From Eubacteriales bacterium (GTDB lineage: Bacteria > Bacillota > Clostridia > Oscillospirales > CAG-272), in the NCBI GenBank assembly GCA_045649165.1, contig JAZRPI010000122.1, positions 1-42,709 of the forward strand: DNA of 42,709 nucleotides, in the 5' to 3' direction. This document shows, piece by piece, positions 1 through 42,709 of this stretch. The position numbers and the translations under genes were made by a program. The first letter of the stretch is position 1. The number at the start of each line of letters is the position of its first letter. Below the pieces are notes generated by a model that was given only the letters and a program-made list of their open reading frames with translations, ran no database searches and had not been told where the DNA came from.

Positions 1-122
1 TTTTTTTTGCACAAAATTTGACAAAAATTGCCCTAAATTTGACAAAAACTGCCCTAAATTTGACAAAAAATGCCCTAAATTTGACAAAAAATGCCCTAAT
101 TTTTTAGATTTATATTGACAGT
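1..122. repeat. Left copy of the flanking direct repeat (truncated by the window start)
   Basis: Base-for-base identical to 40544..40665 when read by eye. The two copies diverge after ...tatattgacagt (123 ctaaac vs 40666 agttta). Confidence 0.95.
14..97. repeat. Four tandem 21-bp iterons AAATTTGACAAAAANTGCCCT
   Basis: TTTGAC recurs at 17, 38, 59 and 80 (exact 21-bp period). The units differ at one or two positions within bases 14-15 of the unit. Each unit contains TTGACA. Confidence 0.95.
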
Positions 123-143
123 CTAAACATAAAGCGGTAATCT
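115..143 (+). promoter_or_regulatory. Sigma70-like promoter, TTGACA-17 nt-TAATCT, with the -35 inside the repeat and the -10 outside it
   Basis: TTGACA at 115..120, a 17-nt spacer at 121..137, TAATCT at 138..143. The right-hand repeat copy has the same -35 but no -10 at the matching distance. Confidence 0.5.
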
Positions 144-149
144 TAAATT

Positions 150-296
150 AACTTATAAAAACGAAAATCGTAATGAAAAAAACGATTTTCACAAAGTTTA
201 GTAAGTTTAATTTGAATCCGCTTGATTAAACTTACTAGCAATAGTAGGGATAGCCCCGATAAACAAGCGGATAGTTTATCGGGGTTTGTTTTTTTT
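150..296 (+). ncRNA. Candidate structured RNA or leader: three hairpins ending in an intrinsic terminator
   Basis: Hairpin 1: 163..171 / 182..190 (9 bp, perfect). Hairpin 2: 199..211 / 225..237 (13 bp, perfect). Hairpin 3: 254..264 / 274..284 (11 bp, perfect) followed by a T-run. No ORF present. The start is inferred from the promoter, not mapped. Confidence 0.5.
254..296 (+). terminator. Rho-independent terminator
   Basis: Stem ccccgataaac / gtttatcgggg (11 bp), 9-nt loop, then tttgtttttttt. Confidence 0.8.
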
Positions 297-307
297 AGGA
301 GAACAAA

Positions 308-448
308 ATGCAAAAAATTATGCGTATCTACAAAAATGGGAAAAAGTACAAGAAAAGAATTCTGGTAGCTTTTACCAAAAGCGAAATCCTACAAGCCGTA
401 CTCATAGGACTAGCAGTAGGTTATGTAGTGATTCGAGCAATTGTATAG
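308..448 (+). CDS. Small protein (46 aa) with a basic N-terminus and a hydrophobic C-terminal helix
   Basis: ATG at 308, 7 nt after AGGAG. Translation is MQKIMRIYKNGKKYKKRILVAFTKSEILQAVLIGLAVGYVVIRAIV. Below the ORF-track length cutoff. Confidence 0.45.
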   Translation: MQKIMRIYKNGKKYKKRILVAFTKSEILQAVLIGLAVGYVVIRAIV

Positions 449-496
449 GCGAATAAGTAAAAGGCTTAACCAAGGGTTCAATTCCCTTGATCGCCC
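448..496 (+). other. tRNA 3'-half-like segment or acceptor/T-arm minihelix
   Basis: T-arm AAGGG-TTCAATT-CCCTT (472..488), followed by GATCGCC and C. The upstream GGCGAAT (448..454) pairs partly with GATCGCC. There is no D-arm and no anticodon arm. Confidence 0.4.
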
Positions 497-500
497 ATAA

Positions 501-519
501 GTTCAGGTGGCCACCGAAC
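501..519. promoter_or_regulatory. GC-rich palindrome gttcaGGTGGCCACCgaac
   Basis: Perfect 10-bp palindrome GGTGGCCACC with extended arms. It stands out in AT-rich DNA and lies just upstream of the RBS of the first early gene. Confidence 0.3.
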
Positions 520-542
520 TAATTTATTAATGGAGGTTCTGA

Positions 543-704
543 ATGGAGAAAGAACCAAAAAATGAATTATTAGAAATATGTACCTTGCTTAATCGTGGGT
601 ATGTAAATGGAACAACAACATATTGTGTTGTTTGGGCAGAAAAGAACGAAGATGAGTGGGTAATTAAAGTTAAACCACAACAGCGGGAGGTAAGCGATGA
701 GTAG
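543..704 (+). CDS. Hypothetical small early protein (53 aa)
   Basis: ATG at 543, 5 nt after GGAGG. The stop overlaps the start of the next gene (697). Confidence 0.5.
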   Translation: MEKEPKNELLEICTLLNRGYVNGTTTYCVVWAEKNEDEWVIKVKPQQREVSDE

Positions 705-1305
705 CTTATATGAAATTAGTTCTGACTTGGTGGCACTACAGGAATTAGTAGATAACCTTGTGGATGAAAACGGAGAACCTAGAGATCCAACTCCAGAAGA
801 ACAAGAGCAAATGAAATCATGGTTTGAATGTTCGATTGGAGAGTTTGACGGTAAATTTGACAATTACTGCAAATTCATCAAAAACCTTAAAATCTCTGCA
901 GAGAGCGTAGAAGCAGAAAGAAAGGCTCATAAAAACGAAATTGACCGCCTTTCTAAACGCTCTAAAGCATTGGAAAACAGAGCCAAAACAGTTCAGAACC
1001 TTTTGTGGTTCTGTATGCAACGCTTAGGGTTGAAAAAATACAAAACAAACTTGTTTACCGCGAATGAACAAAACACACAAATTCAAATTGAACAGTTGGC
1101 AGGAACTACACTAGATGCAATCCCTGAAAGATTTCTAAAGCCTAGAGAGTTAGACACTTCTGCAATTAAAGATGCAATTAAAAGTGGAGAACTCAAACAA
1201 GGTGATGGCACACCACTCGGGGCGACAAAATTATTCTTTGTAAAAAACAACAAAGAATTAGAAAACATTAGATGGCACCAGGGAACAGCCCTAGTGTTGA
1301 GATAG
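697..1305 (+). CDS. Coiled-coil early protein, possibly Gp157-like (recombination-module accessory)
   Basis: 202 aa, directly upstream of SSB and Erf. Family resemblance is from memory only, with no diagnostic motif. Confidence 0.4.
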   Translation: MSSLYEISSDLVALQELVDNLVDENGEPRDPTPEEQEQMKSWFECSIGEFDGKFDNYCKFIKNLKISAESVEAERKAHKNEIDRLSKRSKALENRAKTVQNLLWFCMQRLGLKKYKTNLFTANEQNTQIQIEQLAGTTLDAIPERFLKPRELDTSAIKDAIKSGELKQGDGTPLGATKLFFVKNNKELENIRWHQGTALVLR

Positions 1306-1313
1306 GAGTAAAT

Positions 1314-1697
1314 ATGACAGATTTAAACAAAGTTACTTTGATTGGTCGTTTGACTAAAGATATAGATGTGGGCTACACACAGAACGGTGCGGCAATTGGG
1401 AAATTTTCACTCGCAGTTAACAGAAGCAGAAATGGGGCAAACGGGAAAGTAGATGAAGTGTCTTATTTCAACTGTAAAATCTTTGGAAAATTGGCAGAAA
1501 CAATGAAGCCATATTTGCTCAAAGGAAAGCAAATAGGAATAACAGGATACTTAAAACAGGAACGATGGGAAAAGGACGGGCAATCCCAAAGTATGGTCAC
1601 AGTTGGTGTTAAAGAGATTGAACTTCTTGGTAAAAAGGAAAATCAATCAGAAAGCAACGGATATGGCGGATATGACGCTTATGGATACGGGGAATAA
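1314..1697 (+). CDS. ssb: Single-stranded DNA-binding protein
   Basis: MTDLNKVTLIGRLTKD... OB-fold SSB-type N-terminus with a Gly/Tyr-rich tail. ATG at 1314 follows TAGGAG. The longer ORF-track start at 1272 has no RBS. Confidence 0.8.
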   Translation: MTDLNKVTLIGRLTKDIDVGYTQNGAAIGKFSLAVNRSRNGANGKVDEVSYFNCKIFGKLAETMKPYLLKGKQIGITGYLKQERWEKDGQSQSMVTVGVKEIELLGKKENQSESNGYGGYDAYGYGE

Positions 1698-1699
1698 GT

Positions 1700-2386
1700 A
1701 TGAGACAGAGTGAATCAATTAATACCTTACTTAAGTCATTAACAATGGCACAGAGCCAATATCCAACACTGCCTAAAGACAAAAAAGGATACGGTTATAA
1801 CTATACCGATCTAGACACAGTTATAACAACAATAAAGCCAATTTTTGAAAAAAATAAACTTGGCTTTATTCAAAGTCTTACAACACTAGAAAACGGAAAA
1901 AATGGGATAACAACTAGAATATTTAGCGTAGAAGGTGAATGGATTGAAGACACTATTGCACTTCCAGATGTAGCAATGGCCAAAACCAATGCGGCACAAA
2001 ATCTAGGGGCTTCAATTACCTATATGCGAAGGTATGCTTTGTGTTCAATGTTGGGAATAAGTTCTGATGAAGATGTGGATGCTACCACTACAACGGAAAC
2101 ACAATCTAAACAAACACCATCTAAACAAACACAATCTCAAACACCACAAAAGAAAAATACACCTATCAAAATAAAAGGCGGTCCTGACACACCAGACCAA
2201 ACAAAAATAATAAATGAACTTCTTAAGACTGAAATAAACGGAATTAAAGTATTCAGTCCAGAAGAAATCAAACAGGTTGCTAGTTGGCGATTGGAATACA
2301 CTGCAGATGAAGTTATAGCAACACTTTCAGAAGAAGTTGCTAAAAGAACTGCAATCCAGCCAGAAGTTCCAAACAAAATATTTTAG
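1700..2386 (+). CDS. ERF-family single-strand annealing recombinase
   Basis: YGYNYTDLDTV... and GASITYMRRYALCSMLGISSDEDVD match the conserved ERF core. Sits next to SSB. Confidence 0.75.
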   Translation: MRQSESINTLLKSLTMAQSQYPTLPKDKKGYGYNYTDLDTVITTIKPIFEKNKLGFIQSLTTLENGKNGITTRIFSVEGEWIEDTIALPDVAMAKTNAAQNLGASITYMRRYALCSMLGISSDEDVDATTTTETQSKQTPSKQTQSQTPQKKNTPIKIKGGPDTPDQTKIINELLKTEINGIKVFSPEEIKQVASWRLEYTADEVIATLSEEVAKRTAIQPEVPNKIF

Positions 2387-2395
2387 GAGGTAAAA

Positions 2396-2827
2396 ATGGC
2401 AGAAATAACTTTGACTTTAAAAAGAGTTTTTCAAAAAGGTTTAATCAGTTTTCAAATCCCCACAGAGGCTGTCCTTAGAGAAAACTTAGTCAAAGTTATA
2501 TCTGCCTGTCGTGATAAACACAATGATTATTGCACAATCACGATAAGAACACCAAGAAAGCCACGGACCACAGGGTATAAAAGCCAAAATCATCACCTTA
2601 ATGGTCATATAGTGCAGATATGCAATGAAACGGGTAACTCTTATGCCACTATTAAGAGTTACATCAAATTAGTAGCTGTAGAACAATTCGGCTACCCATA
2701 CGAAATATTCAAAGGCAAATTAATACCTAAAGCAGAAAGTGACTGCGACACAGAAGAATGTGCAATGTTGATTGAAGCTTCACACTATGTAGCGGCAACA
2801 GAAGGTATTTGTTTGCGGGAGGAATAA
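2396..2827 (+). CDS. Hypothetical early protein
   Basis: 143-aa ORF with an AGGAGG RBS. No recognisable motif. Confidence 0.6.
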   Translation: MAEITLTLKRVFQKGLISFQIPTEAVLRENLVKVISACRDKHNDYCTITIRTPRKPRTTGYKSQNHHLNGHIVQICNETGNSYATIKSYIKLVAVEQFGYPYEIFKGKLIPKAESDCDTEECAMLIEASHYVAATEGICLREE

Positions 2828-3187
2828 ATGAATACTTTGGAAAAATGGAAACCAATAACCACATATAAAAGCTGGATTTTTGACGGAAAATACGAAATTT
2901 CTAATTGGGGAAACATTCGCAATGTTGAAACAAAACAACCACTTGCAACTTTTAGCACTTGTCAGGGACAAGGATATCTAAAAACTCGCATATACGATAA
3001 AGAGAAAAAAAGAAGAGTTCTATATCTTCACCGATTAGTAGCAATGTACTTTGTAGGTGCAGAAGAACCAGGACTCGAAGTAAATCACAAAGATGGAAAT
3101 GTACGCAATAACAGTTACATCAACCTAGAATGGATTAGTCATAAGGCTAATGTTCAACACTATCACAATGGGAGAAAGGCTGTATGA
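2828..3187 (+). CDS. HNH homing-type endonuclease (NUMOD4 + HNH_3)
   Basis: WKPI...YEISNWGNIRN (NUMOD4-like) and EVNHKDGNVRNNSYINLEWISHKAN (HNH core). Confidence 0.85.
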   Translation: MNTLEKWKPITTYKSWIFDGKYEISNWGNIRNVETKQPLATFSTCQGQGYLKTRIYDKEKKRRVLYLHRLVAMYFVGAEEPGLEVNHKDGNVRNNSYINLEWISHKANVQHYHNGRKAV

Positions 3188-4077
3188 ACTTGTTTGACTT
3201 TCCACAATACCAGATAAAAAACAAAATTAGATTAATAGAACTATTCGCAGGTGTTGGAAGTCAAGCAATGGCACTTAGAGATATAGGTGCAGACTTCGAA
3301 CATTGGCGAGTGTGTGAATTTGACAAATATGCAATTGCAAGTTACAACGCAATCCACAATACGAACTTTGAACCAAGCGATATAACAAAATTGAAAGGTT
3401 CAGACTTGGGGATAACAGACACAGACCAATACACCTACTTAATGACCTATTCATTCCCTTGTCAAGATTTGAGCCTGGCAGGAAAACAAAAAGGAATGAA
3501 AAAAGGAAGCTCCACAAGAAGTGGTTTACTTTGGGAAGTAGAGCGATTGTTGAACGAGACAGAGAATCTGCCGCAGATTCTCTTAATGGAAAATGTGCCA
3601 CAGGTTCACGCAGAAAAGAATATGCCTGATTTTCAAAAGTGGTTGGAGTTTTTAAGAAGTAAAGGCTATCACAATTTTTATCAAGATTTAAATGCCAAAG
3701 ACTACGGAGTGCCACAAAATAGAGAAAGATGTTTTTGTGTATCAATTTTAAGTCCTGAATATGTTGAGTACGAGTTCCCTACTCCAATAAAACTAACAAA
3801 AGTTATGAAGGATTTACTAGAACCAGAAGTCGATGATAAGTATTACATCAACACACCTAAAGCAAAAGAACTTATAGAAAAGTTGATTGTGGAAAATAAG
3901 TTATCAGATGAAAAAACAACTGCATACATGAATTATAACTTTGTGGATAAGGTTGATACAGAATGTGCAAAAACCTTGTGTGCAGATTATAAAGGTTTTG
4001 GAACAGGGTTTGACACTATGAACGGAGTGATTGAACCATCTGAAAAGCAAGGGGGGGGGGGCAACCAATCTTTATGA
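3184..4077 (+). CDS. DNA cytosine-5 methyltransferase, N-terminal part (motifs I-VIII plus part of the variable region)
   Basis: IELFAGVGS (I), SFPCQDLS (IV), LMENVPQ (VI), QNRERCFCVS (VIII). Ends just after a G11 tract. Confidence 0.9.
   Translation: MNLFDFPQYQIKNKIRLIELFAGVGSQAMALRDIGADFEHWRVCEFDKYAIASYNAIHNTNFEPSDITKLKGSDLGITDTDQYTYLMTYSFPCQDLSLAGKQKGMKKGSSTRSGLLWEVERLLNETENLPQILLMENVPQVHAEKNMPDFQKWLEFLRSKGYHNFYQDLNAKDYGVPQNRERCFCVSILSPEYVEYEFPTPIKLTKVMKDLLEPEVDDKYYINTPKAKELIEKLIVENKLSDEKTTAYMNYNFVDKVDTECAKTLCADYKGFGTGFDTMNGVIEPSEKQGGGGNQSL
4051..4061. repeat. Homopolymeric G11 tract
   Basis: Eleven consecutive G, encoding GGGG, 14 nt before the stop of the first methyltransferase ORF. 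Confidence 0.95.
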
Positions 4078-4099
4078 AAAACATGATTGACAAAACAAA

Positions 4100-4996
4100 G
4101 TGGCAATGAGAGGCAGAAACCCAGAGAACCCATCCGACAGAACACCAGGAATACATACCGAACAACGGCTAGAGCCAAATTCAGAAGGTATCTGTAATAC
4201 CTTAACAACAGTACAGAAGGATAACTTAGTGTTAGAAGAAACAATCAAAATAAAACAAGCGACAAAACAAGGATATGCAGAATGTAAAGTTGGTGGAGTT
4301 GCTGATTTTTCATTTCCGAATAGTAAAACAAGACGTGGCAGAGTTGAACAAAACGGGGATGTTTCACCAACATTAATGGCAGGGAATAGTGAAATTGTAA
4401 AAATTGAAAAAGTAGGACAAATAAGTAACGAAGGTTCTCAATGTGGAACAGTAGTATCTACGAATGGGTTATATCCAACTATATCAGCAGGGTGTCATGG
4501 TTATGCTAATCCGCATATTTTAGAAAAAAATACAGATGTAATTATATACGATGATTACAACTCTAATGTTCCCGAAAATCAGGATTGTATCGGAACACTA
4601 ACAACTAATATAGGGAGTTCAACAATAAGAAACGGAATTAAACTAGTCGAAAAAAATAATTTTTACGAACAAGCAATAAAAACCGCAGAAGAAAACAATG
4701 CACAAGAAGGTGATATTGTAGACGCTTTTAATCGCAAAGTGTTGAAAGAAGGAATATCTCCTACAGTTACCACAAGACCAGAAGGAAAGAAAACAGCAAT
4801 ACTTCCTGTTGTTGAAAAATACAGGATTAGAAAACTAACACCTAAAGAATGTTGGCGATTAATGGGCTTTACAGATGAAGACTTTGAAAAAGCTGCAATT
4901 GTAAATAGCAATTCACAATTATACAAACAAGCAGGAAATTCCATTGTAAAAAATGTATTAATGGCAATTTTTAACAAAATGGTGGTGACAGCATGA
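4100..4996 (+). CDS. DNA cytosine-5 methyltransferase, C-terminal part (long target-recognition region plus motifs IX-X)
   Basis: RKLTPKECWRLMGF (IX) and YKQAGNSIV (X) at the C-terminus. Start is either GTG 4100 or ATG 4106. Confidence 0.85.
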   Translation: MAMRGRNPENPSDRTPGIHTEQRLEPNSEGICNTLTTVQKDNLVLEETIKIKQATKQGYAECKVGGVADFSFPNSKTRRGRVEQNGDVSPTLMAGNSEIVKIEKVGQISNEGSQCGTVVSTNGLYPTISAGCHGYANPHILEKNTDVIIYDDYNSNVPENQDCIGTLTTNIGSSTIRNGIKLVEKNNFYEQAIKTAEENNAQEGDIVDAFNRKVLKEGISPTVTTRPEGKKTAILPVVEKYRIRKLTPKECWRLMGFTDEDFEKAAIVNSNSQLYKQAGNSIVKNVLMAIFNKMVVTA

Positions 4997-5280
4997 CAGA
5001 AGCAGAAGAAAAACAAAGAAAAGAAGCAATGGCAAGTTGTGGTTATTTTTGCGAAGTATGCGGAAAAAATCTAACCTTTGCAAATATGCAAGGTGCTCAC
5101 AGAATCGCCAATACAAAAGCCAACAGAAAAAAATGGGGAGATTTTGTTATTGATCACCCATTGAACATAGCAATTGTGTGTAGCTTACCGTGTAACGATA
5201 AATGCAACATCGGAAATAACCCTGGGAAATGTTTTGAATTGATTGAAAAAATAATCCAAAGAGAAAAGAAGAGGTTCTGA
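4993..5280 (+). CDS. Cys-rich zinc-ribbon protein, possibly HNH-like
   Basis: CEVCG ... AHRI ... HPLNIAIVCSLPCNDKC. The spacing recalls HNH, but this is weak. Confidence 0.3.
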   Translation: MTEAEEKQRKEAMASCGYFCEVCGKNLTFANMQGAHRIANTKANRKKWGDFVIDHPLNIAIVCSLPCNDKCNIGNNPGKCFELIEKIIQREKKRF

Positions 5281-5281
5281 C

Positions 5282-5785
5282 ATGAAAAAAGCATACTTCC
5301 AATATTATGAAACATTTGAAAACTTGGTGCAGAAATTCAAAACTGCAGAAGAAAGGGAAAAATTCAGAGGTTACATTATTAATTATGGCTTACACGGGGA
5401 AGAACCTGCAGAAGAACTATCTGAAGCAATGACAATCGGATTTGAAGTAGTCAAAGAATTAATCGATGACCAAATCCACAGAAGAGAAATCAATCGAGCA
5501 AATCGAGAAAAGAAAAAAATAAAAACAGAAAACTCTGGAAAAGAACCAGAACCAAAAGAAGAAACAAAAAAGTTTAAAAAACCAACAACAGAAGAAGTTC
5601 AAGAATATTGTCAGGAACGAAAAAATAATGTGGATGCAACACAATTTATTAACTTCTATGAGTCAAAAGGTTGGAAAATTGGAAATCAATCAATGAAAGA
5701 TTGGAAAGCAGCTGTTAGAACTTGGGAGCAAAGAAGTCAAGTTCCAAACACTCCAAAATTAAAAGCGGAACATTTGACATTTTAA
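5282..5785 (+). CDS. Putative replication initiator or replisome organiser (DnaD-like C-terminal motif)
   Basis: FINFYESKGWKIGNQSMKDWKAAVRTWEQR resembles the DnaD/phage replisome-organiser C-terminus. Lies upstream of the DnaC-like loader. Confidence 0.5.
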   Translation: MKKAYFQYYETFENLVQKFKTAEEREKFRGYIINYGLHGEEPAEELSEAMTIGFEVVKELIDDQIHRREINRANREKKKIKTENSGKEPEPKEETKKFKKPTTEEVQEYCQERKNNVDATQFINFYESKGWKIGNQSMKDWKAAVRTWEQRSQVPNTPKLKAEHLTF

Positions 5786-5800
5786 TGGGAGGAAAAATTG

Positions 5801-6172
5801 ATGATATCAATTAAAAAGATTTGTGAAGAATATTATTCTCTGCTCGGAGAAGAGAATATCCGACGCTCGATAAAACAAGCGGGGTTCAAAATTGAAAAAA
5901 TAAACGACCTTCAACATATAAGTTTAAGTGATTATGAAAAATTGAAATATTATTTGTCTAAAACAAACGGTGTGTTGATTAAAAATCAAAAAATTGAAGA
6001 CAAATGTCAAATGTTAGACCCTGACAGAGAAGCAAGAAAAAAATTGTTTATGGAAAAATACGGACCACACACAGAAAAATGGTTTGACCCAAAGTGGTGG
6101 CCTAGCTATGAAGACATAACACCTTCAATCTTTATTGGATTAGAAGATGACCAGGAGGAAGACATTGCTTAG
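5801..6172 (+). CDS. Hypothetical protein
   Basis: ATG at 5801 after GGGAGG. No recognisable motif. Confidence 0.6.
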   Translation: MISIKKICEEYYSLLGEENIRRSIKQAGFKIEKINDLQHISLSDYEKLKYYLSKTNGVLIKNQKIEDKCQMLDPDREARKKLFMEKYGPHTEKWFDPKWWPSYEDITPSIFIGLEDDQEEDIA

Positions 6173-6881
6173 ATATTGTAAAGAACATGGAGAATATGAG
6201 AGCCAAACAGCTGAAATACTTGGTCGTAAAATCTTTATTGGCTGCCCACAATGTGAAGCAGAAAAAACAAAAAAAGAACTTGAAGATTTGAAACAACAGG
6301 AACAACTTGCAATTGAAAAAGATTACATTAATCGTGGCATAGAACCTGAATTTTTTAATGCCACATTGGAAAATTTTATTCCAGAAAATGCAAGCGAACG
6401 AAAAGCACTAGAAGCTGCACAACTTATGGCTTCGGGGCAAATTAAAAAAATACTGTTGATTGGTCAAAATGGCGTAGGAAAGACACACCTTGTTAGTGCG
6501 CTTGCCAAAATAAAAAAAGGTAGAGTCTTAACAATGTTTCAGTTTAGTAGTTTATTGCGAGCAGGTTACAACAGAAAAAAAACTGAAATTGAAACAATCG
6601 AAGACGAGTTATTGTCATACCCATTAGTGGCAATCGATGAGTACGGTCTATCGAAATGTTCAGAAATGGAATTAAACAGCCTGGCATATTTCGTAGATAA
6701 ATGCCACACAAGAAACAAAGATATTGTACTAGTTTCAAATATTTTCACTTCTAAATCCGCCAAAAGTGATGCAATTGAAAATTACATTCCGAACGCAGTT
6801 ATATCCAGATTTATGTGTAACTCGGTAATAGTAGAGGTGGAAGGTCGTGACAGAAGACGGGCAACTTTTACTACCCTTTGA
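6147..6881 (+). CDS. DnaC/IstB-like AAA+ helicase loader with an N-terminal zinc ribbon
   Basis: Walker A GQNGVGKTHL, Walker B VAIDEYG, N-terminal C..H...CPQC. Confidence 0.8.
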   Translation: MTRRKTLLRYCKEHGEYESQTAEILGRKIFIGCPQCEAEKTKKELEDLKQQEQLAIEKDYINRGIEPEFFNATLENFIPENASERKALEAAQLMASGQIKKILLIGQNGVGKTHLVSALAKIKKGRVLTMFQFSSLLRAGYNRKKTEIETIEDELLSYPLVAIDEYGLSKCSEMELNSLAYFVDKCHTRNKDIVLVSNIFTSKSAKSDAIENYIPNAVISRFMCNSVIVEVEGRDRRRATFTTL

Positions 6882-7296
6882 CGAAGAAACAAAGGAGCTG
6901 GATTTGCCATTTTTTGAAAACCCAAAAAATGACAATGAAATTTTATTAAATCTTCAAAGCGAATATAAGAGAGGGAATGAAAAAGTAATAAGTCAAATTT
7001 ACACGCTTAGTGTAGAAATTTGTAAAAAATTTATTTCAAAAAAAGCAAAAGGAAATAGATTTATCAGAAGGTTATCTCCTGATGAAAGAACGGAAAAAGC
7101 AATCGACGCAACTAATTATGTAGTTATGCGTTTGATGAAAAAAAAGGAGTGGTACATAAAAACGAGTTTTACTGCTTATTTGTATTTGAGAGTAATACAC
7201 GAACTGTACCACCAAAGAAAAGTAGACAAAATAGTGGCATTCGTAGATATAGACGATTTGTATCAACAATTAGATAACGAATGTAATTATTTATAA
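6847..7296 (+). CDS. Hypothetical protein with weak similarity to sigma-70 region 2 (candidate minimal sigma or late regulator)
   Basis: AIDATNYVVMRLMKK..SFTAYLYLRVIHELYHQRK resembles the region 2.1-2.4 pattern. No region 4 is present. Judged by eye only. Confidence 0.3.
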   Translation: MTEDGQLLLPFDEETKELDLPFFENPKNDNEILLNLQSEYKRGNEKVISQIYTLSVEICKKFISKKAKGNRFIRRLSPDERTEKAIDATNYVVMRLMKKKEWYIKTSFTAYLYLRVIHELYHQRKVDKIVAFVDIDDLYQQLDNECNYL

Positions 7297-7636
7297 TTTT
7301 GAAAACAACAGTCGTTGGCTGTTTTAATAAAATCTTGTGCAGAAGAAGCACACTAAAAAACTTTTCTATATTTTCACTTTATTAACGCAGGCTTGACTAA
7401 TGCCTTGCATTTTGTAGGTTCGTTGAAAGCAGAAAGCAAAAATTAGTCATTCTTGGAAATTACAACCAATGGTTGTAAAAAAGCTATCGTTGATAGTGAT
7501 AAAAAAAACTAGTGGTAGCAGACCACACAAAAAAAATCTGCTTTTTGATGTTATAAGGATACCGTTTTGTCAGTACGGATGTAGTAGAAGGTTCGTAGAA
7601 AGCTATTGCATGAAACTGACTAATTGGAGGCAAACA
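7297..7636 (+). promoter_or_regulatory. 340-bp non-coding control region between the replication genes and the next gene block
   Basis: No credible ORF (the 7469 start has no RBS). Direct 15-mer AGGTTCGTWGAAAGC at 7416..7430 and 7589..7603. A 17-bp palindrome tacaaccaAtggttgta and several short hairpins are also present. Confidence 0.5.
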
Positions 7637-8131
7637 ATGGCATTTAGTGAACAATCAGAAAAATTGACACTAGATTTGATACAAGCAGAATACTTAAATG
7701 CTTGTAATAAGTTTGGAGAAAAGTATAACTCACTACATGAGGGATATGCAGTATTACTTGAAGAAATAGAAGAAGCGATAGCAGAAGTAAAAAATCTAAT
7801 CATTGGTAAAAAAATGATTTGGCAATATCTAAAAGATTACGACCCAAAAAGTGTGAGTATTTGTTTAGAACAATCAATGGGGCTTGCTGAAGGTTCTGTT
7901 GAAAATGCTATCAAAGAACTAGCACAAGTTGGAGCAGTTTTAATGAAGATTAAAAACACACTTCAATCAAAAGAAGAAACAACAGAAAAAAGAAAGGTAT
8001 GTTCAAATGCTTGTGAATATATTAATAGAGCATACGGAAGTTATTTTTGCAACGGTCAAAAAAATGCACCTAATGTAAATTTAGGTGATGATTGTTATTA
8101 TAATGATAGAACGGAAGAGCCAAAATTTTAA
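7637..8131 (+). CDS. Hypothetical protein (possible all-alpha MazG-like NTP pyrophosphohydrolase fold, Cys-rich tail)
   Basis: ATG at 7637 after GGAGG. LHEGYAVLLEEIEEAIAEVK resembles MazG-like motifs. Weak. Confidence 0.25.
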   Translation: MAFSEQSEKLTLDLIQAEYLNACNKFGEKYNSLHEGYAVLLEEIEEAIAEVKNLIIGKKMIWQYLKDYDPKSVSICLEQSMGLAEGSVENAIKELAQVGAVLMKIKNTLQSKEETTEKRKVCSNACEYINRAYGSYFCNGQKNAPNVNLGDDCYYNDRTEEPKF

Positions 8132-8141
8132 GAGGTAACAG

Positions 8142-8543
8142 ATGAAAACTAAAAGAGAGATTTTGGAAGAGTTTATGAAAAAAGGACATTGTGAAAATAT
8201 AAACTGTGAAAGTTGTCCTTATGAAAGTAACGGGTGTGGTAATGGCTTTAATCCATTAAGCTACAGACTACGCAAAATCGGAGCAATGGCTATTCTTAGA
8301 CATAACCGTAAGAAAAGAAAATTTGACCCTAATAAGATATTGACTTGTGTTACTGCTGAGCAAGCGAAGAAAGGTATGAGAGGTTACTTTGCAGACTGTT
8401 TTGCAGATATGAAGTCACAATTTAAGATAAAACATATTCGAACCTTGTCTGAAATAAGAGATGAAGAAGCTTATCAAAGATTTATAGACCAAGCAGGTAT
8501 TTCTTGGGATTTATTTTATCCAATGGATGAGGTGGAAGAATGA
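8142..8543 (+). CDS. Hypothetical Cys-rich protein
   Basis: 133-aa ORF with a GAGG RBS. Confidence 0.6.
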   Translation: MKTKREILEEFMKKGHCENINCESCPYESNGCGNGFNPLSYRLRKIGAMAILRHNRKKRKFDPNKILTCVTAEQAKKGMRGYFADCFADMKSQFKIKHIRTLSEIRDEEAYQRFIDQAGISWDLFYPMDEVEE

Positions 8544-8812
8544 CAGATGAAGTTACAGATAATGACAAATGTTGTATTTGTGGGAAAGTTTTGTTCATTA
8601 ACGGAAAAAGACAAACTGACTTGTGTTATCATCTCGGATTAAGCCGAAAACGCATACTCAAAGATGGTTGTTATGCAGACGGTTCAGAATGTGCTGTACT
8701 TATTTGTAAATCTTGTTTCAGTAGGAATAACAACGAACTCATAATGAGAAAAATCTGGAAAGGACATGAAAGGTCTAAAAAAATAAGAAAACAAAGAGGT
8801 GAAGAATGTTAA
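8540..8812 (+). CDS. Hypothetical zinc-ribbon protein
   Basis: CCICG ... CKSC pairs. Start overlaps the previous stop (ATGA). Confidence 0.55.
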   Translation: MTDEVTDNDKCCICGKVLFINGKRQTDLCYHLGLSRKRILKDGCYADGSECAVLICKSCFSRNNNELIMRKIWKGHERSKKIRKQRGEEC

Positions 8813-9192
8813 TATTTCCACTAAAAAAACAATGGTATGAAAAAATAAAGTCTGGTGAAAAGACTGTTGAATATCGTGAAATGAAAATATATTGGATAAC
8901 GAGAATCTGTAATGCTACACAAGAATGGAATTATCAAAATAACTACGGATGTGTAATGTTTGAAAGTGGAACAAACGAAGCAGTAAAAGGAATTACTAAA
9001 ATGACTTTTATTAAAAAAATGCCTTGTATTTTGCAAAACGGATATAACCCAAAAACACGATTAAAAGCAGATATTTCAAAGATTGAAGTAGTAAATGGTA
9101 AGTATACAGACCTCGCTATAGATAAACCTGTATATGCTATATATCTTTCAAACATAAGAGAGTCTTCTATTAGTGAGGTGAAAGAATGCTAA
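8806..9192 (+). CDS. ASCH (PUA-like) domain protein
   Basis: FPLKKQWYEKIKSGEKTVEYR matches the ASCH N-terminal signature. Confidence 0.6.
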   Translation: MLIFPLKKQWYEKIKSGEKTVEYREMKIYWITRICNATQEWNYQNNYGCVMFESGTNEAVKGITKMTFIKKMPCILQNGYNPKTRLKADISKIEVVNGKYTDLAIDKPVYAIYLSNIRESSISEVKEC

Positions 9193-9386
9193 TTTTAATT
9201 GAAATCTTATTTTTAATTTTTGGGATTATTTTTGATAAAAACGGTTTGCTTATTACAACTTTAATTTTTAGTAGTTTTTGGATATTAGTGACATTGTTGC
9301 TGAGCCAAAAAAAGAAAGTTTCTAAGTTTATATTTTTTTTGAGAATAATTTGTTTCGCATTATCAATTATTTATCTTGTTATATGA
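9186..9386 (+). CDS. Small membrane protein (2-3 TM helices)
   Basis: 66 aa, almost entirely hydrophobic. GAGGTG RBS. Confidence 0.55.
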   Translation: MLILIEILFLIFGIIFDKNGLLITTLIFSSFWILVTLLLSQKKKVSKFIFFLRIICFALSIIYLVI

Positions 9387-9398
9387 GGTGGAAGAACA

Positions 9399-9641
9399 AT
9401 GAAGTATACACCAGAAGAAATTAAAAACAGACTTTCCAACATTGGTGAAGCAATTGGCACAATTGCACTTGAATATATATCTGAATTAGAACAAGAAAAC
9501 GAGCAATTAGAACAACAGATTGAGAAAATGAAATGTTGTAGGAATTGCAAATATTGGAATGTACCTGATGATGTATTTAATACTCCTTGTGAAAAGTGCG
9601 ATGTATGTAAAGATTTTAACAAATGGGAGTTAGCAGAATGA
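9399..9641 (+). CDS. Hypothetical coiled-coil/Cys-rich protein
   Basis: 80 aa. GAGGTGG RBS. Confidence 0.55.
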   Translation: MKYTPEEIKNRLSNIGEAIGTIALEYISELEQENEQLEQQIEKMKCCRNCKYWNVPDDVFNTPCEKCDVCKDFNKWELAE

Positions 9642-10189
9642 CTAGAACACAAGCGGGAAGAAAAGCAAAAAAGAATGGTCAATATTTTGAAAACTTTTTA
9701 AATAAAGTTTTTAATACTTGCTCACAATTAGGATACTGCAATATCGAAAAAACACCAGAGCCTTTTAGATTTATTAAACCCTACTCTACAAATCTTTTTG
9801 TAGGTTGTTATATTAAGTCGGCCCAGCCCGATTATAAAGGCACATTAAAAGGTGGCAGAAGCATTGTATTAGAAGCAAAGAGTGTATCCACAGGAAAAAT
9901 AAGTTTGTCTGCTTTGACAGAAAACGAAATGGCAGAACTTATAAAACATAAAGAACTTGGGGCTTGTACAGGTGTAATTGTTTATGATTCTGCAAATGGG
10001 AATATTTATTTATTGCCAATTGTTATGTTCGAACGAATGCAAGACTTGTTTAATAGAAAACACATAAAACTAAAGGAAGTAGAAAAATTTTGCATAAACA
10101 CAAAATTGGTAAATAAGAACTTATCTGATTTATTTAGTTTTATAACTACTCGCACATTTGAAGATTGTCAAAAATTAATCGAATTGTAA
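9638..10189 (+). CDS. recU: RecU-like Holliday junction resolvase (PD-(D/E)xK)
   Basis: GQYFENFL..., PDYKG...GRSIVLEAKS pattern as in RecU. ATG at 9638 overlaps the previous stop (ATGA). Confidence 0.6.
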   Translation: MTRTQAGRKAKKNGQYFENFLNKVFNTCSQLGYCNIEKTPEPFRFIKPYSTNLFVGCYIKSAQPDYKGTLKGGRSIVLEAKSVSTGKISLSALTENEMAELIKHKELGACTGVIVYDSANGNIYLLPIVMFERMQDLFNRKHIKLKEVEKFCINTKLVNKNLSDLFSFITTRTFEDCQKLIEL

Positions 10190-10199
10190 AAAAAATTAG

Positions 10200-10228
10200 T
10201 TGATAAATATCCGATACAGTTGTATAGT
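10200..10228 (+). promoter_or_regulatory. Sigma70-like promoter TTGATA-17 nt-TATAGT
   Basis: TTGATA at 10200..10205 and TATAGT at 10223..10228, upstream of the small ORF at 10267. Confidence 0.5.
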
Positions 10229-10266
10229 GTAATCAAGAGAGGTAGAAAGCTACCTAAGGAGTAAAT

Positions 10267-10446
10267 ATGAAAAGATACGAAGTTATCTTCTGGAATGGCA
10301 CAAACGAAAACGGATACAGAAGCAGTTTGTTTTTTTCTGCAACAACAAGAAAAGCTACAAAAGAAGCGGCAGAAAAATACATAAAAAAAACAGGATTACA
10401 AATGCAGATCATAGCAATTATGGAGAGTGCATTTAATATAAAATAG
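10267..10446 (+). CDS. Hypothetical small protein (59 aa), a stand-alone transcription unit
   Basis: AGGAG RBS with its own promoter upstream and terminator downstream. Below the ORF-track cutoff. Confidence 0.5.
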   Translation: MKRYEVIFWNGTNENGYRSSLFFSATTRKATKEAAEKYIKKTGLQMQIIAIMESAFNIK

Positions 10447-10451
10447 GACAA

Positions 10452-10478
10452 AGACCACCAACTCGGTGGTCTTTTTTA
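10452..10478 (+). terminator. Rho-independent terminator
   Basis: agaccacc / ggtggtct stem (8 bp) plus a T-run. Confidence 0.8.
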
Positions 10479-10490
10479 TTTTTCTTACAA

Positions 10491-10501
10491 AAAAGACTAT
10501 A
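10491..10501 (+). promoter_or_regulatory. A-tract+GACTATA motif, copy 1
   Basis: aaaaGACTATA directly after a terminator. ATG at 10519 with an AGGAG RBS downstream. Confidence 0.5.
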
Positions 10502-10518
10502 AATACAGGAGATAAACA

Positions 10519-12537
10519 ATGAAAACAATAGAACAGATGTATAACGAAGCAAAAGCACTAGTTGAGGATAGAACATACAATATCGGTGAGATTTCTGAAA
10601 AAACAGGTTTACAGAAAACTGCAAATGGATGGGTAAAGCCTTCTGAAACAAACTTCGGAAAAGTAAAACAAAATAAAAATGGAGAATGGGGTGTACAAAC
10701 CAAACAGGGAAAGAATTCTCCATTTATTAAGCATAAAAATGAATCAGAAGCAAAAAATGCTCTTGTAAATTATACAAAAGGATATAACTCAGTGGTGAAA
10801 ACAAAGCAAGATCCACATTCAGAAAAAGCAAGACAAATAAAACACTGGAATAAAGAAACTAAAAAAATAATGAAAGAGAATAAAGCTCAACGGAGAGCTG
10901 AACGAGCTGCTCAATTTAGAAATGACAAAAATCTTAAAAACCAGAAAAAAACAGAAAAAGAAGAAAAAAGCAAATGGGAAAAAACAACTGACTACCTAGG
11001 AAGAGACAGAATCTCATTAAAAACAAAACAGGGAGGTCTTGTAAGTATTTATGAAACAGACAATCCAAATCAAAAAAATAATCGATTTAGAGTAGATACA
11101 GGTACACATACAAATACATTTAATACAATGGAAGAAGCAAAAGCGTTTGCTGAAAAACACTACGGAGACACAAAAGAAAATGGACCAAAGGGTGATGTTG
11201 ACAGATTTGTTAAAAACAATAAATCTATGTGGCAAAAGAATATTGAAAAAGCGCCAGATGCTAGATTGAAAGAGTTAGCTGCAAAATCAGAAAAGGGAAA
11301 CGCCGCAGAAAAAGAAGTTGCAAAAATGGCAAAAGAAGAACTTGCAAAAAGAACATCTTCAACAAAAGCTGAAAATCCTTATGCTTTATCAAAAGAAGAA
11401 AAAAACGAAGCTATGAAAAATCCTAAAACAAGATTATCTCAAAAATATGATGAAGTAATAAAATCTAAAAAAGGTACACCACAATATAATACAGCTCTTG
11501 AAGAGTATACAAAGGAAAGAGAGATTTTTAAAAATTCACAAGGTGTTGAAGCATTAAAAGGATTTCCTGTAGTACCAATTTCTAAAGACTCTGCCTGCCG
11601 CATTACAGCCGATACAAAAATTAAATTAAAAAATGTAGTGGAAGATAGAAAATATCAGATTGGTGAAATTTCAGAAAAGACAGGTTTGCAAAAGACTGCA
11701 AATGGGTGGGTGAAACCAAAGAAAGGGACCTCCACAAAGAAAGAAGAAAGTAAAAAAGAAACAGCAGAAATAAAATATACAGGGGAATGGAAAACAGATG
11801 CTGAAAAATTCGACCCAGAAGCGCAAGAAGGGATAAAAGAGTTAGCTGCAATGACAGGCAAATCAGAAGAAGAGATATATCAAATTATGAAAGTATTTGT
11901 ACCAGGAATGCCAAAAGAGCGACAAAAGGAAGAAGAAAACAAAAACACATTTGTAAAATTTGATAAAAATCCTATTTCTGCAGATGTTGGAGATTGGGCC
12001 TTCTCTTCTTACGAAGACGGATCTACAGAAGAAGAATTAGCAGGATTTATCTACGAAGCAATAGAAATGGATGCAAATGTGGATATTGGAGAAGTTTTAC
12101 ACAATCTCGATTTACATGTAGAAAATTTCGATAAAGACAATCAAAAAAAATGGGAAAAGGTAAAAAACGATTTTATCAAAAGGTTTAAACCGAAACAAAC
12201 TCATAACCCTATGTCCACAAAAAATAAAAAAGAAGAACAAAAAGAACAGAAACCTAAGAAAGACTATGGGAAAGCAACAGGTGCGGCAAAAAAAGTAATA
12301 GATATGATTGATGATCTTGAAGTTCCATATAAAGATTTTTTCTTGGAATGCTTACAAAAAGGACTAAGTGTAGACGATGCTCTAGATGAGTTACGATCTA
12401 AAAAAGTTGCTTATTATGCAGGTTCTAAGTTTGACCCAAAAAAAGAGAAAGTAAATCAATTTTATGACCTCCAAGATACACTCAAAAATAAGGGATTAAG
12501 GACCGTTGTACCATTAAACTGGGGATTCTGGGAATAA
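10519..12537 (+). CDS. Large Lys/Glu-rich protein (672 aa) with an internally duplicated module; function unknown
   Basis: EDRTYNIGEISEKTGLQKTANGWVKP near the N-terminus and EDRKYQIGEISEKTGLQKTANGWVKP at about aa 380. Low complexity overall. Confidence 0.7.
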   Translation: MKTIEQMYNEAKALVEDRTYNIGEISEKTGLQKTANGWVKPSETNFGKVKQNKNGEWGVQTKQGKNSPFIKHKNESEAKNALVNYTKGYNSVVKTKQDPHSEKARQIKHWNKETKKIMKENKAQRRAERAAQFRNDKNLKNQKKTEKEEKSKWEKTTDYLGRDRISLKTKQGGLVSIYETDNPNQKNNRFRVDTGTHTNTFNTMEEAKAFAEKHYGDTKENGPKGDVDRFVKNNKSMWQKNIEKAPDARLKELAAKSEKGNAAEKEVAKMAKEELAKRTSSTKAENPYALSKEEKNEAMKNPKTRLSQKYDEVIKSKKGTPQYNTALEEYTKEREIFKNSQGVEALKGFPVVPISKDSACRITADTKIKLKNVVEDRKYQIGEISEKTGLQKTANGWVKPKKGTSTKKEESKKETAEIKYTGEWKTDAEKFDPEAQEGIKELAAMTGKSEEEIYQIMKVFVPGMPKERQKEEENKNTFVKFDKNPISADVGDWAFSSYEDGSTEEELAGFIYEAIEMDANVDIGEVLHNLDLHVENFDKDNQKKWEKVKNDFIKRFKPKQTHNPMSTKNKKEEQKEQKPKKDYGKATGAAKKVIDMIDDLEVPYKDFFLECLQKGLSVDDALDELRSKKVAYYAGSKFDPKKEKVNQFYDLQDTLKNKGLRTVVPLNWGFWE

Positions 12538-12614
12538 TATGAGTATGAGAGAAGTAACACTAGATACAAAGATAAGATGAAAAAAATAATACAACTCCAT
12601 TTTTCTTAAGACAT

Positions 12615-12640
12615 AGCTCTGACAAGTTCAGAGCTTTTTT
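12615..12640 (+). terminator. Rho-independent terminator
   Basis: agctctga / tcagagct stem (8 bp) plus TTTTTT. Confidence 0.8.
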
Positions 12641-12646
12641 AATTTT

Positions 12647-12657
12647 AAAAGACTATA
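12647..12657 (+). promoter_or_regulatory. A-tract+GACTATA motif, copy 2 (5 nt from the ATG)
   Basis: aaaaGACTATAactatATG. No SD possible. Confidence 0.55.
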
Positions 12658-12662
12658 ACTAT

Positions 12663-13322
12663 ATGAGAGAAATAACACCAGATACAAAGATTAAATTATC
12701 ACAAATAAAAAGACTTATTACTGATAAACATAGTAAAGATCAAGTCGGAACAGTCAGAAGATGGTCAGATAATAAATTACATGAGAAAACAAGTCACGGG
12801 TGGAAAGTTGTAGCAAATAATAAAGAATATGAAATAAAAGAATATAAAGAAGAGAAATCAAGAAAAGATTTATCACCCAAAATAACAACACAAAAGCAAT
12901 TTAATATTTTTGTGGATAACTTATTTAATAAAAACTATAAAGAAGCTGTTTCTACGATTCACCTACCACAAATAGATAGAAAATTATTAAAACAATTAGG
13001 TATCAAAGATAACACGCAGTTTATTTTTAAAGCTAGATACCCACACATAAATCCACAGAGAAAAGCAAACGAAGGTCAAGCCTTAAGGGAAGAAGAATAC
13101 AAAGCCATTCCAAATGCAATAAAAAACGCAAAAGAAGCATATATTGATAAAGAGAATCATAATTTTTTTATTATATTTCAAGATTTAAAAGATAATTCAA
13201 TGGTAAACAAAATTGTATTCAATAAAACAATTAAAGGGAATTATTTAGTAACTATAGGAAAAGTAAATAAAAAGGAAAGTATGAATAAGAAAAAAATATT
13301 GCTCGTAAAAGGTAGGAGTTGA
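12663..13322 (+). CDS. Hypothetical protein sharing the N-terminal T-x-DTKIKL module with the 672-aa protein
   Basis: MREITPDTKIKL... compared with ...RITADTKIKL in the previous gene. The last 6 codons run into the minus-strand tRNA-like element. Confidence 0.6.
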   Translation: MREITPDTKIKLSQIKRLITDKHSKDQVGTVRRWSDNKLHEKTSHGWKVVANNKEYEIKEYKEEKSRKDLSPKITTQKQFNIFVDNLFNKNYKEAVSTIHLPQIDRKLLKQLGIKDNTQFIFKARYPHINPQRKANEGQALREEEYKAIPNAIKNAKEAYIDKENHNFFIIFQDLKDNSMVNKIVFNKTIKGNYLVTIGKVNKKESMNKKKILLVKGRS

Positions 13323-13379
13323 ACCTACATACCAGTCATAAAATAATGGCTGCCTATTTCCACATTTAGGTACATTTAC
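13304..13379 (-). tRNA. tRNA-like gene with a non-canonical anticodon arm (possible pseudo-tRNA or unusual tRNA)
   Basis: Minus strand: acceptor GTAAATG / CTTTTAC (6 of 7 bp), D-arm CCTA-AATGTGGAAA-TAGG, T-arm GTAGG-TTCAACT-CCTAC, variable loop GGTAT. The anticodon stem AGCCA / TGACT has one C-A mismatch and an 8-nt loop TTATTTTA. Confidence 0.45.
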
Positions 13380-13391
13380 GAGCTTACTATT

Positions 13392-13420
13392 ATAATAAGC
13401 TATTTTTATTAATAAGTCAA
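13392..13420 (-). promoter_or_regulatory. Sigma70-like promoter for the tRNA-like gene, TTGACT-17 nt-TATTAT
   Basis: Minus strand: TTGACT (13420..13415), 17-nt spacer, TATTAT (13397..13392). The -10 ends 12 nt upstream of the tRNA-like 5' end. Confidence 0.5.
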
Positions 13421-13438
13421 ATAAAACTTTCCATACAA

Positions 13439-13449
13439 AAAAGACTATA
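13439..13449 (+). promoter_or_regulatory. A-tract+GACTATA motif, copy 3 (5 nt from the ATG)
   Basis: aaaaaaGACTATAtaggtATG. Confidence 0.55.
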
Positions 13450-13454
13450 TAGGT

Positions 13455-14768
13455 ATGGAAGTAAAATGCAAAACACAACACACACTACCCTTGGAAGAAT
13501 TAACAGAGTTTCAAGGGAACCTCAAAGAACGAGATAATGTCGATATTGGCAAAATTATCAAGTCAATTAAAAAGCATGGTTTCTCGTTTCCTTTCTTTGT
13601 TTGGAATCATGATGCAATTAATCATGTATTGGACAGTCACGGAAGACTTAAAGCCTTACAACAAATGGTAGCACACGGGGAAAATATTCCAGAATTACCA
13701 ATTGTATATGTAGACTGTCGTGATGAAGCCGATGCAAAAGAATTGTTACTTAAATTAAACAGTCAATACGGAAAAATGACTGCAGAAAGTATAAAAGACT
13801 TTCTCGGAGATTTACAAATAGATTTTACAGAGTTAGCAATTCCTGACGGATTCCTGGACCTTTCAATTTTGGAAGAACCCAAAGAAAAAACAGACGATGA
13901 TGAAGCTCCTGAAATTGACTATGAAGAACCTGCTCAAAGCGAACAAGGGCAAGTGTATGAACTTGGTCCTCATAGATTAATGTGTGGAGACAGCACTAGC
14001 GCAGAAGATATGGCAATTCTTATGAATGGAGCTAAAGCCGATTTAATCATAACAGACCCACCATACAATGTTGATTATGAAGGAAGTAACGGAAAAAAAA
14101 TCCAAAACGACAAAATGGAAGATAACTCATTTTTAAACTTTCTGACTGCGGCATTTAAAACAATGCTTGGAGTTCTTAAAAACGGTGGCGTTTATTATAT
14201 ATGGCACGCAGATAGTGAAGGTTTTAATTTCAGACAAGCGATAAAAAACTGTGGTGGTATTGTTCGGCAATGTTTGATATGGGTTAAAAATAGTCTTGTT
14301 TTAGGTCGCCAGGATTACCAATGGAGACACGAACCTTGTCTATATGGTTGGAAAGAAGGCGCTGGTCACTATTGGGAAGGTGCTCGTGATTTATCCACAG
14401 TAATAGACAACAGACCAAATTATAAAACAATGAACAAAGATGAACTCATTGAAGAAATAAAAAAACTTCGAGGTGACAATATCCCGTCAACGATTATCTA
14501 CGAAGATAAACCAAGTAAAAATGATGATCACTCAACAATGAAGCCTGTCAAACTTTTTGAACGATTAATCAAAAACAGTTCAAAGGAAGAGGATATTATT
14601 CTCGACCCATTCGGTGGTTCAGGAACAACTATTATTGCATCACAGAAATTAAACAGACACGCAAGATTAATGGAACTTGACCCAAAATATTGTGATGTTA
14701 TCAGAAAGCGTTGGACTAAATACGCAAAAGAAAACGGTCTAGAAATTGGTAGTGGAGGATTAGAATAA
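13455..14768 (+). CDS. ParB-like N-terminal domain fused to an N6-adenine/N4-cytosine DNA methyltransferase
   Basis: IITDPPYNVDY (DPPY catalytic motif) and DPFGGSGTTIIA (SAM binding). The N-terminal 100 aa are ParB/Srx-like. Confidence 0.9.
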   Translation: MEVKCKTQHTLPLEELTEFQGNLKERDNVDIGKIIKSIKKHGFSFPFFVWNHDAINHVLDSHGRLKALQQMVAHGENIPELPIVYVDCRDEADAKELLLKLNSQYGKMTAESIKDFLGDLQIDFTELAIPDGFLDLSILEEPKEKTDDDEAPEIDYEEPAQSEQGQVYELGPHRLMCGDSTSAEDMAILMNGAKADLIITDPPYNVDYEGSNGKKIQNDKMEDNSFLNFLTAAFKTMLGVLKNGGVYYIWHADSEGFNFRQAIKNCGGIVRQCLIWVKNSLVLGRQDYQWRHEPCLYGWKEGAGHYWEGARDLSTVIDNRPNYKTMNKDELIEEIKKLRGDNIPSTIIYEDKPSKNDDHSTMKPVKLFERLIKNSSKEEDIILDPFGGSGTTIIASQKLNRHARLMELDPKYCDVIRKRWTKYAKENGLEIGSGGLE

Positions 14769-14978
14769 ATGACAAGAAAGAAACCTAATCGAACACAGAA
14801 AAGACATAGAAGAGATGCAAGATTTTATTGGATGGGGTTCTGGTTTTGCTGTCAAGAAATAAAAGAATTGCCTTTATTGAAAAAAATTAAAATCATCTTT
14901 TATATTTTTAGCCCACACAACAACACCAAAAGAACTAAAGTTATAAAAGAAATATTAAAAACAAAAATAAGAAAATAG
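14769..14978 (+). CDS. Doubtful small basic ORF
   Basis: 69 aa with odd composition and no clear RBS. The region may instead be non-coding (packaging or regulatory). Confidence 0.2.
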   Translation: MTRKKPNRTQKRHRRDARFYWMGFWFCCQEIKELPLLKKIKIIFYIFSPHNNTKRTKVIKEILKTKIRK

Positions 14979-14998
14979 AAAAACGAGAGGTAGTAAGC

Positions 14999-15427
14999 AT
15001 GGCAAAAAAAATATCAAAGAAACAAGTGCTAGACGCCATACAAGGCTCTTGTGGAATAATTTCTAAAGTGCAAAGAAAACTCAAAGCTGCACTGCAAGAA
15101 AACTTTGCGTGGGAAACTACAAAGAAATTTATTGAAAAATGGGAAGACACAAAAAAGGCATTCCAGGAAGAAAAAGAAGCTATTCTTGATTATGCAGAAA
15201 GTAATATTCACGAAGCAATCGTATCCAACAGAGATATCCAAGTATCAAAATGGTATTTGATGACCAAAGGTAAAGAGCGCGGATACGAACAGAATAACAC
15301 CTTCCAAATTGCAAATGATGAACCTTTGAATATTAATTTTGAAGGAGCAAGATTAACTCGTGAAGAATTGTTAAAAGCAGATAATATTGAAATTGGTGGT
15401 CTTTGTGAAGAAAGTTCTACCGAATGA
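14999..15427 (+). CDS. terS: Terminase small subunit (putative)
   Basis: 142 aa, directly upstream of and overlapping the large terminase. HTH-like N-terminus. Called from position. Confidence 0.5.
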   Translation: MAKKISKKQVLDAIQGSCGIISKVQRKLKAALQENFAWETTKKFIEKWEDTKKAFQEEKEAILDYAESNIHEAIVSNRDIQVSKWYLMTKGKERGYEQNNTFQIANDEPLNINFEGARLTREELLKADNIEIGGLCEESSTE

Positions 15428-16715
15428 AAACGATTTAAAAGTATTTGAACACCAAAGACAAATTGTTGATGGACCGCACACTTTACCCGAAGTAGAATGG
15501 TTTATTCTTGCAGGTGGGTATGGGTGCGGTAAATCATTTTCAATTGTGTTATGTATTCTCGACATTGTAAAAACATACAACGGGCAAGACATAAGTGTGG
15601 GAATAGGTTCAATCACAATTACACTTGCAAAAAAAACGATATGGAAAGATTTATCGGCAATCCTTAAAAGAAGCAAATCAAAATACACATTCAACAAACA
15701 AGATAATACACTGATTATTGGAACAATAACTTTTTTCTTTATTGCAATAGAACAACCAGAAGATATCTACGCATACAATGTGAATATATTTTTATGTGAT
15801 GAGATAGACGAATTGTCACAATCTAAAGTATTGGATGCCAACAAGGCAATCCGCGAACGCACAAGAATTATGCTTCCTGATGGAAGAAACCCTTATATTA
15901 TGTATTTTACAACGGTACAAGGATACCGTGGACTTTATAATGTTGTGAAAGAATTGTCACGCACTAAACAAAAATACTTTCTTGTTCGTGGAGAAACTAG
16001 AAAAAACACAACATTGGCAAAAAGTTATATAGATTCTCTTTATGCAATTTATGACGAAAACGAGCGCATGGCGTATCTAGAAGGAAGATTTGTGAACCTT
16101 CGAGCAGGACGAGTGTATCCTGACTTTCAAGATTCAACTTGCTTGTGTAAACCGTTCGATATTGGTGCAGAATACATTGTACAGATAGGACAGGACTTGA
16201 ACAGTGGATTTTCAAAAGGTGTCGCACTTATTAAGAAAGACAAAAGACTATATATAGTGAGAGGTTGGTCGTTCGTAGAAATCGGTCAAGCTCCACAGAT
16301 AATGCGTAGCACATATGTAGAAAATGAAATCGAGTGGTATCCTGACTCTGCAGGAAAAGAAATCTTAAAAGGTTATAAAAAAGAAATTATAGACTATGGG
16401 ATTCAATGCAGAATTGGTAAGGCAAACCCTAGAGTTATTGACCGTGTTTTTTATATTAATAAGTTATTCAGAATGGGGTTATTAGTTATGTTTGACTGCC
16501 CCGAAACTTACGAGCTGAAAGAAGCATTAAAAACAAGGCAATATGACGAAAGTGGGAAACCTGAAAAAGGAAAAGGTGAAAAATCACCAGACCACTACTG
16601 TGATGCATTGGAGTATGTAGTCTACAGAATTGTCAATTCGGATCCTGATTTTATGGACCTTAAAGAATTATCAAGGGAGAACATGAACAAAAATGGCCAC
16701 CTTCAAATCGCTTAG
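15387..16715 (+). CDS. terL: Terminase large subunit
   Basis: Walker A ILAGGYGCGKS and Walker B IFLCDEIDE. Nuclease-half size is appropriate. Start uncertain (TTG 15387 or GTG 15405). Confidence 0.85.
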   Translation: MKLVVFVKKVLPNENDLKVFEHQRQIVDGPHTLPEVEWFILAGGYGCGKSFSIVLCILDIVKTYNGQDISVGIGSITITLAKKTIWKDLSAILKRSKSKYTFNKQDNTLIIGTITFFFIAIEQPEDIYAYNVNIFLCDEIDELSQSKVLDANKAIRERTRIMLPDGRNPYIMYFTTVQGYRGLYNVVKELSRTKQKYFLVRGETRKNTTLAKSYIDSLYAIYDENERMAYLEGRFVNLRAGRVYPDFQDSTCLCKPFDIGAEYIVQIGQDLNSGFSKGVALIKKDKRLYIVRGWSFVEIGQAPQIMRSTYVENEIEWYPDSAGKEILKGYKKEIIDYGIQCRIGKANPRVIDRVFYINKLFRMGLLVMFDCPETYELKEALKTRQYDESGKPEKGKGEKSPDHYCDALEYVVYRIVNSDPDFMDLKELSRENMNKNGHLQIA

Positions 16716-18372
16716 TGAATCAGAAAAAAATGAATCCTGGAAAAAAATATTCGATGTATTGGCATCTAGAGAATCAGACGAAATAACGAAAGATTCTGCA
16801 ACAGAAATAATACTAGATGCAGGAGAGCTCCAAACAATTAGAGATACACTCTATGAAGAGGTGAAGTCCAATCTTGGAGAAGTCCAAAGTTTGGACGAAA
16901 TGAAACAATCACTAGTAATTGATACAAAAAAATTAGTAGATACATCGCTAACAAGAGCCAAAGAAGAATTAAAACTGATGAAAAATCAAGGCATTGTTCA
17001 AGATGGATATTACAATCCTATTAGTGGAATAGGAACTTCTATTGACCCAGGTATTCACACAAAATCATTTATTCCTGTTTCTATGTCACCATCAGAAGCA
17101 ACTAGTTATTATGCGAGCGGTGGCATTCCAACAAAAGTAATTAATAAAAAAAGTGGATGTTTGAACTTAGATGGTATTAAATTTGAAGGGAAAGATTGGA
17201 GTCCAGAAGAACTAACACAATTAGCCGATTATGCACAAGAATGTGGATTTACAGATGCAAAAGCACAAGCAGATGTGAATGCATTAATTTATGGTGGGGC
17301 TATTGTTTATCCAAAGTTTGAAAATGACAATCCAATTTTGACACAAAAAAATATTAATGAAATATTGGCCGCTCAAACAAAAGAAAAAGATTTTATTAAA
17401 TATTGGGTAAATGTTGACAGATGGAATTGTGTGTTTGTACCTGAAACAAATATCACACTCCAAGATTATATGTACGCCAAGTCGGTTTTTATTCCACTTG
17501 GTGGTGAACGAGTAAATACACAACGCTGCGCAATGGTTCGACCAAACAAGCAACCGTTCTGGTCTGCAATTACTCAAATGGGGTGGTCAACTTCTGACTT
17601 TGAAGGTTGGATAAAGGATTTTGAGAGCTACGCAATTATGAAGGCTTCTTTGCCAATTATGGCACAACAAATGAGTTTGATGTATCACTCCTTCCCTGCT
17701 GACGGATTAATAATTGAAAACGGTCCAAAGTATGCAGAGCAATTCTTTAAAAAGAATGAAGCAGAAATGAGAGATTGGTCTATGCTCAATCCTAAAGCAA
17801 TAAATAGTGTTGGAGAAATTAAAATCCTTGACCGTACATATTCAGGATTTAAGGATTTGATTCAAGAATCAAAAATAGCCTTTGCAGCAGGTTGTGGAAT
17901 CCCCGAAAGCGTTTTATTTGCAGAAAAGCCAAGCGGCCTTGCAAGTGATAACTCAAACGATGTTGAACTTAAACAAAGTGAAACAATCAGATTGTTATTT
18001 AATAACATAGCGCCAAGTTATAAAAACTGTATCGAATTACTAGTTTATTCCTGTTTTGGTAGAAATAGTGATCAAGCTAAAAAGGCTAAAAATGTGAGAA
18101 TTGCTCCAGACACAGGAATAATCGTATCAGACCAAGATAAAGCACAACTCGGTCAGGCATTTGCAGCAATTCAAGGACAATTAATAGGCACAGGTTGGCC
18201 GCTAAAAGAAGCCGTTACAATGGCTCAAAAGTTTGTACCTTCTGCAGAAATCGACGATAACATTATGGATACATTGACACAAGGTGAATCAGAAGGAATG
18301 GACGAAAACTTGTGGAATAAACTCAACAGAAATAACGGAAATGATGGAGGATTTGAAAATGGACAATTATGA
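16693..18372 (+). CDS. Portal protein
   Basis: 559 aa, immediately after TerL and before the MuF-like gene. Confidence 0.7.
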   Translation: MATFKSLSESEKNESWKKIFDVLASRESDEITKDSATEIILDAGELQTIRDTLYEEVKSNLGEVQSLDEMKQSLVIDTKKLVDTSLTRAKEELKLMKNQGIVQDGYYNPISGIGTSIDPGIHTKSFIPVSMSPSEATSYYASGGIPTKVINKKSGCLNLDGIKFEGKDWSPEELTQLADYAQECGFTDAKAQADVNALIYGGAIVYPKFENDNPILTQKNINEILAAQTKEKDFIKYWVNVDRWNCVFVPETNITLQDYMYAKSVFIPLGGERVNTQRCAMVRPNKQPFWSAITQMGWSTSDFEGWIKDFESYAIMKASLPIMAQQMSLMYHSFPADGLIIENGPKYAEQFFKKNEAEMRDWSMLNPKAINSVGEIKILDRTYSGFKDLIQESKIAFAAGCGIPESVLFAEKPSGLASDNSNDVELKQSETIRLLFNNIAPSYKNCIELLVYSCFGRNSDQAKKAKNVRIAPDTGIIVSDQDKAQLGQAFAAIQGQLIGTGWPLKEAVTMAQKFVPSAEIDDNIMDTLTQGESEGMDENLWNKLNRNNGNDGGFENGQL

Positions 18373-18562
18373 TATTTTCAGACGCGTAATGGAAAAAAAA
18401 CACGAAGTTATGAAATCTTGGGATGAAGTTGTATTTGAAGCTGAAATCCCTCTTAGAAGTTGGATGACAGGAATAATGACTTCTAATCCCACAGATGCAG
18501 AATTAAAAGCAATAGCACCTGTTCTAAATACAACATTTGAATGGCTCAAATATGGCAAATAA
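18359..18562 (+). CDS. Hypothetical small protein
   Basis: ATG at 18359 after GGAGGA. The longer ORF-track start lies inside the portal gene. Confidence 0.45.
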   Translation: MDNYDIFRRVMEKKHEVMKSWDEVVFEAEIPLRSWMTGIMTSNPTDAELKAIAPVLNTTFEWLKYGK

Positions 18563-19454
18563 ATACAGTGGTTATATTTACGGACCAAAGACTGTAGCGG
18601 GATTTAATCGTATGCAACGGTTAGGATTTCCTCGTCCGATTTTTTCTGTTGAAAATAAGATTAATACCCACCTTAAAAAAGCGTATCAAAACTCGATTAA
18701 AAAAATCCTAGATGATTTCTCTAGAATTGCACAATCTACGGGGCTGACACAAGATGCCGACATCAGTAATAAAACAGCGGACTTTTTTAACCAATTGGCA
18801 GAAAACAAAGATTTGAACCAAAGAACATACCTAGTTATGGCAATGAACAACTTGCAAAGAGAATGGGAACAAGCAAGCCAATCTTCTGACTATGACGAAT
18901 ATTCAGAAGAGTGGAAAAAAAAACTAGATAAAATCTTATTTGAAAATCAAAAGGATTTTTTAACCCGTCTTAACAAAGATGCATCGGAAAAGTTTCAAGC
19001 TAGAATAACAGACTTCTCTATTGATAAACAACAGCTTTTTAATCAACACATGAAAAGGATTAGAGAATTATATCTCGATAATTCATTAGAAAGAATTCAA
19101 GGAGAAGAAAACGAACTTAAAAGAGAATTTCTAAAAAAATTAAATGCTTACATTATCGGAGATACAGAAACACTTGATGTATTGGAAATAACAAAAGATT
19201 TGCTTAATGATTGTGCTAGAATGGCTCGTTTTTTTGCCCGTGACCAAATGGCAAGGTTTAATAAGGCTGTAACAATTGCAACCTATGAAGATGCAGGAGT
19301 TACCAAAGTAAAGTGGGTAACAGCGCAGGACGGGAGAGTAAGAAATTCTCATGCGGCTTTGAATGGCCAAGTGTTTAGTATAGATAATCTGCCGCCAGAA
19401 TTAAATGACTATAATTGTAGATGTGGTTTAATACCCGTTGAATATAGGGAGTAA
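18552..19454 (+). CDS. Head morphogenesis protein (Mu F / SPP1 gp7 family)
   Basis: VKWVTAQDGRVRNSHAALNGQVFSIDN ... YNCRCGLIP matches the Mu F core. Confidence 0.8.
   Translation: MANKYSGYIYGPKTVAGFNRMQRLGFPRPIFSVENKINTHLKKAYQNSIKKILDDFSRIAQSTGLTQDADISNKTADFFNQLAENKDLNQRTYLVMAMNNLQREWEQASQSSDYDEYSEEWKKKLDKILFENQKDFLTRLNKDASEKFQARITDFSIDKQQLFNQHMKRIRELYLDNSLERIQGEENELKREFLKKLNAYIIGDTETLDVLEITKDLLNDCARMARFFARDQMARFNKAVTIATYEDAGVTKVKWVTAQDGRVRNSHAALNGQVFSIDNLPPELNDYNCRCGLIPVEYRE
19404..19413 (+). promoter_or_regulatory. A-tract+GACTATA motif copy inside the 3' end of the MuF-like gene
   Basis: aaatGACTATAAT, 50 nt upstream of ATG 19464. Confidence 0.35.
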
Positions 19455-19463
19455 AAAAAAATA

Positions 19464-20042
19464 ATGATTCAAGAAATATTAAACATTCCTGCTGTGTGGG
19501 GAATAATTTATATGGTGGTTACTGCCGCTGTTGTTTTTTTGTTTTGGATATTCAAGACAAAAAATGTGAAGTTCAAAGATGTAGAAATCATTGAAAAGAC
19601 ACAAAAAGAGCTTTATAGAACCGAAGGTAAAAATACACTCGACAATCAATGTTGTAACGCTCACAACTTAATTAAAACGATTTGGATTGATTTGTTTGAA
19701 ACAGGAAAAACAATTTTTAATATAACAGATACAAGGGATTTATTTCTACTTGAAGATATAACACATTTGATTGAATCCAAATTAAACTATGAAGTAAAAA
19801 ACGATTTGACAAAAAATCACATCACGGAGAAATCAGACTACGAACTTGCAATGTATTCAGAAGCGAAGGCACACGGATACTACAACAGCGTAAAAGCAAG
19901 TCTTTATTATTACAATAGCCAATTACCCGAATATAACCTTCCAGACATTATGGAAAATATCACAGTTGAAGATTTTATAAAAACTTTTAAGGCAATCTAT
20001 TTTGGTGCTTGTAAAATTGCAGGAGGAAAACAGAATGGTTAA
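19464..20042 (+). CDS. Membrane-anchored protein of unknown function
   Basis: N-terminal TM helix IPAVWGIIYMVVTAAVVFLFWIF. First gene of the block inserted between the MuF-like and protease genes. Confidence 0.6.
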   Translation: MIQEILNIPAVWGIIYMVVTAAVVFLFWIFKTKNVKFKDVEIIEKTQKELYRTEGKNTLDNQCCNAHNLIKTIWIDLFETGKTIFNITDTRDLFLLEDITHLIESKLNYEVKNDLTKNHITEKSDYELAMYSEAKAHGYYNSVKASLYYYNSQLPEYNLPDIMENITVEDFIKTFKAIYFGACKIAGGKQNG

Positions 20043-20463
20043 TCCACAAACACAAGCAGAAAAATTGACAAAGATAAATCCTAAAAGACTTCAAGCAATT
20101 GCAGAATATGGGTGTTGTGCATTTGTATTGCTTTGGTGCTTGGGGATAGAACCTGACGACATCAAGGCAATTGTAACACTCGACAATATGATGGACGCAA
20201 AAGCACTAGATAAGGAATGTCTTGTCTATTGGGATAAGGCAGTATCGTATTTGACAGGACGCAGATGCAATGTAATTAAAGAAAATATTACTACGATAAA
20301 AAACATAAAAGAAAGAACACCTGTCAGATATGAATATAACGAACTATCGCATTGGGTGGGTGTTGAAGATGGAGAAATTAAATTCAATTCACTCAAAAGA
20401 AGTCAATGCGTGGAATTTGGAGAACCAAAAGAAATGCGAATATTAAAGATAAGCGGAGTGTAA
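20035..20463 (+). CDS. Putative endolysin (Cys/His peptidase-like)
   Basis: AEYGCCAFVLLW ... SHWVGV suggests a papain-like Cys...His pair. Sits directly upstream of the holin and spanins. AGGAGG RBS. Confidence 0.35.
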   Translation: MVNPQTQAEKLTKINPKRLQAIAEYGCCAFVLLWCLGIEPDDIKAIVTLDNMMDAKALDKECLVYWDKAVSYLTGRRCNVIKENITTIKNIKERTPVRYEYNELSHWVGVEDGEIKFNSLKRSQCVEFGEPKEMRILKISGV

Positions 20464-20464
20464 T

Positions 20465-20698
20465 ATGGCAGAAGTGACAGACAAAGAATACAACAAATGG
20501 AAAAGCAGAAGATGGCTTATTACATTGTGGGCAATGCTTATGGTGACATTCATTGTTGTTTTTTCAATGATTAGAAATACAAGCGATTGGGTAACTCTTG
20601 CTACAACATTAGTTGCTGTTCCTGTTGCTTTTACATCGCTTGAAACCTTGAATAAAAGGCACATTAAAAAGCAAGAGTTTGAAGGAGATAATGAATGA
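20465..20698 (+). CDS. Holin (two TM helices, charged C-terminus)
   Basis: 77 aa. TM helices WLITLWAMLMVTFIVVFSMI and VTLATTLVAVPVAF, with tail KRHIKKQEFEGDNE. Confidence 0.6.
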   Translation: MAEVTDKEYNKWKSRRWLITLWAMLMVTFIVVFSMIRNTSDWVTLATTLVAVPVAFTSLETLNKRHIKKQEFEGDNE

Positions 20699-20997
20699 AA
20701 GCATATTTAATAATGGGATTGATAATCCTTGTTTTATTTGTGTTAGTAATAATTTTTATAAAATGTTTAATAAGTTCTTCAGAGAAAAACAAAGAACTTA
20801 AAAAACAACTTCAAGCAAGGAATGAGAATATAAAACAATTACTGATACATTCTGAACAACTTGTAACAATAAATCAGAAAAAGACAGATGTTTATAAACA
20901 ATTAGCGGAGGCGAAATCAGATGAAGAGATTAATAAAATTATTGCTAATCTTATTAGTTCTAATAACAATAAGTTGCAAAAGCACACCACAAAATAA
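20695..20997 (+). CDS. i-spanin (N-terminal TM helix plus coiled coil)
   Basis: YLIMGLIILVLFVLVIIFI followed by charged coiled-coil sequence. Confidence 0.6.
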   Translation: MKAYLIMGLIILVLFVLVIIFIKCLISSSEKNKELKKQLQARNENIKQLLIHSEQLVTINQKKTDVYKQLAEAKSDEEINKIIANLISSNNNKLQKHTTK

Positions 20998-21145
20998 AGT
21001 AGAACTGCCACCAGAACCACAAAGGCAAATACAAGAAAATCCCGAAACCATACAAGAGTATGCGTTTTTTGTGGCTTACTTAGAATTCTTAATACAAGAA
21101 TGGGAAGCATGGGGAGAGACAGCAAAACAGGCAATAAAGGAGTAG
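20921..21145 (+). CDS. o-spanin lipoprotein, overlapping the i-spanin gene in another frame
   Basis: MKRLIKLLLILLVLITISCKS signal with lipobox Cys. Pro-rich mature part. Starts inside 20695..20997. Confidence 0.6.
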   Translation: MKRLIKLLLILLVLITISCKSTPQNKVELPPEPQRQIQENPETIQEYAFFVAYLEFLIQEWEAWGETAKQAIKE

Positions 21146-21161
21146 CCTTCCTTAAAAGGTA

Positions 21162-21197
21162 GAGCAAGGTACGCTTCCAGCCTTGCTCGTTTTTTTT
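21162..21197 (+). terminator. Rho-independent terminator
   Basis: gagcaagg / ccttgctc stem plus gtttttttt. Confidence 0.75.
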
Positions 21198-21224
21198 GAG
21201 TTATTCGGAAAAACAGAACAACTC

Positions 21225-21235
21225 AAAAGACTATA
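21225..21235 (+). promoter_or_regulatory. A-tract+GACTATA motif, copy (5 nt from the ATG)
   Basis: caaaaGACTATAaaggtATG. Confidence 0.55.
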
Positions 21236-21240
21236 AAGGT

Positions 21241-22431
21241 ATGGCAGAATTAAAGAATATCAGAATAGCAGTAAGTGGAATTTATGATTATGCATTGGAA
21301 GAGATTCCAAGTTTAAGACTACCAATGCCAGGACACGGTGCTCCTGATTGGGTTGAAGAAAAGAGAATTTATAAAGTTTATAGACCCGCTGAAACATTAA
21401 GAAGAGCTTGCGACAAGTTCAAAATGTTACCTTTGACACATTATCATCCACAATCACCTGTGAACGAGCAAAACTTTAGAGACTTAACTATCGGATACAC
21501 AGGGGAAAATCCATTTATTGATTACATCAAAGATAAAGATGAAGTAGGAATCCGTAGTAATGTTATGCTTTGTGATCAAGAAGCAATGGATTCATACAAC
21601 CGTGGCGAAACACAACTATCACCAGGATATGTTGCAGAGTTTGAATGGAAAAAAGGAACAGACCCACACGGGAACGAATATGACATTGTTATGAAAGAAA
21701 TAACAGATGTGAATCACCTTGCGTTATTACCTGCAGGCCGTGGTGGTAGTTATGCGGTTGTTTTAGATGAAGCACCAAAAAGAAAAACAATTTTTGACCT
21801 TGTAAATACAAAAGACGGTGCACCGATAGGAAACGATAACGCAAGTAAAGACCATAAAAAAGAAAATTCGGAAGGCTTGAGTGATAAAGAAAAAACTCAT
21901 CTTACAAAATTATTAAAAGAAAACGCTGTAGAATTTCCAATTGTAGAATTTTCAGAAGAGAATTATAAGAAATACTTGGGAACACCAATTGATACTCCAT
22001 TAGGGAAAGTGAAACTCGGTGAAAATCAATTTGAAAAATTAAAAGCAAAAAATAGGCAAAATCTAATAGGGGCAATACGGGAAACACTAAGCAAACCTTG
22101 TTTTATAGCAGAGGAAAAAAACGGAACAACTCTATATGTGAAATCTTTTACAAAAGATAACGAACAGAAAAATATTATGTCTGTTGTTATAAAAAGGGAT
22201 GGTTTAAATATTTCTATAAGTACTCATGAAGAACGAGAAAGTCAGATTTTAGCAAAAATAAAAAAAGCTGGCGTTCTCAAGGAGACAGCCAGCGACGACG
22301 GCACTGTACACGATAAATGTGTAGCCGATACAACTCGCGTTGTTTCTTTGATAATAACAGAAGATACCCAAAAAGTCAAAACAATTTTTGAACGCGTACA
22401 AGGAACGGTGTTTGACCGTTACAGAAAATAA
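21241..22431 (+). CDS. DUF2213-like prohead protease/scaffold protein with a roughly 190-aa C-terminal extension
   Basis: YKVYRPAETL..., LPLTHYHP, QLSPGYVAEF, DVNHLALLPAGRGG match the DUF2213 pattern. ATG at 21241 preferred over the track start at 21196. Confidence 0.65.
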   Translation: MAELKNIRIAVSGIYDYALEEIPSLRLPMPGHGAPDWVEEKRIYKVYRPAETLRRACDKFKMLPLTHYHPQSPVNEQNFRDLTIGYTGENPFIDYIKDKDEVGIRSNVMLCDQEAMDSYNRGETQLSPGYVAEFEWKKGTDPHGNEYDIVMKEITDVNHLALLPAGRGGSYAVVLDEAPKRKTIFDLVNTKDGAPIGNDNASKDHKKENSEGLSDKEKTHLTKLLKENAVEFPIVEFSEENYKKYLGTPIDTPLGKVKLGENQFEKLKAKNRQNLIGAIRETLSKPCFIAEEKNGTTLYVKSFTKDNEQKNIMSVVIKRDGLNISISTHEERESQILAKIKKAGVLKETASDDGTVHDKCVADTTRVVSLIITEDTQKVKTIFERVQGTVFDRYRK

Positions 22432-22442
22432 AAAAGACTATA
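22431..22442 (+). promoter_or_regulatory. A-tract+GACTATA motif copy
   Basis: aaaaaGACTATA right after the previous stop codon. ATG at 22462 with an AGGAG RBS downstream. Confidence 0.45.
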
Positions 22443-22461
22443 GATGTATAGGAGATATAGC

Positions 22462-23202
22462 ATGAAGTTACTAACAGGTTTATTCAGAGCTGCTCGCCGA
22501 AGATTACAAACAAAAGATACAGACCTTGGAGAATTCAGAGTAAAAATCGAAGAATTAATCAAATCCAAGGATTCTATGTCTGATGATGAAATTGTAACAA
22601 AGGTTGAAGAGCTTAAAACAATGACAGAAGACCTTCCTGAATCAGACGAAAAATCACAGTTAGTGCGATTCTTAGAAGACTTCAAAGAAGTCAAAAATCA
22701 AGATGAAGCAACTGCAAAAGAAGCAGGAAAGGCTGTAGCTGATATGTTCGAAAAACTCGATACAGAAGCTATGAAAGATTATCCAGAAACAACAGAAACA
22801 ACAGAAACAACAGAAGAAGTTGAAGAAGTTGTGGAAGAAACAGAAGACCCTGAATCTACTGACACAGCAGAAGAAGTTGAAAAAGTAGAAGAAGAGGAAG
22901 AAACAGAAGAAGTTGAAGATGACGACCCAAATAGTGAATACACAATGGAAGAAATCTATCAGTTCTTTAAAAAACGCGCTGCCGAAGATGAAGAATTTAT
23001 TTCTTTTATTAAAGAAAGAATGGCAGAAGATGACGGGGAAAAAGTGGAAACTTTAGGTGAATATGCAAAAGAAAACATCAAAGAAGATGTTGAAAATATC
23101 ACACAAACTAAAGACCACGCTCCACAAATTAAAATTAATTTAGGAAATACAAATAAAGGCGGAATCGCAAGTTTGTATAACCAAATGAAAGGAGGGAGAT
23201 AG
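22462..23202 (+). CDS. Acidic scaffolding-like protein
   Basis: Glu/Asp/Thr-rich, predicted helical, between the protease and capsid genes. Confidence 0.5.
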   Translation: MKLLTGLFRAARRRLQTKDTDLGEFRVKIEELIKSKDSMSDDEIVTKVEELKTMTEDLPESDEKSQLVRFLEDFKEVKNQDEATAKEAGKAVADMFEKLDTEAMKDYPETTETTETTEEVEEVVEETEDPESTDTAEEVEKVEEEEETEEVEDDDPNSEYTMEEIYQFFKKRAAEDEEFISFIKERMAEDDGEKVETLGEYAKENIKEDVENITQTKDHAPQIKINLGNTNKGGIASLYNQMKGGR

Positions 23203-23714
23203 TGGATAGTAATATGAATCTTTCTATCGGTTTCAAAGGTCAGATAACAATTGCTGCACAAGCAGTGCCAATGCAAGAAGGTTATCTTAAATTAGGAGGA
23301 TGGGTAGACGAAAGTCAAACATCAGGCTTGAAGTTTGGAGTTGTAGTATCTGCAGACCCAGATACACCAAATAACTTTGTAGCAGGACTAGCTAGTGGGA
23401 ATGTATTCCGCGGTATTTGTATCTTTGATGATGCAATTGCAGCAAATAGCCCTGCTCACCCTACTTCTTATTTAATCGGTATGCCTTGCGCTGCACTTGC
23501 ACAAGGATTCTGCTTTGTAAATGGTTGGGGAAAAACAGTTACAGGAGCAATTGACCCAGTTATTGGCTGTAAAGCAATCTTTAATACTTCAACAGGAGCA
23601 ATAGAATTCGTTGCAGGTTCAACAGAAAGTGCTCCAGAAGGATTTGCATTCATACCTGGATGTACAATAAAAGATATTGATGAAGACAACGGTGCTTTAT
23701 TGTATCTAGCATAG
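23202..23714 (+). CDS. Head structural or decoration protein (putative)
   Basis: 170 aa, directly upstream of the major capsid gene. GTG start after GGAGGGA. Confidence 0.35.
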   Translation: MDSNMNLSIGFKGQITIAAQAVPMQEGYLKLGGWVDESQTSGLKFGVVVSADPDTPNNFVAGLASGNVFRGICIFDDAIAANSPAHPTSYLIGMPCAALAQGFCFVNGWGKTVTGAIDPVIGCKAIFNTSTGAIEFVAGSTESAPEGFAFIPGCTIKDIDEDNGALLYLA

Positions 23715-23726
23715 GAGAGATAGAAT

Positions 23727-25073
23727 ATGATTATTAAAACACATTCTAATTTTAAGAAATTAGGTCGTGTTGTTAATTCAATGCTTGCAAGCAACCCTAA
23801 AGCTGCGGCAGCATTGGAAGATGCAACACTTGAAATCGGACCAGCAAACGACAGAGCATACGGAATCCCAGCTTCTGCAGTAGCACACCCTTTATATGTA
23901 GGCGATAGTGCAATGCTTGGTGAATTAAAAGAGTGTACTCCTGCAATGGAAGCATTATTCAAAAAGAATGAAGCAAACATTGAAATGCATCCACTTTATA
24001 ACACTATGACACATAAATATGACATGGTGGTTAAAAAATCAACATTTGTTGGAGACTCTGGGGAATACCTTGCAGGACAGGCTATCTCACCTTGGAATGC
24101 TTCTTATTTCTCAAAAATCTTTAAACAGCCATTGTTGTACAGCCACGCTCGTGACATGGTAAAACGCGATGCAGGAACAAACCCTTGGGGTGAAGTAATG
24201 AACTTACAGACAGCTGCATACAGTGGATGGGCTCAACTTGGTGGAGCTGGTACAGTTGCAGCTAACTTAAAGAAAAATATTAATGTACAGGCAGGATTAA
24301 TGACTGCTCAAATCATTAATATTAAAGTTTACTTCAACTACACCACAGAAGAAATGCAAAGAGCAACAGGTGGAAATGGTTCACCATTTGCAGGTCAATT
24401 AATGGCTGAAAAACCAAAATATGCACAGTATGTACTCGATATGATTACAGACTATTTGACATATTATGGTAATGATGAAACAAACACTATCGGTCTGTTT
24501 GATGTAAACGGTGAAACAACATGGGCAGAAGACACACTTGCAGAAATCTCTGCAGATACAAGCAACACAACACAAGGTAGTACAATGTATAAAGCATTGG
24601 CTTCTGCTGTTCGTAAGTTTATGGACGATGCATATAACAAGTTTGATATCGTACGCGTTGCAATGGCTCCAGCTGCATATAACTTGTTGACATCAACACC
24701 ATACTCTGACAATTACGAAGCAAAAGCTCCACTTGCAATCTTCAAAGAAAACTTTGAAGCAGGTATGACAAAAGATGGTGGAAAAGTAAAAATCGAATTC
24801 TACTCTGACCCATTACTTGCTGCAAATACAGTCTTCAATGATGATGGTTTAGACCGTTTAGTTATTACTGCTCCAGAAATTGGTGCAGGACCAAACGACG
24901 ATAAACAGGACTTGGTACTTCTTGGAATTCCACTAGAAAACTTTGCATATCCTGTATATCCAAATAGTTATGACCAACAGCACTGTGTTCTACGCAGATT
25001 TGCTGGTGTATTTGCTCCTGTGTCACAGGCAGTCAAAGTTTATGCAGGTTTTGGTGTAGCACCAAGTGCATAG
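23727..25073 (+). CDS. Major capsid protein (putative)
   Basis: 448 aa, the largest head-module ORF after the scaffold. Followed by two hairpins. Confidence 0.6.
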   Translation: MIIKTHSNFKKLGRVVNSMLASNPKAAAALEDATLEIGPANDRAYGIPASAVAHPLYVGDSAMLGELKECTPAMEALFKKNEANIEMHPLYNTMTHKYDMVVKKSTFVGDSGEYLAGQAISPWNASYFSKIFKQPLLYSHARDMVKRDAGTNPWGEVMNLQTAAYSGWAQLGGAGTVAANLKKNINVQAGLMTAQIINIKVYFNYTTEEMQRATGGNGSPFAGQLMAEKPKYAQYVLDMITDYLTYYGNDETNTIGLFDVNGETTWAEDTLAEISADTSNTTQGSTMYKALASAVRKFMDDAYNKFDIVRVAMAPAAYNLLTSTPYSDNYEAKAPLAIFKENFEAGMTKDGGKVKIEFYSDPLLAANTVFNDDGLDRLVITAPEIGAGPNDDKQDLVLLGIPLENFAYPVYPNSYDQQHCVLRRFAGVFAPVSQAVKVYAGFGVAPSA

Positions 25074-25079
25074 TTTATA

Positions 25080-25135
25080 GGACTGTCAAAAGGCAGTCCG
25101 TAATAACTTAGGGGATAAAATCTCCTAAGTTATCT
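25080..25135 (+). terminator. Two hairpins after the capsid gene (possible partial terminator)
   Basis: ggactgtc-aaaa-ggcagtcc, then aacttagggg...ctcctaagtt (9 of 10 bp) followed by a T-rich tract. Confidence 0.4.
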
Positions 25136-25159
25136 TATTTCATAAGAAAAGGAAGCAAC

Positions 25160-25687
25160 ATGAAATATATTCAATCATTCCATCAGTATCCTGTAACATT
25201 CAGTACAGTAGATATCACAATCCCAGCAAAAAATGCACAGGGAGAGTCTAGAAACATTTGCGAAGTTTCAGAAGAAAAACTAGAAAAATTGCAAAATGGT
25301 GAGCCATTGTTCAGAGCTTTAGTAAACAAAAAACGCTATCGTATTTTGAACAAAATGCCTGAAAGTTACAAACCAGCTGCAAGACAGATTAATGAAGCAC
25401 TTGCAGAAGCTGAAAAAGTAAAAAAAGAACTTGAAGCTGCAAAAGCTGAACTTGCACAGTTGAAAGGTACAACAGAAAATGTTGAACCAACAGTGACAGC
25501 TGAACCAACTGTAACAGCTGAACCAACAAATACAGAACCAACAGTGACTGAAAAAAAAGCAATTGAAGATATGACATATCCAGAATTGCAAGCAGCAGTA
25601 AAAGCTCTTGGTGGAAGTGCATCAGGCAAAAAAGAGGAATTAATCAAATTCTTAAAAGAAAAAGAAACTGAAAGCACAGCTAAATAA
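25160..25687 (+). CDS. Hypothetical protein with EPTVTA repeats and a C-terminal SAP/HeH-like motif
   Basis: VEPTVTAEPTVTAEPTNTEPTVTE. C-terminus is MTYPELQAAVKALGGSASGKKEELIKFL. Confidence 0.55.
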   Translation: MKYIQSFHQYPVTFSTVDITIPAKNAQGESRNICEVSEEKLEKLQNGEPLFRALVNKKRYRILNKMPESYKPAARQINEALAEAEKVKKELEAAKAELAQLKGTTENVEPTVTAEPTVTAEPTNTEPTVTEKKAIEDMTYPELQAAVKALGGSASGKKEELIKFLKEKETESTAK

Positions 25688-25700
25688 AAAAGGAGAAATA

Positions 25701-26090
25701 ATGACACGCATAGATTTTGTATATAGTTCAAACTTTCCAACTCTTACAGATGACCAAATTAATATGGCATATACAGAAATATGCGTGATTTTTTCAGGCG
25801 TTAAGGATTTATGGGGTGTTTTGGACGCGGAAACAAGAGATGCAAAAAGAACACTTTTATTAAATTTATTAACTGCTTGGTATTTAGCAGACACCAATCC
25901 AACAGCAGTAGAGGGAGTCGTTTCTAATGGTGGAATGGCTCTTACATCAAAAAGCATAGGTGGAACTTCTGTATCATTTGACGGTCTAGAAGCACAAGAA
26001 GGTGTTAAACAACTTAATACTAATGTGTTCGGACAAAAAGCCCTAATGATGATACAAAGTGCTCCTGAAAGGTTTGGTGTGTATGGCTAG
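25701..26090 (+). CDS. Head-tail connector or adaptor (putative)
   Basis: 129 aa. Called from position after the capsid module. Confidence 0.35.
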   Translation: MTRIDFVYSSNFPTLTDDQINMAYTEICVIFSGVKDLWGVLDAETRDAKRTLLLNLLTAWYLADTNPTAVEGVVSNGGMALTSKSIGGTSVSFDGLEAQEGVKQLNTNVFGQKALMMIQSAPERFGVYG

Positions 26091-26583
26091 TTTTGATATT
26101 AATGCAAGGGTTAGAAATTCGGTAGATTCAAAAAAAATCCAAGATGTAGTACAGAGAATGAAAACTAGAATCTTGGTCGGATATCCGAGTGGAAGAATCC
26201 ATGTAGAAGATGCTCGTCTTGAAAAAGGCAATTCAGAGCAGATAGAAACATCAGAACTTGCTAAACAGCTTTTTTATGGAACAGCGACAATTCCTGCTCG
26301 TCCATTCTTGGAAGATGCAATCAGAGAAAATAAAGACGAAATTGCAGAAACGCTTAAAAGTGAAGCACAAAAAGAATTCAACGGTGGACAGGCCAATTGG
26401 ATCAAAGTTGGAACAATGGTTGTGGGAAAGGTTCAGGAATTAGTAAGAAGTGATTATTACAAAAATAGTATTCCTAACAGTCCGAAAACAATCGCACAAA
26501 AAGGAAGTGATAAACCACTTATAGATACGGCTGATTTAATCAATTCAACAACATTTATAGTGGATAAAGGAGGTAAAGAATAA
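26083..26583 (+). CDS. HK97 gp10-like head-tail joining protein
   Basis: QLFYGTATIPARPFLEDAI matches the gp10-family core. Confidence 0.5.
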   Translation: MASFDINARVRNSVDSKKIQDVVQRMKTRILVGYPSGRIHVEDARLEKGNSEQIETSELAKQLFYGTATIPARPFLEDAIRENKDEIAETLKSEAQKEFNGGQANWIKVGTMVVGKVQELVRSDYYKNSIPNSPKTIAQKGSDKPLIDTADLINSTTFIVDKGGKE

Positions 26584-26975
26584 TGGCAATATACGGTGAT
26601 ATGCTCCTTTACTTTCCAGAGCAAAAAACAACCTTTACTGTATACCAACAAACACCACTAATAAATGGTGGGTGGGAAAAAGTGGAAGGGTCAGAGCTTG
26701 TAATAACAGGTATTCATCAGAACACAAAACCAACCCAAATAAAAGACGGAAACGGGAATCTTGTTGTAAGTTCTGGTTATGAATTATGGTCACACACAGG
26801 TGGATTAAATAATTATTTTACAGTTATCAATGGATATGTATATAGATTACTTTCTGTGAACGATTGGAAGACAGAAGGTGGATTTTATAGATATTCGTTA
26901 GACAAGGTGGTGGGTAATAATGGACTTGAATCAGACAACACTGCGTGGAATCTTGGCTCAAATTCTTTCAGTTGA
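26583..26975 (+). CDS. Neck or tail-completion protein (putative)
   Basis: Called from position only. Confidence 0.3.
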   Translation: MAIYGDMLLYFPEQKTTFTVYQQTPLINGGWEKVEGSELVITGIHQNTKPTQIKDGNGNLVVSSGYELWSHTGGLNNYFTVINGYVYRLLSVNDWKTEGGFYRYSLDKVVGNNGLESDNTAWNLGSNSFS

Positions 26976-27417
26976 TGAAAAATATATTGTTCCAAAACAG
27001 GGAAATTGGTGGAATCCGCAAGAAAATCAAGGGAATATAAACAATTGGTGTGCGTATGTAATCAAAGAAGGCAAAGGCAGGACTGTGCCATTTTACCATT
27101 CTGAAAACGGACAAAACTATGCAACACAATTAAAAATAACTACGATTGATTTACAATTTGTAGGCCCAAACAGTGAAGACATCGCCAATAGCGTGTCTTT
27201 TTGGTATTTAAGGGAAGATGTCAAAGAACAATTTGAACAAGTACGAGGTTCAATCTTGCCATCTGATGCAATCGCAAGGTCAAGCGTTTTTTACCAAGAC
27301 GGAGGAAATACGGTTCTTGCTTGGAATACACAAATCAAAATCAAATGGTTTCAACTAATCGACACGCAACAAGGAACAATGCCACTTATTCAATTAAACG
27401 GAAAAATTAATCAATAA
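26920..27417 (+). CDS. Neck or tail-completion protein (putative)
   Basis: Called from position only. Overlaps the previous ORF by 56 nt. Confidence 0.3.
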   Translation: MDLNQTTLRGILAQILSVDEKYIVPKQGNWWNPQENQGNINNWCAYVIKEGKGRTVPFYHSENGQNYATQLKITTIDLQFVGPNSEDIANSVSFWYLREDVKEQFEQVRGSILPSDAIARSSVFYQDGGNTVLAWNTQIKIKWFQLIDTQQGTMPLIQLNGKINQ

Positions 27418-27419
27418 AT

Positions 27420-27426
27420 AACTATA
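27420..27426 (+). promoter_or_regulatory. Variant motif AACTATA upstream of the sheath gene
   Basis: ataaatAACTATATAGGT is identical to copy 3 (GACTATATAGGT) except for G to A. ATG at 27448 with a GGAGG RBS. Confidence 0.3.
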
Positions 27427-27447
27427 TAGGTAGGAGGAAGTAATAAC

Positions 27448-28605
27448 ATGAACTTTCAAGGATCAATAGCTCAAGAGAATGTAAACTTCCCTATTGAAAC
27501 GGTCATAGAACCATTGGCAGGGGAACAATACTCTAGAGCACTTATTTATATTCCTTTATCAAAAGTATCGGAATATTTAGGGGGAATGGCAGATAGTCCA
27601 TCTCCAGGAGCATTAATAACATTAAACTCTAGTAATTTTGGAACAATTACAACAGGAGCCTTAAATAGTTACTTAGTGCCATTCTTTGCAGAAGCACAAG
27701 CTGCATCAGTAGGAATCGCTGTATATAACGACACTACACCAGAAGAACCTGCAGAAGGAGAAGAACCAGAAGTTATTGAAAATACTTTGTCAGAAGTATA
27801 TCAAAACACAAAATACTGGGCTTATTTCAAATTTGGTGTATGTTCTGCAGATAATTATACAGCATTGCAAGTAGAACTCGCACAATTATGTGCGGCAGAT
27901 ATTTTGTACAGTGCCTTATGGATTGGAACATCAGACCAGAATGTTCTAACACAGTCATCTGCACTTGTTAGCCAATTAAAAGAACAGACAGGTGTAAGAT
28001 ACAGATTAATTTATAATCCTGACGAAAATATTAATCCAGCAATTGCACAACTTGGAGCAACACTTGCTACTGCCAATGCAACAGGAACACCTGTCGGAAA
28101 TGACATTGACATGAAGGCTTTTAATTCTATTGGACCATCAGGACAACTTGATGCAGAAGGTAACAGACAAAATCTGTCTGCAACAGAAAAGGGAATCCTT
28201 GATAACCAAAAAATAGGATACAACACTTATGTGGGAGACGGAACAAGTAATGTAGTTACAGAAGGCAGTCTCTACAATAATGGAGACCTTGTAGGTGCTG
28301 AATGGGTAAAAGCATACATTACATATATGTGTAAAGTAAGAACTGCAAATCTAATGACACAAGGAAACAAATTCAGAAACAATGAAATATATCAAGCAAT
28401 TTTGTTAATTTTGCAAAATATTGTGAATGTATTTGTGGCTTTTGGAAGATTGGCTAACTTTAAAATAACTGCTCCTGTTTTTTCAAGTTTGATAAAAACA
28501 GGCGATACAATCGTGATAAATAACGCTTGGAAGGCAGATTATATCGACCAAGTAAGAGAAACTACAGTCTACGGTGTACTTTATGTACAACAGCCAACTA
28601 GATAG
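27448..28605 (+). CDS. Tail sheath protein (putative)
   Basis: 385 aa, first gene of the tail module, followed by a 149-aa tube-sized gene, the chaperone and the tape measure (PBSX-like order). Confidence 0.55.
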   Translation: MNFQGSIAQENVNFPIETVIEPLAGEQYSRALIYIPLSKVSEYLGGMADSPSPGALITLNSSNFGTITTGALNSYLVPFFAEAQAASVGIAVYNDTTPEEPAEGEEPEVIENTLSEVYQNTKYWAYFKFGVCSADNYTALQVELAQLCAADILYSALWIGTSDQNVLTQSSALVSQLKEQTGVRYRLIYNPDENINPAIAQLGATLATANATGTPVGNDIDMKAFNSIGPSGQLDAEGNRQNLSATEKGILDNQKIGYNTYVGDGTSNVVTEGSLYNNGDLVGAEWVKAYITYMCKVRTANLMTQGNKFRNNEIYQAILLILQNIVNVFVAFGRLANFKITAPVFSSLIKTGDTIVINNAWKADYIDQVRETTVYGVLYVQQPTR

Positions 28606-28614
28606 GAGATTTAA

Positions 28615-29064
28615 ATGGAACATTCAGTTATAGCTGCGGGGCAATTTACCGCAACATTAATCCATCCATTGTGGAATGATGGAACACCAACTACTATAGA
28701 TGGGTACAGAATGGAAGGACAGATGGTCCAAACACAACAAGCAATGGACAGTTCAAAAGTAATTTGTCTTGCAAATGGTAACACAATCTCTATCACTAAC
28801 AATAACGGAGCAGGAACATTGACATTTAATGTTGTAAAAACTGCTACAGCAGGAGATATGGTTAAAATTGCCAATTTCCTAAGAAGAGCTGGTGATAGTG
28901 TTGGTGGAATTATCAGAATCACACAGGAAGTCAACGGAACTACGGAAGCAGTAACATTTGAAGCCTGTACAGTTAAATCTTGCCCACCTTTGAATATCCA
29001 AGGTAATGACGCAGCTGATTATCAGGTAGTATGGAACTACGGTAATAGTTCAGAAGATGACTAA
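28615..29064 (+). CDS. Tail tube protein (putative)
   Basis: Size and position. Confidence 0.5.
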   Translation: MEHSVIAAGQFTATLIHPLWNDGTPTTIDGYRMEGQMVQTQQAMDSSKVICLANGNTISITNNNGAGTLTFNVVKTATAGDMVKIANFLRRAGDSVGGIIRITQEVNGTTEAVTFEACTVKSCPPLNIQGNDAADYQVVWNYGNSSEDD

Positions 29065-29075
29065 AGGAAAACAAA

Positions 29076-29483
29076 ATGGAAGCATTGAAATTAACTAGAA
29101 AAGATTATAACCAAGGATTGGAAAATCTTGCAAAAGGATTTGTTAATAACGATGAAAATTATTTGTCATTGTTTGAAGTTGAATTTCCAGACGGAATTAA
29201 TACAACAAACTCTATAGAAATTTGTAGAGTTATTATGGATTCTTCACTAGATGCAAAAATTCATTTGATGAAGATTTGTATTGCAGGAAAAAATGTAAAA
29301 GTTAAATGCCCAAACGGAGACATTGAAAAGTTTTGCATTTCTAATCCGAATGATAGTCTTGAAGGGTTTCCTTTATTCAAAAAAGAGCCACTCGCAATAA
29401 AAGCTATTAGTGACAACATATACGGGTATTTATTAAAAAAATACATAAGGCTGCCACAGGCCCAAGTGACAGCCAAGGAATAA
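29076..29483 (+). CDS. Tail assembly chaperone (zero-frame product)
   Basis: Lies immediately upstream of the tape measure gene. Contains the A7 slippery run. Confidence 0.6.
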   Translation: MEALKLTRKDYNQGLENLAKGFVNNDENYLSLFEVEFPDGINTTNSIEICRVIMDSSLDAKIHLMKICIAGKNVKVKCPNGDIEKFCISNPNDSLEGFPLFKKEPLAIKAISDNIYGYLLKKYIRLPQAQVTAKE

Positions 29484-29659
29484 AGGAAGTTCAAATACAA
29501 AAAGCCATAGAAAAAAATATGCCAAATGGGTATCTATGGCTTTTTTATACTTTCAATAGAGAATACAGCCGCCAACCCATTGATTTAGACGATTTAATCG
29601 ATGGGTTGTGTTGTATATGGGCAAAAAACGATGTAATGGAGATAATAAAAAATGAGTGA
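29076..29659 (+). CDS. Tail assembly chaperone, predicted -1 frameshift product
   Basis: The A7 run at 29435..29441 is read as tt-A-AAA-AAA. The -1 frame is open for 72 codons from 29441 to TGA 29657..29659, which overlaps the tape measure start. Confidence 0.5.
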
Positions 29660-31274
29660 TGAAAGCATTGGTGGATTCTTTGTAGACCTTGGAATAAAAA
29701 CAGATGGCAGTATTGAAAAAGGAATCGGACAATTTGAAGGATTGACAAATTCTGTCAGTCGATTAATAGGAACAATACGCAATGTTTCTGCCGCTTCTTT
29801 TGCATTGGCAGCTGTAACAAGTACAATGGAGACTGCAGAACTTCACGCAGCCGAATTATTAAATACTAATGCAGAAACACTCACAATGTGGAAAATTGCA
29901 GCATCTACAGCAACTGCAGATTCTAAAGGGGTTATATCTTCATTAACAAGTCTTGAAGAAAAAATGCAAGGTCTTAAATTTGGAAAGGTTGATCAAGGCC
30001 TTGCAGAAAGCCTAAGCAGATTAAACATAGGATATCAACAACTAGCAGATATGGATTTGACTCAACGGGTTAAATTGATATTTGAAAGAGCAACGGAACT
30101 ACAGGACCAGGACCAAGCAGAACGCCTTATAGGTCAAATACTTGGTGATTCTGGAATGAAAATGTTTAATTATATGAAATTACAAGGGGTATCTCTTGAT
30201 GAATTATTATTAAACGCACAACAAAGTGTATTCACAGGAACAGAAAGCAAAATAAAAGCAATGAGTTTTGCATCGGAACTTAATGCGCTTAAATCGTCAT
30301 TAAAAGAATTATCTGCTTTGACAGGTTCAGAACTTGGGGGAATATTTGAGCCACTAGTAGCAGGACTAAATGATTTAATCCAAAAACACCATGATTTAAT
30401 ACAAAGTGGAATTATTGATACATTTGAAGGATTGAAAAATGTAATGATTGAACTTAGTCCACAGATTGAAGCTGTTGGTGATAGTTTTGCAGAATTAATA
30501 AAAAATCTAACAGATACAAAAAGTCTTGATGAAGCATTAAAGAAAATAAATACATCACTTGGGGGATTTGCAGAAAATCTCACAAAAAGTGTGTTCGAAG
30601 GAACTGCAGATACAATTGATTTTTTAGCAAAATTATCAGAAGGAGACTTCAAAGGAGCATTTGAATCATATAAAAAAGGATTTACAAATTTTGCAGAAAA
30701 TACAACAGATTTAGTTTTAAATAATACTGATGAAAAAAAAGCACTTCGAGAACAACAAAATAAAGATTATGATGTACTAAAGGAAAAACTTAATCCTTAC
30801 ATTTATAATAAGTTAGGTAATATTAGATATGGGGATTTACCAGAAGAACTAAAAGAAGAAATAATAAATTATTATAAGAAATATGATCCATACCCAATAG
30901 CGGGTTTAAAATTTACAAAGGATGAAAAAAAAGATTTTAACAAAAGGGTTTCTATCAATGATGGAATCGTTAAACCAAACGGAGATGTTATAAACATAAG
31001 TCCTGATGATTGGGTATTTGCAATGAAAGACCCATCCAACTTAACAGGTGGAATAAGCCCCGAAAGTATCAAAAGTTTAGTATCTAAATCTGTGGGAAGT
31101 ATACAAAATAATGTAACAGAAAATATAACAGTAAACCAAACTTTTAATATTACAGGCACAAACAATCTGCCACAGACAATAAAACAGCAAGCCCAAAAAG
31201 GAATATATGACGGTGTGGGAGATTTGCTGCAAAAAAGTTCTACTAGACTGCAACTGATGTCAGGGATAAAATAA
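29652..31274 (+). CDS. Tape measure protein
   Basis: 540 aa, helical and low complexity, at the canonical position. Confidence 0.75.
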   Translation: MSDESIGGFFVDLGIKTDGSIEKGIGQFEGLTNSVSRLIGTIRNVSAASFALAAVTSTMETAELHAAELLNTNAETLTMWKIAASTATADSKGVISSLTSLEEKMQGLKFGKVDQGLAESLSRLNIGYQQLADMDLTQRVKLIFERATELQDQDQAERLIGQILGDSGMKMFNYMKLQGVSLDELLLNAQQSVFTGTESKIKAMSFASELNALKSSLKELSALTGSELGGIFEPLVAGLNDLIQKHHDLIQSGIIDTFEGLKNVMIELSPQIEAVGDSFAELIKNLTDTKSLDEALKKINTSLGGFAENLTKSVFEGTADTIDFLAKLSEGDFKGAFESYKKGFTNFAENTTDLVLNNTDEKKALREQQNKDYDVLKEKLNPYIYNKLGNIRYGDLPEELKEEIINYYKKYDPYPIAGLKFTKDEKKDFNKRVSINDGIVKPNGDVINISPDDWVFAMKDPSNLTGGISPESIKSLVSKSVGSIQNNVTENITVNQTFNITGTNNLPQTIKQQAQKGIYDGVGDLLQKSSTRLQLMSGIK

Positions 31275-31288
31275 GAGTGAGGTGTAAA

Positions 31289-31828
31289 ATGAAAAAATTA
31301 TTATTATGTTTATTATTTGGATTTGGAATTATTACGGGGCTTTATGCAGAAAATGACATAAAAATAGGAATGTCAAAAACAATGCTGTGTCTAAAACATC
31401 CAATAACAAATATTGTAGAACTAGGAATATTTGAAGGGTGTAAAGATATAAAAAACGACCAATACTATTATTTCAAGTTTGACGAATTAGAACTCATAGC
31501 AAAAAAAAATATTTCAGAACAAAAAACAGATTCAATAGAAATATACAAACTTAAAAAATCAGATATTGATAAGTGGATAGAAGAATTTATAGAAGACGAT
31601 AAATATAATTACTATTTGTATAATGAATCAACAAGAGAAATCTATATTCATTTTGTAAGTTTTTTCTGTTTAAATTCCGTATACATGGAAGAATATAATC
31701 AATCTACAAAAAACAAAGATACTTGTATAATTGAATATTTTTCTAATAAAGATTCTAATGTAATTATGAGAATTACAAATTACTTTGATACACCAATAGA
31801 ATATATATATAAACCGTTAGGAGAGTAA
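31289..31828 (+). CDS. Secreted protein of unknown function (moron candidate)
   Basis: Signal peptide MKKLLLCLLFGFGIITGLYA. Very AT-rich and Asn/Tyr/Ile-rich. Sits between the tape measure and baseplate genes. Confidence 0.55.
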   Translation: MKKLLLCLLFGFGIITGLYAENDIKIGMSKTMLCLKHPITNIVELGIFEGCKDIKNDQYYYFKFDELELIAKKNISEQKTDSIEIYKLKKSDIDKWIEEFIEDDKYNYYLYNESTREIYIHFVSFFCLNSVYMEEYNQSTKNKDTCIIEYFSNKDSNVIMRITNYFDTPIEYIYKPLGE

Positions 31829-31834
31829 CAAACA

Positions 31835-32467
31835 ATGGATAAGTTCACACAATTAATTCTACAAGGTTCACAATCAGTAATAGAAATGGCAAAAACAATG
31901 CTAACTACACCACTACTGATTAATACAGATGCAACGCAAGGATTTTTATTTTCTATTCCATTGGAGACAGAAACTCATGTACAACACATTGCATCAGAAG
32001 TATCAACAAGTTTATTAATAAACAAACTTGGAAAACGGAATATAAGTGACAATATCGCTCCAAGTGCGTGGGGTTGGACTTTGACAGGATATATACCAGG
32101 AATAAAAGAATTAGAGCCAACGAATTATTATACACCGTTTGTAAGGTTATACAGAGATTTTATAAGACGAGCGGCAGAAAAAGGTTATATTTTGACATTC
32201 AAAGATGTAGACAACAAATTGTACAAACGAGTAGCCATAAGTAGTTTGTCAATCGATACCAAAGCAGATTGTAAAAATAAAACACCGTTCAGTATGGAAC
32301 TGATAGAAATAAATGTTTTGAACGATAGCGGGGAGTATTCAGAAGTAATAAATAATGCATTGGCACAAGGCGGAACATTAGCAGGTTCTGTGTTGAATGT
32401 TGGAGCGACAATTGCATCACAATCAATTAGTAAATTAATAGCAATAGGTGATTTATTGTCTGCATGA
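31835..32467 (+). CDS. Tail or baseplate protein (putative)
   Basis: Called from position only. Confidence 0.35.
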   Translation: MDKFTQLILQGSQSVIEMAKTMLTTPLLINTDATQGFLFSIPLETETHVQHIASEVSTSLLINKLGKRNISDNIAPSAWGWTLTGYIPGIKELEPTNYYTPFVRLYRDFIRRAAEKGYILTFKDVDNKLYKRVAISSLSIDTKADCKNKTPFSMELIEINVLNDSGEYSEVINNALAQGGTLAGSVLNVGATIASQSISKLIAIGDLLSA

Positions 32468-32470
32468 TTT

Positions 32471-33049
32471 TTATTTATACAATCGTTCTCTTCTTTTTGT
32501 TAAATTTTCTTTATTATTGTCATAATAAAAGCAAGTATAACCATTAACATTATATCCTTTTAGTTTTCTGCCAAGTGTTGAAATAGAATATAATTCACCT
32601 TGGTAGAGTACCTTATTTATACCGTTATAAGTAGTACAAGTTATAGAAGGGTCAGAAATATAATACAAAGTAGAATTAATAGGAATATTTAACAATTTAA
32701 AAGTTGTTTGATTTGATTGTTTTTCTTCTCCTAAATTAGGATGTTCTACCAACTTGAATAATTTATTAAATCTTACAGCTTGTTTAAAAACATTTAGCAC
32801 AGAATCTGGTGTTGTTTTGAAAAATTCTTTTTTTTGAGAGAAAGAAATCCCTAATAAAGAATGCAAAGAATTTTCTACTTGAGAAGTGTATTCAGGCGGA
32901 ACAGCCAAAAAAGCAAAACATTCAAAAGGTAACGGTACTGATGTACTGTACAGATTTTTTAATCTTTCTTTGATGTTTTTAGTTTTACCAACTTTAACCC
33001 AGTCTGGCATACAATCATTAGTCAAAATATAAATATATTCATACTTCAT
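32471..33049 (-). CDS. GIY-YIG superfamily (T5orf172/MUG113-type) nuclease-domain protein
   Basis: MKYEYIYILTNDCMPDWVKVGKTKNIKERLKNLYSTSVPLPFE matches the T5orf172 signature. ATG at 33049 after AAGGAG. One of only two minus-strand protein-coding genes in the phage (the other is the transposase), and the only one inside the structural modules. Confidence 0.75.
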   Translation of the reverse strand: MKYEYIYILTNDCMPDWVKVGKTKNIKERLKNLYSTSVPLPFECFAFLAVPPEYTSQVENSLHSLLGISFSQKKEFFKTTPDSVLNVFKQAVRFNKLFKLVEHPNLGEEKQSNQTTFKLLNIPINSTLYYISDPSITCTTYNGINKVLYQGELYSISTLGRKLKGYNVNGYTCFYYDNNKENLTKRRERLYK

Positions 33050-33105
33050 TAAGTGTCTCCTTCTATACACTTCTCGTGTGATAAAAGTATAGTTCAAATA
33101 AAAAA

Positions 33106-33116
33106 AAATGACTATA
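33106..33116 (+). promoter_or_regulatory. A-tract+GACTATA motif, copy (5 nt from the ATG)
   Basis: aaaaaaaaatGACTATAggggtATG. Confidence 0.55.
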
Positions 33117-33121
33117 GGGGT

Positions 33122-33421
33122 ATGAGAGACATAAAAACAGTTGAAAAAGTTACATTCCCCGATATAGAACTTGTAGAAAATTTTGAATTTACTGTAGTGT
33201 CTGAAAATGGGAATTTCAATTTTCATTTTCAGTGGTTTGCTAATAGGTGGAATCTGTGGGTAACACTTCCAGACGGAACTAAAAAGCAAGCGAGTGTATA
33301 TCCTAATGTTATTAGTTGGACGGGCAATCCACACTATGGAATAGTATTTTACACATCACTACAAGAGATTGATTTTAATTCATTATTTATGACGGAGTTA
33401 TACATAATACAATGGCTTTAA
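33122..33421 (+). CDS. Hypothetical tail or baseplate protein
   Basis: ATG at 33122. The upstream part of the ORF-track call overlaps the GIY-YIG promoter region. Confidence 0.5.
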   Translation: MRDIKTVEKVTFPDIELVENFEFTVVSENGNFNFHFQWFANRWNLWVTLPDGTKKQASVYPNVISWTGNPHYGIVFYTSLQEIDFNSLFMTELYIIQWL

Positions 33422-34287
33422 TTCCTGATTTTAATAGAATTATCAATCTACAATTTTTATCTGCAAATTATTCTCCAACACTTGTCTCTGATATTATCTG
33501 CCCTATTAATGGCAGGAAACCAAACATTGAAATTCAGGGAGAAATAACACCTGATGATATATTAAACTCGTTTAATGTAACGATTAAAAACTTGTACTTA
33601 GAAAATCTTTCACAACAATATGGAAAATTAAGAGTAACTGCTGGGTATAAAAATCAACCAAAGGTAGCATTCACAGGGTCTATTATTTCAATCTTTCCAG
33701 AAAAGCCAAGCCCAGAAGGTTCAACAGTTATACAATGTATGAGCAGCAATATTGAATCGTGGCTCAATAAATACATAAATATTAATTTACCACAAGGATT
33801 TACACTTTCACAAGCATTGTTATTAATAACTCAAAAATTAGGAATAGATGCGCCATATATACCTAGTAATCTTGCAAGTTTACAAAGTCAAATACCTTTG
33901 CAAATACAGGATAAGGCAGCAGAAGCAATTCACGCAATAAAAAAATGCTTTCCAACAATAAAAATAAAAACATTTTCAAATAAAATTACTGTGTGGGATT
34001 CATTACTGATAAACACGGGTACACTACCTAAAGAATTAAAATATTTATCTGCTCCACCACAATTAATAGCAGGCGAAAAAGGAGAAAGTCTTGCATGGAT
34101 AACTGCTCCGTGGGACCCAAGCCTTAGGCCTGGAGATTTGATTAAAATTAATCAAAGAAGTTTTGTCTCTAAAACAGCGTTTGGAATTCCTAGAACAGAA
34201 GGCATTTATAATGTTTTATCAATTGATTTTCACTTTTCAACGGTTGGTCAAATTAACCAAATGACAATACTAGGAGAGGCACAATAA
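33412..34287 (+). CDS. Baseplate or tail hub protein (putative, XkdQ-like position)
   Basis: Position and size. Confidence 0.35.
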   Translation: MALIPDFNRIINLQFLSANYSPTLVSDIICPINGRKPNIEIQGEITPDDILNSFNVTIKNLYLENLSQQYGKLRVTAGYKNQPKVAFTGSIISIFPEKPSPEGSTVIQCMSSNIESWLNKYININLPQGFTLSQALLLITQKLGIDAPYIPSNLASLQSQIPLQIQDKAAEAIHAIKKCFPTIKIKTFSNKITVWDSLLINTGTLPKELKYLSAPPQLIAGEKGESLAWITAPWDPSLRPGDLIKINQRSFVSKTAFGIPRTEGIYNVLSIDFHFSTVGQINQMTILGEAQ

Positions 34288-34967
34288 TGACAACACCTAG
34301 TGTATATAACGGGTTATCGTTTACGGAAAAAGATTTGATTGAATCAATTGTGAGTAATTTCTACTTTGTAGATTATGGATTTGTTTCTGCGGTAAACGGG
34401 GATAAAACCGTAAATGTAACCCACGCTAAATTTTTAACATCTGCAACAGGGGAGCAATTGGAAGCAACTATAACTAAAAATATAGAAGTTCTTACATTTG
34501 CGACAAAAGGAATTTCAATAAACTTTGAAATTAAACAAGGTGATAAAGTCTTGTTATTAGGTTTAAAAAACAGAGTTGAAAAAACACAAGATGTGACAAT
34601 TGCAACGCAACAGAATACACCTATTCATTATTGTAGAGACACAATAAAAGCAATTCCTTTTGGTGTTTTTGATTCTACTGCCAAAATACAAATTGATTTT
34701 ACAAAAGGAATAAATATTACATCTGATGAAGCAATTGTAATTAATGCCAACAAAAAAAATATAGAACTTAATGGAAATAAAAAAAGCTTTGTTACTTACG
34801 CGGAATTAAATCAAGCTTTACAAAGTTTATGGGCTGCGATAAAAGCACATACACACCCCGTATCAACGCCTGCAGGTGCTGGAAGTTCTTCAGCTTCTGT
34901 AGAGTTACAAACACAATCATTAGATATTTCAGCAAGTGAAACAAAGACTATAAAGACAGGTGGTTAA
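34287..34967 (+). CDS. Baseplate central spike (gpV/gp45-like, putative)
   Basis: Position, plus a C-terminal KAHTHPVS His-x-His motif as found at spike apexes. Confidence 0.45.
   Translation: MTTPSVYNGLSFTEKDLIESIVSNFYFVDYGFVSAVNGDKTVNVTHAKFLTSATGEQLEATITKNIEVLTFATKGISINFEIKQGDKVLLLGLKNRVEKTQDVTIATQQNTPIHYCRDTIKAIPFGVFDSTAKIQIDFTKGINITSDEAIVINANKKNIELNGNKKSFVTYAELNQALQSLWAAIKAHTHPVSTPAGAGSSSASVELQTQSLDISASETKTIKTGG
34942..34952 (+). promoter_or_regulatory. A-tract+GACTATA motif copy inside the end of the spike gene
   Basis: caaaGACTATAaag, 18 nt upstream of ATG 34971 (AGGTGG RBS). Confidence 0.35.
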
Positions 34968-34970
34968 TTT

Positions 34971-35294
34971 ATGGATATGAAAATGAAAGCAGAAGATATA
35001 TCTACTAGTGGTAATAGCTGGGATTGTAAGGTGGTAAATGGAATAGTGCCTTTGATTTCAGGCGATGAAGAAAATCTACAAAATGCAATTCTTGCGGGAT
35101 TTTTGATAAAAGGCACTATCCCATTATTGCCAGATGCAGGTGTTCCGTGGCCTGACTTTTTGACAAAAAAAATAACCTTCGGAGATTTAGATTATTTTGT
35201 GAGAGAAAGTCTTATACAAGTAGGAAGAGAAGACTATAACCCACAATATGACATACAGGAAGATATGCTAGTTATGACAATGAGTAAGATATAG
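34971..35294 (+). CDS. Small baseplate protein (gpW/XkdS-like position)
   Basis: 107 aa, upstream of the baseplate J-like gene. Confidence 0.4.
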   Translation: MDMKMKAEDISTSGNSWDCKVVNGIVPLISGDEENLQNAILAGFLIKGTIPLLPDAGVPWPDFLTKKITFGDLDYFVRESLIQVGREDYNPQYDIQEDMLVMTMSKI

Positions 35295-35307
35295 GAGTGA
35301 AAAAAAA

Positions 35308-36789
35308 ATGAGTTTTGAAATTAACGGTGAAACATGGCAGCCACAAGGTGCTAACAGTCATGCTGAAAGCATCATGGCGAAAATTAACCAAATTCTACAA
35401 GAAAATGATATCCGAGATAATAACGGAGAACTTATTCAATTAACACCAAACTATGCCAACGCATTGTATTTATTGGCATTGGGAGATGGGGAAAGACTTC
35501 AAACCCACGACCAAGAATTGTCACAGGCTATTAATAGCTTTAACATTGAATTATGCGATGATCAACAAATCGAAAACTTGTTACCAATTGCAGCCATTAG
35601 CAGAAATCCAGGAAGTTATTCAACACTAAGATTAGCAGTAACTTCTACACCTGATGGAACTTGTACAATTCCCGCAGGAACTACTATCACATACAATGAT
35701 GTGCAATTCGTTGTACAAAATGAAGTAATTCTAACACCTGGAACAACACAGATTATAACAACCGTATGTAATACAATAGGTCCTGTAGTTGTACTTACGG
35801 GAGAAATTAACGCATTTGACTCACCAATAGCAAATCTTGAAAGTGTTGAAAACTTTGAAAGTTCAATCCCAGGAGTAGCCCCAGAAACTACTAACCAATT
35901 AAGACAGCGCCTATTGAAAGGTGATGTAATCAAGTATTCGCTTGAAGGGTGCAAAAAAGCATTGGAAGAATTAACGGGGGTTACATACGCTAGAATTTAT
36001 TTTAATTACAACATAAATGAAACTATAACATTAGACGGTGGAGTGGTCCTGCAACCAAGAACTGCATACATTGTTATTTACGGTTCGTCAGACAAAATTG
36101 CAGATACATACGCAACATATATGAATATGCCTACCCAAAATTCACCTATTGCAACAGGAAGCCCTTCTATTGTTACTGTATCAGTTACAGCCACAACAAA
36201 TGGGAGTGCAGTTATTCCAATTGGAACTACTGCTACTTATGAAGGTTATACATTTGAAACACAAGAAGAATACACAATCCCTGCAGGTGGAAATGCTACA
36301 GTTCAATTAGTCTGTACAGAGACAGGACCAATTAATGTGCCTGTGGGTGGAATTACAGAATTCAATCAAACAATTACAAATCTATTGAAGGTTGAACAAT
36401 TTACAACAGCAATACCAGGATATGACAATCCTGCACAGTCGCAAGATTGGGTAACTTCATCAGGACAGATAATCCCAATTAAATATGATTTAGCAACGCA
36501 GAAAAATGTATTTATTAAAGTTGTTCTTGCAAAAGGAGCTGACTACTCACAGGAAACGCAAAATCAGTTAAAAAAAGATTTAATCAAAGCAAGTGCATCG
36601 TGGGAGCTAGGTTCAGAAGTTACATCTTTGTTAGCAGGTTCGTCAATCGTAAATGTAACTTACACAGAGGTGCTTTATTGCAAGGTGTCAGAAGATGGGG
36701 AAACTTGGAGTGATAATATTAATCTTGGGTGCAATGTTGTAGCCAGAGTATTAGATAGTACAATCAGTATCGTGCAGAGCGAGGCATAA
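35308..36789 (+). CDS. Baseplate J-like protein with an internally duplicated domain
   Basis: Two similar segments: TPDGTCTIPAGTTITYNDVQF...VCNTIGPV...INAF and TTNGSAVIPIGTTATYEGYTF...VCTETGPINV...ITEF. Confidence 0.6.
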   Translation: MSFEINGETWQPQGANSHAESIMAKINQILQENDIRDNNGELIQLTPNYANALYLLALGDGERLQTHDQELSQAINSFNIELCDDQQIENLLPIAAISRNPGSYSTLRLAVTSTPDGTCTIPAGTTITYNDVQFVVQNEVILTPGTTQIITTVCNTIGPVVVLTGEINAFDSPIANLESVENFESSIPGVAPETTNQLRQRLLKGDVIKYSLEGCKKALEELTGVTYARIYFNYNINETITLDGGVVLQPRTAYIVIYGSSDKIADTYATYMNMPTQNSPIATGSPSIVTVSVTATTNGSAVIPIGTTATYEGYTFETQEEYTIPAGGNATVQLVCTETGPINVPVGGITEFNQTITNLLKVEQFTTAIPGYDNPAQSQDWVTSSGQIIPIKYDLATQKNVFIKVVLAKGADYSQETQNQLKKDLIKASASWELGSEVTSLLAGSSIVNVTYTEVLYCKVSEDGETWSDNINLGCNVVARVLDSTISIVQSEA

Positions 36790-36791
36790 AA

Positions 36792-37367
36792 ATGATTAAA
36801 CAAAACAAAAACTACCCAAAACAAATGAATGGCCCCGTAATTTCTGCTTTTGGAAATGCTGTTGATTCAGAATTAAAAAAAGCACAATTTATTGAAGATT
36901 ATCTGTACGGGCTATCAATTAGAACCGCACAGGAAACTGAACTAGATAACATTGGACGAATTATCGGTTATTTGCGACCGCTAGTGCCGCAAGGCTTCAA
37001 CACAGAAAACCTTTTTATCTTTGGAAATCTGCCAATGATTCAAGAGCCAACAAATGGGTTCTCAACAATTAATTCTACAATTGGTGGAAAGTTGTCTAGT
37101 ATCTATTCTGGAGAAACAGGGTTCATGCCGAACGACTTATACAAGCAATTGTTGACACAAATTGCGTATCTTAAAAGGTACGGAATTACACTGTCTAGTG
37201 TGGATAAAATCTGCTCGGTAATTGATAAGAATTTCACAATAGAATGGGATGATAACCAAGATATTGTGGTAACTTTTAATACAAGTATTGGATATAAAAA
37301 CTTGTGGATTTTGACAAGAATTTTTTATTCTGTGGCAACATCTCCACAGGTATTAATTTATTCTTAA
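36792..37367 (+). CDS. Baseplate/tail protein (gpI/XkdU-like position)
   Basis: Called from position only. Confidence 0.4.
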   Translation: MIKQNKNYPKQMNGPVISAFGNAVDSELKKAQFIEDYLYGLSIRTAQETELDNIGRIIGYLRPLVPQGFNTENLFIFGNLPMIQEPTNGFSTINSTIGGKLSSIYSGETGFMPNDLYKQLLTQIAYLKRYGITLSSVDKICSVIDKNFTIEWDDNQDIVVTFNTSIGYKNLWILTRIFYSVATSPQVLIYS

Positions 37368-37381
37368 GGAGAGATAGGAAT

Positions 37382-38407
37382 ATGATACAAAATCAAATAT
37401 TCGAAGGATTCCCAATATTTGGGGATAATTCTTCTATGAGTCAACCAGAAGCTGCAATATACGCTAATGGGTTTGCGCCTGCTGATGTATTGCCAGCAGA
37501 ATATTATAATTGGCTTACATATAAAGCAAGTAAAGGAATAACAGACCTAAACAAAGGTGTTGTTTCAATGGAAGCCGAATTAAACAATGTTGTGTCTGCA
37601 GGAGGCCAAGAGCCAAGCGAAAATACAAACAATCAAATTATAACAGCAATTCGTTATTTGATTAATCAGGCAAAAGCAGAAGCTATACTAGCAGCACACC
37701 CTATAGGTTCTTTGTATTGGAGCAGTAAAGATATAAACCCAAGTACACTGTTCGGTGGAACATGGACCCCAATCAAAGACAAATTTGTTCTTGCAGCAGG
37801 TGATACCTACGCTAACGGTGCAACAGGTGGAGCTGCAACAGTAACATTAACAACACAGCAGATACCTAGCCACTCACATACAGGCCCAAACCATACTCAT
37901 ACAGGCCCAAACCATACCCACTCTTTTACACCAAGCGGAAGTGTTTCTGCTCACTCACACGGATTAAATAATCATACGCATAGTTTTACACCTAGTGGAA
38001 GTGTTACATCAACATTCAAAGGAACTGCCGCAAGTGGAAGTGTTAATGTAGAAACAGGTTATAATCCTTCTGCGTCGGGGGTTTTTTCAAGTACAGATTT
38101 ATCAAATAAAAATGTAGGAGATGACTCTGGATCATATCACGACCAATATACACTTAATTTTAATATGACACCTAGTGGAAGTGTTACATCAACATTCAAA
38201 GGAACATCAGGAACAACAGGCGGAAGCACTGCTAATACAGCCAATGCCACTCCTTCATTCACGGGAACAGCAGGAACAACGGGAGCAGCAGGAACAGGTA
38301 ACACAGGTGCAAGTGGAACAGGTGCAACGGGAACAGCAGGCGGAGGAACAGCACATAACAATATGCCACCTTATGTTGTTAAATACTGTTGGGAAAGAAC
38401 TGCATAA
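37382..38407 (+). CDS. Tail fibre with His-x-His repeats and a C-terminal collar-type motif
   Basis: SHSHTGPNHTHTGPNHTHSF...AHSHGLNNHTHSF. Gly/Thr-rich repeats. C-terminal AHNNMPPYVVKYCW. ATG at 37382 after AAGGAG. Confidence 0.75.
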   Translation: MIQNQIFEGFPIFGDNSSMSQPEAAIYANGFAPADVLPAEYYNWLTYKASKGITDLNKGVVSMEAELNNVVSAGGQEPSENTNNQIITAIRYLINQAKAEAILAAHPIGSLYWSSKDINPSTLFGGTWTPIKDKFVLAAGDTYANGATGGAATVTLTTQQIPSHSHTGPNHTHTGPNHTHSFTPSGSVSAHSHGLNNHTHSFTPSGSVTSTFKGTAASGSVNVETGYNPSASGVFSSTDLSNKNVGDDSGSYHDQYTLNFNMTPSGSVTSTFKGTSGTTGGSTANTANATPSFTGTAGTTGAAGTGNTGASGTGATGTAGGGTAHNNMPPYVVKYCWERTA

Positions 38408-38416
38408 ATGACTATA
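38406..38416 (+). promoter_or_regulatory. A-tract+GACTATA motif copy
   Basis: taaatGACTATATAAT after the fibre stop codon. ATG at 38433 with a GGAGG RBS. Confidence 0.4.
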
Positions 38417-38432
38417 TAATTGGAGGCAAAAT

Positions 38433-38702
38433 ATGATTGTTAAAATTAAAAGAGTTGACGGGGCAAATGAATTCTTTCAGACAGGTTCATTTGTTGTGAG
38501 TAAAGCAAAGGATATGCATCCTGCAATTTTGGAAGTTGAAGTAATGACAGACCAAGGGAATCGGCTTGAACGATGGGTTCGTCCTTTTCAGGCAATTTAC
38601 AAAAAATTCAAATACAAGCCTGTAGAAGTAACAAATGATGTAGAAGATGCAGAAAAAGCTTGTACAGAAATTGTATGCGAGGCTTCAAAAAAAGAAGAAT
38701 AG
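38433..38702 (+). CDS. Hypothetical protein (tail fibre chaperone position)
   Basis: 89 aa, directly after the fibre gene. Confidence 0.4.
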   Translation: MIVKIKRVDGANEFFQTGSFVVSKAKDMHPAILEVEVMTDQGNRLERWVRPFQAIYKKFKYKPVEVTNDVEDAEKACTEIVCEASKKEE

Positions 38703-38708
38703 ATTTAT

Positions 38709-38750
38709 AAAAGGTCTTGGAGAAATCTAAGGCCTTTTATTTTTTTATTG
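38709..38750 (+). terminator. Rho-independent terminator at the end of the late operon
   Basis: aaaaggtc / ggcctttt stem (one G-U pair) followed by atttttttt. Confidence 0.6.
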
Positions 38751-38815
38751 ACGATTGGAAAAAATCAATATTAATTTTTTTGTATGCTTTATACAAAAAA
38801 GGAGACACATATAAG

Positions 38816-39070
38816 ATGTGTACAAAATCGCCATCGGTGGCATATTACAACCAAAAAATAAGAACCACCAAAAAATCACAATTACTCATAGAATGGGCAG
38901 ACGCGCCACTCACCGAAAAAGAGAAAAGTTTTTTATTAGATGTATTAGAAAAACTTCCGTTGAAAGAATTATCTAGCAAATATTGTATGACAGACAGCGG
39001 AATATCGAAATACAAACGGCGAATTTTTGAAAAATTGCACCAATTTGATATGTTCCAGATACGAAAATAA
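38816..39070 (+). CDS. Small HTH regulator (LuxR/GerE or sigma region 4-like)
   Basis: LTEKEKSFLLDVLEKLPLKELSSKYCMTDSGISKYKRRIFEKL. ATG at 38816 after AAGGAG. Confidence 0.55.
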   Translation: MCTKSPSVAYYNQKIRTTKKSQLLIEWADAPLTEKEKSFLLDVLEKLPLKELSSKYCMTDSGISKYKRRIFEKLHQFDMFQIRK

Positions 39071-39090
39071 GAAAAAAATAAATAAAATAT

Positions 39091-39153
39091 TTCGTTAATT
39101 TCGTTAATTTCGTATTTTTCGTTTATTTCGTATTTTTTGTTTATTTCGTGGTT
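39091..39153. repeat. Seven tandem 9-bp repeats TTCGTWWWT
   Basis: TTCGT (once TTTGT) at 39091, 39100, 39109, 39118, 39127, 39136 and 39145. Confidence 0.9.
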
Positions 39154-39155
39154 CT

Positions 39156-39205
39156 GAAATGAAATGAAGAGAAATGAATAGAAATGAATAGAATAGAAAT
39201 GAATA
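39156..39205. repeat. Ten tandem pentamers GAAAT/GAATA (10-bp GAAATGAATA super-period)
   Basis: GAAAT GAAAT GAAGA GAAAT GAATA GAAAT GAATA GAATA GAAAT GAATA. Confidence 0.9.
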
Positions 39206-39208
39206 TTT

Positions 39209-39240
39209 AAAAAGGGGAATGAATCCCCTTTTTCTTTTTT
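39209..39240. terminator. Bidirectional terminator (A-run, stem, T-run)
   Basis: aaaaagggga-atgaa-tccccttttt. Lies immediately downstream of the transposase stop codon. Confidence 0.7.
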
Positions 39241-40504
39241 ATGCGCTGATTTCTTTGGCATACGAAAATAAATACCTGTAAATAATATTTTCAAGGACTG
39301 TAGAAATAGTTTCACCCAGCCCGTCCATAATGTAAGGGTCTAGGCATACAACAGGGAAATATTCACCGTCAATATTTGCCAAAAATCCACGCTCTGAAAT
39401 ACAAATGTCGAATTTTCTGTAACATAGATTTTTAACTTTTGTATCAATTGCAAACTTATACCCGTGGAAAGAAAATCCTCCAGCTTTGTCGGTGGTTCTT
39501 TGAATTCGGCATTGCAGAATATCGTCAAGATTAGAAGGACAGTCTAGCCAGAATGTATCATCATCGGCAGGTGTAACAGAATAGGAATTATTGAATTCAC
39601 AAATATATTTATTAAGAATCTGATTAGCTTTGTCGATACTATTAGCACCGTGTAATTTGAGCCACACAGGAAGCTGCCCTTGGATTGTTCGCCACATTCT
39701 CTCAACTCGTCCCTTTGCTTCGGGAGACCATGCCAGAATTTGTTTAATACAAAGTTCTGACAACATACGCTGCCATTGGGTGCGCTCTTCGTGTAGAACT
39801 TCCAATTGTTCCCATTTTGCTAATTTTTTATGGCCTTTTTTAGATTTTGGAGTTACGCAAAAAATCGCGGCACGGTCGCTGTAAATTTCTCTAGGGATAC
39901 CGTAATGCTGGGCTGTTTGGCGCAAGATTTCCATGTAGCCAAATAAACATTCGTTTTCAGTCATATACAGCCCTGTAATCTTTCCTGTTGCATCGTCGAT
40001 AGAACCGCAGAGACAATAGCGTTTCTCATCGCCAAATTTATAAAACCAAGCAAACGGAGTGCCGTCAATTTGAATTAAATCGCCTTCATTGGCTCGTCTT
40101 ATTCTTGGACGGTGGACTTGTTTCTTTTGCTTTTTGTGGTGAGCTTCGGGCGAAGTCTGGCCATATTCTGCAAGGATAGTGCGTAGTGTTGGATAACTGA
40201 TTTTTATATTTTTTTCAGATTCTAAATATTTTTGAAAATATGAAAAGTTGACATCGACAAAATCGGCAGCATAAGTAGCTGCGATTAATTGGCGAGTTGC
40301 AGAAGAAATCCTGTTGAGTGCAGGCTTACCCTTGCTTTTGTGTTCCAGACACAAAAGACCTTCTGCAAGATATCGTTTTTTTAATGCACACAAATATTCA
40401 GGTGTGTAGCCTGTACTTTCTGCTGCCTGTTTCAGCGTATACTTGCCTGTTGCAAGTCCCCGTAGATAGGCTGGTAACAGCCCTTTATTTTTGAATTTTC
40501 TCAT
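39239..40504 (-). CDS. DDE transposase/integrase with an rve-type catalytic core and N-terminal HTH
   Basis: LIQIDGTPF (D), IYSDRAAIF (D), SPEAKGRVERMWRTIQ (E). The N-terminus is HTH-like. ATG at 40504 chosen because the longer ORF merely translates the iterons. Confidence 0.85.
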   Translation of the reverse strand: MRKFKNKGLLPAYLRGLATGKYTLKQAAESTGYTPEYLCALKKRYLAEGLLCLEHKSKGKPALNRISSATRQLIAATYAADFVDVNFSYFQKYLESEKNIKISYPTLRTILAEYGQTSPEAHHKKQKKQVHRPRIRRANEGDLIQIDGTPFAWFYKFGDEKRYCLCGSIDDATGKITGLYMTENECLFGYMEILRQTAQHYGIPREIYSDRAAIFCVTPKSKKGHKKLAKWEQLEVLHEERTQWQRMLSELCIKQILAWSPEAKGRVERMWRTIQGQLPVWLKLHGANSIDKANQILNKYICEFNNSYSVTPADDDTFWLDCPSNLDDILQCRIQRTTDKAGGFSFHGYKFAIDTKVKNLCYRKFDICISERGFLANIDGEYFPVVCLDPYIMDGLGETISTVLENIIYRYLFSYAKEISA

Positions 40505-40543
40505 GTTTATAATATACGGAGCGGTTCTGTTAAAAACTTTAGT

Positions 40544-40665
40544 TTTTTTTTGCACAAAATTTGACAAAAATTGCCCTAAATTTGACAAAAACTGCCCTAA
40601 ATTTGACAAAAAATGCCCTAAATTTGACAAAAAATGCCCTAATTTTTTAGATTTATATTGACAGT
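40544..40665. repeat. Right copy of the flanking direct repeat; overlaps the region upstream of the transposase gene
   Basis: Identical to 1..122. Lies 40 bp upstream (minus-strand sense) of the transposase ATG at 40504. Confidence 0.95.
40557..40640. repeat. Second copy of the four 21-bp iterons
   Basis: Same array as 14..97, offset by 40543 bp. Confidence 0.95.
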
Positions 40666-40670
40666 AGTTT

Positions 40671-40706
40671 AAAAAACAAGGCCGTATTCAATAAAAATAC
40701 AGCCTT
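40671..40706 (-). terminator. Terminator of the host exporter gene
   Basis: Minus strand: aaggctgtatt...aatacggcctt hairpin followed by a U-run. Ends about 5 nt from the repeat boundary at 40665. Confidence 0.65.
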
Positions 40707-40722
40707 ATTCATTTTTTATTTA

Positions 40723-42709
40723 TTAGAATTCTGCACGAGTATAGAATGTTGTACTAACAAATCCAGTTGACAGCCCAATAAATATAGAAAGTCCCACCAA
40801 ATGCACAGGAACAAAGCTACTCAATGCCAATGCTCCAAATGAAACCGCTGTTGTAAAGAATGAAAGTATAATCGCATAAGATTCCAGATTTGCATATTCA
40901 GAATCTTCTTCACGGCGTTCGTTTTCAATCATGTAAATAACATAATCAAGCCCAAGCCCAAATGACAAAATCATTCCTGTTATAGAAAAGAATTCCAAAC
41001 TTATTCCGCAAGCAGCAAAAATTGCAGCAGTTACTAAAACAATTAGCAACGGAATAGATGTAATTTTTAATGTTTGCTTCCAAGTATAGAAGATTTTCAA
41101 AATAATGAATAAAACAACATAAACAACGATGAATAATTTCAAAATCATTTTTGTTAATTTATCCAAATCTTCATTCATTCCACGAAGTTTACTAACAAAG
41201 AAAACATCGCCTACTTCATCAGCAATTTTTACATAAGCATCGTAATCAGTTACAGAAACTGGTAAAACAACTGAGTAATATTTTCCGTCAATTTCACCAA
41301 TCCAAGCAGAAGAAACTAATTCAGTAATAAAATCAGGAACATTTTCTCCATAATAAATAAAATCTTCAGCAGATTTTTCAAAGTCTTTTTGCAATTTTGT
41401 AGCAAAAGAAGAATCAAATCCAAACGCATCATATTGAGCTTGTGCCAATGGCATTAATTTAGCTACAGCTTCTCTAGATTTTTTCTGATGCTCAACAGAT
41501 GGAACAAAACCAGATGTACTAATAAATCCACCTTTTGGTTTTCCTGCATTAAACGCTTTTAATTTTGCAGTAACTTGTTCTTCACGCTGCAAAGTATCTT
41601 GAACAGAATCACCACTTACAATAAACCAACCAGAAGGACTGTATTGCAAAACTTTAGATGCAATAATTTCATCTTGTAATTCTCGTCCTTCTTTTTCGTA
41701 AAGTTTTTCAACTTTGTTTTCAACTTTTACATTTTTATGGAAAATTAATAACATTCCAATTGAAACTATAAACAAACAAGTAACAACAATTCGTCCAACA
41801 AGTTTTTTGTTATACCAAGATGGAGTTTTAATAAATCTTGCTAAAGCAACTTTTCTTCCATGTTCAGGAATTGGAATGTAAGGATACAACGCAATAACTG
41901 TAAGGAATGTACTTAAAAGTCCAGACATTGTAAAAATTGCCATTTGTTTTAACAAATTAAACGGAGCAAACACAAGAATTAAATAACATAATTCAGTAGA
42001 AACCAATGAAAGAATCAATCCATTCATCAAATGCTTTCTTACATCTCTACCAGAAGATAAATCTTTATTTCCTTTCCAACTAACAAAATAATGCAAACTA
42101 TAATCAATACAAGAACCAATCAAACTAGTTCCAAATACTAATGTAAGAATGTGCATTTTTTTGAATACAAGAATTGTTGTACAAAATGCTACAACCGTAG
42201 AAAGTATAATTGAACCAACAGAGAACAATATTGGCTGTGGTCTTCTAAAAATGAACAATAAAACAGCCAAAACTGCAATCATAGAAATTGTCGAAATAAG
42301 TGTAATTTCTGAAGAAGCACTAGAGGAACTTTTATAACTGTGGAATGGAGTTCCTGAGTAAGTAAATTGAGTTCCATCTTTTTCAAGAGGATCACAAACT
42401 TCGTGAATCTGAATAATTGCGTTTGTTTTACTTGCTAATGCTGCCCCTTCTTTACTTAAAACACCACGAATCATTATGTACCAACGACCTTCTGTATATG
42501 AAGCTAAAACTCCATCTTTTACAGACATCTTAGTTCCAGAATCTTTAAGTGTTTCCAAATAATATTGAAGACAAGTATCTCCAATCATAAAAGGGTCATC
42601 TTCCAATGTTTCTAATGAAGTCATTGTAAATGCACTATAAGCTTTTGCCAAAGAATTCTGTGCAAAATTTTCTGGACCATTTGGTGAATTAAGTAATTCA
42701 ATAGTTTTA
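40723..42709 (-). CDS. MMPL/RND-superfamily membrane exporter (host gene, 5' end outside the window)
   Basis: Two blocks of multiple TM helices separated by a soluble loop. The reading frame stays open from 42651 to the window edge. Confidence 0.6.
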   Translation of the reverse strand, partial: KTIELLNSPNGPENFAQNSLAKAYSAFTMTSLETLEDDPFMIGDTCLQYYLETLKDSGTKMSVKDGVLASYTEGRWYIMIRGVLSKEGAALASKTNAIIQIHEVCDPLEKDGTQFTYSGTPFHSYKSSSSASSEITLISTISMIAVLAVLLFIFRRPQPILFSVGSIILSTVVAFCTTILVFKKMHILTLVFGTSLIGSCIDYSLHYFVSWKGNKDLSSGRDVRKHLMNGLILSLVSTELCYLILVFAPFNLLKQMAIFTMSGLLSTFLTVIALYPYIPIPEHGRKVALARFIKTPSWYNKKLVGRIVVTCLFIVSIGMLLIFHKNVKVENKVEKLYEKEGRELQDEIIASKVLQYSPSGWFIVSGDSVQDTLQREEQVTAKLKAFNAGKPKGGFISTSGFVPSVEHQKKSREAVAKLMPLAQAQYDAFGFDSSFATKLQKDFEKSAEDFIYYGENVPDFITELVSSAWIGEIDGKYYSVVLPVSVTDYDAYVKIADEVGDVFFVSKLRGMNEDLDKLTKMILKLFIVVYVVLFIILKIFYTWKQTLKITSIPLLIVLVTAAIFAACGISLEFFSITGMILSFGLGLDYVIYMIENERREEDSEYANLESYAIILSFFTTAVSFGALALSSFVPVHLVGLSIFIGLSTGFVSTTFYTRAEF

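What the first reader, a model, noticed from the sequence alone, without database searches (positions are those of the whole stretch)
1..40665. Prophage framed by perfect direct repeats of at least 122 bp, built from four 21-bp iterons, with a DDE transposase in place of a classical integrase
Seen directly: 1..122 and 40544..40665 are identical. Each copy carries four tandem 21-bp units, AAATTTGACAAAAANTGCCCT. The right copy lies immediately upstream of an rve-type DDE transposase gene (39239..40504, minus strand). Past the repeats the sequences differ: phage-side DNA at 123, and a host terminator plus exporter gene at 40666. I found no tyrosine or serine recombinase and no excisionase in the 40 kb. 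Arrays of transposase-binding sites of about 20 bp at element ends are known for Mu, Tn7 and Tn552, but there the two ends are inverted. Here they are direct, and I saw no inverted copy of the site anywhere in the window. Two readings fit. (a) The repeat is the recombination substrate (att-like) of a DDE enzyme that integrates a phage, which would be unusual. (b) The phage carries or abuts an IS, and a second full copy of that IS sits just left of the window, for example after homologous recombination between IS copies. The window edge prevents a decision.
Basis: partly seen in the sequence, partly recalled or inferred. Interest (0 to 1): 0.75.

Follow-up and report, generated by a model that had tools for sequence, protein, structure and literature searches.

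The report
Transposase-integrating phage caught at its end-to-end junction
The two 122-bp "direct repeats" are not attachment sites: the left one is the phage's right end joined head-to-tail to its left end (a circle or tandem junction), and the real finding is a family of about 40-kb Treponema gut phages that integrate with an IS1202-type DDE transposase instead of an integrase.

Summary
Window 1..122 equals 40544..40665, each copy holds four 21-bp units, and the right copy lies upstream of a DDE transposase gene.

The att-like reading fails. In at least 27 related contigs the right end (...TTGACA), one variable nucleotide and the left end (TCT/TGT...) are contiguous, exactly as at window 120/121/122. 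Window 1..121 is therefore the phage's right end abutted to its left end. That means a circle junction or a head-to-tail tandem, cut by the contig edge.

One relative could be read at both ends, in a 364-kb Treponema MAG contig. It has no end-repeat at its left junction. Instead it has a 16-25-bp target duplication.

The transposase belongs to the IS1202/ISNCY family (TnsB/IstA-like). It is a conserved terminal gene of many 40-43-kb phage contigs and is not an autonomous IS.

Two further points are inferred, not shown. The terminal TTGACA sits exactly 17 nt upstream of a TAnnnT hexamer in the left end in 26 of 27 junctions, so an early promoter appears to be assembled only when the ends are joined. 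Downstream lies a conserved leader RNA with covarying kissing loops.

Overall this is a new variant of known kinds.

The parts
1..120 (+). Second copy of the last 120 nt of the phage right end. It holds four 21-bp units (14-97) and the terminal TTGACA (115-120). It is abutted to the left end and truncated by the window edge.
   Evidence: Identical to 40544-40663. The same right end is contiguous with the left end in relatives L001, L005, L006, L098, L099.
121..121 (.). Single junction (spacer) nucleotide, G.
   Evidence: This position is G, T or A in near-identical phages whose flanks are otherwise the same: window G; L005, L006, L008, L099 T; L098, L001 A. It is also variable in other sub-lineages: L016 G against L020 A; L041 C against L025 T.
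122..157 (+). Phage left end: terminus TCTAAACATAAAGCGG, the -10-like hexamer TAATCT (138-143), and the conserved AATTAACTT box.
   Evidence: L010 carries unrelated DNA directly left of the homologous TCTAGATATAAAGCGG. Left ends are homologous across the family. Identity to the inverted right terminus is 16/30, in the top ~0.5% of background.
115..143 (+). Candidate junction-assembled promoter: -35 TTGACA (right end), 17 nt (1 spacer nt plus 16 nt of left end), then -10 TAATCT (left end). It points into the early genes.
   Evidence: TAnnnT lies exactly 17 nt after the terminal TTGACA in 26 of 27 end-to-end junctions and in 0 of 9 host junctions. This is inference; no transcription data exist.
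150..297 (+). Structured early leader with three hairpins. The last hairpin (254-284) plus a U-run (285-296) forms an intrinsic terminator just before the first RBS. The loop at 216-223 (AUCCGCUU) is complementary to the terminator loop at 265-273 (AAGCGGAUA).
   Evidence: MFE -43.2 kcal/mol, z = -6.2. Loop-loop complementarity of 7-10 nt is kept in at least 18 of 26 relatives, with 15 different sequences. No Rfam family matches.
308..39070 (+). Phage genes: Gp157-like, SSB, Erf, HNH, C5 methyltransferases, DnaC/IstB-like ATPase, RecU, ParB-methyltransferase, terminase, portal, protease, capsid, tail, baseplate.
   Evidence: Pfam and PHROGs scans.
39209..39233 (.). Bidirectional intrinsic terminator between the late genes and the transposase gene.
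39239..40504 (-). IS1202/ISNCY-family DDE transposase (421 aa; D147, D210, E268, and Q275 at E+7). It acts as the phage's integrase.
   Evidence: NF033594 at 282.6 bits against a cut-off of 250. Invariant DDE and Q residues in alignment A1. Foldseek top hits are IstA, TnsB and MuA. 783 homologues, many on 40-43-kb contigs.
40505..40543 (-). Transposase 5' region and probable promoter (the CTAAAGTTTTT...CCGTATATTAT motif is conserved in relatives).
   Evidence: Sequence comparison of upstream regions. Inference.
40544..40663 (+). Phage right end in its integrated context: four 21-bp units (40557-40640), each with TTGACA, and the terminal ...TTGACA (40658-40663), which is 5'-TGTCAA on the transposase strand.
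   Evidence: TGTCAA(G/T/C) is conserved at this place in all relatives.
40664..40722 (.). Host flank with the terminator hairpin of the exporter gene (40678-40706). The first 16-25 nt (GTAGTTTAAAAAACAA...) are the predicted target duplication.
   Evidence: The duplication length is inferred from relative L003/L083 and from the IS1202-family range (PMC10132070).
40723..42709 (-). Host MMPL/RND-type exporter gene, 3' part. It runs off the window.
   Evidence: Pfam MMPL and NCBIfam HAE3/HpnN-like hits.

Best explanation
The window holds one 40,542-bp temperate tailed phage (122..40663). It is integrated just downstream of a host exporter gene, and its left end is preceded by the last 120 nt of its own right end plus one nucleotide.

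That arrangement is the end-to-end junction this phage family forms whenever the genome is circular or in head-to-tail tandem. The left 'repeat' therefore comes from one of two sources, which the window cannot separate:
- an excised or replicating circle whose reads were assembled onto the prophage, or
- a second prophage copy lying to the left.

Integration is done by the IS1202-family (TnsB/IstA-like) DDE transposase encoded 39-160 nt inside the right end. The steps below are inferred by analogy with this enzyme class:
1. The enzyme binds the terminal TGTCAA and the four phased 21-bp units, each of which repeats TGTCAA. This resembles the TnsB and IstA multi-site ends.
2. It pairs that end with the divergent left end.
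3. It cuts at ...ACA-3' and 5'-T(C/G)T.
4. It inserts the genome with a long staggered target cut. This gives a 16-25-bp duplication, seen in one relative.

Excision re-joins the ends with a single nucleotide between them.

A further inference is that joining puts the terminal TTGACA 17 nt upstream of a TAnnnT hexamer in the left end. The early promoter would then exist only in the circular or tandem state and would be taken apart by integration.
For: - Junction: a synthetic join of window 40665 to 123 aligns without a break to L005 and L006 (95.5% over 2954 bp) and to L001 (83%). The junction was read directly.
- Circular relatives: IMG/VR contigs of relatives have k-mer terminal overlaps of 81 and 127 nt.
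- Spacer: a single position varies between otherwise identical flanks.
- Left junctions without the repeat: L083, a Treponema MAG prophage of 41,976 bp, has host | 16-25-bp duplication | TGTAAAAC... and shares no 15-mer with the right end. L010 is a second candidate.
- Different insertion loci in relatives: after rho (twice, at different distances), after azlD, and others.
- One phage with an identical transposase is seen both as a circle and integrated.
- Transposase family: NF033594 above its cut-off; Q at E+7 and the DDE triad invariant, which is the family signature in PMC10132070; predicted two HTH bundles, a catalytic core and a beta-barrel; Foldseek hits to IstA, TnsB and MuA.
- No other recombinase was found.
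- No second IS terminus next to the gene.
- Promoter geometry: 26 of 27 junctions against 0 of 9 host flanks.
Against: - The DNA left of position 1 is unknown, so circle-derived assembly and true tandem cannot be separated. A 122-nt overlap does not match a common assembler k.
- Only one relative gave both junctions. There the duplication length is ambiguous (16 to 25 bp), because 8 nt of host DNA equal the phage left terminus.
- The window's left terminus is TCT, not the family's TGT.
- The ends share only weak inverted similarity (16/30).
- No full 21-bp unit occurs at the left end, so how the left end is recognised is open.
- Transposase binding, cleavage sites, promoter activity and the temperate life cycle are all untested.
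- The catalytic core of the structure model is of low confidence (mean pLDDT 64).
Confidence: 0.78

Rival explanations
1. Reader's reading (a). The 122-bp blocks are attL and attR of a single prophage: a long shared core duplicated by DDE-mediated recombination between the phage and an identical host site.
For: The two copies are identical and bracket exactly one phage unit. No classical integrase is present.
Against: - The left copy is followed by phage DNA in the same way as in circular genomes.
- A host site would have to hold four transposase-type iterons.
- The relative with both junctions has no such block at its left border.
- Relatives sit at unrelated loci.
Confidence: 0.04
2. Reader's reading (b). 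The transposase plus iterons form an autonomous IS that the phage carries or abuts, with a second IS copy left of the window.
For: The enzyme belongs to an IS family. Identity probably does continue leftwards.
Against: - There is no inverted terminus between the late-gene terminator and the 3' end of the gene (18/30, within background).
- The gene sits at the same terminal position in dozens of 40-43-kb phage contigs with diverged sequence.
- The outer boundary of the element's end coincides with the phage-host border.
Confidence: 0.06
3. The four 21-bp units are mainly something other than transposase sites, for example origin iterons, a partition site or operators of the early or transposase promoters. 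Their position at the end would then be incidental.
For: - Direct repeats spaced at two helical turns are typical of Rep, ParB or repressor arrays.
- Each unit carries a -35-like TTGACA.
- One unit forms a promoter-like site reading outwards (TTGACA, 18 nt, TAGATT).
- No inverted copy exists at the left end.
Against: - The unit repeats the terminal TGTCAA motif.
- Relatives have different short phased repeats at exactly the same place, between the terminus and the transposase promoter.
- Multi-site ends are the rule for TnsB, IstA, MuA and IS1202 elements (PMC10132070).
- The roles are not mutually exclusive.
Confidence: 0.12
4. Mu-like transposable phage that replicates by transposition and is never circular.
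For: PHROGs matches to Mu-type transposase families. A DnaC/IstB-like ATPase at 6147-6881. Mu F-like head gene.
Against: - End-to-end junctions and circular assemblies are common.
- The phage has its own SSB, Erf, helicase-loader and RecU module.
- The duplication is 16-25 bp, not 5 bp.
- The ATPase scores far below the IstB cut-off (57 against 200 bits).
Confidence: 0.05

Closest known systems
IS1202 family insertion sequences (ISNCY group; e.g. ISTde1 of Treponema denticola, IS1202, ISAjo2; Harmer, Pong & Hall 2023, PMC10132070)
   Same: - Transposase family hit above the curated cut-off.
- DDE triad with Q at E+7.
- HTH-HTH-DDE-beta-barrel architecture.
- ...ACA-3' end.
- Extra internal copies of the terminal motif.
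- Unusually long target duplication (16-28 bp class; ISTde1 gives 17 bp).
   Different: - The mobile unit is a 40.5-kb tailed phage, not a 1.3-1.7-kb IS.
- The left terminus in this window is TCT.
- The ends are strongly asymmetric (five TGTCAA sites on the right, none on the left).
- A 1-nt end-to-end junction is documented here, whereas no circle or tandem form is described for the family in that paper.
Reactive junctions and junction promoters of IS21, IS30, IS911/IS3 (own knowledge) and promoter reconstitution in circular IS110/IS1111 (PMC11187229 context)
   Same: - The ends are abutted with a very short spacer in a circle or tandem dimer.
- The -35 lies in one end and the -10 in the other at a 17-bp spacing.
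- IS21's IstA is the best structural match, and IS21 also has multiple terminal repeats.
   Different: - Here the assembled promoter points away from the transposase gene and into the phage early operon.
- There is no IstB-type helper next to the transposase.
- Promoter activity is untested.
Tn7 TnsB and phage Mu MuA end architecture
   Same: Arrays of about 20-bp direct transposase sites within each end, TG...CA termini, and the same protein fold class.
   Different: - No TnsA, TnsC or MuB partners were identified.
- A circular intermediate exists.
- The target duplication is long rather than 5 bp.
- Replication is not by transposition (inferred from the replication module).
ICEs that integrate with DDE transposases (TnGBS family; PMC3942029, PMC4701971)
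   Same: A large self-transmissible element that circularises and re-inserts with a DDE transposase instead of a site-specific recombinase, with relaxed intergenic target choice.
   Different: - The transposase superfamily differs (Mutator-like against TnsB/IS1202-like).
- The vehicle is a conjugative element, not a virus.
- Target rules and duplication length differ.
Vibrio filamentous prophages with a terminal transposase (PQ1893xx records; PMC11630473)
   Same: A homologous transposase (about 32% identity) sits 55 nt from the end of the deposited record of a prophage of quite another virus type.
   Different: These are 9-13-kb filamentous prophages, which the paper places at dif sites and attributes to Xer. 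The role of their transposase is not established.

Membership tests
IS1202 family (transposase) | Curated family model hit above cut-off | tested here: met
   NF033594 ISNCY family transposase at 282.6 bits against a cut-off of 250. The link between this model and the IS1202 group rests on the ISNCY naming and on the motif below.
IS1202 family (transposase) | DDE triad with Q (not K/R) seven residues after the E | tested here: met
   D147, D210, E268 and Q275 are invariant in 20 homologues. The criterion is from PMC10132070.
IS1202 family (transposase) | TnsB-like architecture: HTH1, HTH2, RNase H core, beta-barrel, C-terminal helix | tested here: inconclusive
   The model shows two helical bundles, a beta-barrel (332-387, pLDDT 81-87) and a C-terminal helix, but the core is of low confidence. 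Foldseek hits to IstA, TnsB and MuA have E-values of 1e-6 to 1e-2 but TM-scores of only about 0.3. A PDB sequence search found no hit.
IS1202 family (element) | Termini 5'-TGT ... ACA-3' with 24-26-bp imperfect inverted repeats | tested here: inconclusive
   The right end ...TTGACA-3' fits. The left end is TCT in the window and TGT in many relatives. Inverted identity is only 16/30.
IS1202 family (element) | Additional internal transposase-binding site(s) repeating part of the terminal repeat | tested here: met
   Four internal TGTCAA-containing 21-bp units lie at the right end. This is shown by sequence only; binding is not testable here. None is recognisable at the left end.
IS1202 family (element) | Target duplication of 3-5 bp, 16-28 bp, or none | tested here: met
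   A 16-25-bp duplication was found in the one relative with both junctions (L003/L083). It is not testable for the window itself, because the left host junction is absent.
IS1202 family (element) | Small IS (1.3-1.7 kb) carrying only the transposase | tested here: not met
   The unit bounded by the termini is 40,542 bp and encodes a complete phage. There is no second terminus beside the gene.
Site-specific (att x att) prophage integration | Identical core present once in attP and once in attB, hence at both prophage borders next to host DNA | tested here: not met
   The left copy is not shown to adjoin host DNA. The relative's left border lacks the block. Relatives occupy unrelated loci.
Site-specific (att x att) prophage integration | Tyrosine or serine recombinase (with or without excisionase) encoded by the phage | tested here: not met
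   None was found in Pfam or PHROGs scans of about 50 ORFs.
Mu-like transposable phages | No circular form; MuA plus MuB; 5-bp duplication | tested here: not met
   Circular assemblies and junctions exist. The duplication is 16-25 bp. The only AAA+ candidate is DnaC-like and far below the IstB cut-off.

The most novel reading that the evidence does not exclude
A family of gut Treponema phages has replaced both integrase and protein repressor with a transposon-style switch.
- An IS1202-type transposase inserts the circular genome at many sites.
- Insertion physically splits the early promoter: the -35 is the right terminus and the -10 lies in the left end.
- The prophage is therefore silent by construction, and excision rebuilds the promoter.
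- A leader RNA with phage-specific kissing loops sets termination, and perhaps immunity, downstream.

This would also give the first evidence of a 1-nt end-to-end junction intermediate for the IS1202 family.
Probability: 0.3. Interest if true: 0.8.

Novelty: new variant of a known kind. Interest (0 to 1): 0.6.

Why it matters
- Prophage finders and att-site callers look for integrases and flanking direct repeats. This family has neither, and it can produce misleading 'terminal repeats' when circle reads and prophage reads are assembled together.
- It links an obscure IS family, for which neither a mechanism nor a target is known for the long-duplication group, to a tractable substrate. That substrate has an observable junction, defined ends and many natural insertion sites.
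- If the split-promoter idea holds, it is a simple, repressor-independent way to couple lysogeny to the physical state of the genome.
- The phages appear widespread in animal and human gut Treponema, for which almost no phage biology exists.

Tried and rejected
- Exact look-ups of the window's Gp157-like protein and transposase: not on record, so the source contig could not be extended.
- Exact scans for two iteron units in IMG/VR and in GTDB genomes: 0 hits.
- Left-end motif in IMG/VR: 0 hits.
- Pairing transposase loci with Gp157 loci in IMG/VR by contig name: no shared contig, because Gp157 is not linked to the transposase outside the window's sub-lineage. Two Gp157 homologues on long contigs turned out to be tyrosine-integrase phages.
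- A scan for the 16-mer flanking L017, to find a second duplication copy: only one copy on that contig, and the other hits were random.
- Empty-site scan for the rho-rpmE target, and a left-end scan for the P0067 phage, in JGI metagenomes: 0 hits each.
- The last contig look-up used too short a flank to reach the left junction.
- L076 was tested as a possible stand-alone IS circle and rejected.
- Profile search against PDB sequences: no hit.
- Rfam: no family in the window.
- I checked by eye whether the leader loops match target DNA, as a guide-RNA idea. No convincing match was found in the three cases inspected, so I dropped it.
- I tried to explain the 122-nt length by an assembler k-mer. 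No standard k fits, so this is left open.

Full report
**1. Observation**

Window 1..122 and 40544..40665 are identical (read directly). Each copy carries four tandem 21-bp units, AAATTTGACAAAAANTGCCCT. There are 8 matches against 0.02 expected by chance, all on the + strand, and no inverted copy anywhere.

The right copy lies upstream of ORF 39239..40504(-). Beyond the copies the sequences differ. At 123 there is phage early DNA. At 40666 there is a hairpin (40678-40706) and an MMPL/RND-type gene on the minus strand. The repeat starts at the first base of the window, so its length is a lower bound set by the edge.

**2. What the 40 kb is**

It is a complete tailed phage.
- Early and replication genes: Gp157-like, SSB, Erf, HNH, C5 methyltransferases, a DnaC/IstB-like loader and RecU.
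- Later genes: a ParB-methyltransferase, terminase, portal, protease, capsid, tail and baseplate genes.
- All genes are on the + strand except the transposase and a T5orf172-domain gene.
- No tyrosine or serine recombinase, excisionase or repressor domain was found in about 50 ORFs.

**3. The enzyme**

- The 421-aa protein passes the curated cut-off of NCBIfam NF033594, ISNCY family transposase (282.6 against 250 bits). Its Pfam rve match is sub-threshold.
- In an alignment of 20 homologues, D147, D210 and E268 are invariant, and so is Q275, seven residues after the E. Harmer, Pong and Hall (PMC10132070) give this Q as the signature of the IS1202 family.
- That paper also describes 5'-TGT/ACA-3' termini, extra internal transposase sites, a TnsB-like architecture, and target duplications of 3-5 bp, 16-28 bp or none. 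ISTde1 of Treponema denticola gives 17 bp.
- Its best PDB matches are IstA of IS21, TnsB of CAST and Tn7, and MuA. Foldseek probabilities are high but TM-scores are only about 0.3.

**4. The enzyme is a phage gene, not a passenger IS**

- There are 783 homologues with E < 1e-10, and many sit on contigs of 40-43 kb.
- In IMG/VR and GTDB loci the gene always lies 75-215 nt inside a conserved terminus TGTCAA(G/T/C).
- The named hosts that make sense are Treponema or Treponemataceae MAGs.
- Beside the 3' end of the gene in the window there is only the late-operon terminator. The best inverted match to the right terminus there is 18/30, within background.

**5. What the left copy is**

In relatives the transposase, the repeat array and the early genes are contiguous.
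- These relatives are L001 (40,062-bp contig, 88% transposase identity), L005 (39,231 bp), L006, L098 and L099.
- A synthetic join of window 40665 to 123 aligns to L005 and L006 without interruption (95.5% over 2954 bp).
- Two IMG/VR relatives are circular assemblies, with terminal overlaps of 81 and 127 nt. In one of them the contig break lies within 50 nt of the junction.

The junction has a fixed anatomy: ...TTGACA, one nucleotide, then T(C/G)T...
- That one nucleotide differs between otherwise identical flanks. It is G in the window, T in L005/L006/L008/L099, and A in L098 and L001. Other sub-lineages show the same pattern.
- Window 1..120 is therefore the phage right end, 121 is the spacer and 122 is the first base of the left end.
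- The host base after the right end (G40664) equals the spacer, and the next host base (T40665) equals T122. This is why the identity runs to 122.

**6. Integrated relatives**

The one relative whose two borders could be read is a 41,976-bp prophage between rho and rpmE, in a 364-kb Treponema MAG contig.
- The right border reads ...TTGACA|CCTGGTAAAAGGCGGCTGTAAAAC-atccgc.
- The left border reads tatcaa|CCTGGTAAAAGGCGGC|TGTAAAACTTAAGGG...
- 25 nt are shared in total. Sixteen of them are unambiguous host duplication. The last 8 equal the phage's left terminus as judged from homologous left ends. No right-end sequence occurs at the left border.
- This fits the long-duplication class of the IS1202 family.

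Other evidence from integrated copies:
- A Logan contig of a close relative (L010) has 28 nt of unrelated DNA directly left of TCTAGATATAAAGCGG.
- Right borders of other relatives lie at unrelated places: after rho again but at another distance, after azlD, near a tRNA, and upstream of divergent genes.
- One phage with an identical transposase occurs both with joined ends and inserted after azlD.

**7. Consequence for the finding**

The 122-bp duplication is not an att-type repeat made by integration. It shows that the DNA to the left of the window's phage copy is the phage's own right end. Two sources fit, and the window cannot separate them:
- reads from excised or replicating circles were assembled onto the prophage, or
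- the lysogen carries a head-to-tail tandem, the phage-sized analogue of the (IS21)2 and (IS30)2 reactive junctions.

The 122-nt length does not match a usual assembler k.

**8. How it most likely works**

Shown:
- the family membership of the enzyme;
- its constant position at the end;
- the TGTCAA terminus and its four internal repeats at two-turn spacing;
- the 1-nt junction;
- varied insertion sites;
- a long duplication in one relative.

Inferred:
- The transposase binds the terminal site and the array, in the way TnsB, IstA and MuA use multi-site ends.
- It synapses this end with the divergent left end (16/30 inverted identity, top ~0.5% of background).
- It integrates the circular genome with a stagger of about 16 bp or more.

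**9. Two further features bear on mechanism**

*Junction promoter.* In 26 of 27 joined-end sequences, the hexamer exactly 17 nt after the terminal TTGACA is TAnnnT. It is TAATCT in the window, at 138-143. None of 9 host flanks has this hexamer there.
- The 16 intervening left-end bases are not conserved across the family, and the 1-nt spacer is what makes the spacing 17.
- This is the geometry of a sigma-70 promoter assembled only when the ends are joined, reading into the early genes.
- The simple consensus scan does not call it in the window, because TAATCT matches only 3 of 6 positions. Instead it calls an outward-reading TTGACA-18-TAGATT inside the right end.

*Leader RNA.* Between this site and the first ORF lies a 148-nt leader with three hairpins (z = -6.2).
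- The last hairpin is a terminator placed directly before the RBS.
- The apical loop of the middle hairpin is complementary to the apical loop of the terminator (AUCCGCUU and AAGCGGAU).
- At least 18 of 26 relatives keep a 7-10-nt loop-loop complement, using 15 different sequences.
- No Rfam family matches.
- With no repressor gene found, an RNA-based control of early transcription is a reasonable hypothesis, but it is untested.

**10. Unexplained**

Three of ten right flanks carry TGTAAAA 14-16 nt from the insertion point. That is where the left end is joined, and it is also the left terminus of many relatives. The target may mimic a pair of ends. The window's own flank does not show this.

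**11. Comparison and novelty**

- The enzyme is a member of the IS1202 family by sequence criteria.
- The element fails that family's definition as a small IS.
- It works like an IS that moves through an end-to-end junction (IS21, IS30, IS911), and like DDE-driven ICEs (TnGBS), but the cargo is a tailed phage with its own replication module.
- It is not Mu-like.
- Full-text searches found no description of tailed phages that use IS1202-type transposases as integrases. The library is incomplete, so this is not proof of absence.

I rate it a new variant of known kinds.

Noticed in passing
window 150-297: Conserved early leader RNA with three hairpins and a terminator directly before the first RBS. 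The loop of hairpin B (216-223) is complementary to the terminator loop (265-273). The pairing covaries across relatives (15 different loop sequences). No Rfam match.
   Followed up: partly
window 115-143 and the equivalent place in 27 related loci: The terminal TTGACA, 17 nt and TAnnnT form a promoter-like site only when the phage ends are joined. It is present in 26 of 27 junctions and absent from 9 host flanks.
   Followed up: partly
L003 9856-9879, L064, L066 (host flanks of the right end): TGTAAAA lies 14-16 nt from the insertion point in 3 of 10 flanks. It equals the left terminus of many relatives, so the target may mimic a phage end. This makes the duplication length in L003/L083 ambiguous (16-25 bp).
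   Followed up: partly
window 10493, 12649, 13441, 16244, 21227, 22434, 34944, 35230: The motif AAGACTATA occurs 8 times, all on the + strand (0.55 expected), mostly 10-25 nt upstream of gene starts. It is a candidate middle/late promoter or translation signal.
   Followed up: partly
window 3184-4996: The C5 cytosine methyltransferase is split into two adjacent ORFs. The first matches profile positions 2-239 and the second 227-322. A third, ParB-fused methyltransferase lies at 13455-14768.
   Followed up: no
window 32471-33334 (-): A T5orf172/MUG113-domain gene lies on the opposite strand inside the tail module. A shorter version sits at the same place in L005. It looks like a mobile nuclease-type insert.
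   Followed up: no
window 22775-22933: 9-nt tandem repeats encode an acidic E/T/V-rich stretch in ORF 22444-23202, between the protease and capsid genes.
   Followed up: no
window 39103-39233: A long hairpin rich in G-U pairs, built from TTTCGT-type and GAAATGAA-type repeats (z = -3.2), is followed by a strong bidirectional terminator (39209-39233) between the late genes and the transposase gene.
   Followed up: partly
window 13303-13380 (-): ARAGORN reports a 'tRNA-???' with a four-base anticodon. It overlaps the 3' end of ORF 12663-13322 on the opposite strand and is probably a false positive.
   Followed up: no
phage records PQ189311-PQ189386 (Vibrio cyclitrophicus prophages): A homologous transposase (about 32% identity) lies 55 nt from the end of the deposited records of 9-13-kb filamentous prophages. 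PMC11630473 places these at dif sites. This recalls the dif targeting of IS1202-family members.
   Followed up: partly
L011, L012 against L021, L040, L083: The Gp157/SSB early module also occurs in phages with a tyrosine integrase and an S24 repressor. Many transposase-bearing relatives lack that module. The integration function therefore appears to be exchanged as a module.
   Followed up: no
L107-L110 (phage with transposase P0067): A PF00239 resolvase/invertase gene lies about 1 kb from the transposase, next to tail genes. It is probably a tail-fibre invertase rather than an integrase. It is absent from the window.
   Followed up: no

Follow-up and report, generated by a model that had tools for sequence, protein, structure and literature searches.

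The window that we analyzed is the whole of NCBI contig JAZRPI010000122.1 (42,709 nt), which carries the genome of a tailed phage of about 40 kb. All of the phage genes lie on one strand except for a single minus-strand gene (39239 to 40504), whose product belongs to the ISNCY family of DDE transposases (NCBIfam NF033594, 282.6 bits against a cutoff of 250; Pfam HTH_29, HTH_32, and rve). This gene stands where an integrase or repressor gene would be expected, and in the circular form of the genome it is divergent from the early operon. Beyond it lies R, the right-end region of the integrated phage (40544 to 40662, plus strand), which ends ...TATATTGAC(A) with a −35 hexamer at its tip. Another copy of R opens the contig (1 to 122, plus strand, identical to 40544 to 40665); its 21-bp direct repeats, TGCCCTAAATTTGACAAAAAA, lie on the plus strand at 8 to 27, 29 to 48, 50 to 69, and 71 to 90, with a partial unit at 92 to 111. 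The early operon starts a short distance downstream, with a Shine-Dalgarno sequence (AGGAG, 297 to 301) and a first plus-strand open reading frame (ORF) (308 to 448) of 46 codons. The encoded protein has a basic N terminus and a hydrophobic tail and has no match in Pfam or PHROG, and the identity of the first early ORF differs among relatives. A preliminary description of the locus had set the ribosome binding site 3 nt past the T-run of the preceding terminator, but AGGAG begins directly after that run.

Read from the sequence, the early promoter occupies positions 115 to 143 of the plus strand and consists of a −35 hexamer TTGACA (115 to 120), a 17-nt spacer, and a −10 hexamer TAATCT (138 to 143), exactly as first described. 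The −10 hexamer of the window agrees with TATAAT at only three of six positions, and a consensus promoter scanner ranked another candidate, TTGACA(81)-18-TAGATT(110), above it. The 115/138 promoter is nevertheless the one that is kept in position across all relatives: TTGACA, without a mismatch, lies 17 nt from a −10-like hexamer in L029, L033, L034, L035, L039, L053, L057, and L042, and the relatives have better −10 hexamers than the window does (TAATAT, TAACAT, TATACT, TATATT, and TATTAT). Transcription of the leader would start near position 150. The spacer also carries AAGCGG (131 to 136), which repeats 6 nt of the terminator-loop element b described below; in L033 and L034 it reads AAGCGC, in step with the change in their loop elements.

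Downstream of this promoter we found the three perfect hairpins of 9, 13, and 11 bp that had been noted previously. H1 (163 to 190, plus strand) pairs 163 to 171 with 182 to 190 around a 10-nt loop. H2 (197 to 239, plus strand) pairs 199 to 211 with 225 to 237, can be extended from 13 to 15 bp, and has a loop at 212 to 224. H3 (252 to 296, plus strand) pairs 254 to 264 with 274 to 284, can be extended from 11 to 13 bp (252 to 264 with 274 to 286), and has a 9-nt loop at 265 to 273. The intrinsic terminator recognized at 254 to 296 is borne out, as the stem of H3 has a GC-rich base and is directly followed by the U-tract TTTGTTTTTTTT, which runs to 296; a GC-rich stem-loop with an immediate U-tract is present in the window and in all homologues. 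RNAfold gave −45.3 kcal/mol for positions 145 to 300 (z = −6.7; none of 200 shuffles equaled it), and the full-length fold comprises H1, H2, and H3, with a probability of 1.0 for H3. Since the promoter lies upstream and the terminator ahead of the early genes, we agree that early-operon transcription must pass this terminator.

The region had also been described as about 145 nt with no ORF. It does appear to be a promoter-proximal structured RNA, but it contains an ORF of 18 codons, from an ATG at 173 to a TAA at 229. Leader-peptide attenuation was nonetheless rejected, because this sole ORF has no Shine-Dalgarno sequence and is missing or altered in L029, L033, and L034; L029, from which it is missing, is a relative with a 99% identical Gp157-like protein. 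On the minus strand, the terminator has no U-tract by inspection, and a promoter scan found no antisense promoter opposite the leader, the nearest minus-strand promoter-like site being at 1829.

The loops of H2 and H3 are complementary, and it is this relationship that carries our interpretation. Element a, ATCCGCTTG (216 to 224, plus strand), lies within the H2 loop and abuts the 3′ arm of H2, and in most homologues it is likewise right-justified in that loop. It is the exact reverse complement of element b, CAAGCGGAT (264 to 272, plus strand), which takes in the terminator loop together with the uppermost part of the 5′ arm, so the 9-nt match reported between the two loops was correct. The complementarity can be extended to 13 nt at 92% (216 to 228 with 260 to 272). 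We found no further copy of the 9-mer in the 42.7-kb window; being unique to these two sites, it leaves no second target for the H2 loop elsewhere in the phage.

The preliminary description had proposed covariation in related phages as a check, and the relatives supplied it. Homologues came from alignment-based scans and exact-protein lookups. An exact-pattern scan of IMG/VR for ATCCGCTTG-N25-50-CAAGCGGAT returned 26 loci, none of them homologous by BLAST, which we discarded as chance matches, and an IMG/VR scan with the Gp157-like protein alone yielded relatives at only 24 to 26%. In many relatives, the early operon opens with the same succession of promoter, H2, and terminator, and element a is complementary to the terminator loop over its whole length. 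Among them are at least 11 distinct, covarying loop pairs, with a elements that include ATCCGCTTG, ATCGCGCTTG, TCGCGCTTG, GAGCGATT, CCGTCTTT, GGGACATTT, TTTGTGGTC, TGCTCGATT, GCTGCATTA, GCTGTGTTT, and GCTTCGAG. Because loop registers vary by 1 to 3 nt between clades, we judged conservation by per-sequence complementarity with shuffle and opposite-strand controls, counting loop complements within 130 nt upstream of each terminator hairpin. A loop complement of at least 8 nt accompanied 13 of 91 distinct terminator hairpins on the plus (early-operon) strand, compared to 0 of 93 on the minus strand (Fisher P = 6.6e-5; loop-shuffle P ≤ 0.02). The loops of these 13 terminators are unusually long (mean, 8.9 nt versus 7.1 nt).

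In the natural alignment, the a:b helix is 100% paired, with three of its eight pairs altered on both sides; H2 has 100% of alignment cells paired and three compensatory pairs; and compensatory changes occur in H3 as well, although covariation in this alignable clade amounts to few independent events. H1 is the least conserved helix (79.6% of alignment cells paired). It is absent in L039, and in L057 an equivalent palindrome is present twice around the promoter, where it may serve as a DNA operator. G-U pairs are found in H2, a:b, and H3, implying that what is conserved is an RNA of the plus strand rather than duplex DNA. Beyond the promoter and the first few transcribed bases there is almost no conserved unpaired sequence, and an RNA-only mechanism therefore fits better than an aptamer that binds a ligand or a host protein. 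Judged from these comparisons, the predicted leader is a conserved, previously undescribed RNA ahead of the early genes in a family of Treponema phages, and a functional role for the complementarity between the H2 loop and the terminator loop is supported.

The search for a known RNA family that had been suggested came back empty at both gathering and permissive thresholds. No Rfam family reached its gathering score anywhere in the window, and a permissive search of 100 to 560 (E ≤ 10) gave ten subthreshold matches, none of them to an immunity RNA. The best of these was CopA (20.7 bits against a threshold of 60), which matched the terminator hairpin only.

How a and b interact was examined by folding RNAs of increasing length. 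In the nascent window RNA, a:b belongs to the minimum-energy fold, its probability falling from 0.99 at 273 nt to 0.86 at 280 nt, and at 296 nt the fold flips to H2 plus H3 (P of about 1). When the RNA was cut just past b, the nested a:b helix was in the minimum-energy fold of 7 of 11 homologues, by 2 to 9 kcal/mol, while the fold of the other 4 retained H2. The predicted antiterminator helix (216 to 224 with 264 to 272, spanning 216 to 272 of the plus strand) has inside it a second alternative hairpin, H2′ (231 to 248, plus strand), in which CTTACTA (231 to 237) of the 3′ arm of H2 pairs with TAGTAGG (242 to 248) of the linker; H2′ and H2 are mutually exclusive. H2′ of the window has a folding energy of −6.8 kcal/mol (z = −4.1, P = 0.004), and its equivalents had P values of <0.05 in 9 of 12 homologues and ≤0.01 in 7 (mean z = −2.7). 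A segment U at the start of the transcript (150 to 162, plus strand) is predicted by RNAfold to pair with the 5′ arm of H2 (196 to 207) in the nascent RNA and to enclose H1, so that the alternative fold consists of two long stem-loop domains. In these models, the alternative structure (216 to 228 with 260 to 272) does use nucleotides of the terminator and would exclude it.

Given that H2′ is conserved and that a:b is predicted to prevail in nascent RNA as its ground state, we prefer to read a:b as an antiterminator helix nested within a bistable leader. This seems the most likely arrangement, and it would explain the covarying complementarity better than the kissing or pseudoknot contact between folded hairpins that had been envisaged. 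With moderate confidence, slightly on the favorable side, we propose that positions 150 to 296 are the leader of the early operon and act as a self-contained transcription attenuator. In this proposal, H2 acts as an anti-antiterminator. Element b would be made before the 3′ arm of the terminator, and a, exposed in its loop, would act as a toehold, so the a:b helix could form first. The 3′ arm of H2 thereby freed would be taken up by the linker as H2′, and the 5′ arm would pair with the 5′ end of the transcript. A rigid helix of 9 to 13 bp, lying in a loop with a single spare nucleotide, would then block or slow closure of the terminator stem, and polymerase would read into the early genes. In the opposite state, H1, H2, and the terminator H3 would form, and a leader RNA of about 145 nt would be released. 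The terminated fraction would be set by kinetic competition and by anything that masks a. That a:b keeps the stem from closing, that this favors read-through, and that some trigger exists are what we infer from the predicted structures. By our reading of the loop-length constraints on pseudoknots, a closed 9-nt loop should be too small for a 9-bp a:b helix. Several points weigh against the model: H2 forms first and is very stable (13 to 15 bp), yet would have to refold into a:b within the time window of transcription; 4 of 11 homologues retain H2 in the nascent fold; and a:b leaves the lower stem of the terminator free.

The full-length equilibrium fold, which is simply H1 plus H2 plus H3, would also suit a fixed insulator terminator without any switch. 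In that case H3 would stop transcription into the left end of the element or damp the early promoter, and the a-b contact would merely compact or stabilize the leader RNA or 5′ untranslated region, for instance against nucleases or as an RNase III site. The leader does sit at the very left end of the genome, and terminators that shield mobile-element genes from outside transcription are known, as with T1 of Tn916 (PMC11658703). We nevertheless consider this reading quite improbable. It leaves unexplained both the conserved H2′ and the occurrence of a:b as the nascent ground state in most homologues; by our reading of kissing-loop geometry, a full 9-bp helix in a self-closed 9-nt loop would be sterically strained; and transcripts that start from the phage's own promoter, ahead of the terminator, must get past it.

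The idea that the spacer AAGCGG (131 to 136), upstream of the presumed transcription start, is a decoy copy of b, able to pair with a solely in transcripts arriving from beyond the element, was rejected: with native, R-derived, or random upstream sequence as the flank, RNAfold gave this pairing a probability of 0. We also discarded the possibility that outside read-through transcripts fold toward termination, as longer 5′ extensions strengthen the pairing of U with the 5′ arm of H2 and still allow a:b.

Among the known systems that come close to the attenuator that we favor are the antisense-controlled transcription attenuators of plasmids, namely, pT181 repC, pIP501/pAMbeta1 repR, and pCF10 prgQ/Anti-Q. 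As in those systems, a promoter-proximal leader would set a "preemptor" helix against an intrinsic terminator, and the deciding sequence is exposed in the loop of a hairpin, open to masking by another RNA. In contrast to those systems, the phage leader has no detectable antisense promoter opposite it; the promoter scan yielded no antisense RNA gene there of the kind that drives attenuation by countertranscripts in pT181 and pIP501, and the leader itself is the sole RNA with a complement of a. The competing helix of the phage is also aimed at the loop and top of the terminator, not at its whole 5′ arm: a:b takes up the terminator loop and only about 1 to 5 nt of its 5′ arm and leaves the GC-rich lower stem free, which classical antiterminators do not.

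The two long stem-loop domains of the alternative fold could also be expected of an RNA that brings about processive antitermination, as put, EAR, canT, and conAn2 do, with the leader binding polymerase and making it resistant to H3 and to terminators downstream. Such structured RNAs occur near the start of long mobile-element operons, where they let polymerase pass terminators in cis (PMC11658703, PMC8191782). The arrangement of the phage would suit one, with every gene except the transposase gene on one strand and further plus-strand terminators downstream of the leader at 10450 to 10474, 12615 to 12635, and 38707 to 38740. However, HK022 put, Bacillus subtilis EAR, Tn916 canT, and pLS20 conAn2 act processively on any terminator by modifying polymerase, whereas the phage complementarity is specific to the adjacent terminator. 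A processive RNA would have no need to match the loop of that terminator, and the match implies a local structural competition. Conserved primary sequence such as would contact polymerase is also missing, and the leader has no Rfam match, EAR included if EAR has a model there. We therefore regard a processive RNA as very unlikely.

The ends of the element bear on when the leader would be made. The repeat containing the −35 hexamer had been described as flanking the element, and the identity of 1 to 122 with 40544 to 40665 bears out its duplication in the contig. It is not, however, an att core or a target duplication, because the empty site of a related strain (L146) contains no R; R is the right end of the phage. 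Homology to L146 begins at 40663, which places the right tip at 40662/3, with TTGAC(A) terminal. The two copies of R diverge at 123, 2 nt past the −35 hexamer, and we take this point as the left tip of the phage genome (CTAAACATAAAGCGG...); the −10 hexamer is 16 nt inside it. We accordingly read the copy of R at 1 to 122 as a circle or concatemer junction and not as attL. Transposase orthologues adjoin the leader in relatives, and in all metagenome relatives the minus-strand transposase gene, R, and the leader are contiguous. The distance from the presumed tip to the leader is about 30 nt in the window and at most about 35 nt in L132-type relatives, which adjoin five different flanks. Local alignment of the left tip with the reverse-complemented right tip gave no better match than shuffles in the window, L033, L035, L039, and L053, and thus no terminal inverted repeats. 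A likeness between the 5′ arm of H2 and the target flank (AGTAAGTTTAA versus AGTAGTTTAA) was set aside as probably due to chance in AT-rich DNA.

Because its −35 hexamer forms the outermost right end of the element, the early promoter would be split in the integrated prophage and is probably assembled only on circularization, given the left end adopted here. The predicted attL under this model is ...TTGTTTATCAAGT joined directly to CTAAACATAAAGCGG. Junction promoters of this design are a feature of insertion sequence (IS) circles in the IS3/IS30/IS21/IS256 and IS110/IS1111 families. In IS circles, a −35 at one tip and a −10 just inside the other form a strong promoter only when the ends are abutted (PMC3299598, PMC11187229), and the phage hexamers would be placed in the same way. 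Our element differs in that it is a tailed phage of 40 kb, its DDE transposase is of the ISNCY family, and no terminal inverted repeats were detected; its junction promoter would drive the lytic early operon, not a transposase. IS200 and IS10 are protected from outside transcription. In Tn916, the terminator T1 just inside the element end shields genes from outside transcription, and expression needs the circular form (PMC11658703). The phage likewise has a terminator and RNA structure just inside its end, but here the terminator follows the phage's own (junction) promoter, and a hairpin further upstream in the leader has a loop complementary to that of the terminator. The IScream phages are temperate gut phages that lack a conventional integrase and apparently use a DDE (IS30) transposase (PMC12823448); our phage resembles them in both respects but has an ISNCY gene instead of IS30, and a single inward-facing gene at one end compared to IS30 copies at both.

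The junction promoter of IS110/IS1111 elements also transcribes a noncoding RNA (PMC11187229), and this arrangement at an element end, together with the spacer hexamer that follows the changes in a and b, could point to a role in DNA recognition: the inverted repeat formed by a and b could be a protein site, or the RNA could guide the recombinase as seekRNAs and bridge RNAs do. Such a role appears extremely unlikely. The recombinase is an rve/ISNCY DDE enzyme and not a DEDD enzyme, and neither a nor b matches the target site over more than 4 nt. G-U pairs and strand specificity indicate RNA-RNA pairing; half-sites 39 bp apart and always in hairpin loops would make an implausible operator; and L042 and L057 have the module without a detectable copy of the DDE gene in the stretch fetched.

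Returning to the attenuator, we asked whether terminated leaders could also act in trans. The b element of a terminated leader would kiss the a of a nascent one, block a:b in cis, and raise termination, with either feedback shutoff of the early genes or immunity specific to the loop sequence of each phage as the outcome. This would extend the attenuator model and is not exclusive of it, and its logic resembles that of P4 CI, N15 CA, P1 C4, and Gifsy-1 IsrK. Complementarity limited to the apical loops of two very stable hairpins is the classical format of antisense recognition; the loops differ among relatives while the architecture is kept, as would be expected of specificity determinants; U-U-N-R is frequently found 5′ to a within the loop, as UUGA in L033, L034, and the window; and no conserved protein- or ligand-binding sequence is visible. 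P4 CI and IsrK are sense-strand phage-leader RNAs that are complementary to a site elsewhere in their own transcript and through it govern early termination or expression of the operon, and IsrK is a terminated leader acting on its own read-through transcript (PMC4825925). Against this, the 9-mer has no other target in the genome, a and b in one terminated molecule may occupy each other, and none of the ten subthreshold Rfam matches is an immunity RNA. We thus consider action in trans unlikely, though not strongly so.

The immunity outcome also bears on the earlier suggestion that an RNA stands in for the missing CI-type repressor, with P4 CI and P1/P7 C4 as precedents. The leader module lies downstream of divergent repressor genes of the ordinary kind in two relatives, one encoding an XRE-type helix-turn-helix protein (L057) and the other a Peptidase_S24 protein (L042), and it is therefore no substitute for CI. 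Moreover, a promoter split in the prophage would leave the lysogen without leader RNA, which could then not serve as an immunity factor; the split promoter would account for the missing repressor more simply, and RNA immunity in place of CI is not upheld. P4 CI (with seqA, seqB, and seqC), P1/P7 C4, and IsrK do share with the phage a leader RNA complementary to another site in the same transcript. Immunity RNAs of the C4 and P4 CI type are produced in the lysogen, where RNase P processes them out of the leader that they control. C4 and the IsrK/seqA-type RNAs have families in Rfam, but their covariance models were unmatched in the window, even at subthreshold scores for 100 to 560. The phage leader further differs from these RNAs in having one target, the terminator loop, in coexisting with protein repressors in relatives, and in probably not being transcribed in the prophage if the promoter is split. 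A circuit for lysis-lysogeny without a repressor can still be imagined, in which the end-joined promoter is combined with the self-complementary leader and terminated leaders recognize nascent ones to set a phage-specific threshold of feedback or immunity. We hold this to be a speculative and distinctly unlikely scheme, and a version in which the RNA guides the ISNCY transposase as seekRNAs do is more remote.

To our knowledge, the phages of spirochetes are almost unstudied, and nothing is known about their gene regulation. The predicted leader would be a compact RNA switch that has no Rfam counterpart and whose conservation, seen as covariation, extends over a whole group of Treponema phages of gut and rumen, and its design would be unusual in that the competing helix is aimed at the loop of the terminator and not at its arm. 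If the junction-promoter reading is true, these phages silence their lytic genes by separating the halves of a promoter on integration. Such separation is known for insertion sequences and, loosely, for Tn916, and we know of no case among tailed phages. On the same reading, the ISNCY family would join the recently recognized group of phages that are mobilized by transposases.

The early promoter of the window consists of a TTGACA -35 hexamer (115-120) and, after 17 nt, a TAATCT -10 hexamer (138-143) on the plus strand. Behind it lies the three-hairpin leader proposed in the preliminary description, and all of the features listed there were found in the sequence: hairpin H1 (163-171/182-190), hairpin H2 (199-211/225-237), and the terminator hairpin H3 (254-264/274-284, extendable to 252-286), which is followed by a T-run to 296, all on the plus strand. 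The 9-nt complementarity between the H2 loop (element a, 216-224) and the H3 loop (element b, 264-272) is likewise present and lengthens to 13 nt at 92%; a search for the 9-mer across the whole contig returned no other occurrence. The promoter had been called a good one, and its elements are in place, but the -10 hexamer agrees with the consensus at just 3 of 6 positions. The SD sequence, which had been placed 3 nt past the T-run, begins directly after it. As a whole, the leader folds far more stably than shuffled sequence (z = -6.7).

Two further resemblances were seen here. AAAGCGG in the promoter spacer (130-136) repeats 6 nt of element b (AAGCGG), and the spacers of two related loci, L033 and L034, carry AAGCGC, in step with their a and b changes; RNAfold predicted no pairing of the spacer repeat with a in longer transcripts. 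The 5' arm of H2 (AGTAAGTTTAA, 200-210) resembles the host target flank (AGTAGTTTAA, 40663-40672) at 10/11 positions with one indel, a likeness that probably arose by chance in AT-rich DNA but would matter if the RNA acted as a guide in any way.

Homologues of the Gp157-like protein (697-1305) grade in identity from 99% to ~50%, and their contigs were fetched for leader comparison. The order transposase (minus strand), repeats, promoter, leader, early genes (plus strand) recurs in relatives whose ISNCY transposase, adjoining the leader, is 36 to 99% identical to that of the window: 97 to 99% in L029/L030 and L136-L145, 79 to 80% in L033 and L034, 56 to 57% in L039 and L053, and 36% in L035. 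All of them have a perfect TTGACA, a 17-nt spacer, and a -10-like hexamer, and their leaders run for ~110 to 150 nt to a strong terminator just before the SD sequence of the first gene. Every one of these leaders has a terminator loop that can pair with the loop of the hairpin before it, although the sequence differs between phages: the a/b pair is ATCCGCTTG/CAAGCGGAT in the window, ATCGCGCTTG/CGAGCGCGAT in L033 (one G-U), TCGCGCTTG/CAAGCGCGA in L034, GAGCGATT/AATCGCTC in L039, CCGTCTTT/AGAGACGG in L053 (one G-U), and a weaker GGTCGA/TCGACC in L035. More distant phages have the same module at the head of their early operons, with GGGACATTT in L057, TTTGTGGTC in L087, TGCTCGATT in L042, GCTGCATTA in L112/L113/L132, GCTGTGTTT in L074, GCTTCGAG in L069/L120, and a weaker CCGTTAC in L130.

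Terminators in all fetched loci were defined by RNAfold, de-duplicated, and scored as positive when a perfect loop complement of at least 8 nt lay within 130 nt upstream with a loop-shuffle p <= 0.02. Positives made up 13 of 91 plus-strand hairpins and 0 of 93 minus-strand hairpins (Fisher p = 6.6e-5), and their loops were unusually long (mean, 8.9 nt versus 7.1 nt). In a natural MAFFT alignment of six leaders, pairing was 100% for a:b (the helix between the two elements), where both partners had changed in 3 of 8 pairs, 100% for H2, 93.6% for H3, and 79.6% for H1; sliding the partners by 1 to 3 columns lowered pairing to 34 to 50%. The G-U pairs seen in H2, a:b, and H3 point to a plus-strand RNA rather than a duplex-DNA palindrome. 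The leader is confirmed and strongly conserved.

The hallmark of an attenuator is a pair of conserved structures that exclude one another. When the RNA was cut just past b, without the 3' arm of the terminator, the minimum-energy fold contained a nested a:b helix in 7 of 11 homologues, by 2 to 9 kcal/mol. For the window, the probability of a:b was 0.99 at 273 nt and 0.86 at 280 nt, and at 296 nt the ensemble flipped to H2 plus H3 (P about 1). Within the a:b fold, the 3' arm of H2 and the linker form an alternative hairpin, H2' (231-237/242-248), whose equivalents surpassed shuffles at p < 0.05 in 9 of 12 homologues and at p <= 0.01 in 7 (mean z = -2.7). Element a adjoins the 3' arm of H2 with 2 to 5 spare nucleotides on its 5' side, and b occupies the terminator loop with 0 to 3; by general pseudoknot geometry, this spacing should favor a:b pairing around a, and a full 9-bp helix in b's loop would be incompatible with a closed terminator stem. 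In L132-type leaders, a lies partly within the 3' arm of an upstream hairpin and not in a loop, a placement that suggests alternative pairing. We argue that a:b is an alternative helix, more than a contact between two folded hairpins. Because of the nascent fold, H2', the spacing, and the L132-type leaders, we assign the terminator role to H3, the antiterminator role to a:b together with H2', and the anti-antiterminator role to H2; we infer the direction of effect, the start site, and the kinetics. The best mechanism, to which we give slightly better than an even chance, is a bistable attenuator whose trigger is possibly purely kinetic.

No leader peptide that could act as trigger is conserved in the leader (an 18-codon ORF inside it is unconserved among relatives), and no antisense promoter for an antisense RNA was found. 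Apart from the promoter and the very start of the transcript, hardly any unpaired sequence is conserved in the alignment. This speaks against an aptamer for a metabolite or a site for a host protein, and would fit either a purely kinetic attenuator or a leader RNA acting in trans. Trans action, the main rival or extension of the cis attenuator, has precedents in P4 CI RNA and in IsrK, the terminated leader RNA of a prophage, whose target is its own read-through transcript (PMC4825925). P4 CI, P1 C4, and IsrK share with the window leader the idea of a sense RNA complementary to its own transcript. The preliminary description, which invoked RNA-based immunity or put-like antitermination, was right in outline about a regulatory RNA, but membership in the precedents it named did not hold. 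In an Rfam search, the leader matched no family. A processive antitermination RNA of the put, EAR, canT, or conAn2 kind (PMC11658703, PMC8191782) is possible, but would leave the complementarity, which is terminator-specific here, unexplained. The nearest analogues are attenuators of plasmids, where the terminator faces competition from a preemptor helix; unlike these, the window leader has no countertranscript and aims its competing helix at the terminator loop. It would function much like terminator/antiterminator leaders.

The same leader stands beside a divergent 110-codon XRE-type HTH ORF, an ordinary repressor gene, in L057 and beside a divergent repressor gene for a Peptidase_S24 protein in L042, so the leader RNA as a replacement for CI was ruled out. 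In L057 (400-500), an H1-like palindrome, AAAGTAAT-N6-ATTACTTT, is found twice, once ahead of the -35 hexamer and once in the place of H1, so H1 in that phage may be an operator in the DNA instead of a hairpin in the RNA.

The window is a whole NCBI contig (42,709 bases; G+C, 34%) for which a search of deposited phage genomes gave no close relative. All credible genes from 308 to ~39,070 lie on the plus strand; among their products are the Gp157-like protein, SSB, ERF, HNH, two Dcm methylases, an IstB-like ATPase, RecU, and an N6/N4 methylase, and more plus-strand ORFs come after these. A strong bidirectional terminator (10450-10474) separates the early region from a 672-aa ORF, and another plus-strand terminator lies at 12615-12635; the one-strand genome is therefore split into several transcription units or dependent on antitermination. 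Between ORF1 and ORF2, a tRNA-like minihelix (448-497; GGCGA ... CAAGGG-TTCAATT-CCCTTG-A-TCGCC-CA) with a canonical T-arm and an acceptor-like stem precedes a GGTGGCCACC hairpin (503-520). Neither ARAGORN nor Rfam called it; its T-arm is kept with compensatory changes in L033, L034, and L053, and the L053 minihelix ends in CCA. The element could serve RNase P/Z as a processing site, or be left over from a tRNA-type att sequence. ARAGORN did call a minus-strand tRNA-like gene (13303-13380) with an undetermined 4-nt anticodon (attt). At its low end this gene overlaps the end of ORF 12663-13322; it is probably either a false call or a degenerate tRNA. Two strong terminators bound a stand-alone unit (38707-39233) with an 84-aa ORF (38816-39070) weakly similar to sigma-70 region 4 (TIGR02937, below cut-off), followed at 39075-39200 by ~7 ATTTCGT and then ~6 GAAATGA(AT) repeats; it could be a regulator plus its own binding sites, or an origin.

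The only recombinase candidate found is an ISNCY-family DDE transposase (39,239-40,504, minus strand; NCBIfam NF033594, 282.6 bits against a cut-off of 250; Pfam HTH_29/HTH_32/rve), directly upstream of which close relatives have a Gp10_C tail-fibre-like gene. Beyond the transposase gene lie a second copy (40,544-40,665) of R, the 122-bp repeat identical to 1-122, then a host terminator and a minus-strand MMPL transporter gene. In protein searches, the named relatives of the MMPL protein were mostly from Treponema MAGs, as were matches to the Gp157-like protein in the genome collection. Between the transposase gene and the early promoter (8-111 and 40551-40654) sit four to five 21-bp direct repeats (TGCCCTAAATTTGACAAAAAA), each with TTGACA. 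Near-identical relatives have 3 to 5 copies, and those further away carry other repeated motifs (e.g., ATTGCAYTT in L039); the repeats are candidate binding sites for the transposase or a regulator.

L146, from a related strain, provides the empty site: there, the MMPL gene (98% identical) and its terminator lead (8377-8480) into ...ACTACT|TGATAAAC... and on to the next host gene, and neither phage nor R is present. Since host homology in the window begins at 40,663, the phage right end is ...TATATTGAC(A) at 40662/3, with the -35 hexamer as the element tip. No terminal inverted repeats were detected at the phage ends. The contig starts exactly at R, the two R copies diverge 2 nt past TTGACA, and transposase, R, and leader are contiguous in every metagenome relative. 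On the simplest reading, 1-122 is probably the junction of a circle or concatemer that assembly joined to the integrated right junction, although a tandem prophage is also conceivable. If 1-122 is such a junction, host DNA would precede the -10 hexamer and leader at the inferred left end of a single prophage, and the early promoter would be split upon integration (predicted -35, TATCAA, 2/6). The leader RNA would then not be made in lysogens, which speaks against RNA-based immunity. In the L132-type clade (L112, L113, L132/L135, L133, and L134), the leader starts within ~35 nt of the phage end, and one left end, (T)TAACAACAAGCGA..., ~100 to 330 nt upstream of GGCTGCATTA, abuts five unrelated flanks, implying that these phages insert at many sites; their fetched stretches hold no detectable copy of the window's DDE gene.

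Junction promoters are known from IS circles (PMC3299598), and that of IS110/IS1111 also transcribes a non-coding RNA (PMC11187229). If our reading is correct, the split early promoter follows the same principle, and H3 partly resembles the T1 insulator of Tn916 (PMC11658703). The recently described IScream phages appear to use an IS30 transposase, whereas that of the window phage belongs to the ISNCY family. The context of the early promoter suggests a circularisation-dependent promoter in an ISNCY-transposase phage.

Follow-up and report, generated by a model that had tools for sequence, protein, structure and literature searches.

In the window, the whole 42,709-nt stretch of DNA analysed, a recurrent asymmetric element (AAAW-GACTATA-nA) precedes the late transcription units of a Treponema prophage. 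The element is best explained, with a probability of about 0.6, as a -10-only promoter for middle/late genes, read by a phage-encoded mini sigma factor and shared by a family of Treponema prophages. The candidate minimal sigma factor is a 149-aa protein encoded at 6847..7296 on the + strand, with a GTG start preceded by the Shine-Dalgarno (SD) sequence GAGGTGG.

Strand bias, composition and spacing of the element

The window contains 11 exact copies of GACTATA, all located on the + strand (11/11, 0 on the - strand), compared with an expectation of 3.6 for both strands together; 0 of 100 shuffles reached 11 copies. The initial annotation had considered the count to be weak evidence and proposed shuffled controls; the signal proved stronger than it had claimed. 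A position matrix (PWM) trained exclusively on other loci and phages, with the window left out, yielded 11 matches of at least 14 bits, all of them on the + strand and none on the - strand. Simulations give an expectation of 0.15 matches per strand and never more than 2 in 300 runs, and no site of at least 14 bits occurs in the early region (1-10494). Re-examination confirmed the positions reported earlier for nine GACTATA copies (10495, 12651, 13443, 19407, 21229, 22436, 33110, 34946 and 38410), an AACTATA variant at 27420 and a further copy at 35232, and added one that had been overlooked, at 16246 in the large terminase gene. The copy at 35232..35238 (+), within a coding sequence and devoid of an A-tract, had already been viewed with doubt; its matrix score below 8 bits identifies it as a chance intragenic copy outside the system.

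Sixty-five aligned sites, numbered such that the A of an ATG located exactly 5 nt past the motif (N5) is +1, exhibit the conserved signal A-16 A-15 A-14 W-13 GACTATA(-12 to -6) n A-4 n n Y-1 R+1, so that the 13-base motif spans -16 to -4. G-12 and C-10 are invariant, A-15 is present in 64/65 sites and A-4 in 60/65, and Y-1 and R+1 are also conserved. The information is approximately zero upstream of -18, in agreement with the earlier remark that no conserved -35 is visible. GACTAT occupies the hexamer from -12 to -7 and retains A-11 and T-7, the two bases captured by sigma region 2 in sigma-70-type promoters.

The element might instead be a promoter for a phage single-subunit (T7/SP6-like) or other non-canonical RNA polymerase that starts after TATA and generates 5-nt leaders. 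SP6/T7-type promoters have a core (..CACTATAG..) similar to GACTATA(G/A), and the base following the motif is usually G in the relatives of higher GC content. However, T7-type promoters are much longer than the motif, and the ~40.5-kb element yielded no RNA polymerase gene; its large ORFs all either have an assigned structural or DNA function or encode a low-complexity K/E-rich protein. Related contigs measure 38.8-40 kb, about the size of a genome. Such a polymerase is therefore improbable.

The distances between the motif and the start codon are bimodal, with 23 distinct cases at N5, 33 at N13-21 and none at 8-12. The start codon of the N5 class is ATG in all 23 cases, never GTG or TTG, and no SD is present. 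In the SD-led cases the SD begins 5-7 nt past the motif, at or within 1-2 nt of the predicted +1. The four ATGs of the window that had been described as lying exactly 5 nt past the motif without an SD (12663, 13455, 21241 and 33122) were confirmed in the sequence, and the occurrence of an ATG at one offset in 4/11 copies corresponds to a binomial p of ~4e-5, given an ATG chance of ~0.02 per offset.

A fixed distance to the ATG or SD could also originate at the RNA level, from an endoribonuclease processing site that leaves leaderless or SD-first ends or from a translation-enhancing element. Consistent with this, several copies lie at terminator-free junctions, where read-through transcripts would contain them, and the head protease carries an RNase-like PBECR2 domain. 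Several other copies, however, are located directly past strong intrinsic terminators, leaving little upstream RNA to process, and PBECR2 is replaced by unrelated domains (LPD3, PBECR3) or by nothing in relatives that keep the motif. Moreover, the constant spacing applies to the SD start or the ATG rather than to the ATG alone, which better fits a fixed 5' end, and placing +1 on the ATG retains A-11, T-7 and Y-1 R+1 in register, all features of a promoter at the DNA level. An RNA-level role is thus considered unlikely.

Sites along the late region and in related prophages

All sites described below are on the + strand, and three of them directly follow intrinsic terminators, also on the + strand. 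The terminator at 10450..10474 closes the early region and is directly followed by late promoter-like site 1 (AAAAGACTATAaatacA, 10491..10507, 20.0 bits), the predicted +1 of which, A10507, is the first base of the SD AGGAG preceding ATG 10519 of a 672-aa K/E-rich protein; the same site is found in L152. Site 2 (12647..12663, 16.7 bits) follows the terminator at 12615..12635 and is kept in L001 and L122; its N5 spacing makes ATG 12663, the start of a 219-aa protein, a candidate for leaderless expression. The third terminator, read from the sequence as gagcaagg...ccttgctc followed by T8 (21162..21197), precedes a site at 21225..21241 (19.7 bits) that is separated by N5 from ATG 21241 of the DUF2213 head protease with the PBECR2 domain, likewise a leaderless candidate. 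The Pfam DUF2213 alignment begins at residue 5 of the protein starting at this ATG, and the N5-ATG arrangement before the protease is kept in L122, L123, L125, L126 and L127, with a spacing of N7 in L141.

Two further leaderless candidates are found in the late region. Site 3 (13439..13455, 21.7 bits) heads the TerS-TerL-portal-MuF block and is separated by N5 from ATG 13455 of a ParB-N6/N4 DNA methyltransferase (MTase). The orthologous MTase, with the N-terminus ME[VI][KT]CKT, is preceded by the same N5-ATG in L122, L128, L130, L141, L142, L144, L152 and L153. The site at 33106..33122 (18.8 bits) shows the N5 spacing to ATG 33122 of a 99-aa protein at the head of the baseplate genes, and is retained in L151 despite a differing upstream cassette.

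The remaining intergenic or junction sites are SD-led. A score of 22.4 bits belongs to the site at 22432..22448, directly past the protease stop codon, where the predicted +1 A22448 is followed by the SD AGGAGA, ATG 22462 and genes for a 246-aa protein, a 170-aa protein and the major head protein (phrog_264); this site is kept at the same junction in L122-L125. The variant AAAT-AACTATA (27416..27432, 14.4 bits) places its predicted +1, A27432, on the first base of AGGAGG ahead of ATG 27448 of an unassigned 385-aa tail protein, and the orthologous junction has GACTATA in L122-L127. A site overlapping the 3' end of gene 34287-34967 (34942..34958, 14.3 bits) has a predicted +1 at A34958, followed by the SD GGTGG and ATG 34971. 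Past the tail-fibre gene stop codon (38406..38422, 18.7 bits), the predicted +1 G38422 is the first base of GGAGG, and the small genes from ATG 38433 onward occupy the position of a lysis cassette.

Two copies reside within genes. The copy inside the TerL gene (15387-16715; 16242..16258, 16.3 bits) overlaps the codons R-L-Y-I-V-R-G-W and is shared with L122, L141, L152 and L153; it may act as an internal promoter or result from the conserved codons. The second copy (19403..19419, 14.9 bits) falls in the 3' end of the Mu-F-like gene (18537-19454), 50 nt before ATG 19464; it overlaps the codons of a conserved D-Y-N-C-R-C and is kept within the same codons in L122, L126, L127 and L141. Coding constraint may account for all or part of the conservation of both copies.

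The motif recurs at orthologous junctions in L122-L127, L141, L152 and L153, at 33-49 % GC and with protease identity down to 50 %. Across the relatives overall, the motif and its N5-ATG spacing, always with ATG, persist at 33-52 % GC and ~50 % protein identity, in support of the leaderless arrangement proposed at the outset, and raw GACTATA counts display the same strand bias as the PWM sites. A cassette swap in L151 has inserted a different gene together with a terminator, motif and N5-ATG of its own, and has left the next motif in place. The early module is shared by T. pectinovorum L128 and T. socranskii L130, which carry the motif, N5-ATG included, despite a different, siphovirus-type structural module.

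The position of copies 16246 and 19407 on conserved codons, together with the cassette exchange at motif boundaries in L151, could be taken to indicate a motif with no role in expression, be it a recombination boundary or an artefact of base composition or codons in an A-rich genome. The conservation over 33-52 % GC, strict polarity, intergenic placement, exact N5 and confinement to late regions make this hardly credible. That the sites follow terminators or occupy gene junctions, exclusively on the coding strand and in the late region, agrees with the initial reading of the motif as a promoter.

The 149-aa candidate sigma factor

Gene 6847-7296 is the last of the DUF6291 / DnaC-like replication block. 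The AlphaFold (AF2) model of its product (pLDDT 82.6, core about 94) comprises a helical core (residues ~29-121) resembling sigma region 2; a short C-terminal segment, RKVDKIVxFVDxD, is also conserved, and the protein has no sigma-4 domain. Each of the best 16 Foldseek matches of the model in the PDB is a sigma region-2 domain; the probabilities reach 1.0 and the target-normalised TM values 0.70. A structure search of BFVD returned phage sigma factors as the best matches, and a divergent member, 36 % identical, gave the same outcome with sigma region 2 on top; single E-values in these structure searches are weak (0.08-0.8). Alignment to the RpoE N-terminal profile using hhalign gave P=0.005 in the expected GDxxAf / FxxWLY register, at a probability of 7 %. 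The family has no sequence match in Pfam, NCBIfam, PHROG or PDB, and Pfam Sigma70_r2 was detected in no member; Rep_Org_C (replisome-organiser C-terminus) gave sub-threshold matches in 5/27 members.

In 24 loci anchored on the 149-aa gene, 51 PWM sites are located downstream on the same strand and 1 downstream on the opposite strand, compared with 0 on both strands of the 175 kb upstream, which include host flanks and early genes; the matrix for this count had been trained on + strand sites from the same loci. Canonical sites are scarce or absent downstream of divergent homologues in three loci (L136, L143 and L149), for which 4-10 kb of downstream sequence is available. A 143-aa protein (2396-2827), a 95-aa zinc-finger-like protein (4993-5280), SSB, DUF6291 and the DnaC-like protein are equally co-conserved with the motif, and co-occurrence alone therefore does not single out the sigma-like protein. 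On the basis of fold similarity in the predicted model combined with co-occurrence, the 149-aa protein is probably a sigma factor.

The Rep_Org_C matches and the location in the replication module beside the DnaC-like loader imply that the 149-aa protein could be a replication protein. The late promoter would then be read by the host holoenzyme, either with an alternative Treponema sigma or with sigma-A assisted by another phage protein, such as the 143-aa or the 95-aa zinc-finger-like protein, whose co-conservation with the motif is at least as good. The lack of a significant sequence match between the 149-aa protein and sigma families is in keeping with this possibility. In contrast, the invariant G-12/C-10, the A-tract in place of TRTG and the missing -35 are unlike sigma-A promoters, and an asymmetric 13-bp element over the -10 region at a fixed start distance is typical of sigma/RNAP recognition rather than of activator binding. 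The empty 175 kb upstream of the gene, and the top rank of sigma region 2 in two independent structure libraries and for two family members, also argue against the host holoenzyme, which is a doubtful though not negligible alternative to the phage-encoded mini sigma.

Proposed mechanism and comparison with known systems

In the mechanism that we infer, gene 6847-7296 would be expressed from the early operon to yield a sigma factor consisting of little more than a region-2 domain. The 149-aa protein would bind the host core RNAP, and the complex would recognise the single ~13-bp element AAAW-GACTAT-A-n-A without a -35, in a gp55-like manner. Initiation is predicted at the conserved purine 6 nt past the motif. 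Where this purine is the A of the ATG (12663, 13455, 21241 and 33122), a leaderless mRNA would be made and translated; elsewhere the transcript would start with the SD itself, giving 8-16-nt leaders.

The analogy to T4 gp55 raised in the initial annotation gains from a 149-aa protein that has a predicted sigma-region-2 fold, lacks sigma-4 and co-occurs with the motif. Leaderless transcripts are not known as a feature of T4, whereas many transcripts of the Treponema phage are predicted to be leaderless. T4 gp55 is composed of a sigma-R2 homology domain and a helix-loop-helix, and serves -10-only promoters (PMC7892883). The T4 late system (gp55, TATAAATA, gp33, gp45) and the Treponema phage have in common a phage sigma, a candidate one in the Treponema phage, that is essentially a region-2-like domain without sigma-4 (PMC7892883, PMC2988020), a single -10-region element, no conserved -35 and many scattered late copies. 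They differ in that no sequence homology between the 149-aa protein and gp55 was found (7d7c_F ranks 42, E=5.9, in the structure search with the divergent member), AAAWGACTATAnA takes the place of TATAAATA, neither a gp33-like co-activator nor a phage sliding clamp was identified, and the phage is a temperate ~40-kb Treponema prophage rather than a lytic T4-like phage.

The phiEco32 gp36 promoters likewise consist of one element, tAATGTAtA, and transcription starts 6-8 bp downstream of it (PMC8948821). The two systems share a single 9-13 bp -10-region element of loosely similar sequence (AATG..TATA), with the predicted +1 of the Treponema phage 6 nt downstream. In lytic coliphage phiEco32, however, gp36 is a 214-aa protein that requires gp79 and combines an NTD with a sigma-4-like CTD contacting the -35 region (PMC12276001); the 149-aa protein has no second domain, and no sequence similarity to gp36 was found. 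The best structural matches are region 2 of ECF (group 4) sigmas, namely SigC (2o7g) and ShbA (9isn), and include sigmaE region 2 bound to the -10 element (4lup, 2map, 5or5). The motifs of the 149-aa protein resemble GDxxAf...FxxWLyrI, but ECF sigmas carry sigma-4 and use bipartite -35/-10 promoters.

The head module, with portal_3, Mu F and the DUF2213 protease, is Mu-like, and separate predicted late promoters precede the protease and baseplate genes, as do those of Mu I and P (PMC4461284). The C-activated Mu promoters (Plys, PI, PP, Pmom) number four, compared with about ten sites here; no Mor/C homologue was found in the Treponema phage, and its element extends over the -10 region instead of lying upstream of it like an activator site. 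Leaderless systems (lambda cI from PRM; Deinococcus-Thermus, mycobacteria) similarly have a -10-like element 5-7 nt before the ATG, no SD, and ATG as the sole start codon (PMC12340547, PMC4633059, PMC10491246). In the Treponema phage, by contrast, this arrangement belongs to a promoter class specific to the phage rather than to a housekeeping -10, and coexists in one genome with strongly SD-led genes and with transcripts predicted to start at the SD. If the proposed reading is correct, these prophages would encode a previously unrecognised phage mini sigma factor, and many of their mRNAs would start at the ATG or at the ribosome-binding site.

Distribution and placement of GACTATA in the prophage

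The 42,709-bp window contains 11 copies of the heptamer GACTATA, all on the + strand, against 3.6 expected on both strands together; a count of 11 was reached in 0/100 dinucleotide shuffles. The coordinates in the initial annotation are all correct; it overlooked the copy at 16246, which lies within the large terminase gene. Nearly all copies are directly preceded by AAAA or AAAT, and on the 3' side they share a pyrimidine at the fifth base and a purine, mostly A, at the sixth. A position matrix trained exclusively on loci other than the window gave, at a threshold of at least 14 bits, 11 sites, all on the + strand (0.15 expected per strand) and all outside the early region, 1-10494. The copy at 35232, already regarded as doubtful, fails this matrix test. 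Two copies that are kept in relatives overlap codons, at 16246 those for R-L-Y-I-V-R-G-W of TerL and at 19407 those for the conserved D-Y-N-C-R-C of a Mu-F-like protein; each may be an internal promoter, a by-product of coding, or both at once.

Four ATG codons (12663, 13455, 21241 and 33122) lie exactly 5 nt 3' of the motif and lack a Shine-Dalgarno (SD) sequence, as had been noted, and most other genes in the window have a GGAGG- or GAGGTG-type SD. At the sites 10495, 22436, 27420, 34946 and 38410, the SD itself starts at the sixth base after the motif or at most 1-2 nt from it. Four copies had been described as following intrinsic terminators or long gaps; terminators were located immediately 5' of three, 10495, 12651 and 21229. 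All of the predicted leaderless genes in the window are preceded by a terminator, a gap or a divergent gene. An ORF directly precedes four of the five SD-led sites, and read-through transcripts would require an SD there; the tendency is not absolute in relatives. Readings of the motif as a Chi-like, methylation or pac site were rejected in view of its intergenic position, its strand polarity and its constant distance to start codons. Rfam and tRNA scans of the window returned nothing except one dubious ARAGORN call, a "tRNA-???" with a 4-base anticodon at 13303-13380 (- strand) in the gap before site 13443, which is probably a false positive.

Conservation of the predicted promoter element and of its spacing

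Every relative retrieved by means of the head protease (89 % to 50 % protein identity, 35 % to 49 % GC) has AAAA/AAAT-GACTATA at gene junctions, in coding-strand orientation and in many cases immediately behind a terminator. The spacing is conserved as well: the motif is followed after five nucleotides either by ATG (N5-ATG) or by AGGAGG and then ATG, and both architectures recur. The N5-ATG arrangement before the ParB-methyltransferase and protease genes is kept throughout this set, and portal and small cassette genes show it in some relative phages. Gene callers often extend the protease and other N5-ATG genes upstream, such that the protease is given as 407-418 aa instead of 396 and homologues of N5 genes are annotated with 10-20 surplus N-terminal residues. 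The C-terminal domain of the DUF2213 head protease (21241-22431) varies, being PBECR2 here and PBECR3, LPD3 or none in relatives.

In L151, a locus near-identical to the window, the - strand T5orf172 gene is replaced by a small + strand gene that comes with a terminator, A8-GACTATA and N5-ATG of its own, and the next site (window 33110) is retained after the swapped cassette; the motif therefore travels with the gene that it precedes. The displaced T5orf172/MUG113 (GIY-YIG-like) gene, at 32471-33046 on the - strand, is inserted between tail genes, and the corresponding slot in L151 is 5250-5700. The difference is a moron-like cassette swap at motif boundaries. Strand polarity, intergenic placement, exact spacing and conservation together make it barely credible that the motif has no role in expression.

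The logo derived from 65 distinct sites, with +1 set on the A of the N5 ATGs, reads A-16, A-15 (64/65), A-14, W-13, GACTATA, n, A-4 (60/65), n, n, Y-1, R+1. The information content is approximately zero upstream of -18, and therefore there is no -35 element, in agreement with the initial annotation. In this register GACTAT spans -12 to -7 and retains A-11 and T-7, which in canonical promoters are the two bases that sigma region 2 captures. Motif-to-start distances are bimodal: among 76 distinct sites, 23 lie at exactly 5 nt, 33 at 13-21 nt and none at 8-12 nt. This distribution would follow from a fixed RNA 5' end, such that either the AUG itself forms the 5' end or the leader is long enough to accommodate an SD and spacer. 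The 23 distinct N5 cases in the family all begin with ATG, never GTG or TTG, and the four in the window display the sequence hallmarks of leaderless genes, namely a -10-type element 5-7 nt before the AUG and no SD.

An action of the motif in RNA, as a processing site or a translation element, seems improbable, as terminators lie directly upstream of sites, the spacing is fixed to the SD start or the ATG, and the RNase-like domain of the protease is not conserved in relatives. The observation of a recurrent, positioned motif is confirmed and extended, and its original interpretation, a -10-only promoter class giving leaderless transcripts, is supported.

A candidate minimal sigma factor in the early module

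The window is a complete NCBI contig carrying a prophage of ~40 kb. Its early operon encodes Gam, SSB, Erf, HNH, DNA methylases, DUF6291, a DnaC-like loader and a resolvase; a Mu-like or PB1-like head module follows (TerL, portal_3, Mu F, DUF2213 protease, major head protein), then tail and baseplate genes and, at the right end on the - strand, an rve-type transposase-like gene. A perfect 122-bp direct repeat (1-122 and 40544-40665) bounds an element of ~40.5 kb. It contains 4-5 tandem 21-nt units (TGCCCTAAATTTGACAAAA+NN) and ends just after TTGACA; the left copy is followed by the -10-like hexamer TAATCT and then by the early genes, and the right copy adjoins the transposase-like gene, followed by host-like DNA (MMPL gene). 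The repeat may be longer, as the contig starts exactly at it, and these repeats are also where L152, a related contig of 38.8 kb, ends. Possible roles include attL/attR, terminal repeats, or operator or transposase-binding sites. The segment 39070-39235, which separates the transposase-like gene from the last phage gene on the + strand, holds short tandem ttcgttaat/ttcgtattt repeats followed by gaaatgaa(t)ag units, plus a strong terminator. A C5 DNA methyltransferase is apparently split into the ORFs 3184-4077 and 4100-4996, both phrog_116, which match profile positions 203-386 and 409-489, respectively, with a large insertion.

No RNA polymerase, known sigma factor, or ArpU/RinA or Mor/C family member was found among the prophage proteins. 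A promoter for an unrecognised phage RNA polymerase, starting right after TATA, is very improbable, as this genome-sized element contains no such gene; none of the large ORFs has the RNA polymerase family match expected of a T7/SP6-type enzyme. The 672-aa ORF (10519-12537), the first gene under the late motif, was rejected as a YonO-like or other RNA polymerase, being of low complexity, K/E-rich and internally repeated, with no family match. Its 30-residue repeat, (V)EDR(T/K)Y(N/Q)IGEISEKTGLQKTANGWVKP, occurs near residues 15 and 385, and homologues are present in four related loci (L129, L142, L152 and L153).

The gene at 6847-7296, directly after that of the DnaC-like loader, encodes a 149-aa protein in which sigma region-2-like motifs are discernible by eye: GDxxAL..MY.LG..IA.KYI, then KEEKAHNAITYII, then SFTAYLYLR..HELFY. 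The family comprises 51 close homologues and 375 clusters at 50 % identity. Twenty-seven plus 10 of its members gave no Pfam, NCBIfam, PHROG or PDB-sequence match, nor a significant match to Sigma70_r2 (PF04542) or any known sigma. A search of PDB sequences with the family profile returned noise only, Pfam searches of distant and longer members yielded no bridging Sigma70 match, and 5/27 members have sub-threshold matches to Rep_Org_C.

The AlphaFold2 model (pLDDT 82.6 overall, ~94 in the core) has the helical fold of sigma region 2. In a Foldseek comparison with the PDB, the best 16 matches are all sigma region-2 domains, with probabilities of 0.9-1.0 and target-normalised TM scores of 0.55-0.70 but E-values of only 0.08-0.8; the Pribnow-box recognition region of SigC, ShbA, and region 2 of sigmaE in complex with its -10 element are among them. 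The top BFVD matches are phage sigma factors, among them a T4-type "sigma-like factor". For a model of a 36 %-identical family member, sigma factors are again on top, and T4 gp55 (7d7c_F) is a weak match at rank 42 (E=5.9). Profile-profile comparison of 187 family members with the RpoE N-terminal profile aligned 62 columns in the expected register (P=0.005), with an HHalign probability of only 7 %; an earlier hhalign run of a 27-sequence alignment against a single RpoE sequence had aligned out of register. The protein ends ~25 residues after the sigma-2-like core, leaving no region 4, so it could not read a -35 element, which agrees with the promoter logo.

Searching species-representative genomes with the family alignment gave 21 loci. 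The isolates are Treponema socranskii ATCC 35536 and Treponema sp. Marseille-Q4130, and most of the MAGs are Treponema or Spirochaetia, which identifies the hosts as treponemes; a further homologue occurs in T. pectinovorum. In 24 loci containing the sigma-like gene, a matrix threshold of at least 12 bits gave 51 sites downstream of the gene on its own strand and one downstream on the opposite strand; the 175 kb upstream contained no site in either orientation, and this strand bias is equally seen in raw GACTATA counts. The early module and the motif, including N5-ATG, are also present in T. pectinovorum (L128) and T. socranskii (L130), whose structural module is of another, siphovirus type. 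SSB, DUF6291, the DnaC-like loader, a 143-aa protein and a 95-aa protein are similarly co-conserved with the motif, which is associated with the early module as a whole, not with the sigma-like gene alone. It is the predicted fold that singles out the 149-aa protein as the likely factor reading the motif.

Recognition of the same promoter by a host sigma or another phage co-factor is a rather unlikely alternative, given that the motif is unlike sigma-A promoters, that sites are missing upstream of the sigma-like gene, and that the 149-aa protein has a predicted sigma-2 fold. Variant motifs that accompany divergent sigma-like proteins (AACTATA in the locus L129, GACTGTA in L137 and L149) are too few to support co-variation of protein and motif. 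L149, with a distant homologue, has no canonical late sites downstream of the gene, where GACTGTA variants occur instead; upstream of it, three tandem TTTAAA(C/A)ACTATACAAG units lie at 8319-8400.

Several neighbouring features were recorded. The 143-aa (2396-2827) and 95-aa (4993-5280) proteins are co-conserved with the sigma-like gene in 17/25 loci at 47-70 % identity, above that of the sigma-like protein itself. The 95-aa protein has CxxC/His zinc-finger-like motifs, and neither has informative matches; they could be late-transcription co-factors or replication/recombination proteins. A conserved 59-aa orphan gene, also present in L152, lies behind a sigma-70-like promoter, TTGATA-17-TATAGT (window 10200-10446), between the resolvase and the early-region terminator, just before the first late site; one might speculate that its product is an anti-sigma or co-activator. 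Directly after the sigma-like gene is a non-coding gap of ~340 nt (7297-7636), rich in short hairpins and with no Rfam match; L152 and L153 have gaps of 210-225 nt at this position. The gap may serve as a replication origin or a middle promoter, or encode a regulatory RNA.

Proposed late transcription and its relation to known systems

The early operon, probably driven by TTGACA-17-TAATCT near 115-145, would express the 149-aa sigma2-only factor, which together with host core RNA polymerase would recognise the 13-bp element and open the DNA from about A-11 to T-7. With the conserved purine 6 nt 3' of the motif as the initiating base, there would be about ten late transcription starts. Four of these would produce leaderless mRNAs, for the 219-aa protein, the head protease and two proteins whose genes head blocks, the ParB-methyltransferase (packaging) and the 99-aa protein (baseplate), and five would give 8-16-nt leaders beginning with the SD.

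T4 late transcription, to which the initial annotation had likened the motif, is the closest system in logic to the one proposed, with a predicted sigma2-only fold and -10-only promoters both present here. T4 gp55 consists of a sigma-R2 homology domain and a helix-loop-helix, and T4 late promoters are -10-only (PMC7892883, PMC2988020). In contrast to T4, the 149-aa protein lacks gp55 homology (no PHROG match), the element is AAAWGACTATAnA rather than TATAAATA, and the phage is temperate, with a spirochaete host and predicted leaderless transcripts. PHROG and Pfam scans of the early genes revealed no recognisable counterpart of the T4 co-activator gp33 or of the sliding clamp gp45, which couple late transcription to replication, and no clamp-loader family. 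The phiEco32 gp36 promoters consist of one element, tAATGTAtA, and their TSS lies 6-8 bp downstream of it (PMC8948821); gp36 has a sigma-4-like C-terminal domain and requires gp79 (PMC12276001). ECF sigma factors, whose region-2 domains are the best structural match to the model, differ in having sigma-4 and bipartite promoters. There is no Mor/C family match, and the present element is asymmetric and overlaps the -10 position, unlike the upstream dyad site of Mu. Leaderless genes in which a -10 element adjoins the ORF have been described for housekeeping promoters (PMC12340547, PMC4633059); in the literature searched they are not described as a phage-specific promoter class. Searches for GACTATA phage promoters and Treponema prophage transcription returned nothing relevant.

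The GenBank phages include no close relative of this prophage, and INPHARED gave no match by megablast (24 kb) or by tblastn with the sigma-like protein. An IMG/VR scan for AAAAGACTATAN5ATG returned mostly chance matches, with multiple sites only in a near-identical contig.

At a probability of roughly one in five, the 149-aa protein would found a new orphan sigma2-only family (375 clusters), embedded in the replication module of spirochaete prophages, possibly coupled to replication or to a partner, and governing a regulon whose mRNA 5' ends fall on the AUG or the SD. Such coupling may resemble that of T4 gp55; candidates for it are RKVDKIVxFVDxD, an invariant peptide at the C-terminus, and the two universally co-conserved small proteins, of 143 aa and of 95 aa (zinc-finger-like). 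A phage minimal sigma with a -10-only promoter is a known kind; the orphan family, the well-defined 13-bp promoter and the conserved leaderless/SD-at-+1 design would be new, with the predicted TSS and the fold-based sigma assignment as the main uncertainties. Minimal sigmas that need only a -10-region element are known from very few lytic coliphages, e.g. T4 gp55 and partly phiEco32 gp36.

The promoter is unusually long and invariant, so that late transcription units are predictable from sequence alone. Genetic manipulation of spirochaetes is hard, and the 13-bp promoter and 149-aa factor could form a compact orthogonal expression module for these bacteria. If confirmed, the system would represent an independent, sequence-unrelated minimal-sigma family in temperate Treponema prophages of gut and oral bacteria, and a clear case of leaderless, "SD-at-+1" and ordinary SD-led genes mixed in one phage, in which late-gene translation would partly bypass SD-dependent initiation.

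Follow-up and report, generated by a model that had tools for sequence, protein, structure and literature searches.

The locus and its tRNA-like element

What is a tRNA-like element, equipped with its own promoter and with an anticodon-like loop of 8 nt rather than 7, doing on the minus strand among phage genes that are read from the plus strand? An earlier note, made from the letters of the window alone (the window being the whole 42,709-nt stretch of DNA analysed here), had offered three answers: a decayed phage tRNA, a tRNA-derived regulatory RNA or recombination site, or a functional tRNA with an expanded anticodon loop.

The element is the sole gene that ARAGORN calls in the window (13303-13380, minus strand), labelled 'tRNA-???' with a 4-base anticodon (attt). 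In a search limited to its 451-nt neighbourhood the Rfam tRNA model RF00005 matches 13304-13379 on the same strand with 33.3 bits (E 2.7e-5), against a gathering score of 29; the match was not reported when the whole window was run at gathering thresholds, presumably because of speed filters. ARAGORN, RF00005, an RNAfold cloverleaf, the covariance model R1 and the covariation counts given below all point to an RNA core of 83 nt at 13301-13383 on the minus strand. Its ends pair in a closing stem of 11 bp with one U-U mismatch (13383-13373 with 13311-13301), made up of the 'acceptor' GTAAATG/CTTTTAC, which holds the T-T mismatch, and of GCTC/GAGC, which extends the stem 4 bp past position 1/72 and so pairs the 5' leader with the 3' trailer. 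Inside it lie a D-like arm (13370-13353, stem CCTA/TAGG), a middle arm (13351-13334, stem AGCCA/TGACT with a C-A mismatch), the junction GGUAU (13333-13329, the variable region GGTAT in DNA letters) and a T-like arm (13328-13312, GTAGG-TTCAACT-CCTAC). The loop of the middle arm (13346-13339) is the 8-nt UUAUUUUA, or TTATTTTA in DNA letters, which the earlier note had taken for an expanded anticodon loop; the position in it that corresponds to 37 is not a purine, and CCA is not encoded at the 3' end. The cloverleaf, both mismatches, the loop length, the promoter, the T7 run and the overlap with the neighbouring gene are thus all present as the note had described them.

The promoter is of the sigma-70 type (13392-13420, minus strand), a promoter scan placing the -35 hexamer TTGACT at 13420-13415 and, after a 17-nt spacer, the -10 hexamer TATTAT at 13397-13392, where it ends 12 nt upstream of 13379. 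Transcription is predicted to start at about 13385/13384, 1-2 nt ahead of the closing stem. Read from the sequence, AAUA followed by U7 (13290-13300, with the T7 run at 13296-13290) is the likely tail of an intrinsic terminator. Most related loci also have a U-rich tail directly 3' of the closing stem, less clearly so at the Campylobacter locus and at two Helicobacter loci. An equivalent promoter, its -10 ending 5-9 nt before the closing stem, is present in 15 related loci checked, with extended -10 types at the Helicobacter loci and no clear promoter match at the Campylobacter locus (L024); its distance from the RNA is fixed, even where the RNA gene sits inside an ORF.

The RNA lies in the space between an ORF of 219 aa (12663-13322, plus strand) and the next gene, which encodes a ParB-methylase. 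The last 22 nt of the ORF overlap the RNA in antisense, and its TGA stop codon falls within the T loop. Residues 1 to ~60 of the product form a small N-terminal module, and residues ~60-219 form a domain that is always accompanied by the RNA.

A family of cloverleaf RNAs conserved by compensatory change

That the element exceeds chance follows from its conservation, promoter and 8-nt loop included, in seven related contigs and from its recovery by a covariance model of distant relatives. Where the ORF is 90-96% identical, the RNA and the promoter beside it are almost unchanged. At 33-61% identity a minus-strand cloverleaf is still found in the same place (L010-L012, L014-L020, Helicobacter L023, L025, L026 and the Campylobacter phage CAM-P21, L024), and RNAfold alone predicts a four-way junction for most of these sequences. 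Immediately after each domain homologue whose DNA was read there is such a minus-strand RNA, 81-95 nt in length. The covariance model, R1, was built from distant clades only, leaving out the clade of the window, and it finds the window RNA with 30.5 bits (E 8.8e-6) as its single match in the window; in loci that lack the domain it finds no match. One plus-strand match in L019 (4721-4802, 19.5 bits) was set aside as a false positive, being unlike a cloverleaf and without a promoter.

Alignment of the raw RNA set with MAFFT and RNAalifold recovered only the T arm and misaligned the ends and the middle arm, and the alignments used here are instead a manual segment table and the covariance-model alignment. 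In the latter, changes on both sides that preserve pairing occur in 27 of 27 base pairs. There, 92.5% of cells pair, compared with 57% in shuffles (none of 500 reaching 92.5%) and 40-51% in slid controls, percentages that are inflated by the fitting of both alignments to the structure. The 40 G-U pairs occur as such on the minus strand only, and the structure therefore belongs to the minus-strand RNA. Two unpaired junction motifs, (U)GAUG and GUAU, are also conserved. In stand-alone genes the 5' half of the RNA is non-coding and yet covaries with the coding 3' half, and the T arm is read in different frames in different genomes (LVKGRS* in the window, VVGEGVAPSI* in L012).

The arms differ in how closely they resemble those of a tRNA. 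Several clades have the T loop UUCAACU or UUCGAUU and a D loop with GG; others have non-canonical T loops (AGCAACG, UGCGACU) and a D loop without GG. Retention of the 8-nt loop, whose conservation the earlier note had proposed to check, is confined to the clade of the window, where it reads TTATTTTA or TAATTTTA, with UAAUUUUA in L004-L009; elsewhere the loop of the middle arm is 3-5 nt (13 of 15 family sequences) on stems of 6-11 bp. Middle-arm loops across the family are rich in U, most of them containing UUU or UUC. No ordinary tRNA with a 7-nt loop, which would have marked the window copy as a recent pseudogene, was seen among the homologues, and a recently decayed tRNA is also at odds with the conserved promoter and with four helices kept by compensatory changes across phyla. 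The middle arm does not show the combination of a 7-nt loop, U33, a purine at 37 and a conserved 5-bp stem that defines a canonical anticodon arm. Nor do the ends of the RNA form a canonical 7-bp acceptor with free leader and trailer and a CCA, given the 4-bp continuation in the window and three 'acceptor' mismatches (U-U, C-C, U-U) in the commonest close variant, for which ARAGORN makes no call. Because the middle arm is not an anticodon arm, decoding by this RNA is very unlikely.

Tools built for tRNAs respond to the family unevenly. ARAGORN reports 'tRNA-???' again in L015 and 'tRNA-Lys(ttt)' in a Helicobacter canis prophage, and among the relatives searched RF00005 lists L011 alone, close to threshold at 27.7 bits. 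Apart from such weak tRNA scores the relatives have no Rfam match, the family is absent from Rfam, and a literature search found no published description of it. Neither megablast nor blastn, with the region or the RNA as query, gave a match in cultured phages. Contigs in IMG/VR contained no match to DNA patterns, exact or degenerate, that described the T arm plus closing stem or the D-arm region, and the family is on this showing rare or absent there.

The domain that travels with the RNA

Homologues of the domain, at 33-96% identity, occur in Clostridia-type gut phages, in Helicobacter prophages and in one Campylobacter phage. Beyond stand-alone genes like that of the window, the domain is fused C-terminally to the head protein MuF in L024 and L026 (in P0036 it lies ~50 residues after MuF_C), and it is found in proteins of 1600-3442 aa, in which as part of polyvalent proteins it adjoins PBECR, ART and LPD domains. 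The window protein is lysine-rich, hydrophilic and soluble-looking, and its AF2 model is an alpha/beta domain (pLDDT 84). It matches no Pfam family, with sub-threshold scores only to PBECR3 (19.8 bits, cut-off 30) and LPD13 (E 0.011). We considered and rejected the idea that the domain is a PBECR RNase of the BECR fold, as these weak single-sequence matches were followed by a negative profile-profile comparison with PBECR3 (hhalign probability 0.3%), by a Foldseek search of the PDB that returned no solved structure (best E 0.28, no BECR entry) and by a PDB sequence search that returned nothing.

The RNA follows the domain into these larger proteins. In L017, L019 and L025 the RNA gene is wholly contained in a longer ORF, directly after the domain; L018 appears alike, on our own reading of its sequence, in which the ORF is unlisted and reads through. 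The linker G[VI][AE]P[TH], the peptide that results when the antisense T arm is translated, stands after 20 of 20 domain copies examined, from 20 multidomain and mostly giant proteins. In the H. canis prophage there are two copies of the domain and exactly two R1 matches, each starting ~46 nt after a copy, with no further match in its 45.7 kb. At the CAM-P21 locus a 30-aa ORF is annotated over the RNA. No candidate immunity protein was identified.

In the window the body of the ORF, the RNA gene and its promoter together form an exchangeable cassette (12696-13431). Homology with a 97%-identical relative, L001, ends at 12695 and restarts at 13432, and in the place of the cassette L001 carries a different ORF and a different small RNA. 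The thought that a convergent small RNA, as seen in L001 and L002, might be a general feature of LPD3 genes was dropped, since there is none at the LPD3 genes of L004, L010 and L027.

Taken together, the window RNA is a member of an undescribed family of small cloverleaf RNAs in phages of unrelated bacteria, and the defining property of this family is an antisense gene directly after, or overlapping, the end of one phage 'polyvalent-protein' domain. In searches that all started from the protein, from which the family was collected, the RNA was seen only beside this domain, one per copy, even in heavily shuffled polyvalent proteins. As evidence for an interaction between protein and RNA this co-occurrence is weaker than it looks, because physical overlap alone would make the two travel together.

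What the RNA may do

Of the answers that the earlier note had offered, a tRNA-like regulatory RNA comes closest, with the addition of a protein domain on the opposite strand whose pairing with the RNA the note had not seen. Our preferred reading, which we hold tentatively and which falls a little short of probable, makes the RNA the cognate partner of a phage effector domain and possibly its RNA antidote. The gene anatomy, the fold, the covariation and the strict linkage to the domain are shown, whereas the binding and the antidote role are the parts that we infer. An RNA of ~95 nt (13385-13290, minus strand) would be made from its own constitutive-type promoter, ended by the closing stem and U run, and folded as a four-way junction in the shape of a tRNA. 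Bound by the domain as a tRNA-like ligand, it would stop a potentially harmful effector from acting inside the lysogen or producing cell, much as immunity factors or the antitoxins of type III systems do. That the domain is toxic is an assumption, because its Pfam matches are sub-threshold, its comparison with PBECR3 was negative and its Foldseek search was empty.

A more specific and more speculative version, to which we give a limited chance, holds that the RNA mimics tRNA and occupies the substrate site of an effector domain that is delivered by the phage and acts on tRNA, silencing it in the producing cell as an 'RNA immunity factor'. Opposite each copy of the domain in a polyvalent protein there would then be an antidote gene of its own, and the U-rich, closed middle-arm loops might resemble tRNA-Lys or tRNA-Glu around the anticodon while not being open to processing.

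The rival that survives best, although we consider it rather unlikely, is a pure cis-antisense regulator, which would pair with the complementary sense transcript and trigger its cleavage or block its expression. Its targets would be the end of the ORF and the spacer before the methylase gene in the window, and the inter-domain linker in polyvalent mRNAs, leaving the cloverleaf to serve only stability and loop-loop kissing. The layout is as this explanation expects, with convergent transcription from an own promoter across the 3' end of a gene in a genome of prophage type, and the dRNA-seq transcripts of H. pylori include antisense RNAs opposite HP1116 (PMC8322730), the name of the mosaic family to which the Helicobacter homologue belongs. 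However, complementarity would hold for any sequence, and it leaves unexplained why a four-way junction with a 7-nt T-like loop stays constant and why unpaired junction motifs are conserved from phages of Clostridia to those of Campylobacterota. The overlap with the ORF in the window is, moreover, merely 22 nt, and a hydrophilic protein of 219 aa is no type I toxin peptide.

Improbable, in our view, is a tRNA decoy, linked to the domain only physically, that sequesters a factor of the host or a competitor, either a defence nuclease directed at tRNA or an enzyme that modifies tRNA. The tRNA-like T loops and D-loop GG of several clades and the UUU or UUC of most middle-arm loops would suit such a decoy, and phage tRNAs are reported to counter a tRNA-cleaving retron defence (bioRxiv 10.1101/2023.03.15.532788). 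Against it stand the clades in which the T loop is non-canonical and the D loop has no GG, and an RNA met so far only next to this domain, copy for copy, despite the shuffling of polyvalent proteins.

We give very little weight to the proposal that there is no RNA function at all, the region being a conserved peptide linker (at which polyvalent proteins might be processed, for example) or the remnant of a decayed tRNA or attachment site. It is translated in polyvalent proteins, where the linker motif recurs, but in stand-alone genes the element lies mostly past the stop codon, and covariation still joins it to the coding half. Translation passes through the T arm in two different frames, the antisense strand keeps its promoters, and G-U pairs are a property of the minus strand. 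Scarcely credible, finally, is the functional tRNA of the earlier note, whose 8-nt anticodon loop would make it a decoder of quadruplets or +1 frameshifts. The 4-base anticodon of ARAGORN, an RF00005 score in excess of gathering and the retention of the loop in close relatives might suggest such a tRNA, but it is contradicted by homologous RNAs with short loops on long hairpins, by the thrice-mismatched acceptor of the commonest close variant that ARAGORN passes over, and in the window itself by the C-A mismatch, the missing purine at the 37 equivalent, the missing CCA and the 4 bp of additional leader-trailer pairing.

Relation to known systems

Lambda OOP RNA acts on cII, and type I antitoxin RNAs such as RatA of txpA and SR4 of bsrG in B. 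subtilis overlap the 3' ends of their toxin genes. The RNA of the window resembles these as a short RNA with its own promoter that converges with a prophage gene and overlaps its 3' end (by 22 nt). They act by extended base-pairing on cII or on mRNAs of small hydrophobic peptides and have no conserved tRNA-like four-way junction, whereas here the overlap is short and the partner is a domain of 160 aa that also occurs inside giant ORFs; the product of the ORF in the window is no small hydrophobic toxin peptide, being lysine-rich with an alpha/beta AF2 model.

With type III toxin-antitoxin systems the likeness lies in the logic proposed above, in which a structured RNA would neutralise a protein by binding it, one cognate RNA for each variant. 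ToxI-type genes (ToxI/ToxN, CptIN) consist of tandem repeats that precede the toxin gene on its own strand and are processed by the toxin. Here, in contrast, the RNA is a single-copy, convergent cloverleaf with its own promoter, and no repeats are evident on reading the locus, so that the upstream same-strand array of type III is missing.

Bacterial Y RNA (YrlA) and viral tRNA-like structures share with this family a tRNA-shaped module that has a T-like arm and does not decode. The ends of YrlA form a Ro-binding stem, whereas the ends of our RNA form an acceptor-like stem; there is no Rfam match to Y RNA or YrlA, and no Ro60/TROVE domain was found among the neighbouring genes scanned. Frameshift suppressors (sufD, SufB2 and similar) are ordinary tRNAs with one inserted base and an 8-nt anticodon loop, and the 8-nt loop on a 5-bp stem in a tRNA-like fold recalls them. 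They part company in that all other clades of our family have a generic hairpin, and no anticodon arm, at the corresponding place, and in that no homologue supplies the 7-nt-loop version from which a suppressor would derive.

On the protein side the closest systems are those of phage polymorphic toxins. In MuF polymorphic toxins the toxin domains lie C-terminal to MuF and immunity genes lie downstream (Jamet et al. 2017, PMC5576092), and polyvalent proteins carry PBECR, ART and LPD domains (Iyer et al. 2017, PMC5512222). Proteins of the polyvalent class are proposed to pass into the host together with the DNA. The domain studied here matches this pattern, as a variable domain that lies C-terminal to MuF (L024, L026) or within polyvalent proteins, and as part of a cassette that varies between near-identical phages. 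The systems of these two papers have protein immunity ORFs, and the portions of text searched mention no RNA partner.

Implications

tRNA finders sometimes call these RNAs tRNAs, with the risk that annotators will take them for phage tRNAs or quadruplet decoders. They constitute a new structured RNA family that extends from gut Clostridia phages to Helicobacter and Campylobacter phages and is missing from Rfam, and they show that giant phage ORFs can harbour functional antisense RNA genes with promoters, which can influence the linker peptides of the encoded proteins. Each RNA has as its counterpart one copy of an uncharacterised domain found in MuF and polyvalent proteins. If it binds or neutralises that domain, it would offer an experimental way into the function of such domains and would add RNA-based immunity to phage polymorphic toxin systems; and if the RNA is in truth an immunity factor that mimics tRNA, it would represent a new toxin-antidote class, in which a protein effector is matched with a tRNA-shaped RNA whose gene is embedded in antisense.

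The cloverleaf RNA gene and its setting

The window carries a real and conserved feature at 13379-13304 on the minus strand, where the sequence is the near-canonical cloverleaf described in the earlier note. ARAGORN calls it as the single gene in the 42.7-kb window (13303-13380 (-), 'tRNA-???', four-base anticodon attt), and a search of the neighbourhood matches it to the Rfam tRNA model RF00005 with 33.3 bits (E 2.7e-5; gathering score 29). This match is absent from the list of a whole-window Rfam run at gathering thresholds; AT-rich elements of tRNA-like form can escape filtered scans of a whole window. A consensus scan recovered the proposed promoter, TTGACT-17-TATTAT at 13420-13392 (-), the T7 run is present at 13296-13290 (-), and the reported overlap with the 219-aa plus-strand ORF (12663-13322) places the TGA stop of that ORF within the T loop. 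The predicted transcript starts 1-2 nt before the closing stem (the 'acceptor' plus leader and trailer pairing) and ends in the U run after it, so that the whole transcript is the cloverleaf.

All 42,709 bp of the window make up one complete contig, low in GC (~34%), of a tailed phage or prophage. RecU (9623-10189) and a 672-aa ORF of unassigned function lie upstream, and a ParB-N6/N4 DNA methylase (13455-14768, +), large terminase, portal and MuF-like protein follow; the RNA gene is the sole minus-strand element amid these plus-strand genes.

Conservation of the RNA among relatives

A protein search with the 219-aa ORF returned 28 full-length homologues (43-100% identity), among which there is no Pfam domain and no named protein. 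At loci L004-L009 and L013 (90-96% identical) the RNA and promoter are almost invariant, including the C-A mismatch and the 8-nt loop, which in L004-L009 reads TAATTTTA. Changes at 5'-side positions 4 and 5 and 3'-side position 68 of the L004-L009 'acceptor' leave U-U, C-C and U-U, and ARAGORN calls no tRNA in this variant; the intact helix is the outer GCUCGUA/UACGAGC, made from the would-be tRNA leader and trailer. A minus-strand RNA also ends the homologous region in L010, L011, L012, L014 and L015 (47-61%) and in L016-L020 (38%), with a promoter and a U-rich tail, an 8-11-bp closing stem, a small D-like arm, a long hairpin in the middle (at the anticodon-arm position) and a T-like arm (5 bp, 7-nt loop).

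Among cultured and curated phages, tblastn placed the conserved domain of the ORF (residues ~60-219) in Helicobacter cinaedi, H. canis and H. apodemus prophages and Campylobacter phage CAM-P21. The RNA is present in all four of these loci as read at the DNA level, and the promoters in the three Helicobacter loci are of the extended -10, TGTGGTATAAT type. Between the RNA promoter and the next gene's start in the H. cinaedi prophage lies a run of ~14 G (C on the plus strand; L023:3045-3060), and homopolymers of this kind phase-vary in Helicobacter. A 30-aa 'hypothetical protein' annotated on the plus strand of CAM-P21 exactly over the RNA (L024:1971-2063, MW462221) is probably a spurious call.

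RNAfold predicts a four-way junction in nine of the first 11 sequences and three of four later ones (L023-L025). MAFFT with RNAalifold misaligned the RNA ends, so we took two other routes, a manual segment table and a covariance model, R1. The manual table (15 sequences) holds 95.6% standard pairs in 411 cells, and the R1-derived alignment 92.5% paired cells versus 57.1 +/- 1.8% in shuffles (0/500 reach it) and 40-51% in slid controls, percentages that lean high because both alignments were fitted to the structure; the single-sequence folds and the cross-clade model match are free of that bias. In the manual table, 30 of the 32 helix positions show compensatory changes, and its 40 G-U pairs are mismatches if read on the plus strand; in the R1-derived alignment both sides change at 27/27 pairs. 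Trained on distant clades only (L012, L016-L020, L023, L024) and then run on all loci, R1 recovers the window RNA as its single match there (13302-13382, 30.5 bits, E 8.8e-6), together with L010 and L015 (33 bits), L026 (38.5), L011 (20.7) and L025 (18.7); on loci without the domain it gave zero matches.

Coupling to one protein domain

By exhaustive HMM search the domain was also found within giant polyvalent proteins (1600-3442 aa) that carry PBECR2/3, ART-PolyVal, MuF_C, LPD3, LPD23, RadC and SprT. In each of L017, L019 and L025 the longer ORF contains the RNA gene, immediately behind the domain; L018 reads as the same arrangement from its sequence, its ORF being absent from the ORF listing. 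A G[VI][AE]P[TH]-containing linker stands behind each of the 20 domain copies examined, which come from 20 multidomain proteins of 467-3442 aa; the GVEPT form is encoded by GTAGGAGTTGAACCTAC, which is antisense to a T arm of the window type. In protein P0035 the domain occurs twice, and such a linker follows both copies. Two copies also occur in the H. canis prophage BK070053 (18013-18384 and 20518-20889), where the model gives exactly two matches, at 18430-18518 and 20935-21023 (-), with none further in its 45.7 kb. This prophage also encodes a retron-type reverse transcriptase (29883-30935) and a VapC toxin (6191-6592).

The N-terminal module (residues 1 to ~60, window 12663-12840, motif GTVRRWxDxKLHxKxxHGW) is a separate unit, found in L021, L022 and P0030-P0032; other phage proteins have it fused to LPD3 and LPD13 domains, and loci with this module alone have no cloverleaf RNA. 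AF2 models the 219-aa ORF confidently (pLDDT 84, pTM 0.78) as a small beta N-terminal module and a predicted alpha/beta C-terminal domain whose last element is a four-stranded sheet. Foldseek gave no match among solved structures (best E 0.28) and, in BFVD, uncharacterised phage and polyvalent proteins only. Weak matches to PBECR3 and LPD13 were unconfirmed by profile-profile comparison. The domain extends a MuF protein at its C terminus in CAM-P21 and the H. apodemus prophage, and what suggests a conflict function is its association with polyvalent and MuF effector domains (PMC5512222; PMC5576092). A second effector-type domain in the window phage is a predicted RNase domain, PBECR2, C-terminal in a DUF2213 head-protease-like protein (21196-22431, +); the family model places no RNA beside that gene.

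From 13432 on, the DNA of contig L001 (IMG/VR) is 97% identical to that of the window (methylase 98%); this match stops at 13432, and the only notable one upstream is 51 nt at 12645-12695. In L001 and L002 the slot between (12696-13431) holds another ORF (219 or 217 aa), the first 11 residues shared (a weak LPD3 signal in L002), and an alternative convergent small RNA (L001:1905-1992 and L002:2870-2950, both (-); folding z-scores -3.5 and -4.4), a three-way junction of closing stem and two hairpins that has a TTGACT promoter and a T run of its own. Possibly this cassette is another pairing of protein and RNA that follows the same logic. The break points define the exchanged unit as ORF body, RNA and RNA promoter. 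A terminator-like hairpin and T run at 12615-12635 (+), between the 672-aa and 219-aa ORFs, may insulate the ORF-plus-RNA cassette transcriptionally from upstream genes.

Possible function of the RNA

These loci show a predicted promoter-to-terminator small-RNA gene with a conserved tRNA-shaped fold, one RNA per domain copy across phyla, and we infer that the RNA works together with the domain. We tentatively favour a role in which the RNA would be a ligand or antidote of the domain, because conserved architecture and unpaired junction motifs fit protein recognition, and perfectly complementary antisense needs neither; because the domain-RNA pair is swapped as a cassette, like toxin-immunity pairs; and because the domain stands where MuF polymorphic toxins have their toxin part. 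The chief alternative, a simple cis-antisense regulator (OOP or type I kind), would suit the RNA's place opposite its ORF but is less likely. A decoy for host tRNA-directed factors is less probable again.

That the element is a non-RNA artefact is very improbable. In stand-alone genes the 5' closing strand, D arm and middle arm lie beyond the stop codon, yet co-vary with the coding 3' strand. The translation frame of the T arm differs between the window (...CTC GTA AAA GGT AGG AGT TGA, LVKGRS*) and L012 (...GTC GTA GGG GAA GGA GTC GCA CCT TCT ATA TAG, VVGEGVAPSI*), and near-consensus antisense-strand promoters are kept even within ORFs (e.g. TTGACT-17-TATACT in L017). Comparison of the sequences indicates that selection acts on the RNA, not on the peptide alone.

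A decoding tRNA, which the earlier note had entertained in the form of an expanded anticodon loop, is scarcely credible: the middle arm has 5-11 bp and a 3-5-nt loop in 13/15 sequences (UUU, UUUU, UUUA, UUCU, GUUCU, GAAA, AUCA, AUUAA), T loops are tRNA-like in some clades (UUCAACU, UUCGAUU) and not in others (AGCAACG, UGCGACU), and CCA is not encoded. The 8-nt loop is conserved in the window's AT-rich clade, to which it is confined, and is a local variation on a hairpin that is not an anticodon arm. Across all sequences searched in Rfam, RF00005 alone matches, above threshold for the window RNA only (27.7 bits in L011). Middle-arm loops are U-rich (window 13346-13339), with UUU in 7/15 and UUC in 5/15 sequences. 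These are anticodons of tRNA-Lys and tRNA-Glu, and their occurrence may be chance in short loops. ARAGORN reports the H. canis copy (L025:1922-2001 (-)) as 'tRNA-Lys (ttt)' and the Anaerobutyricum-MAG copy (L015:2158-2237 (-)) as 'tRNA-??? (tt)', so members of this RNA family can be mis-annotated as phage tRNAs.

Our literature search found no description of this RNA family. A table in one review lists, from 2010 dRNA-seq of H. pylori, antisense RNAs opposite HP1116 (HPnc5970, HPnc6000), HP0488 and HP0637 (PMC8322730). HP1116 is the namesake of the mosaic polyvalent family holding the Helicobacter copy of the domain, and the listed antisense transcripts are, as a lead, candidate members. The element in the window represents a new family of tRNA-like small RNAs, one that is coupled to an effector-type domain of phages.
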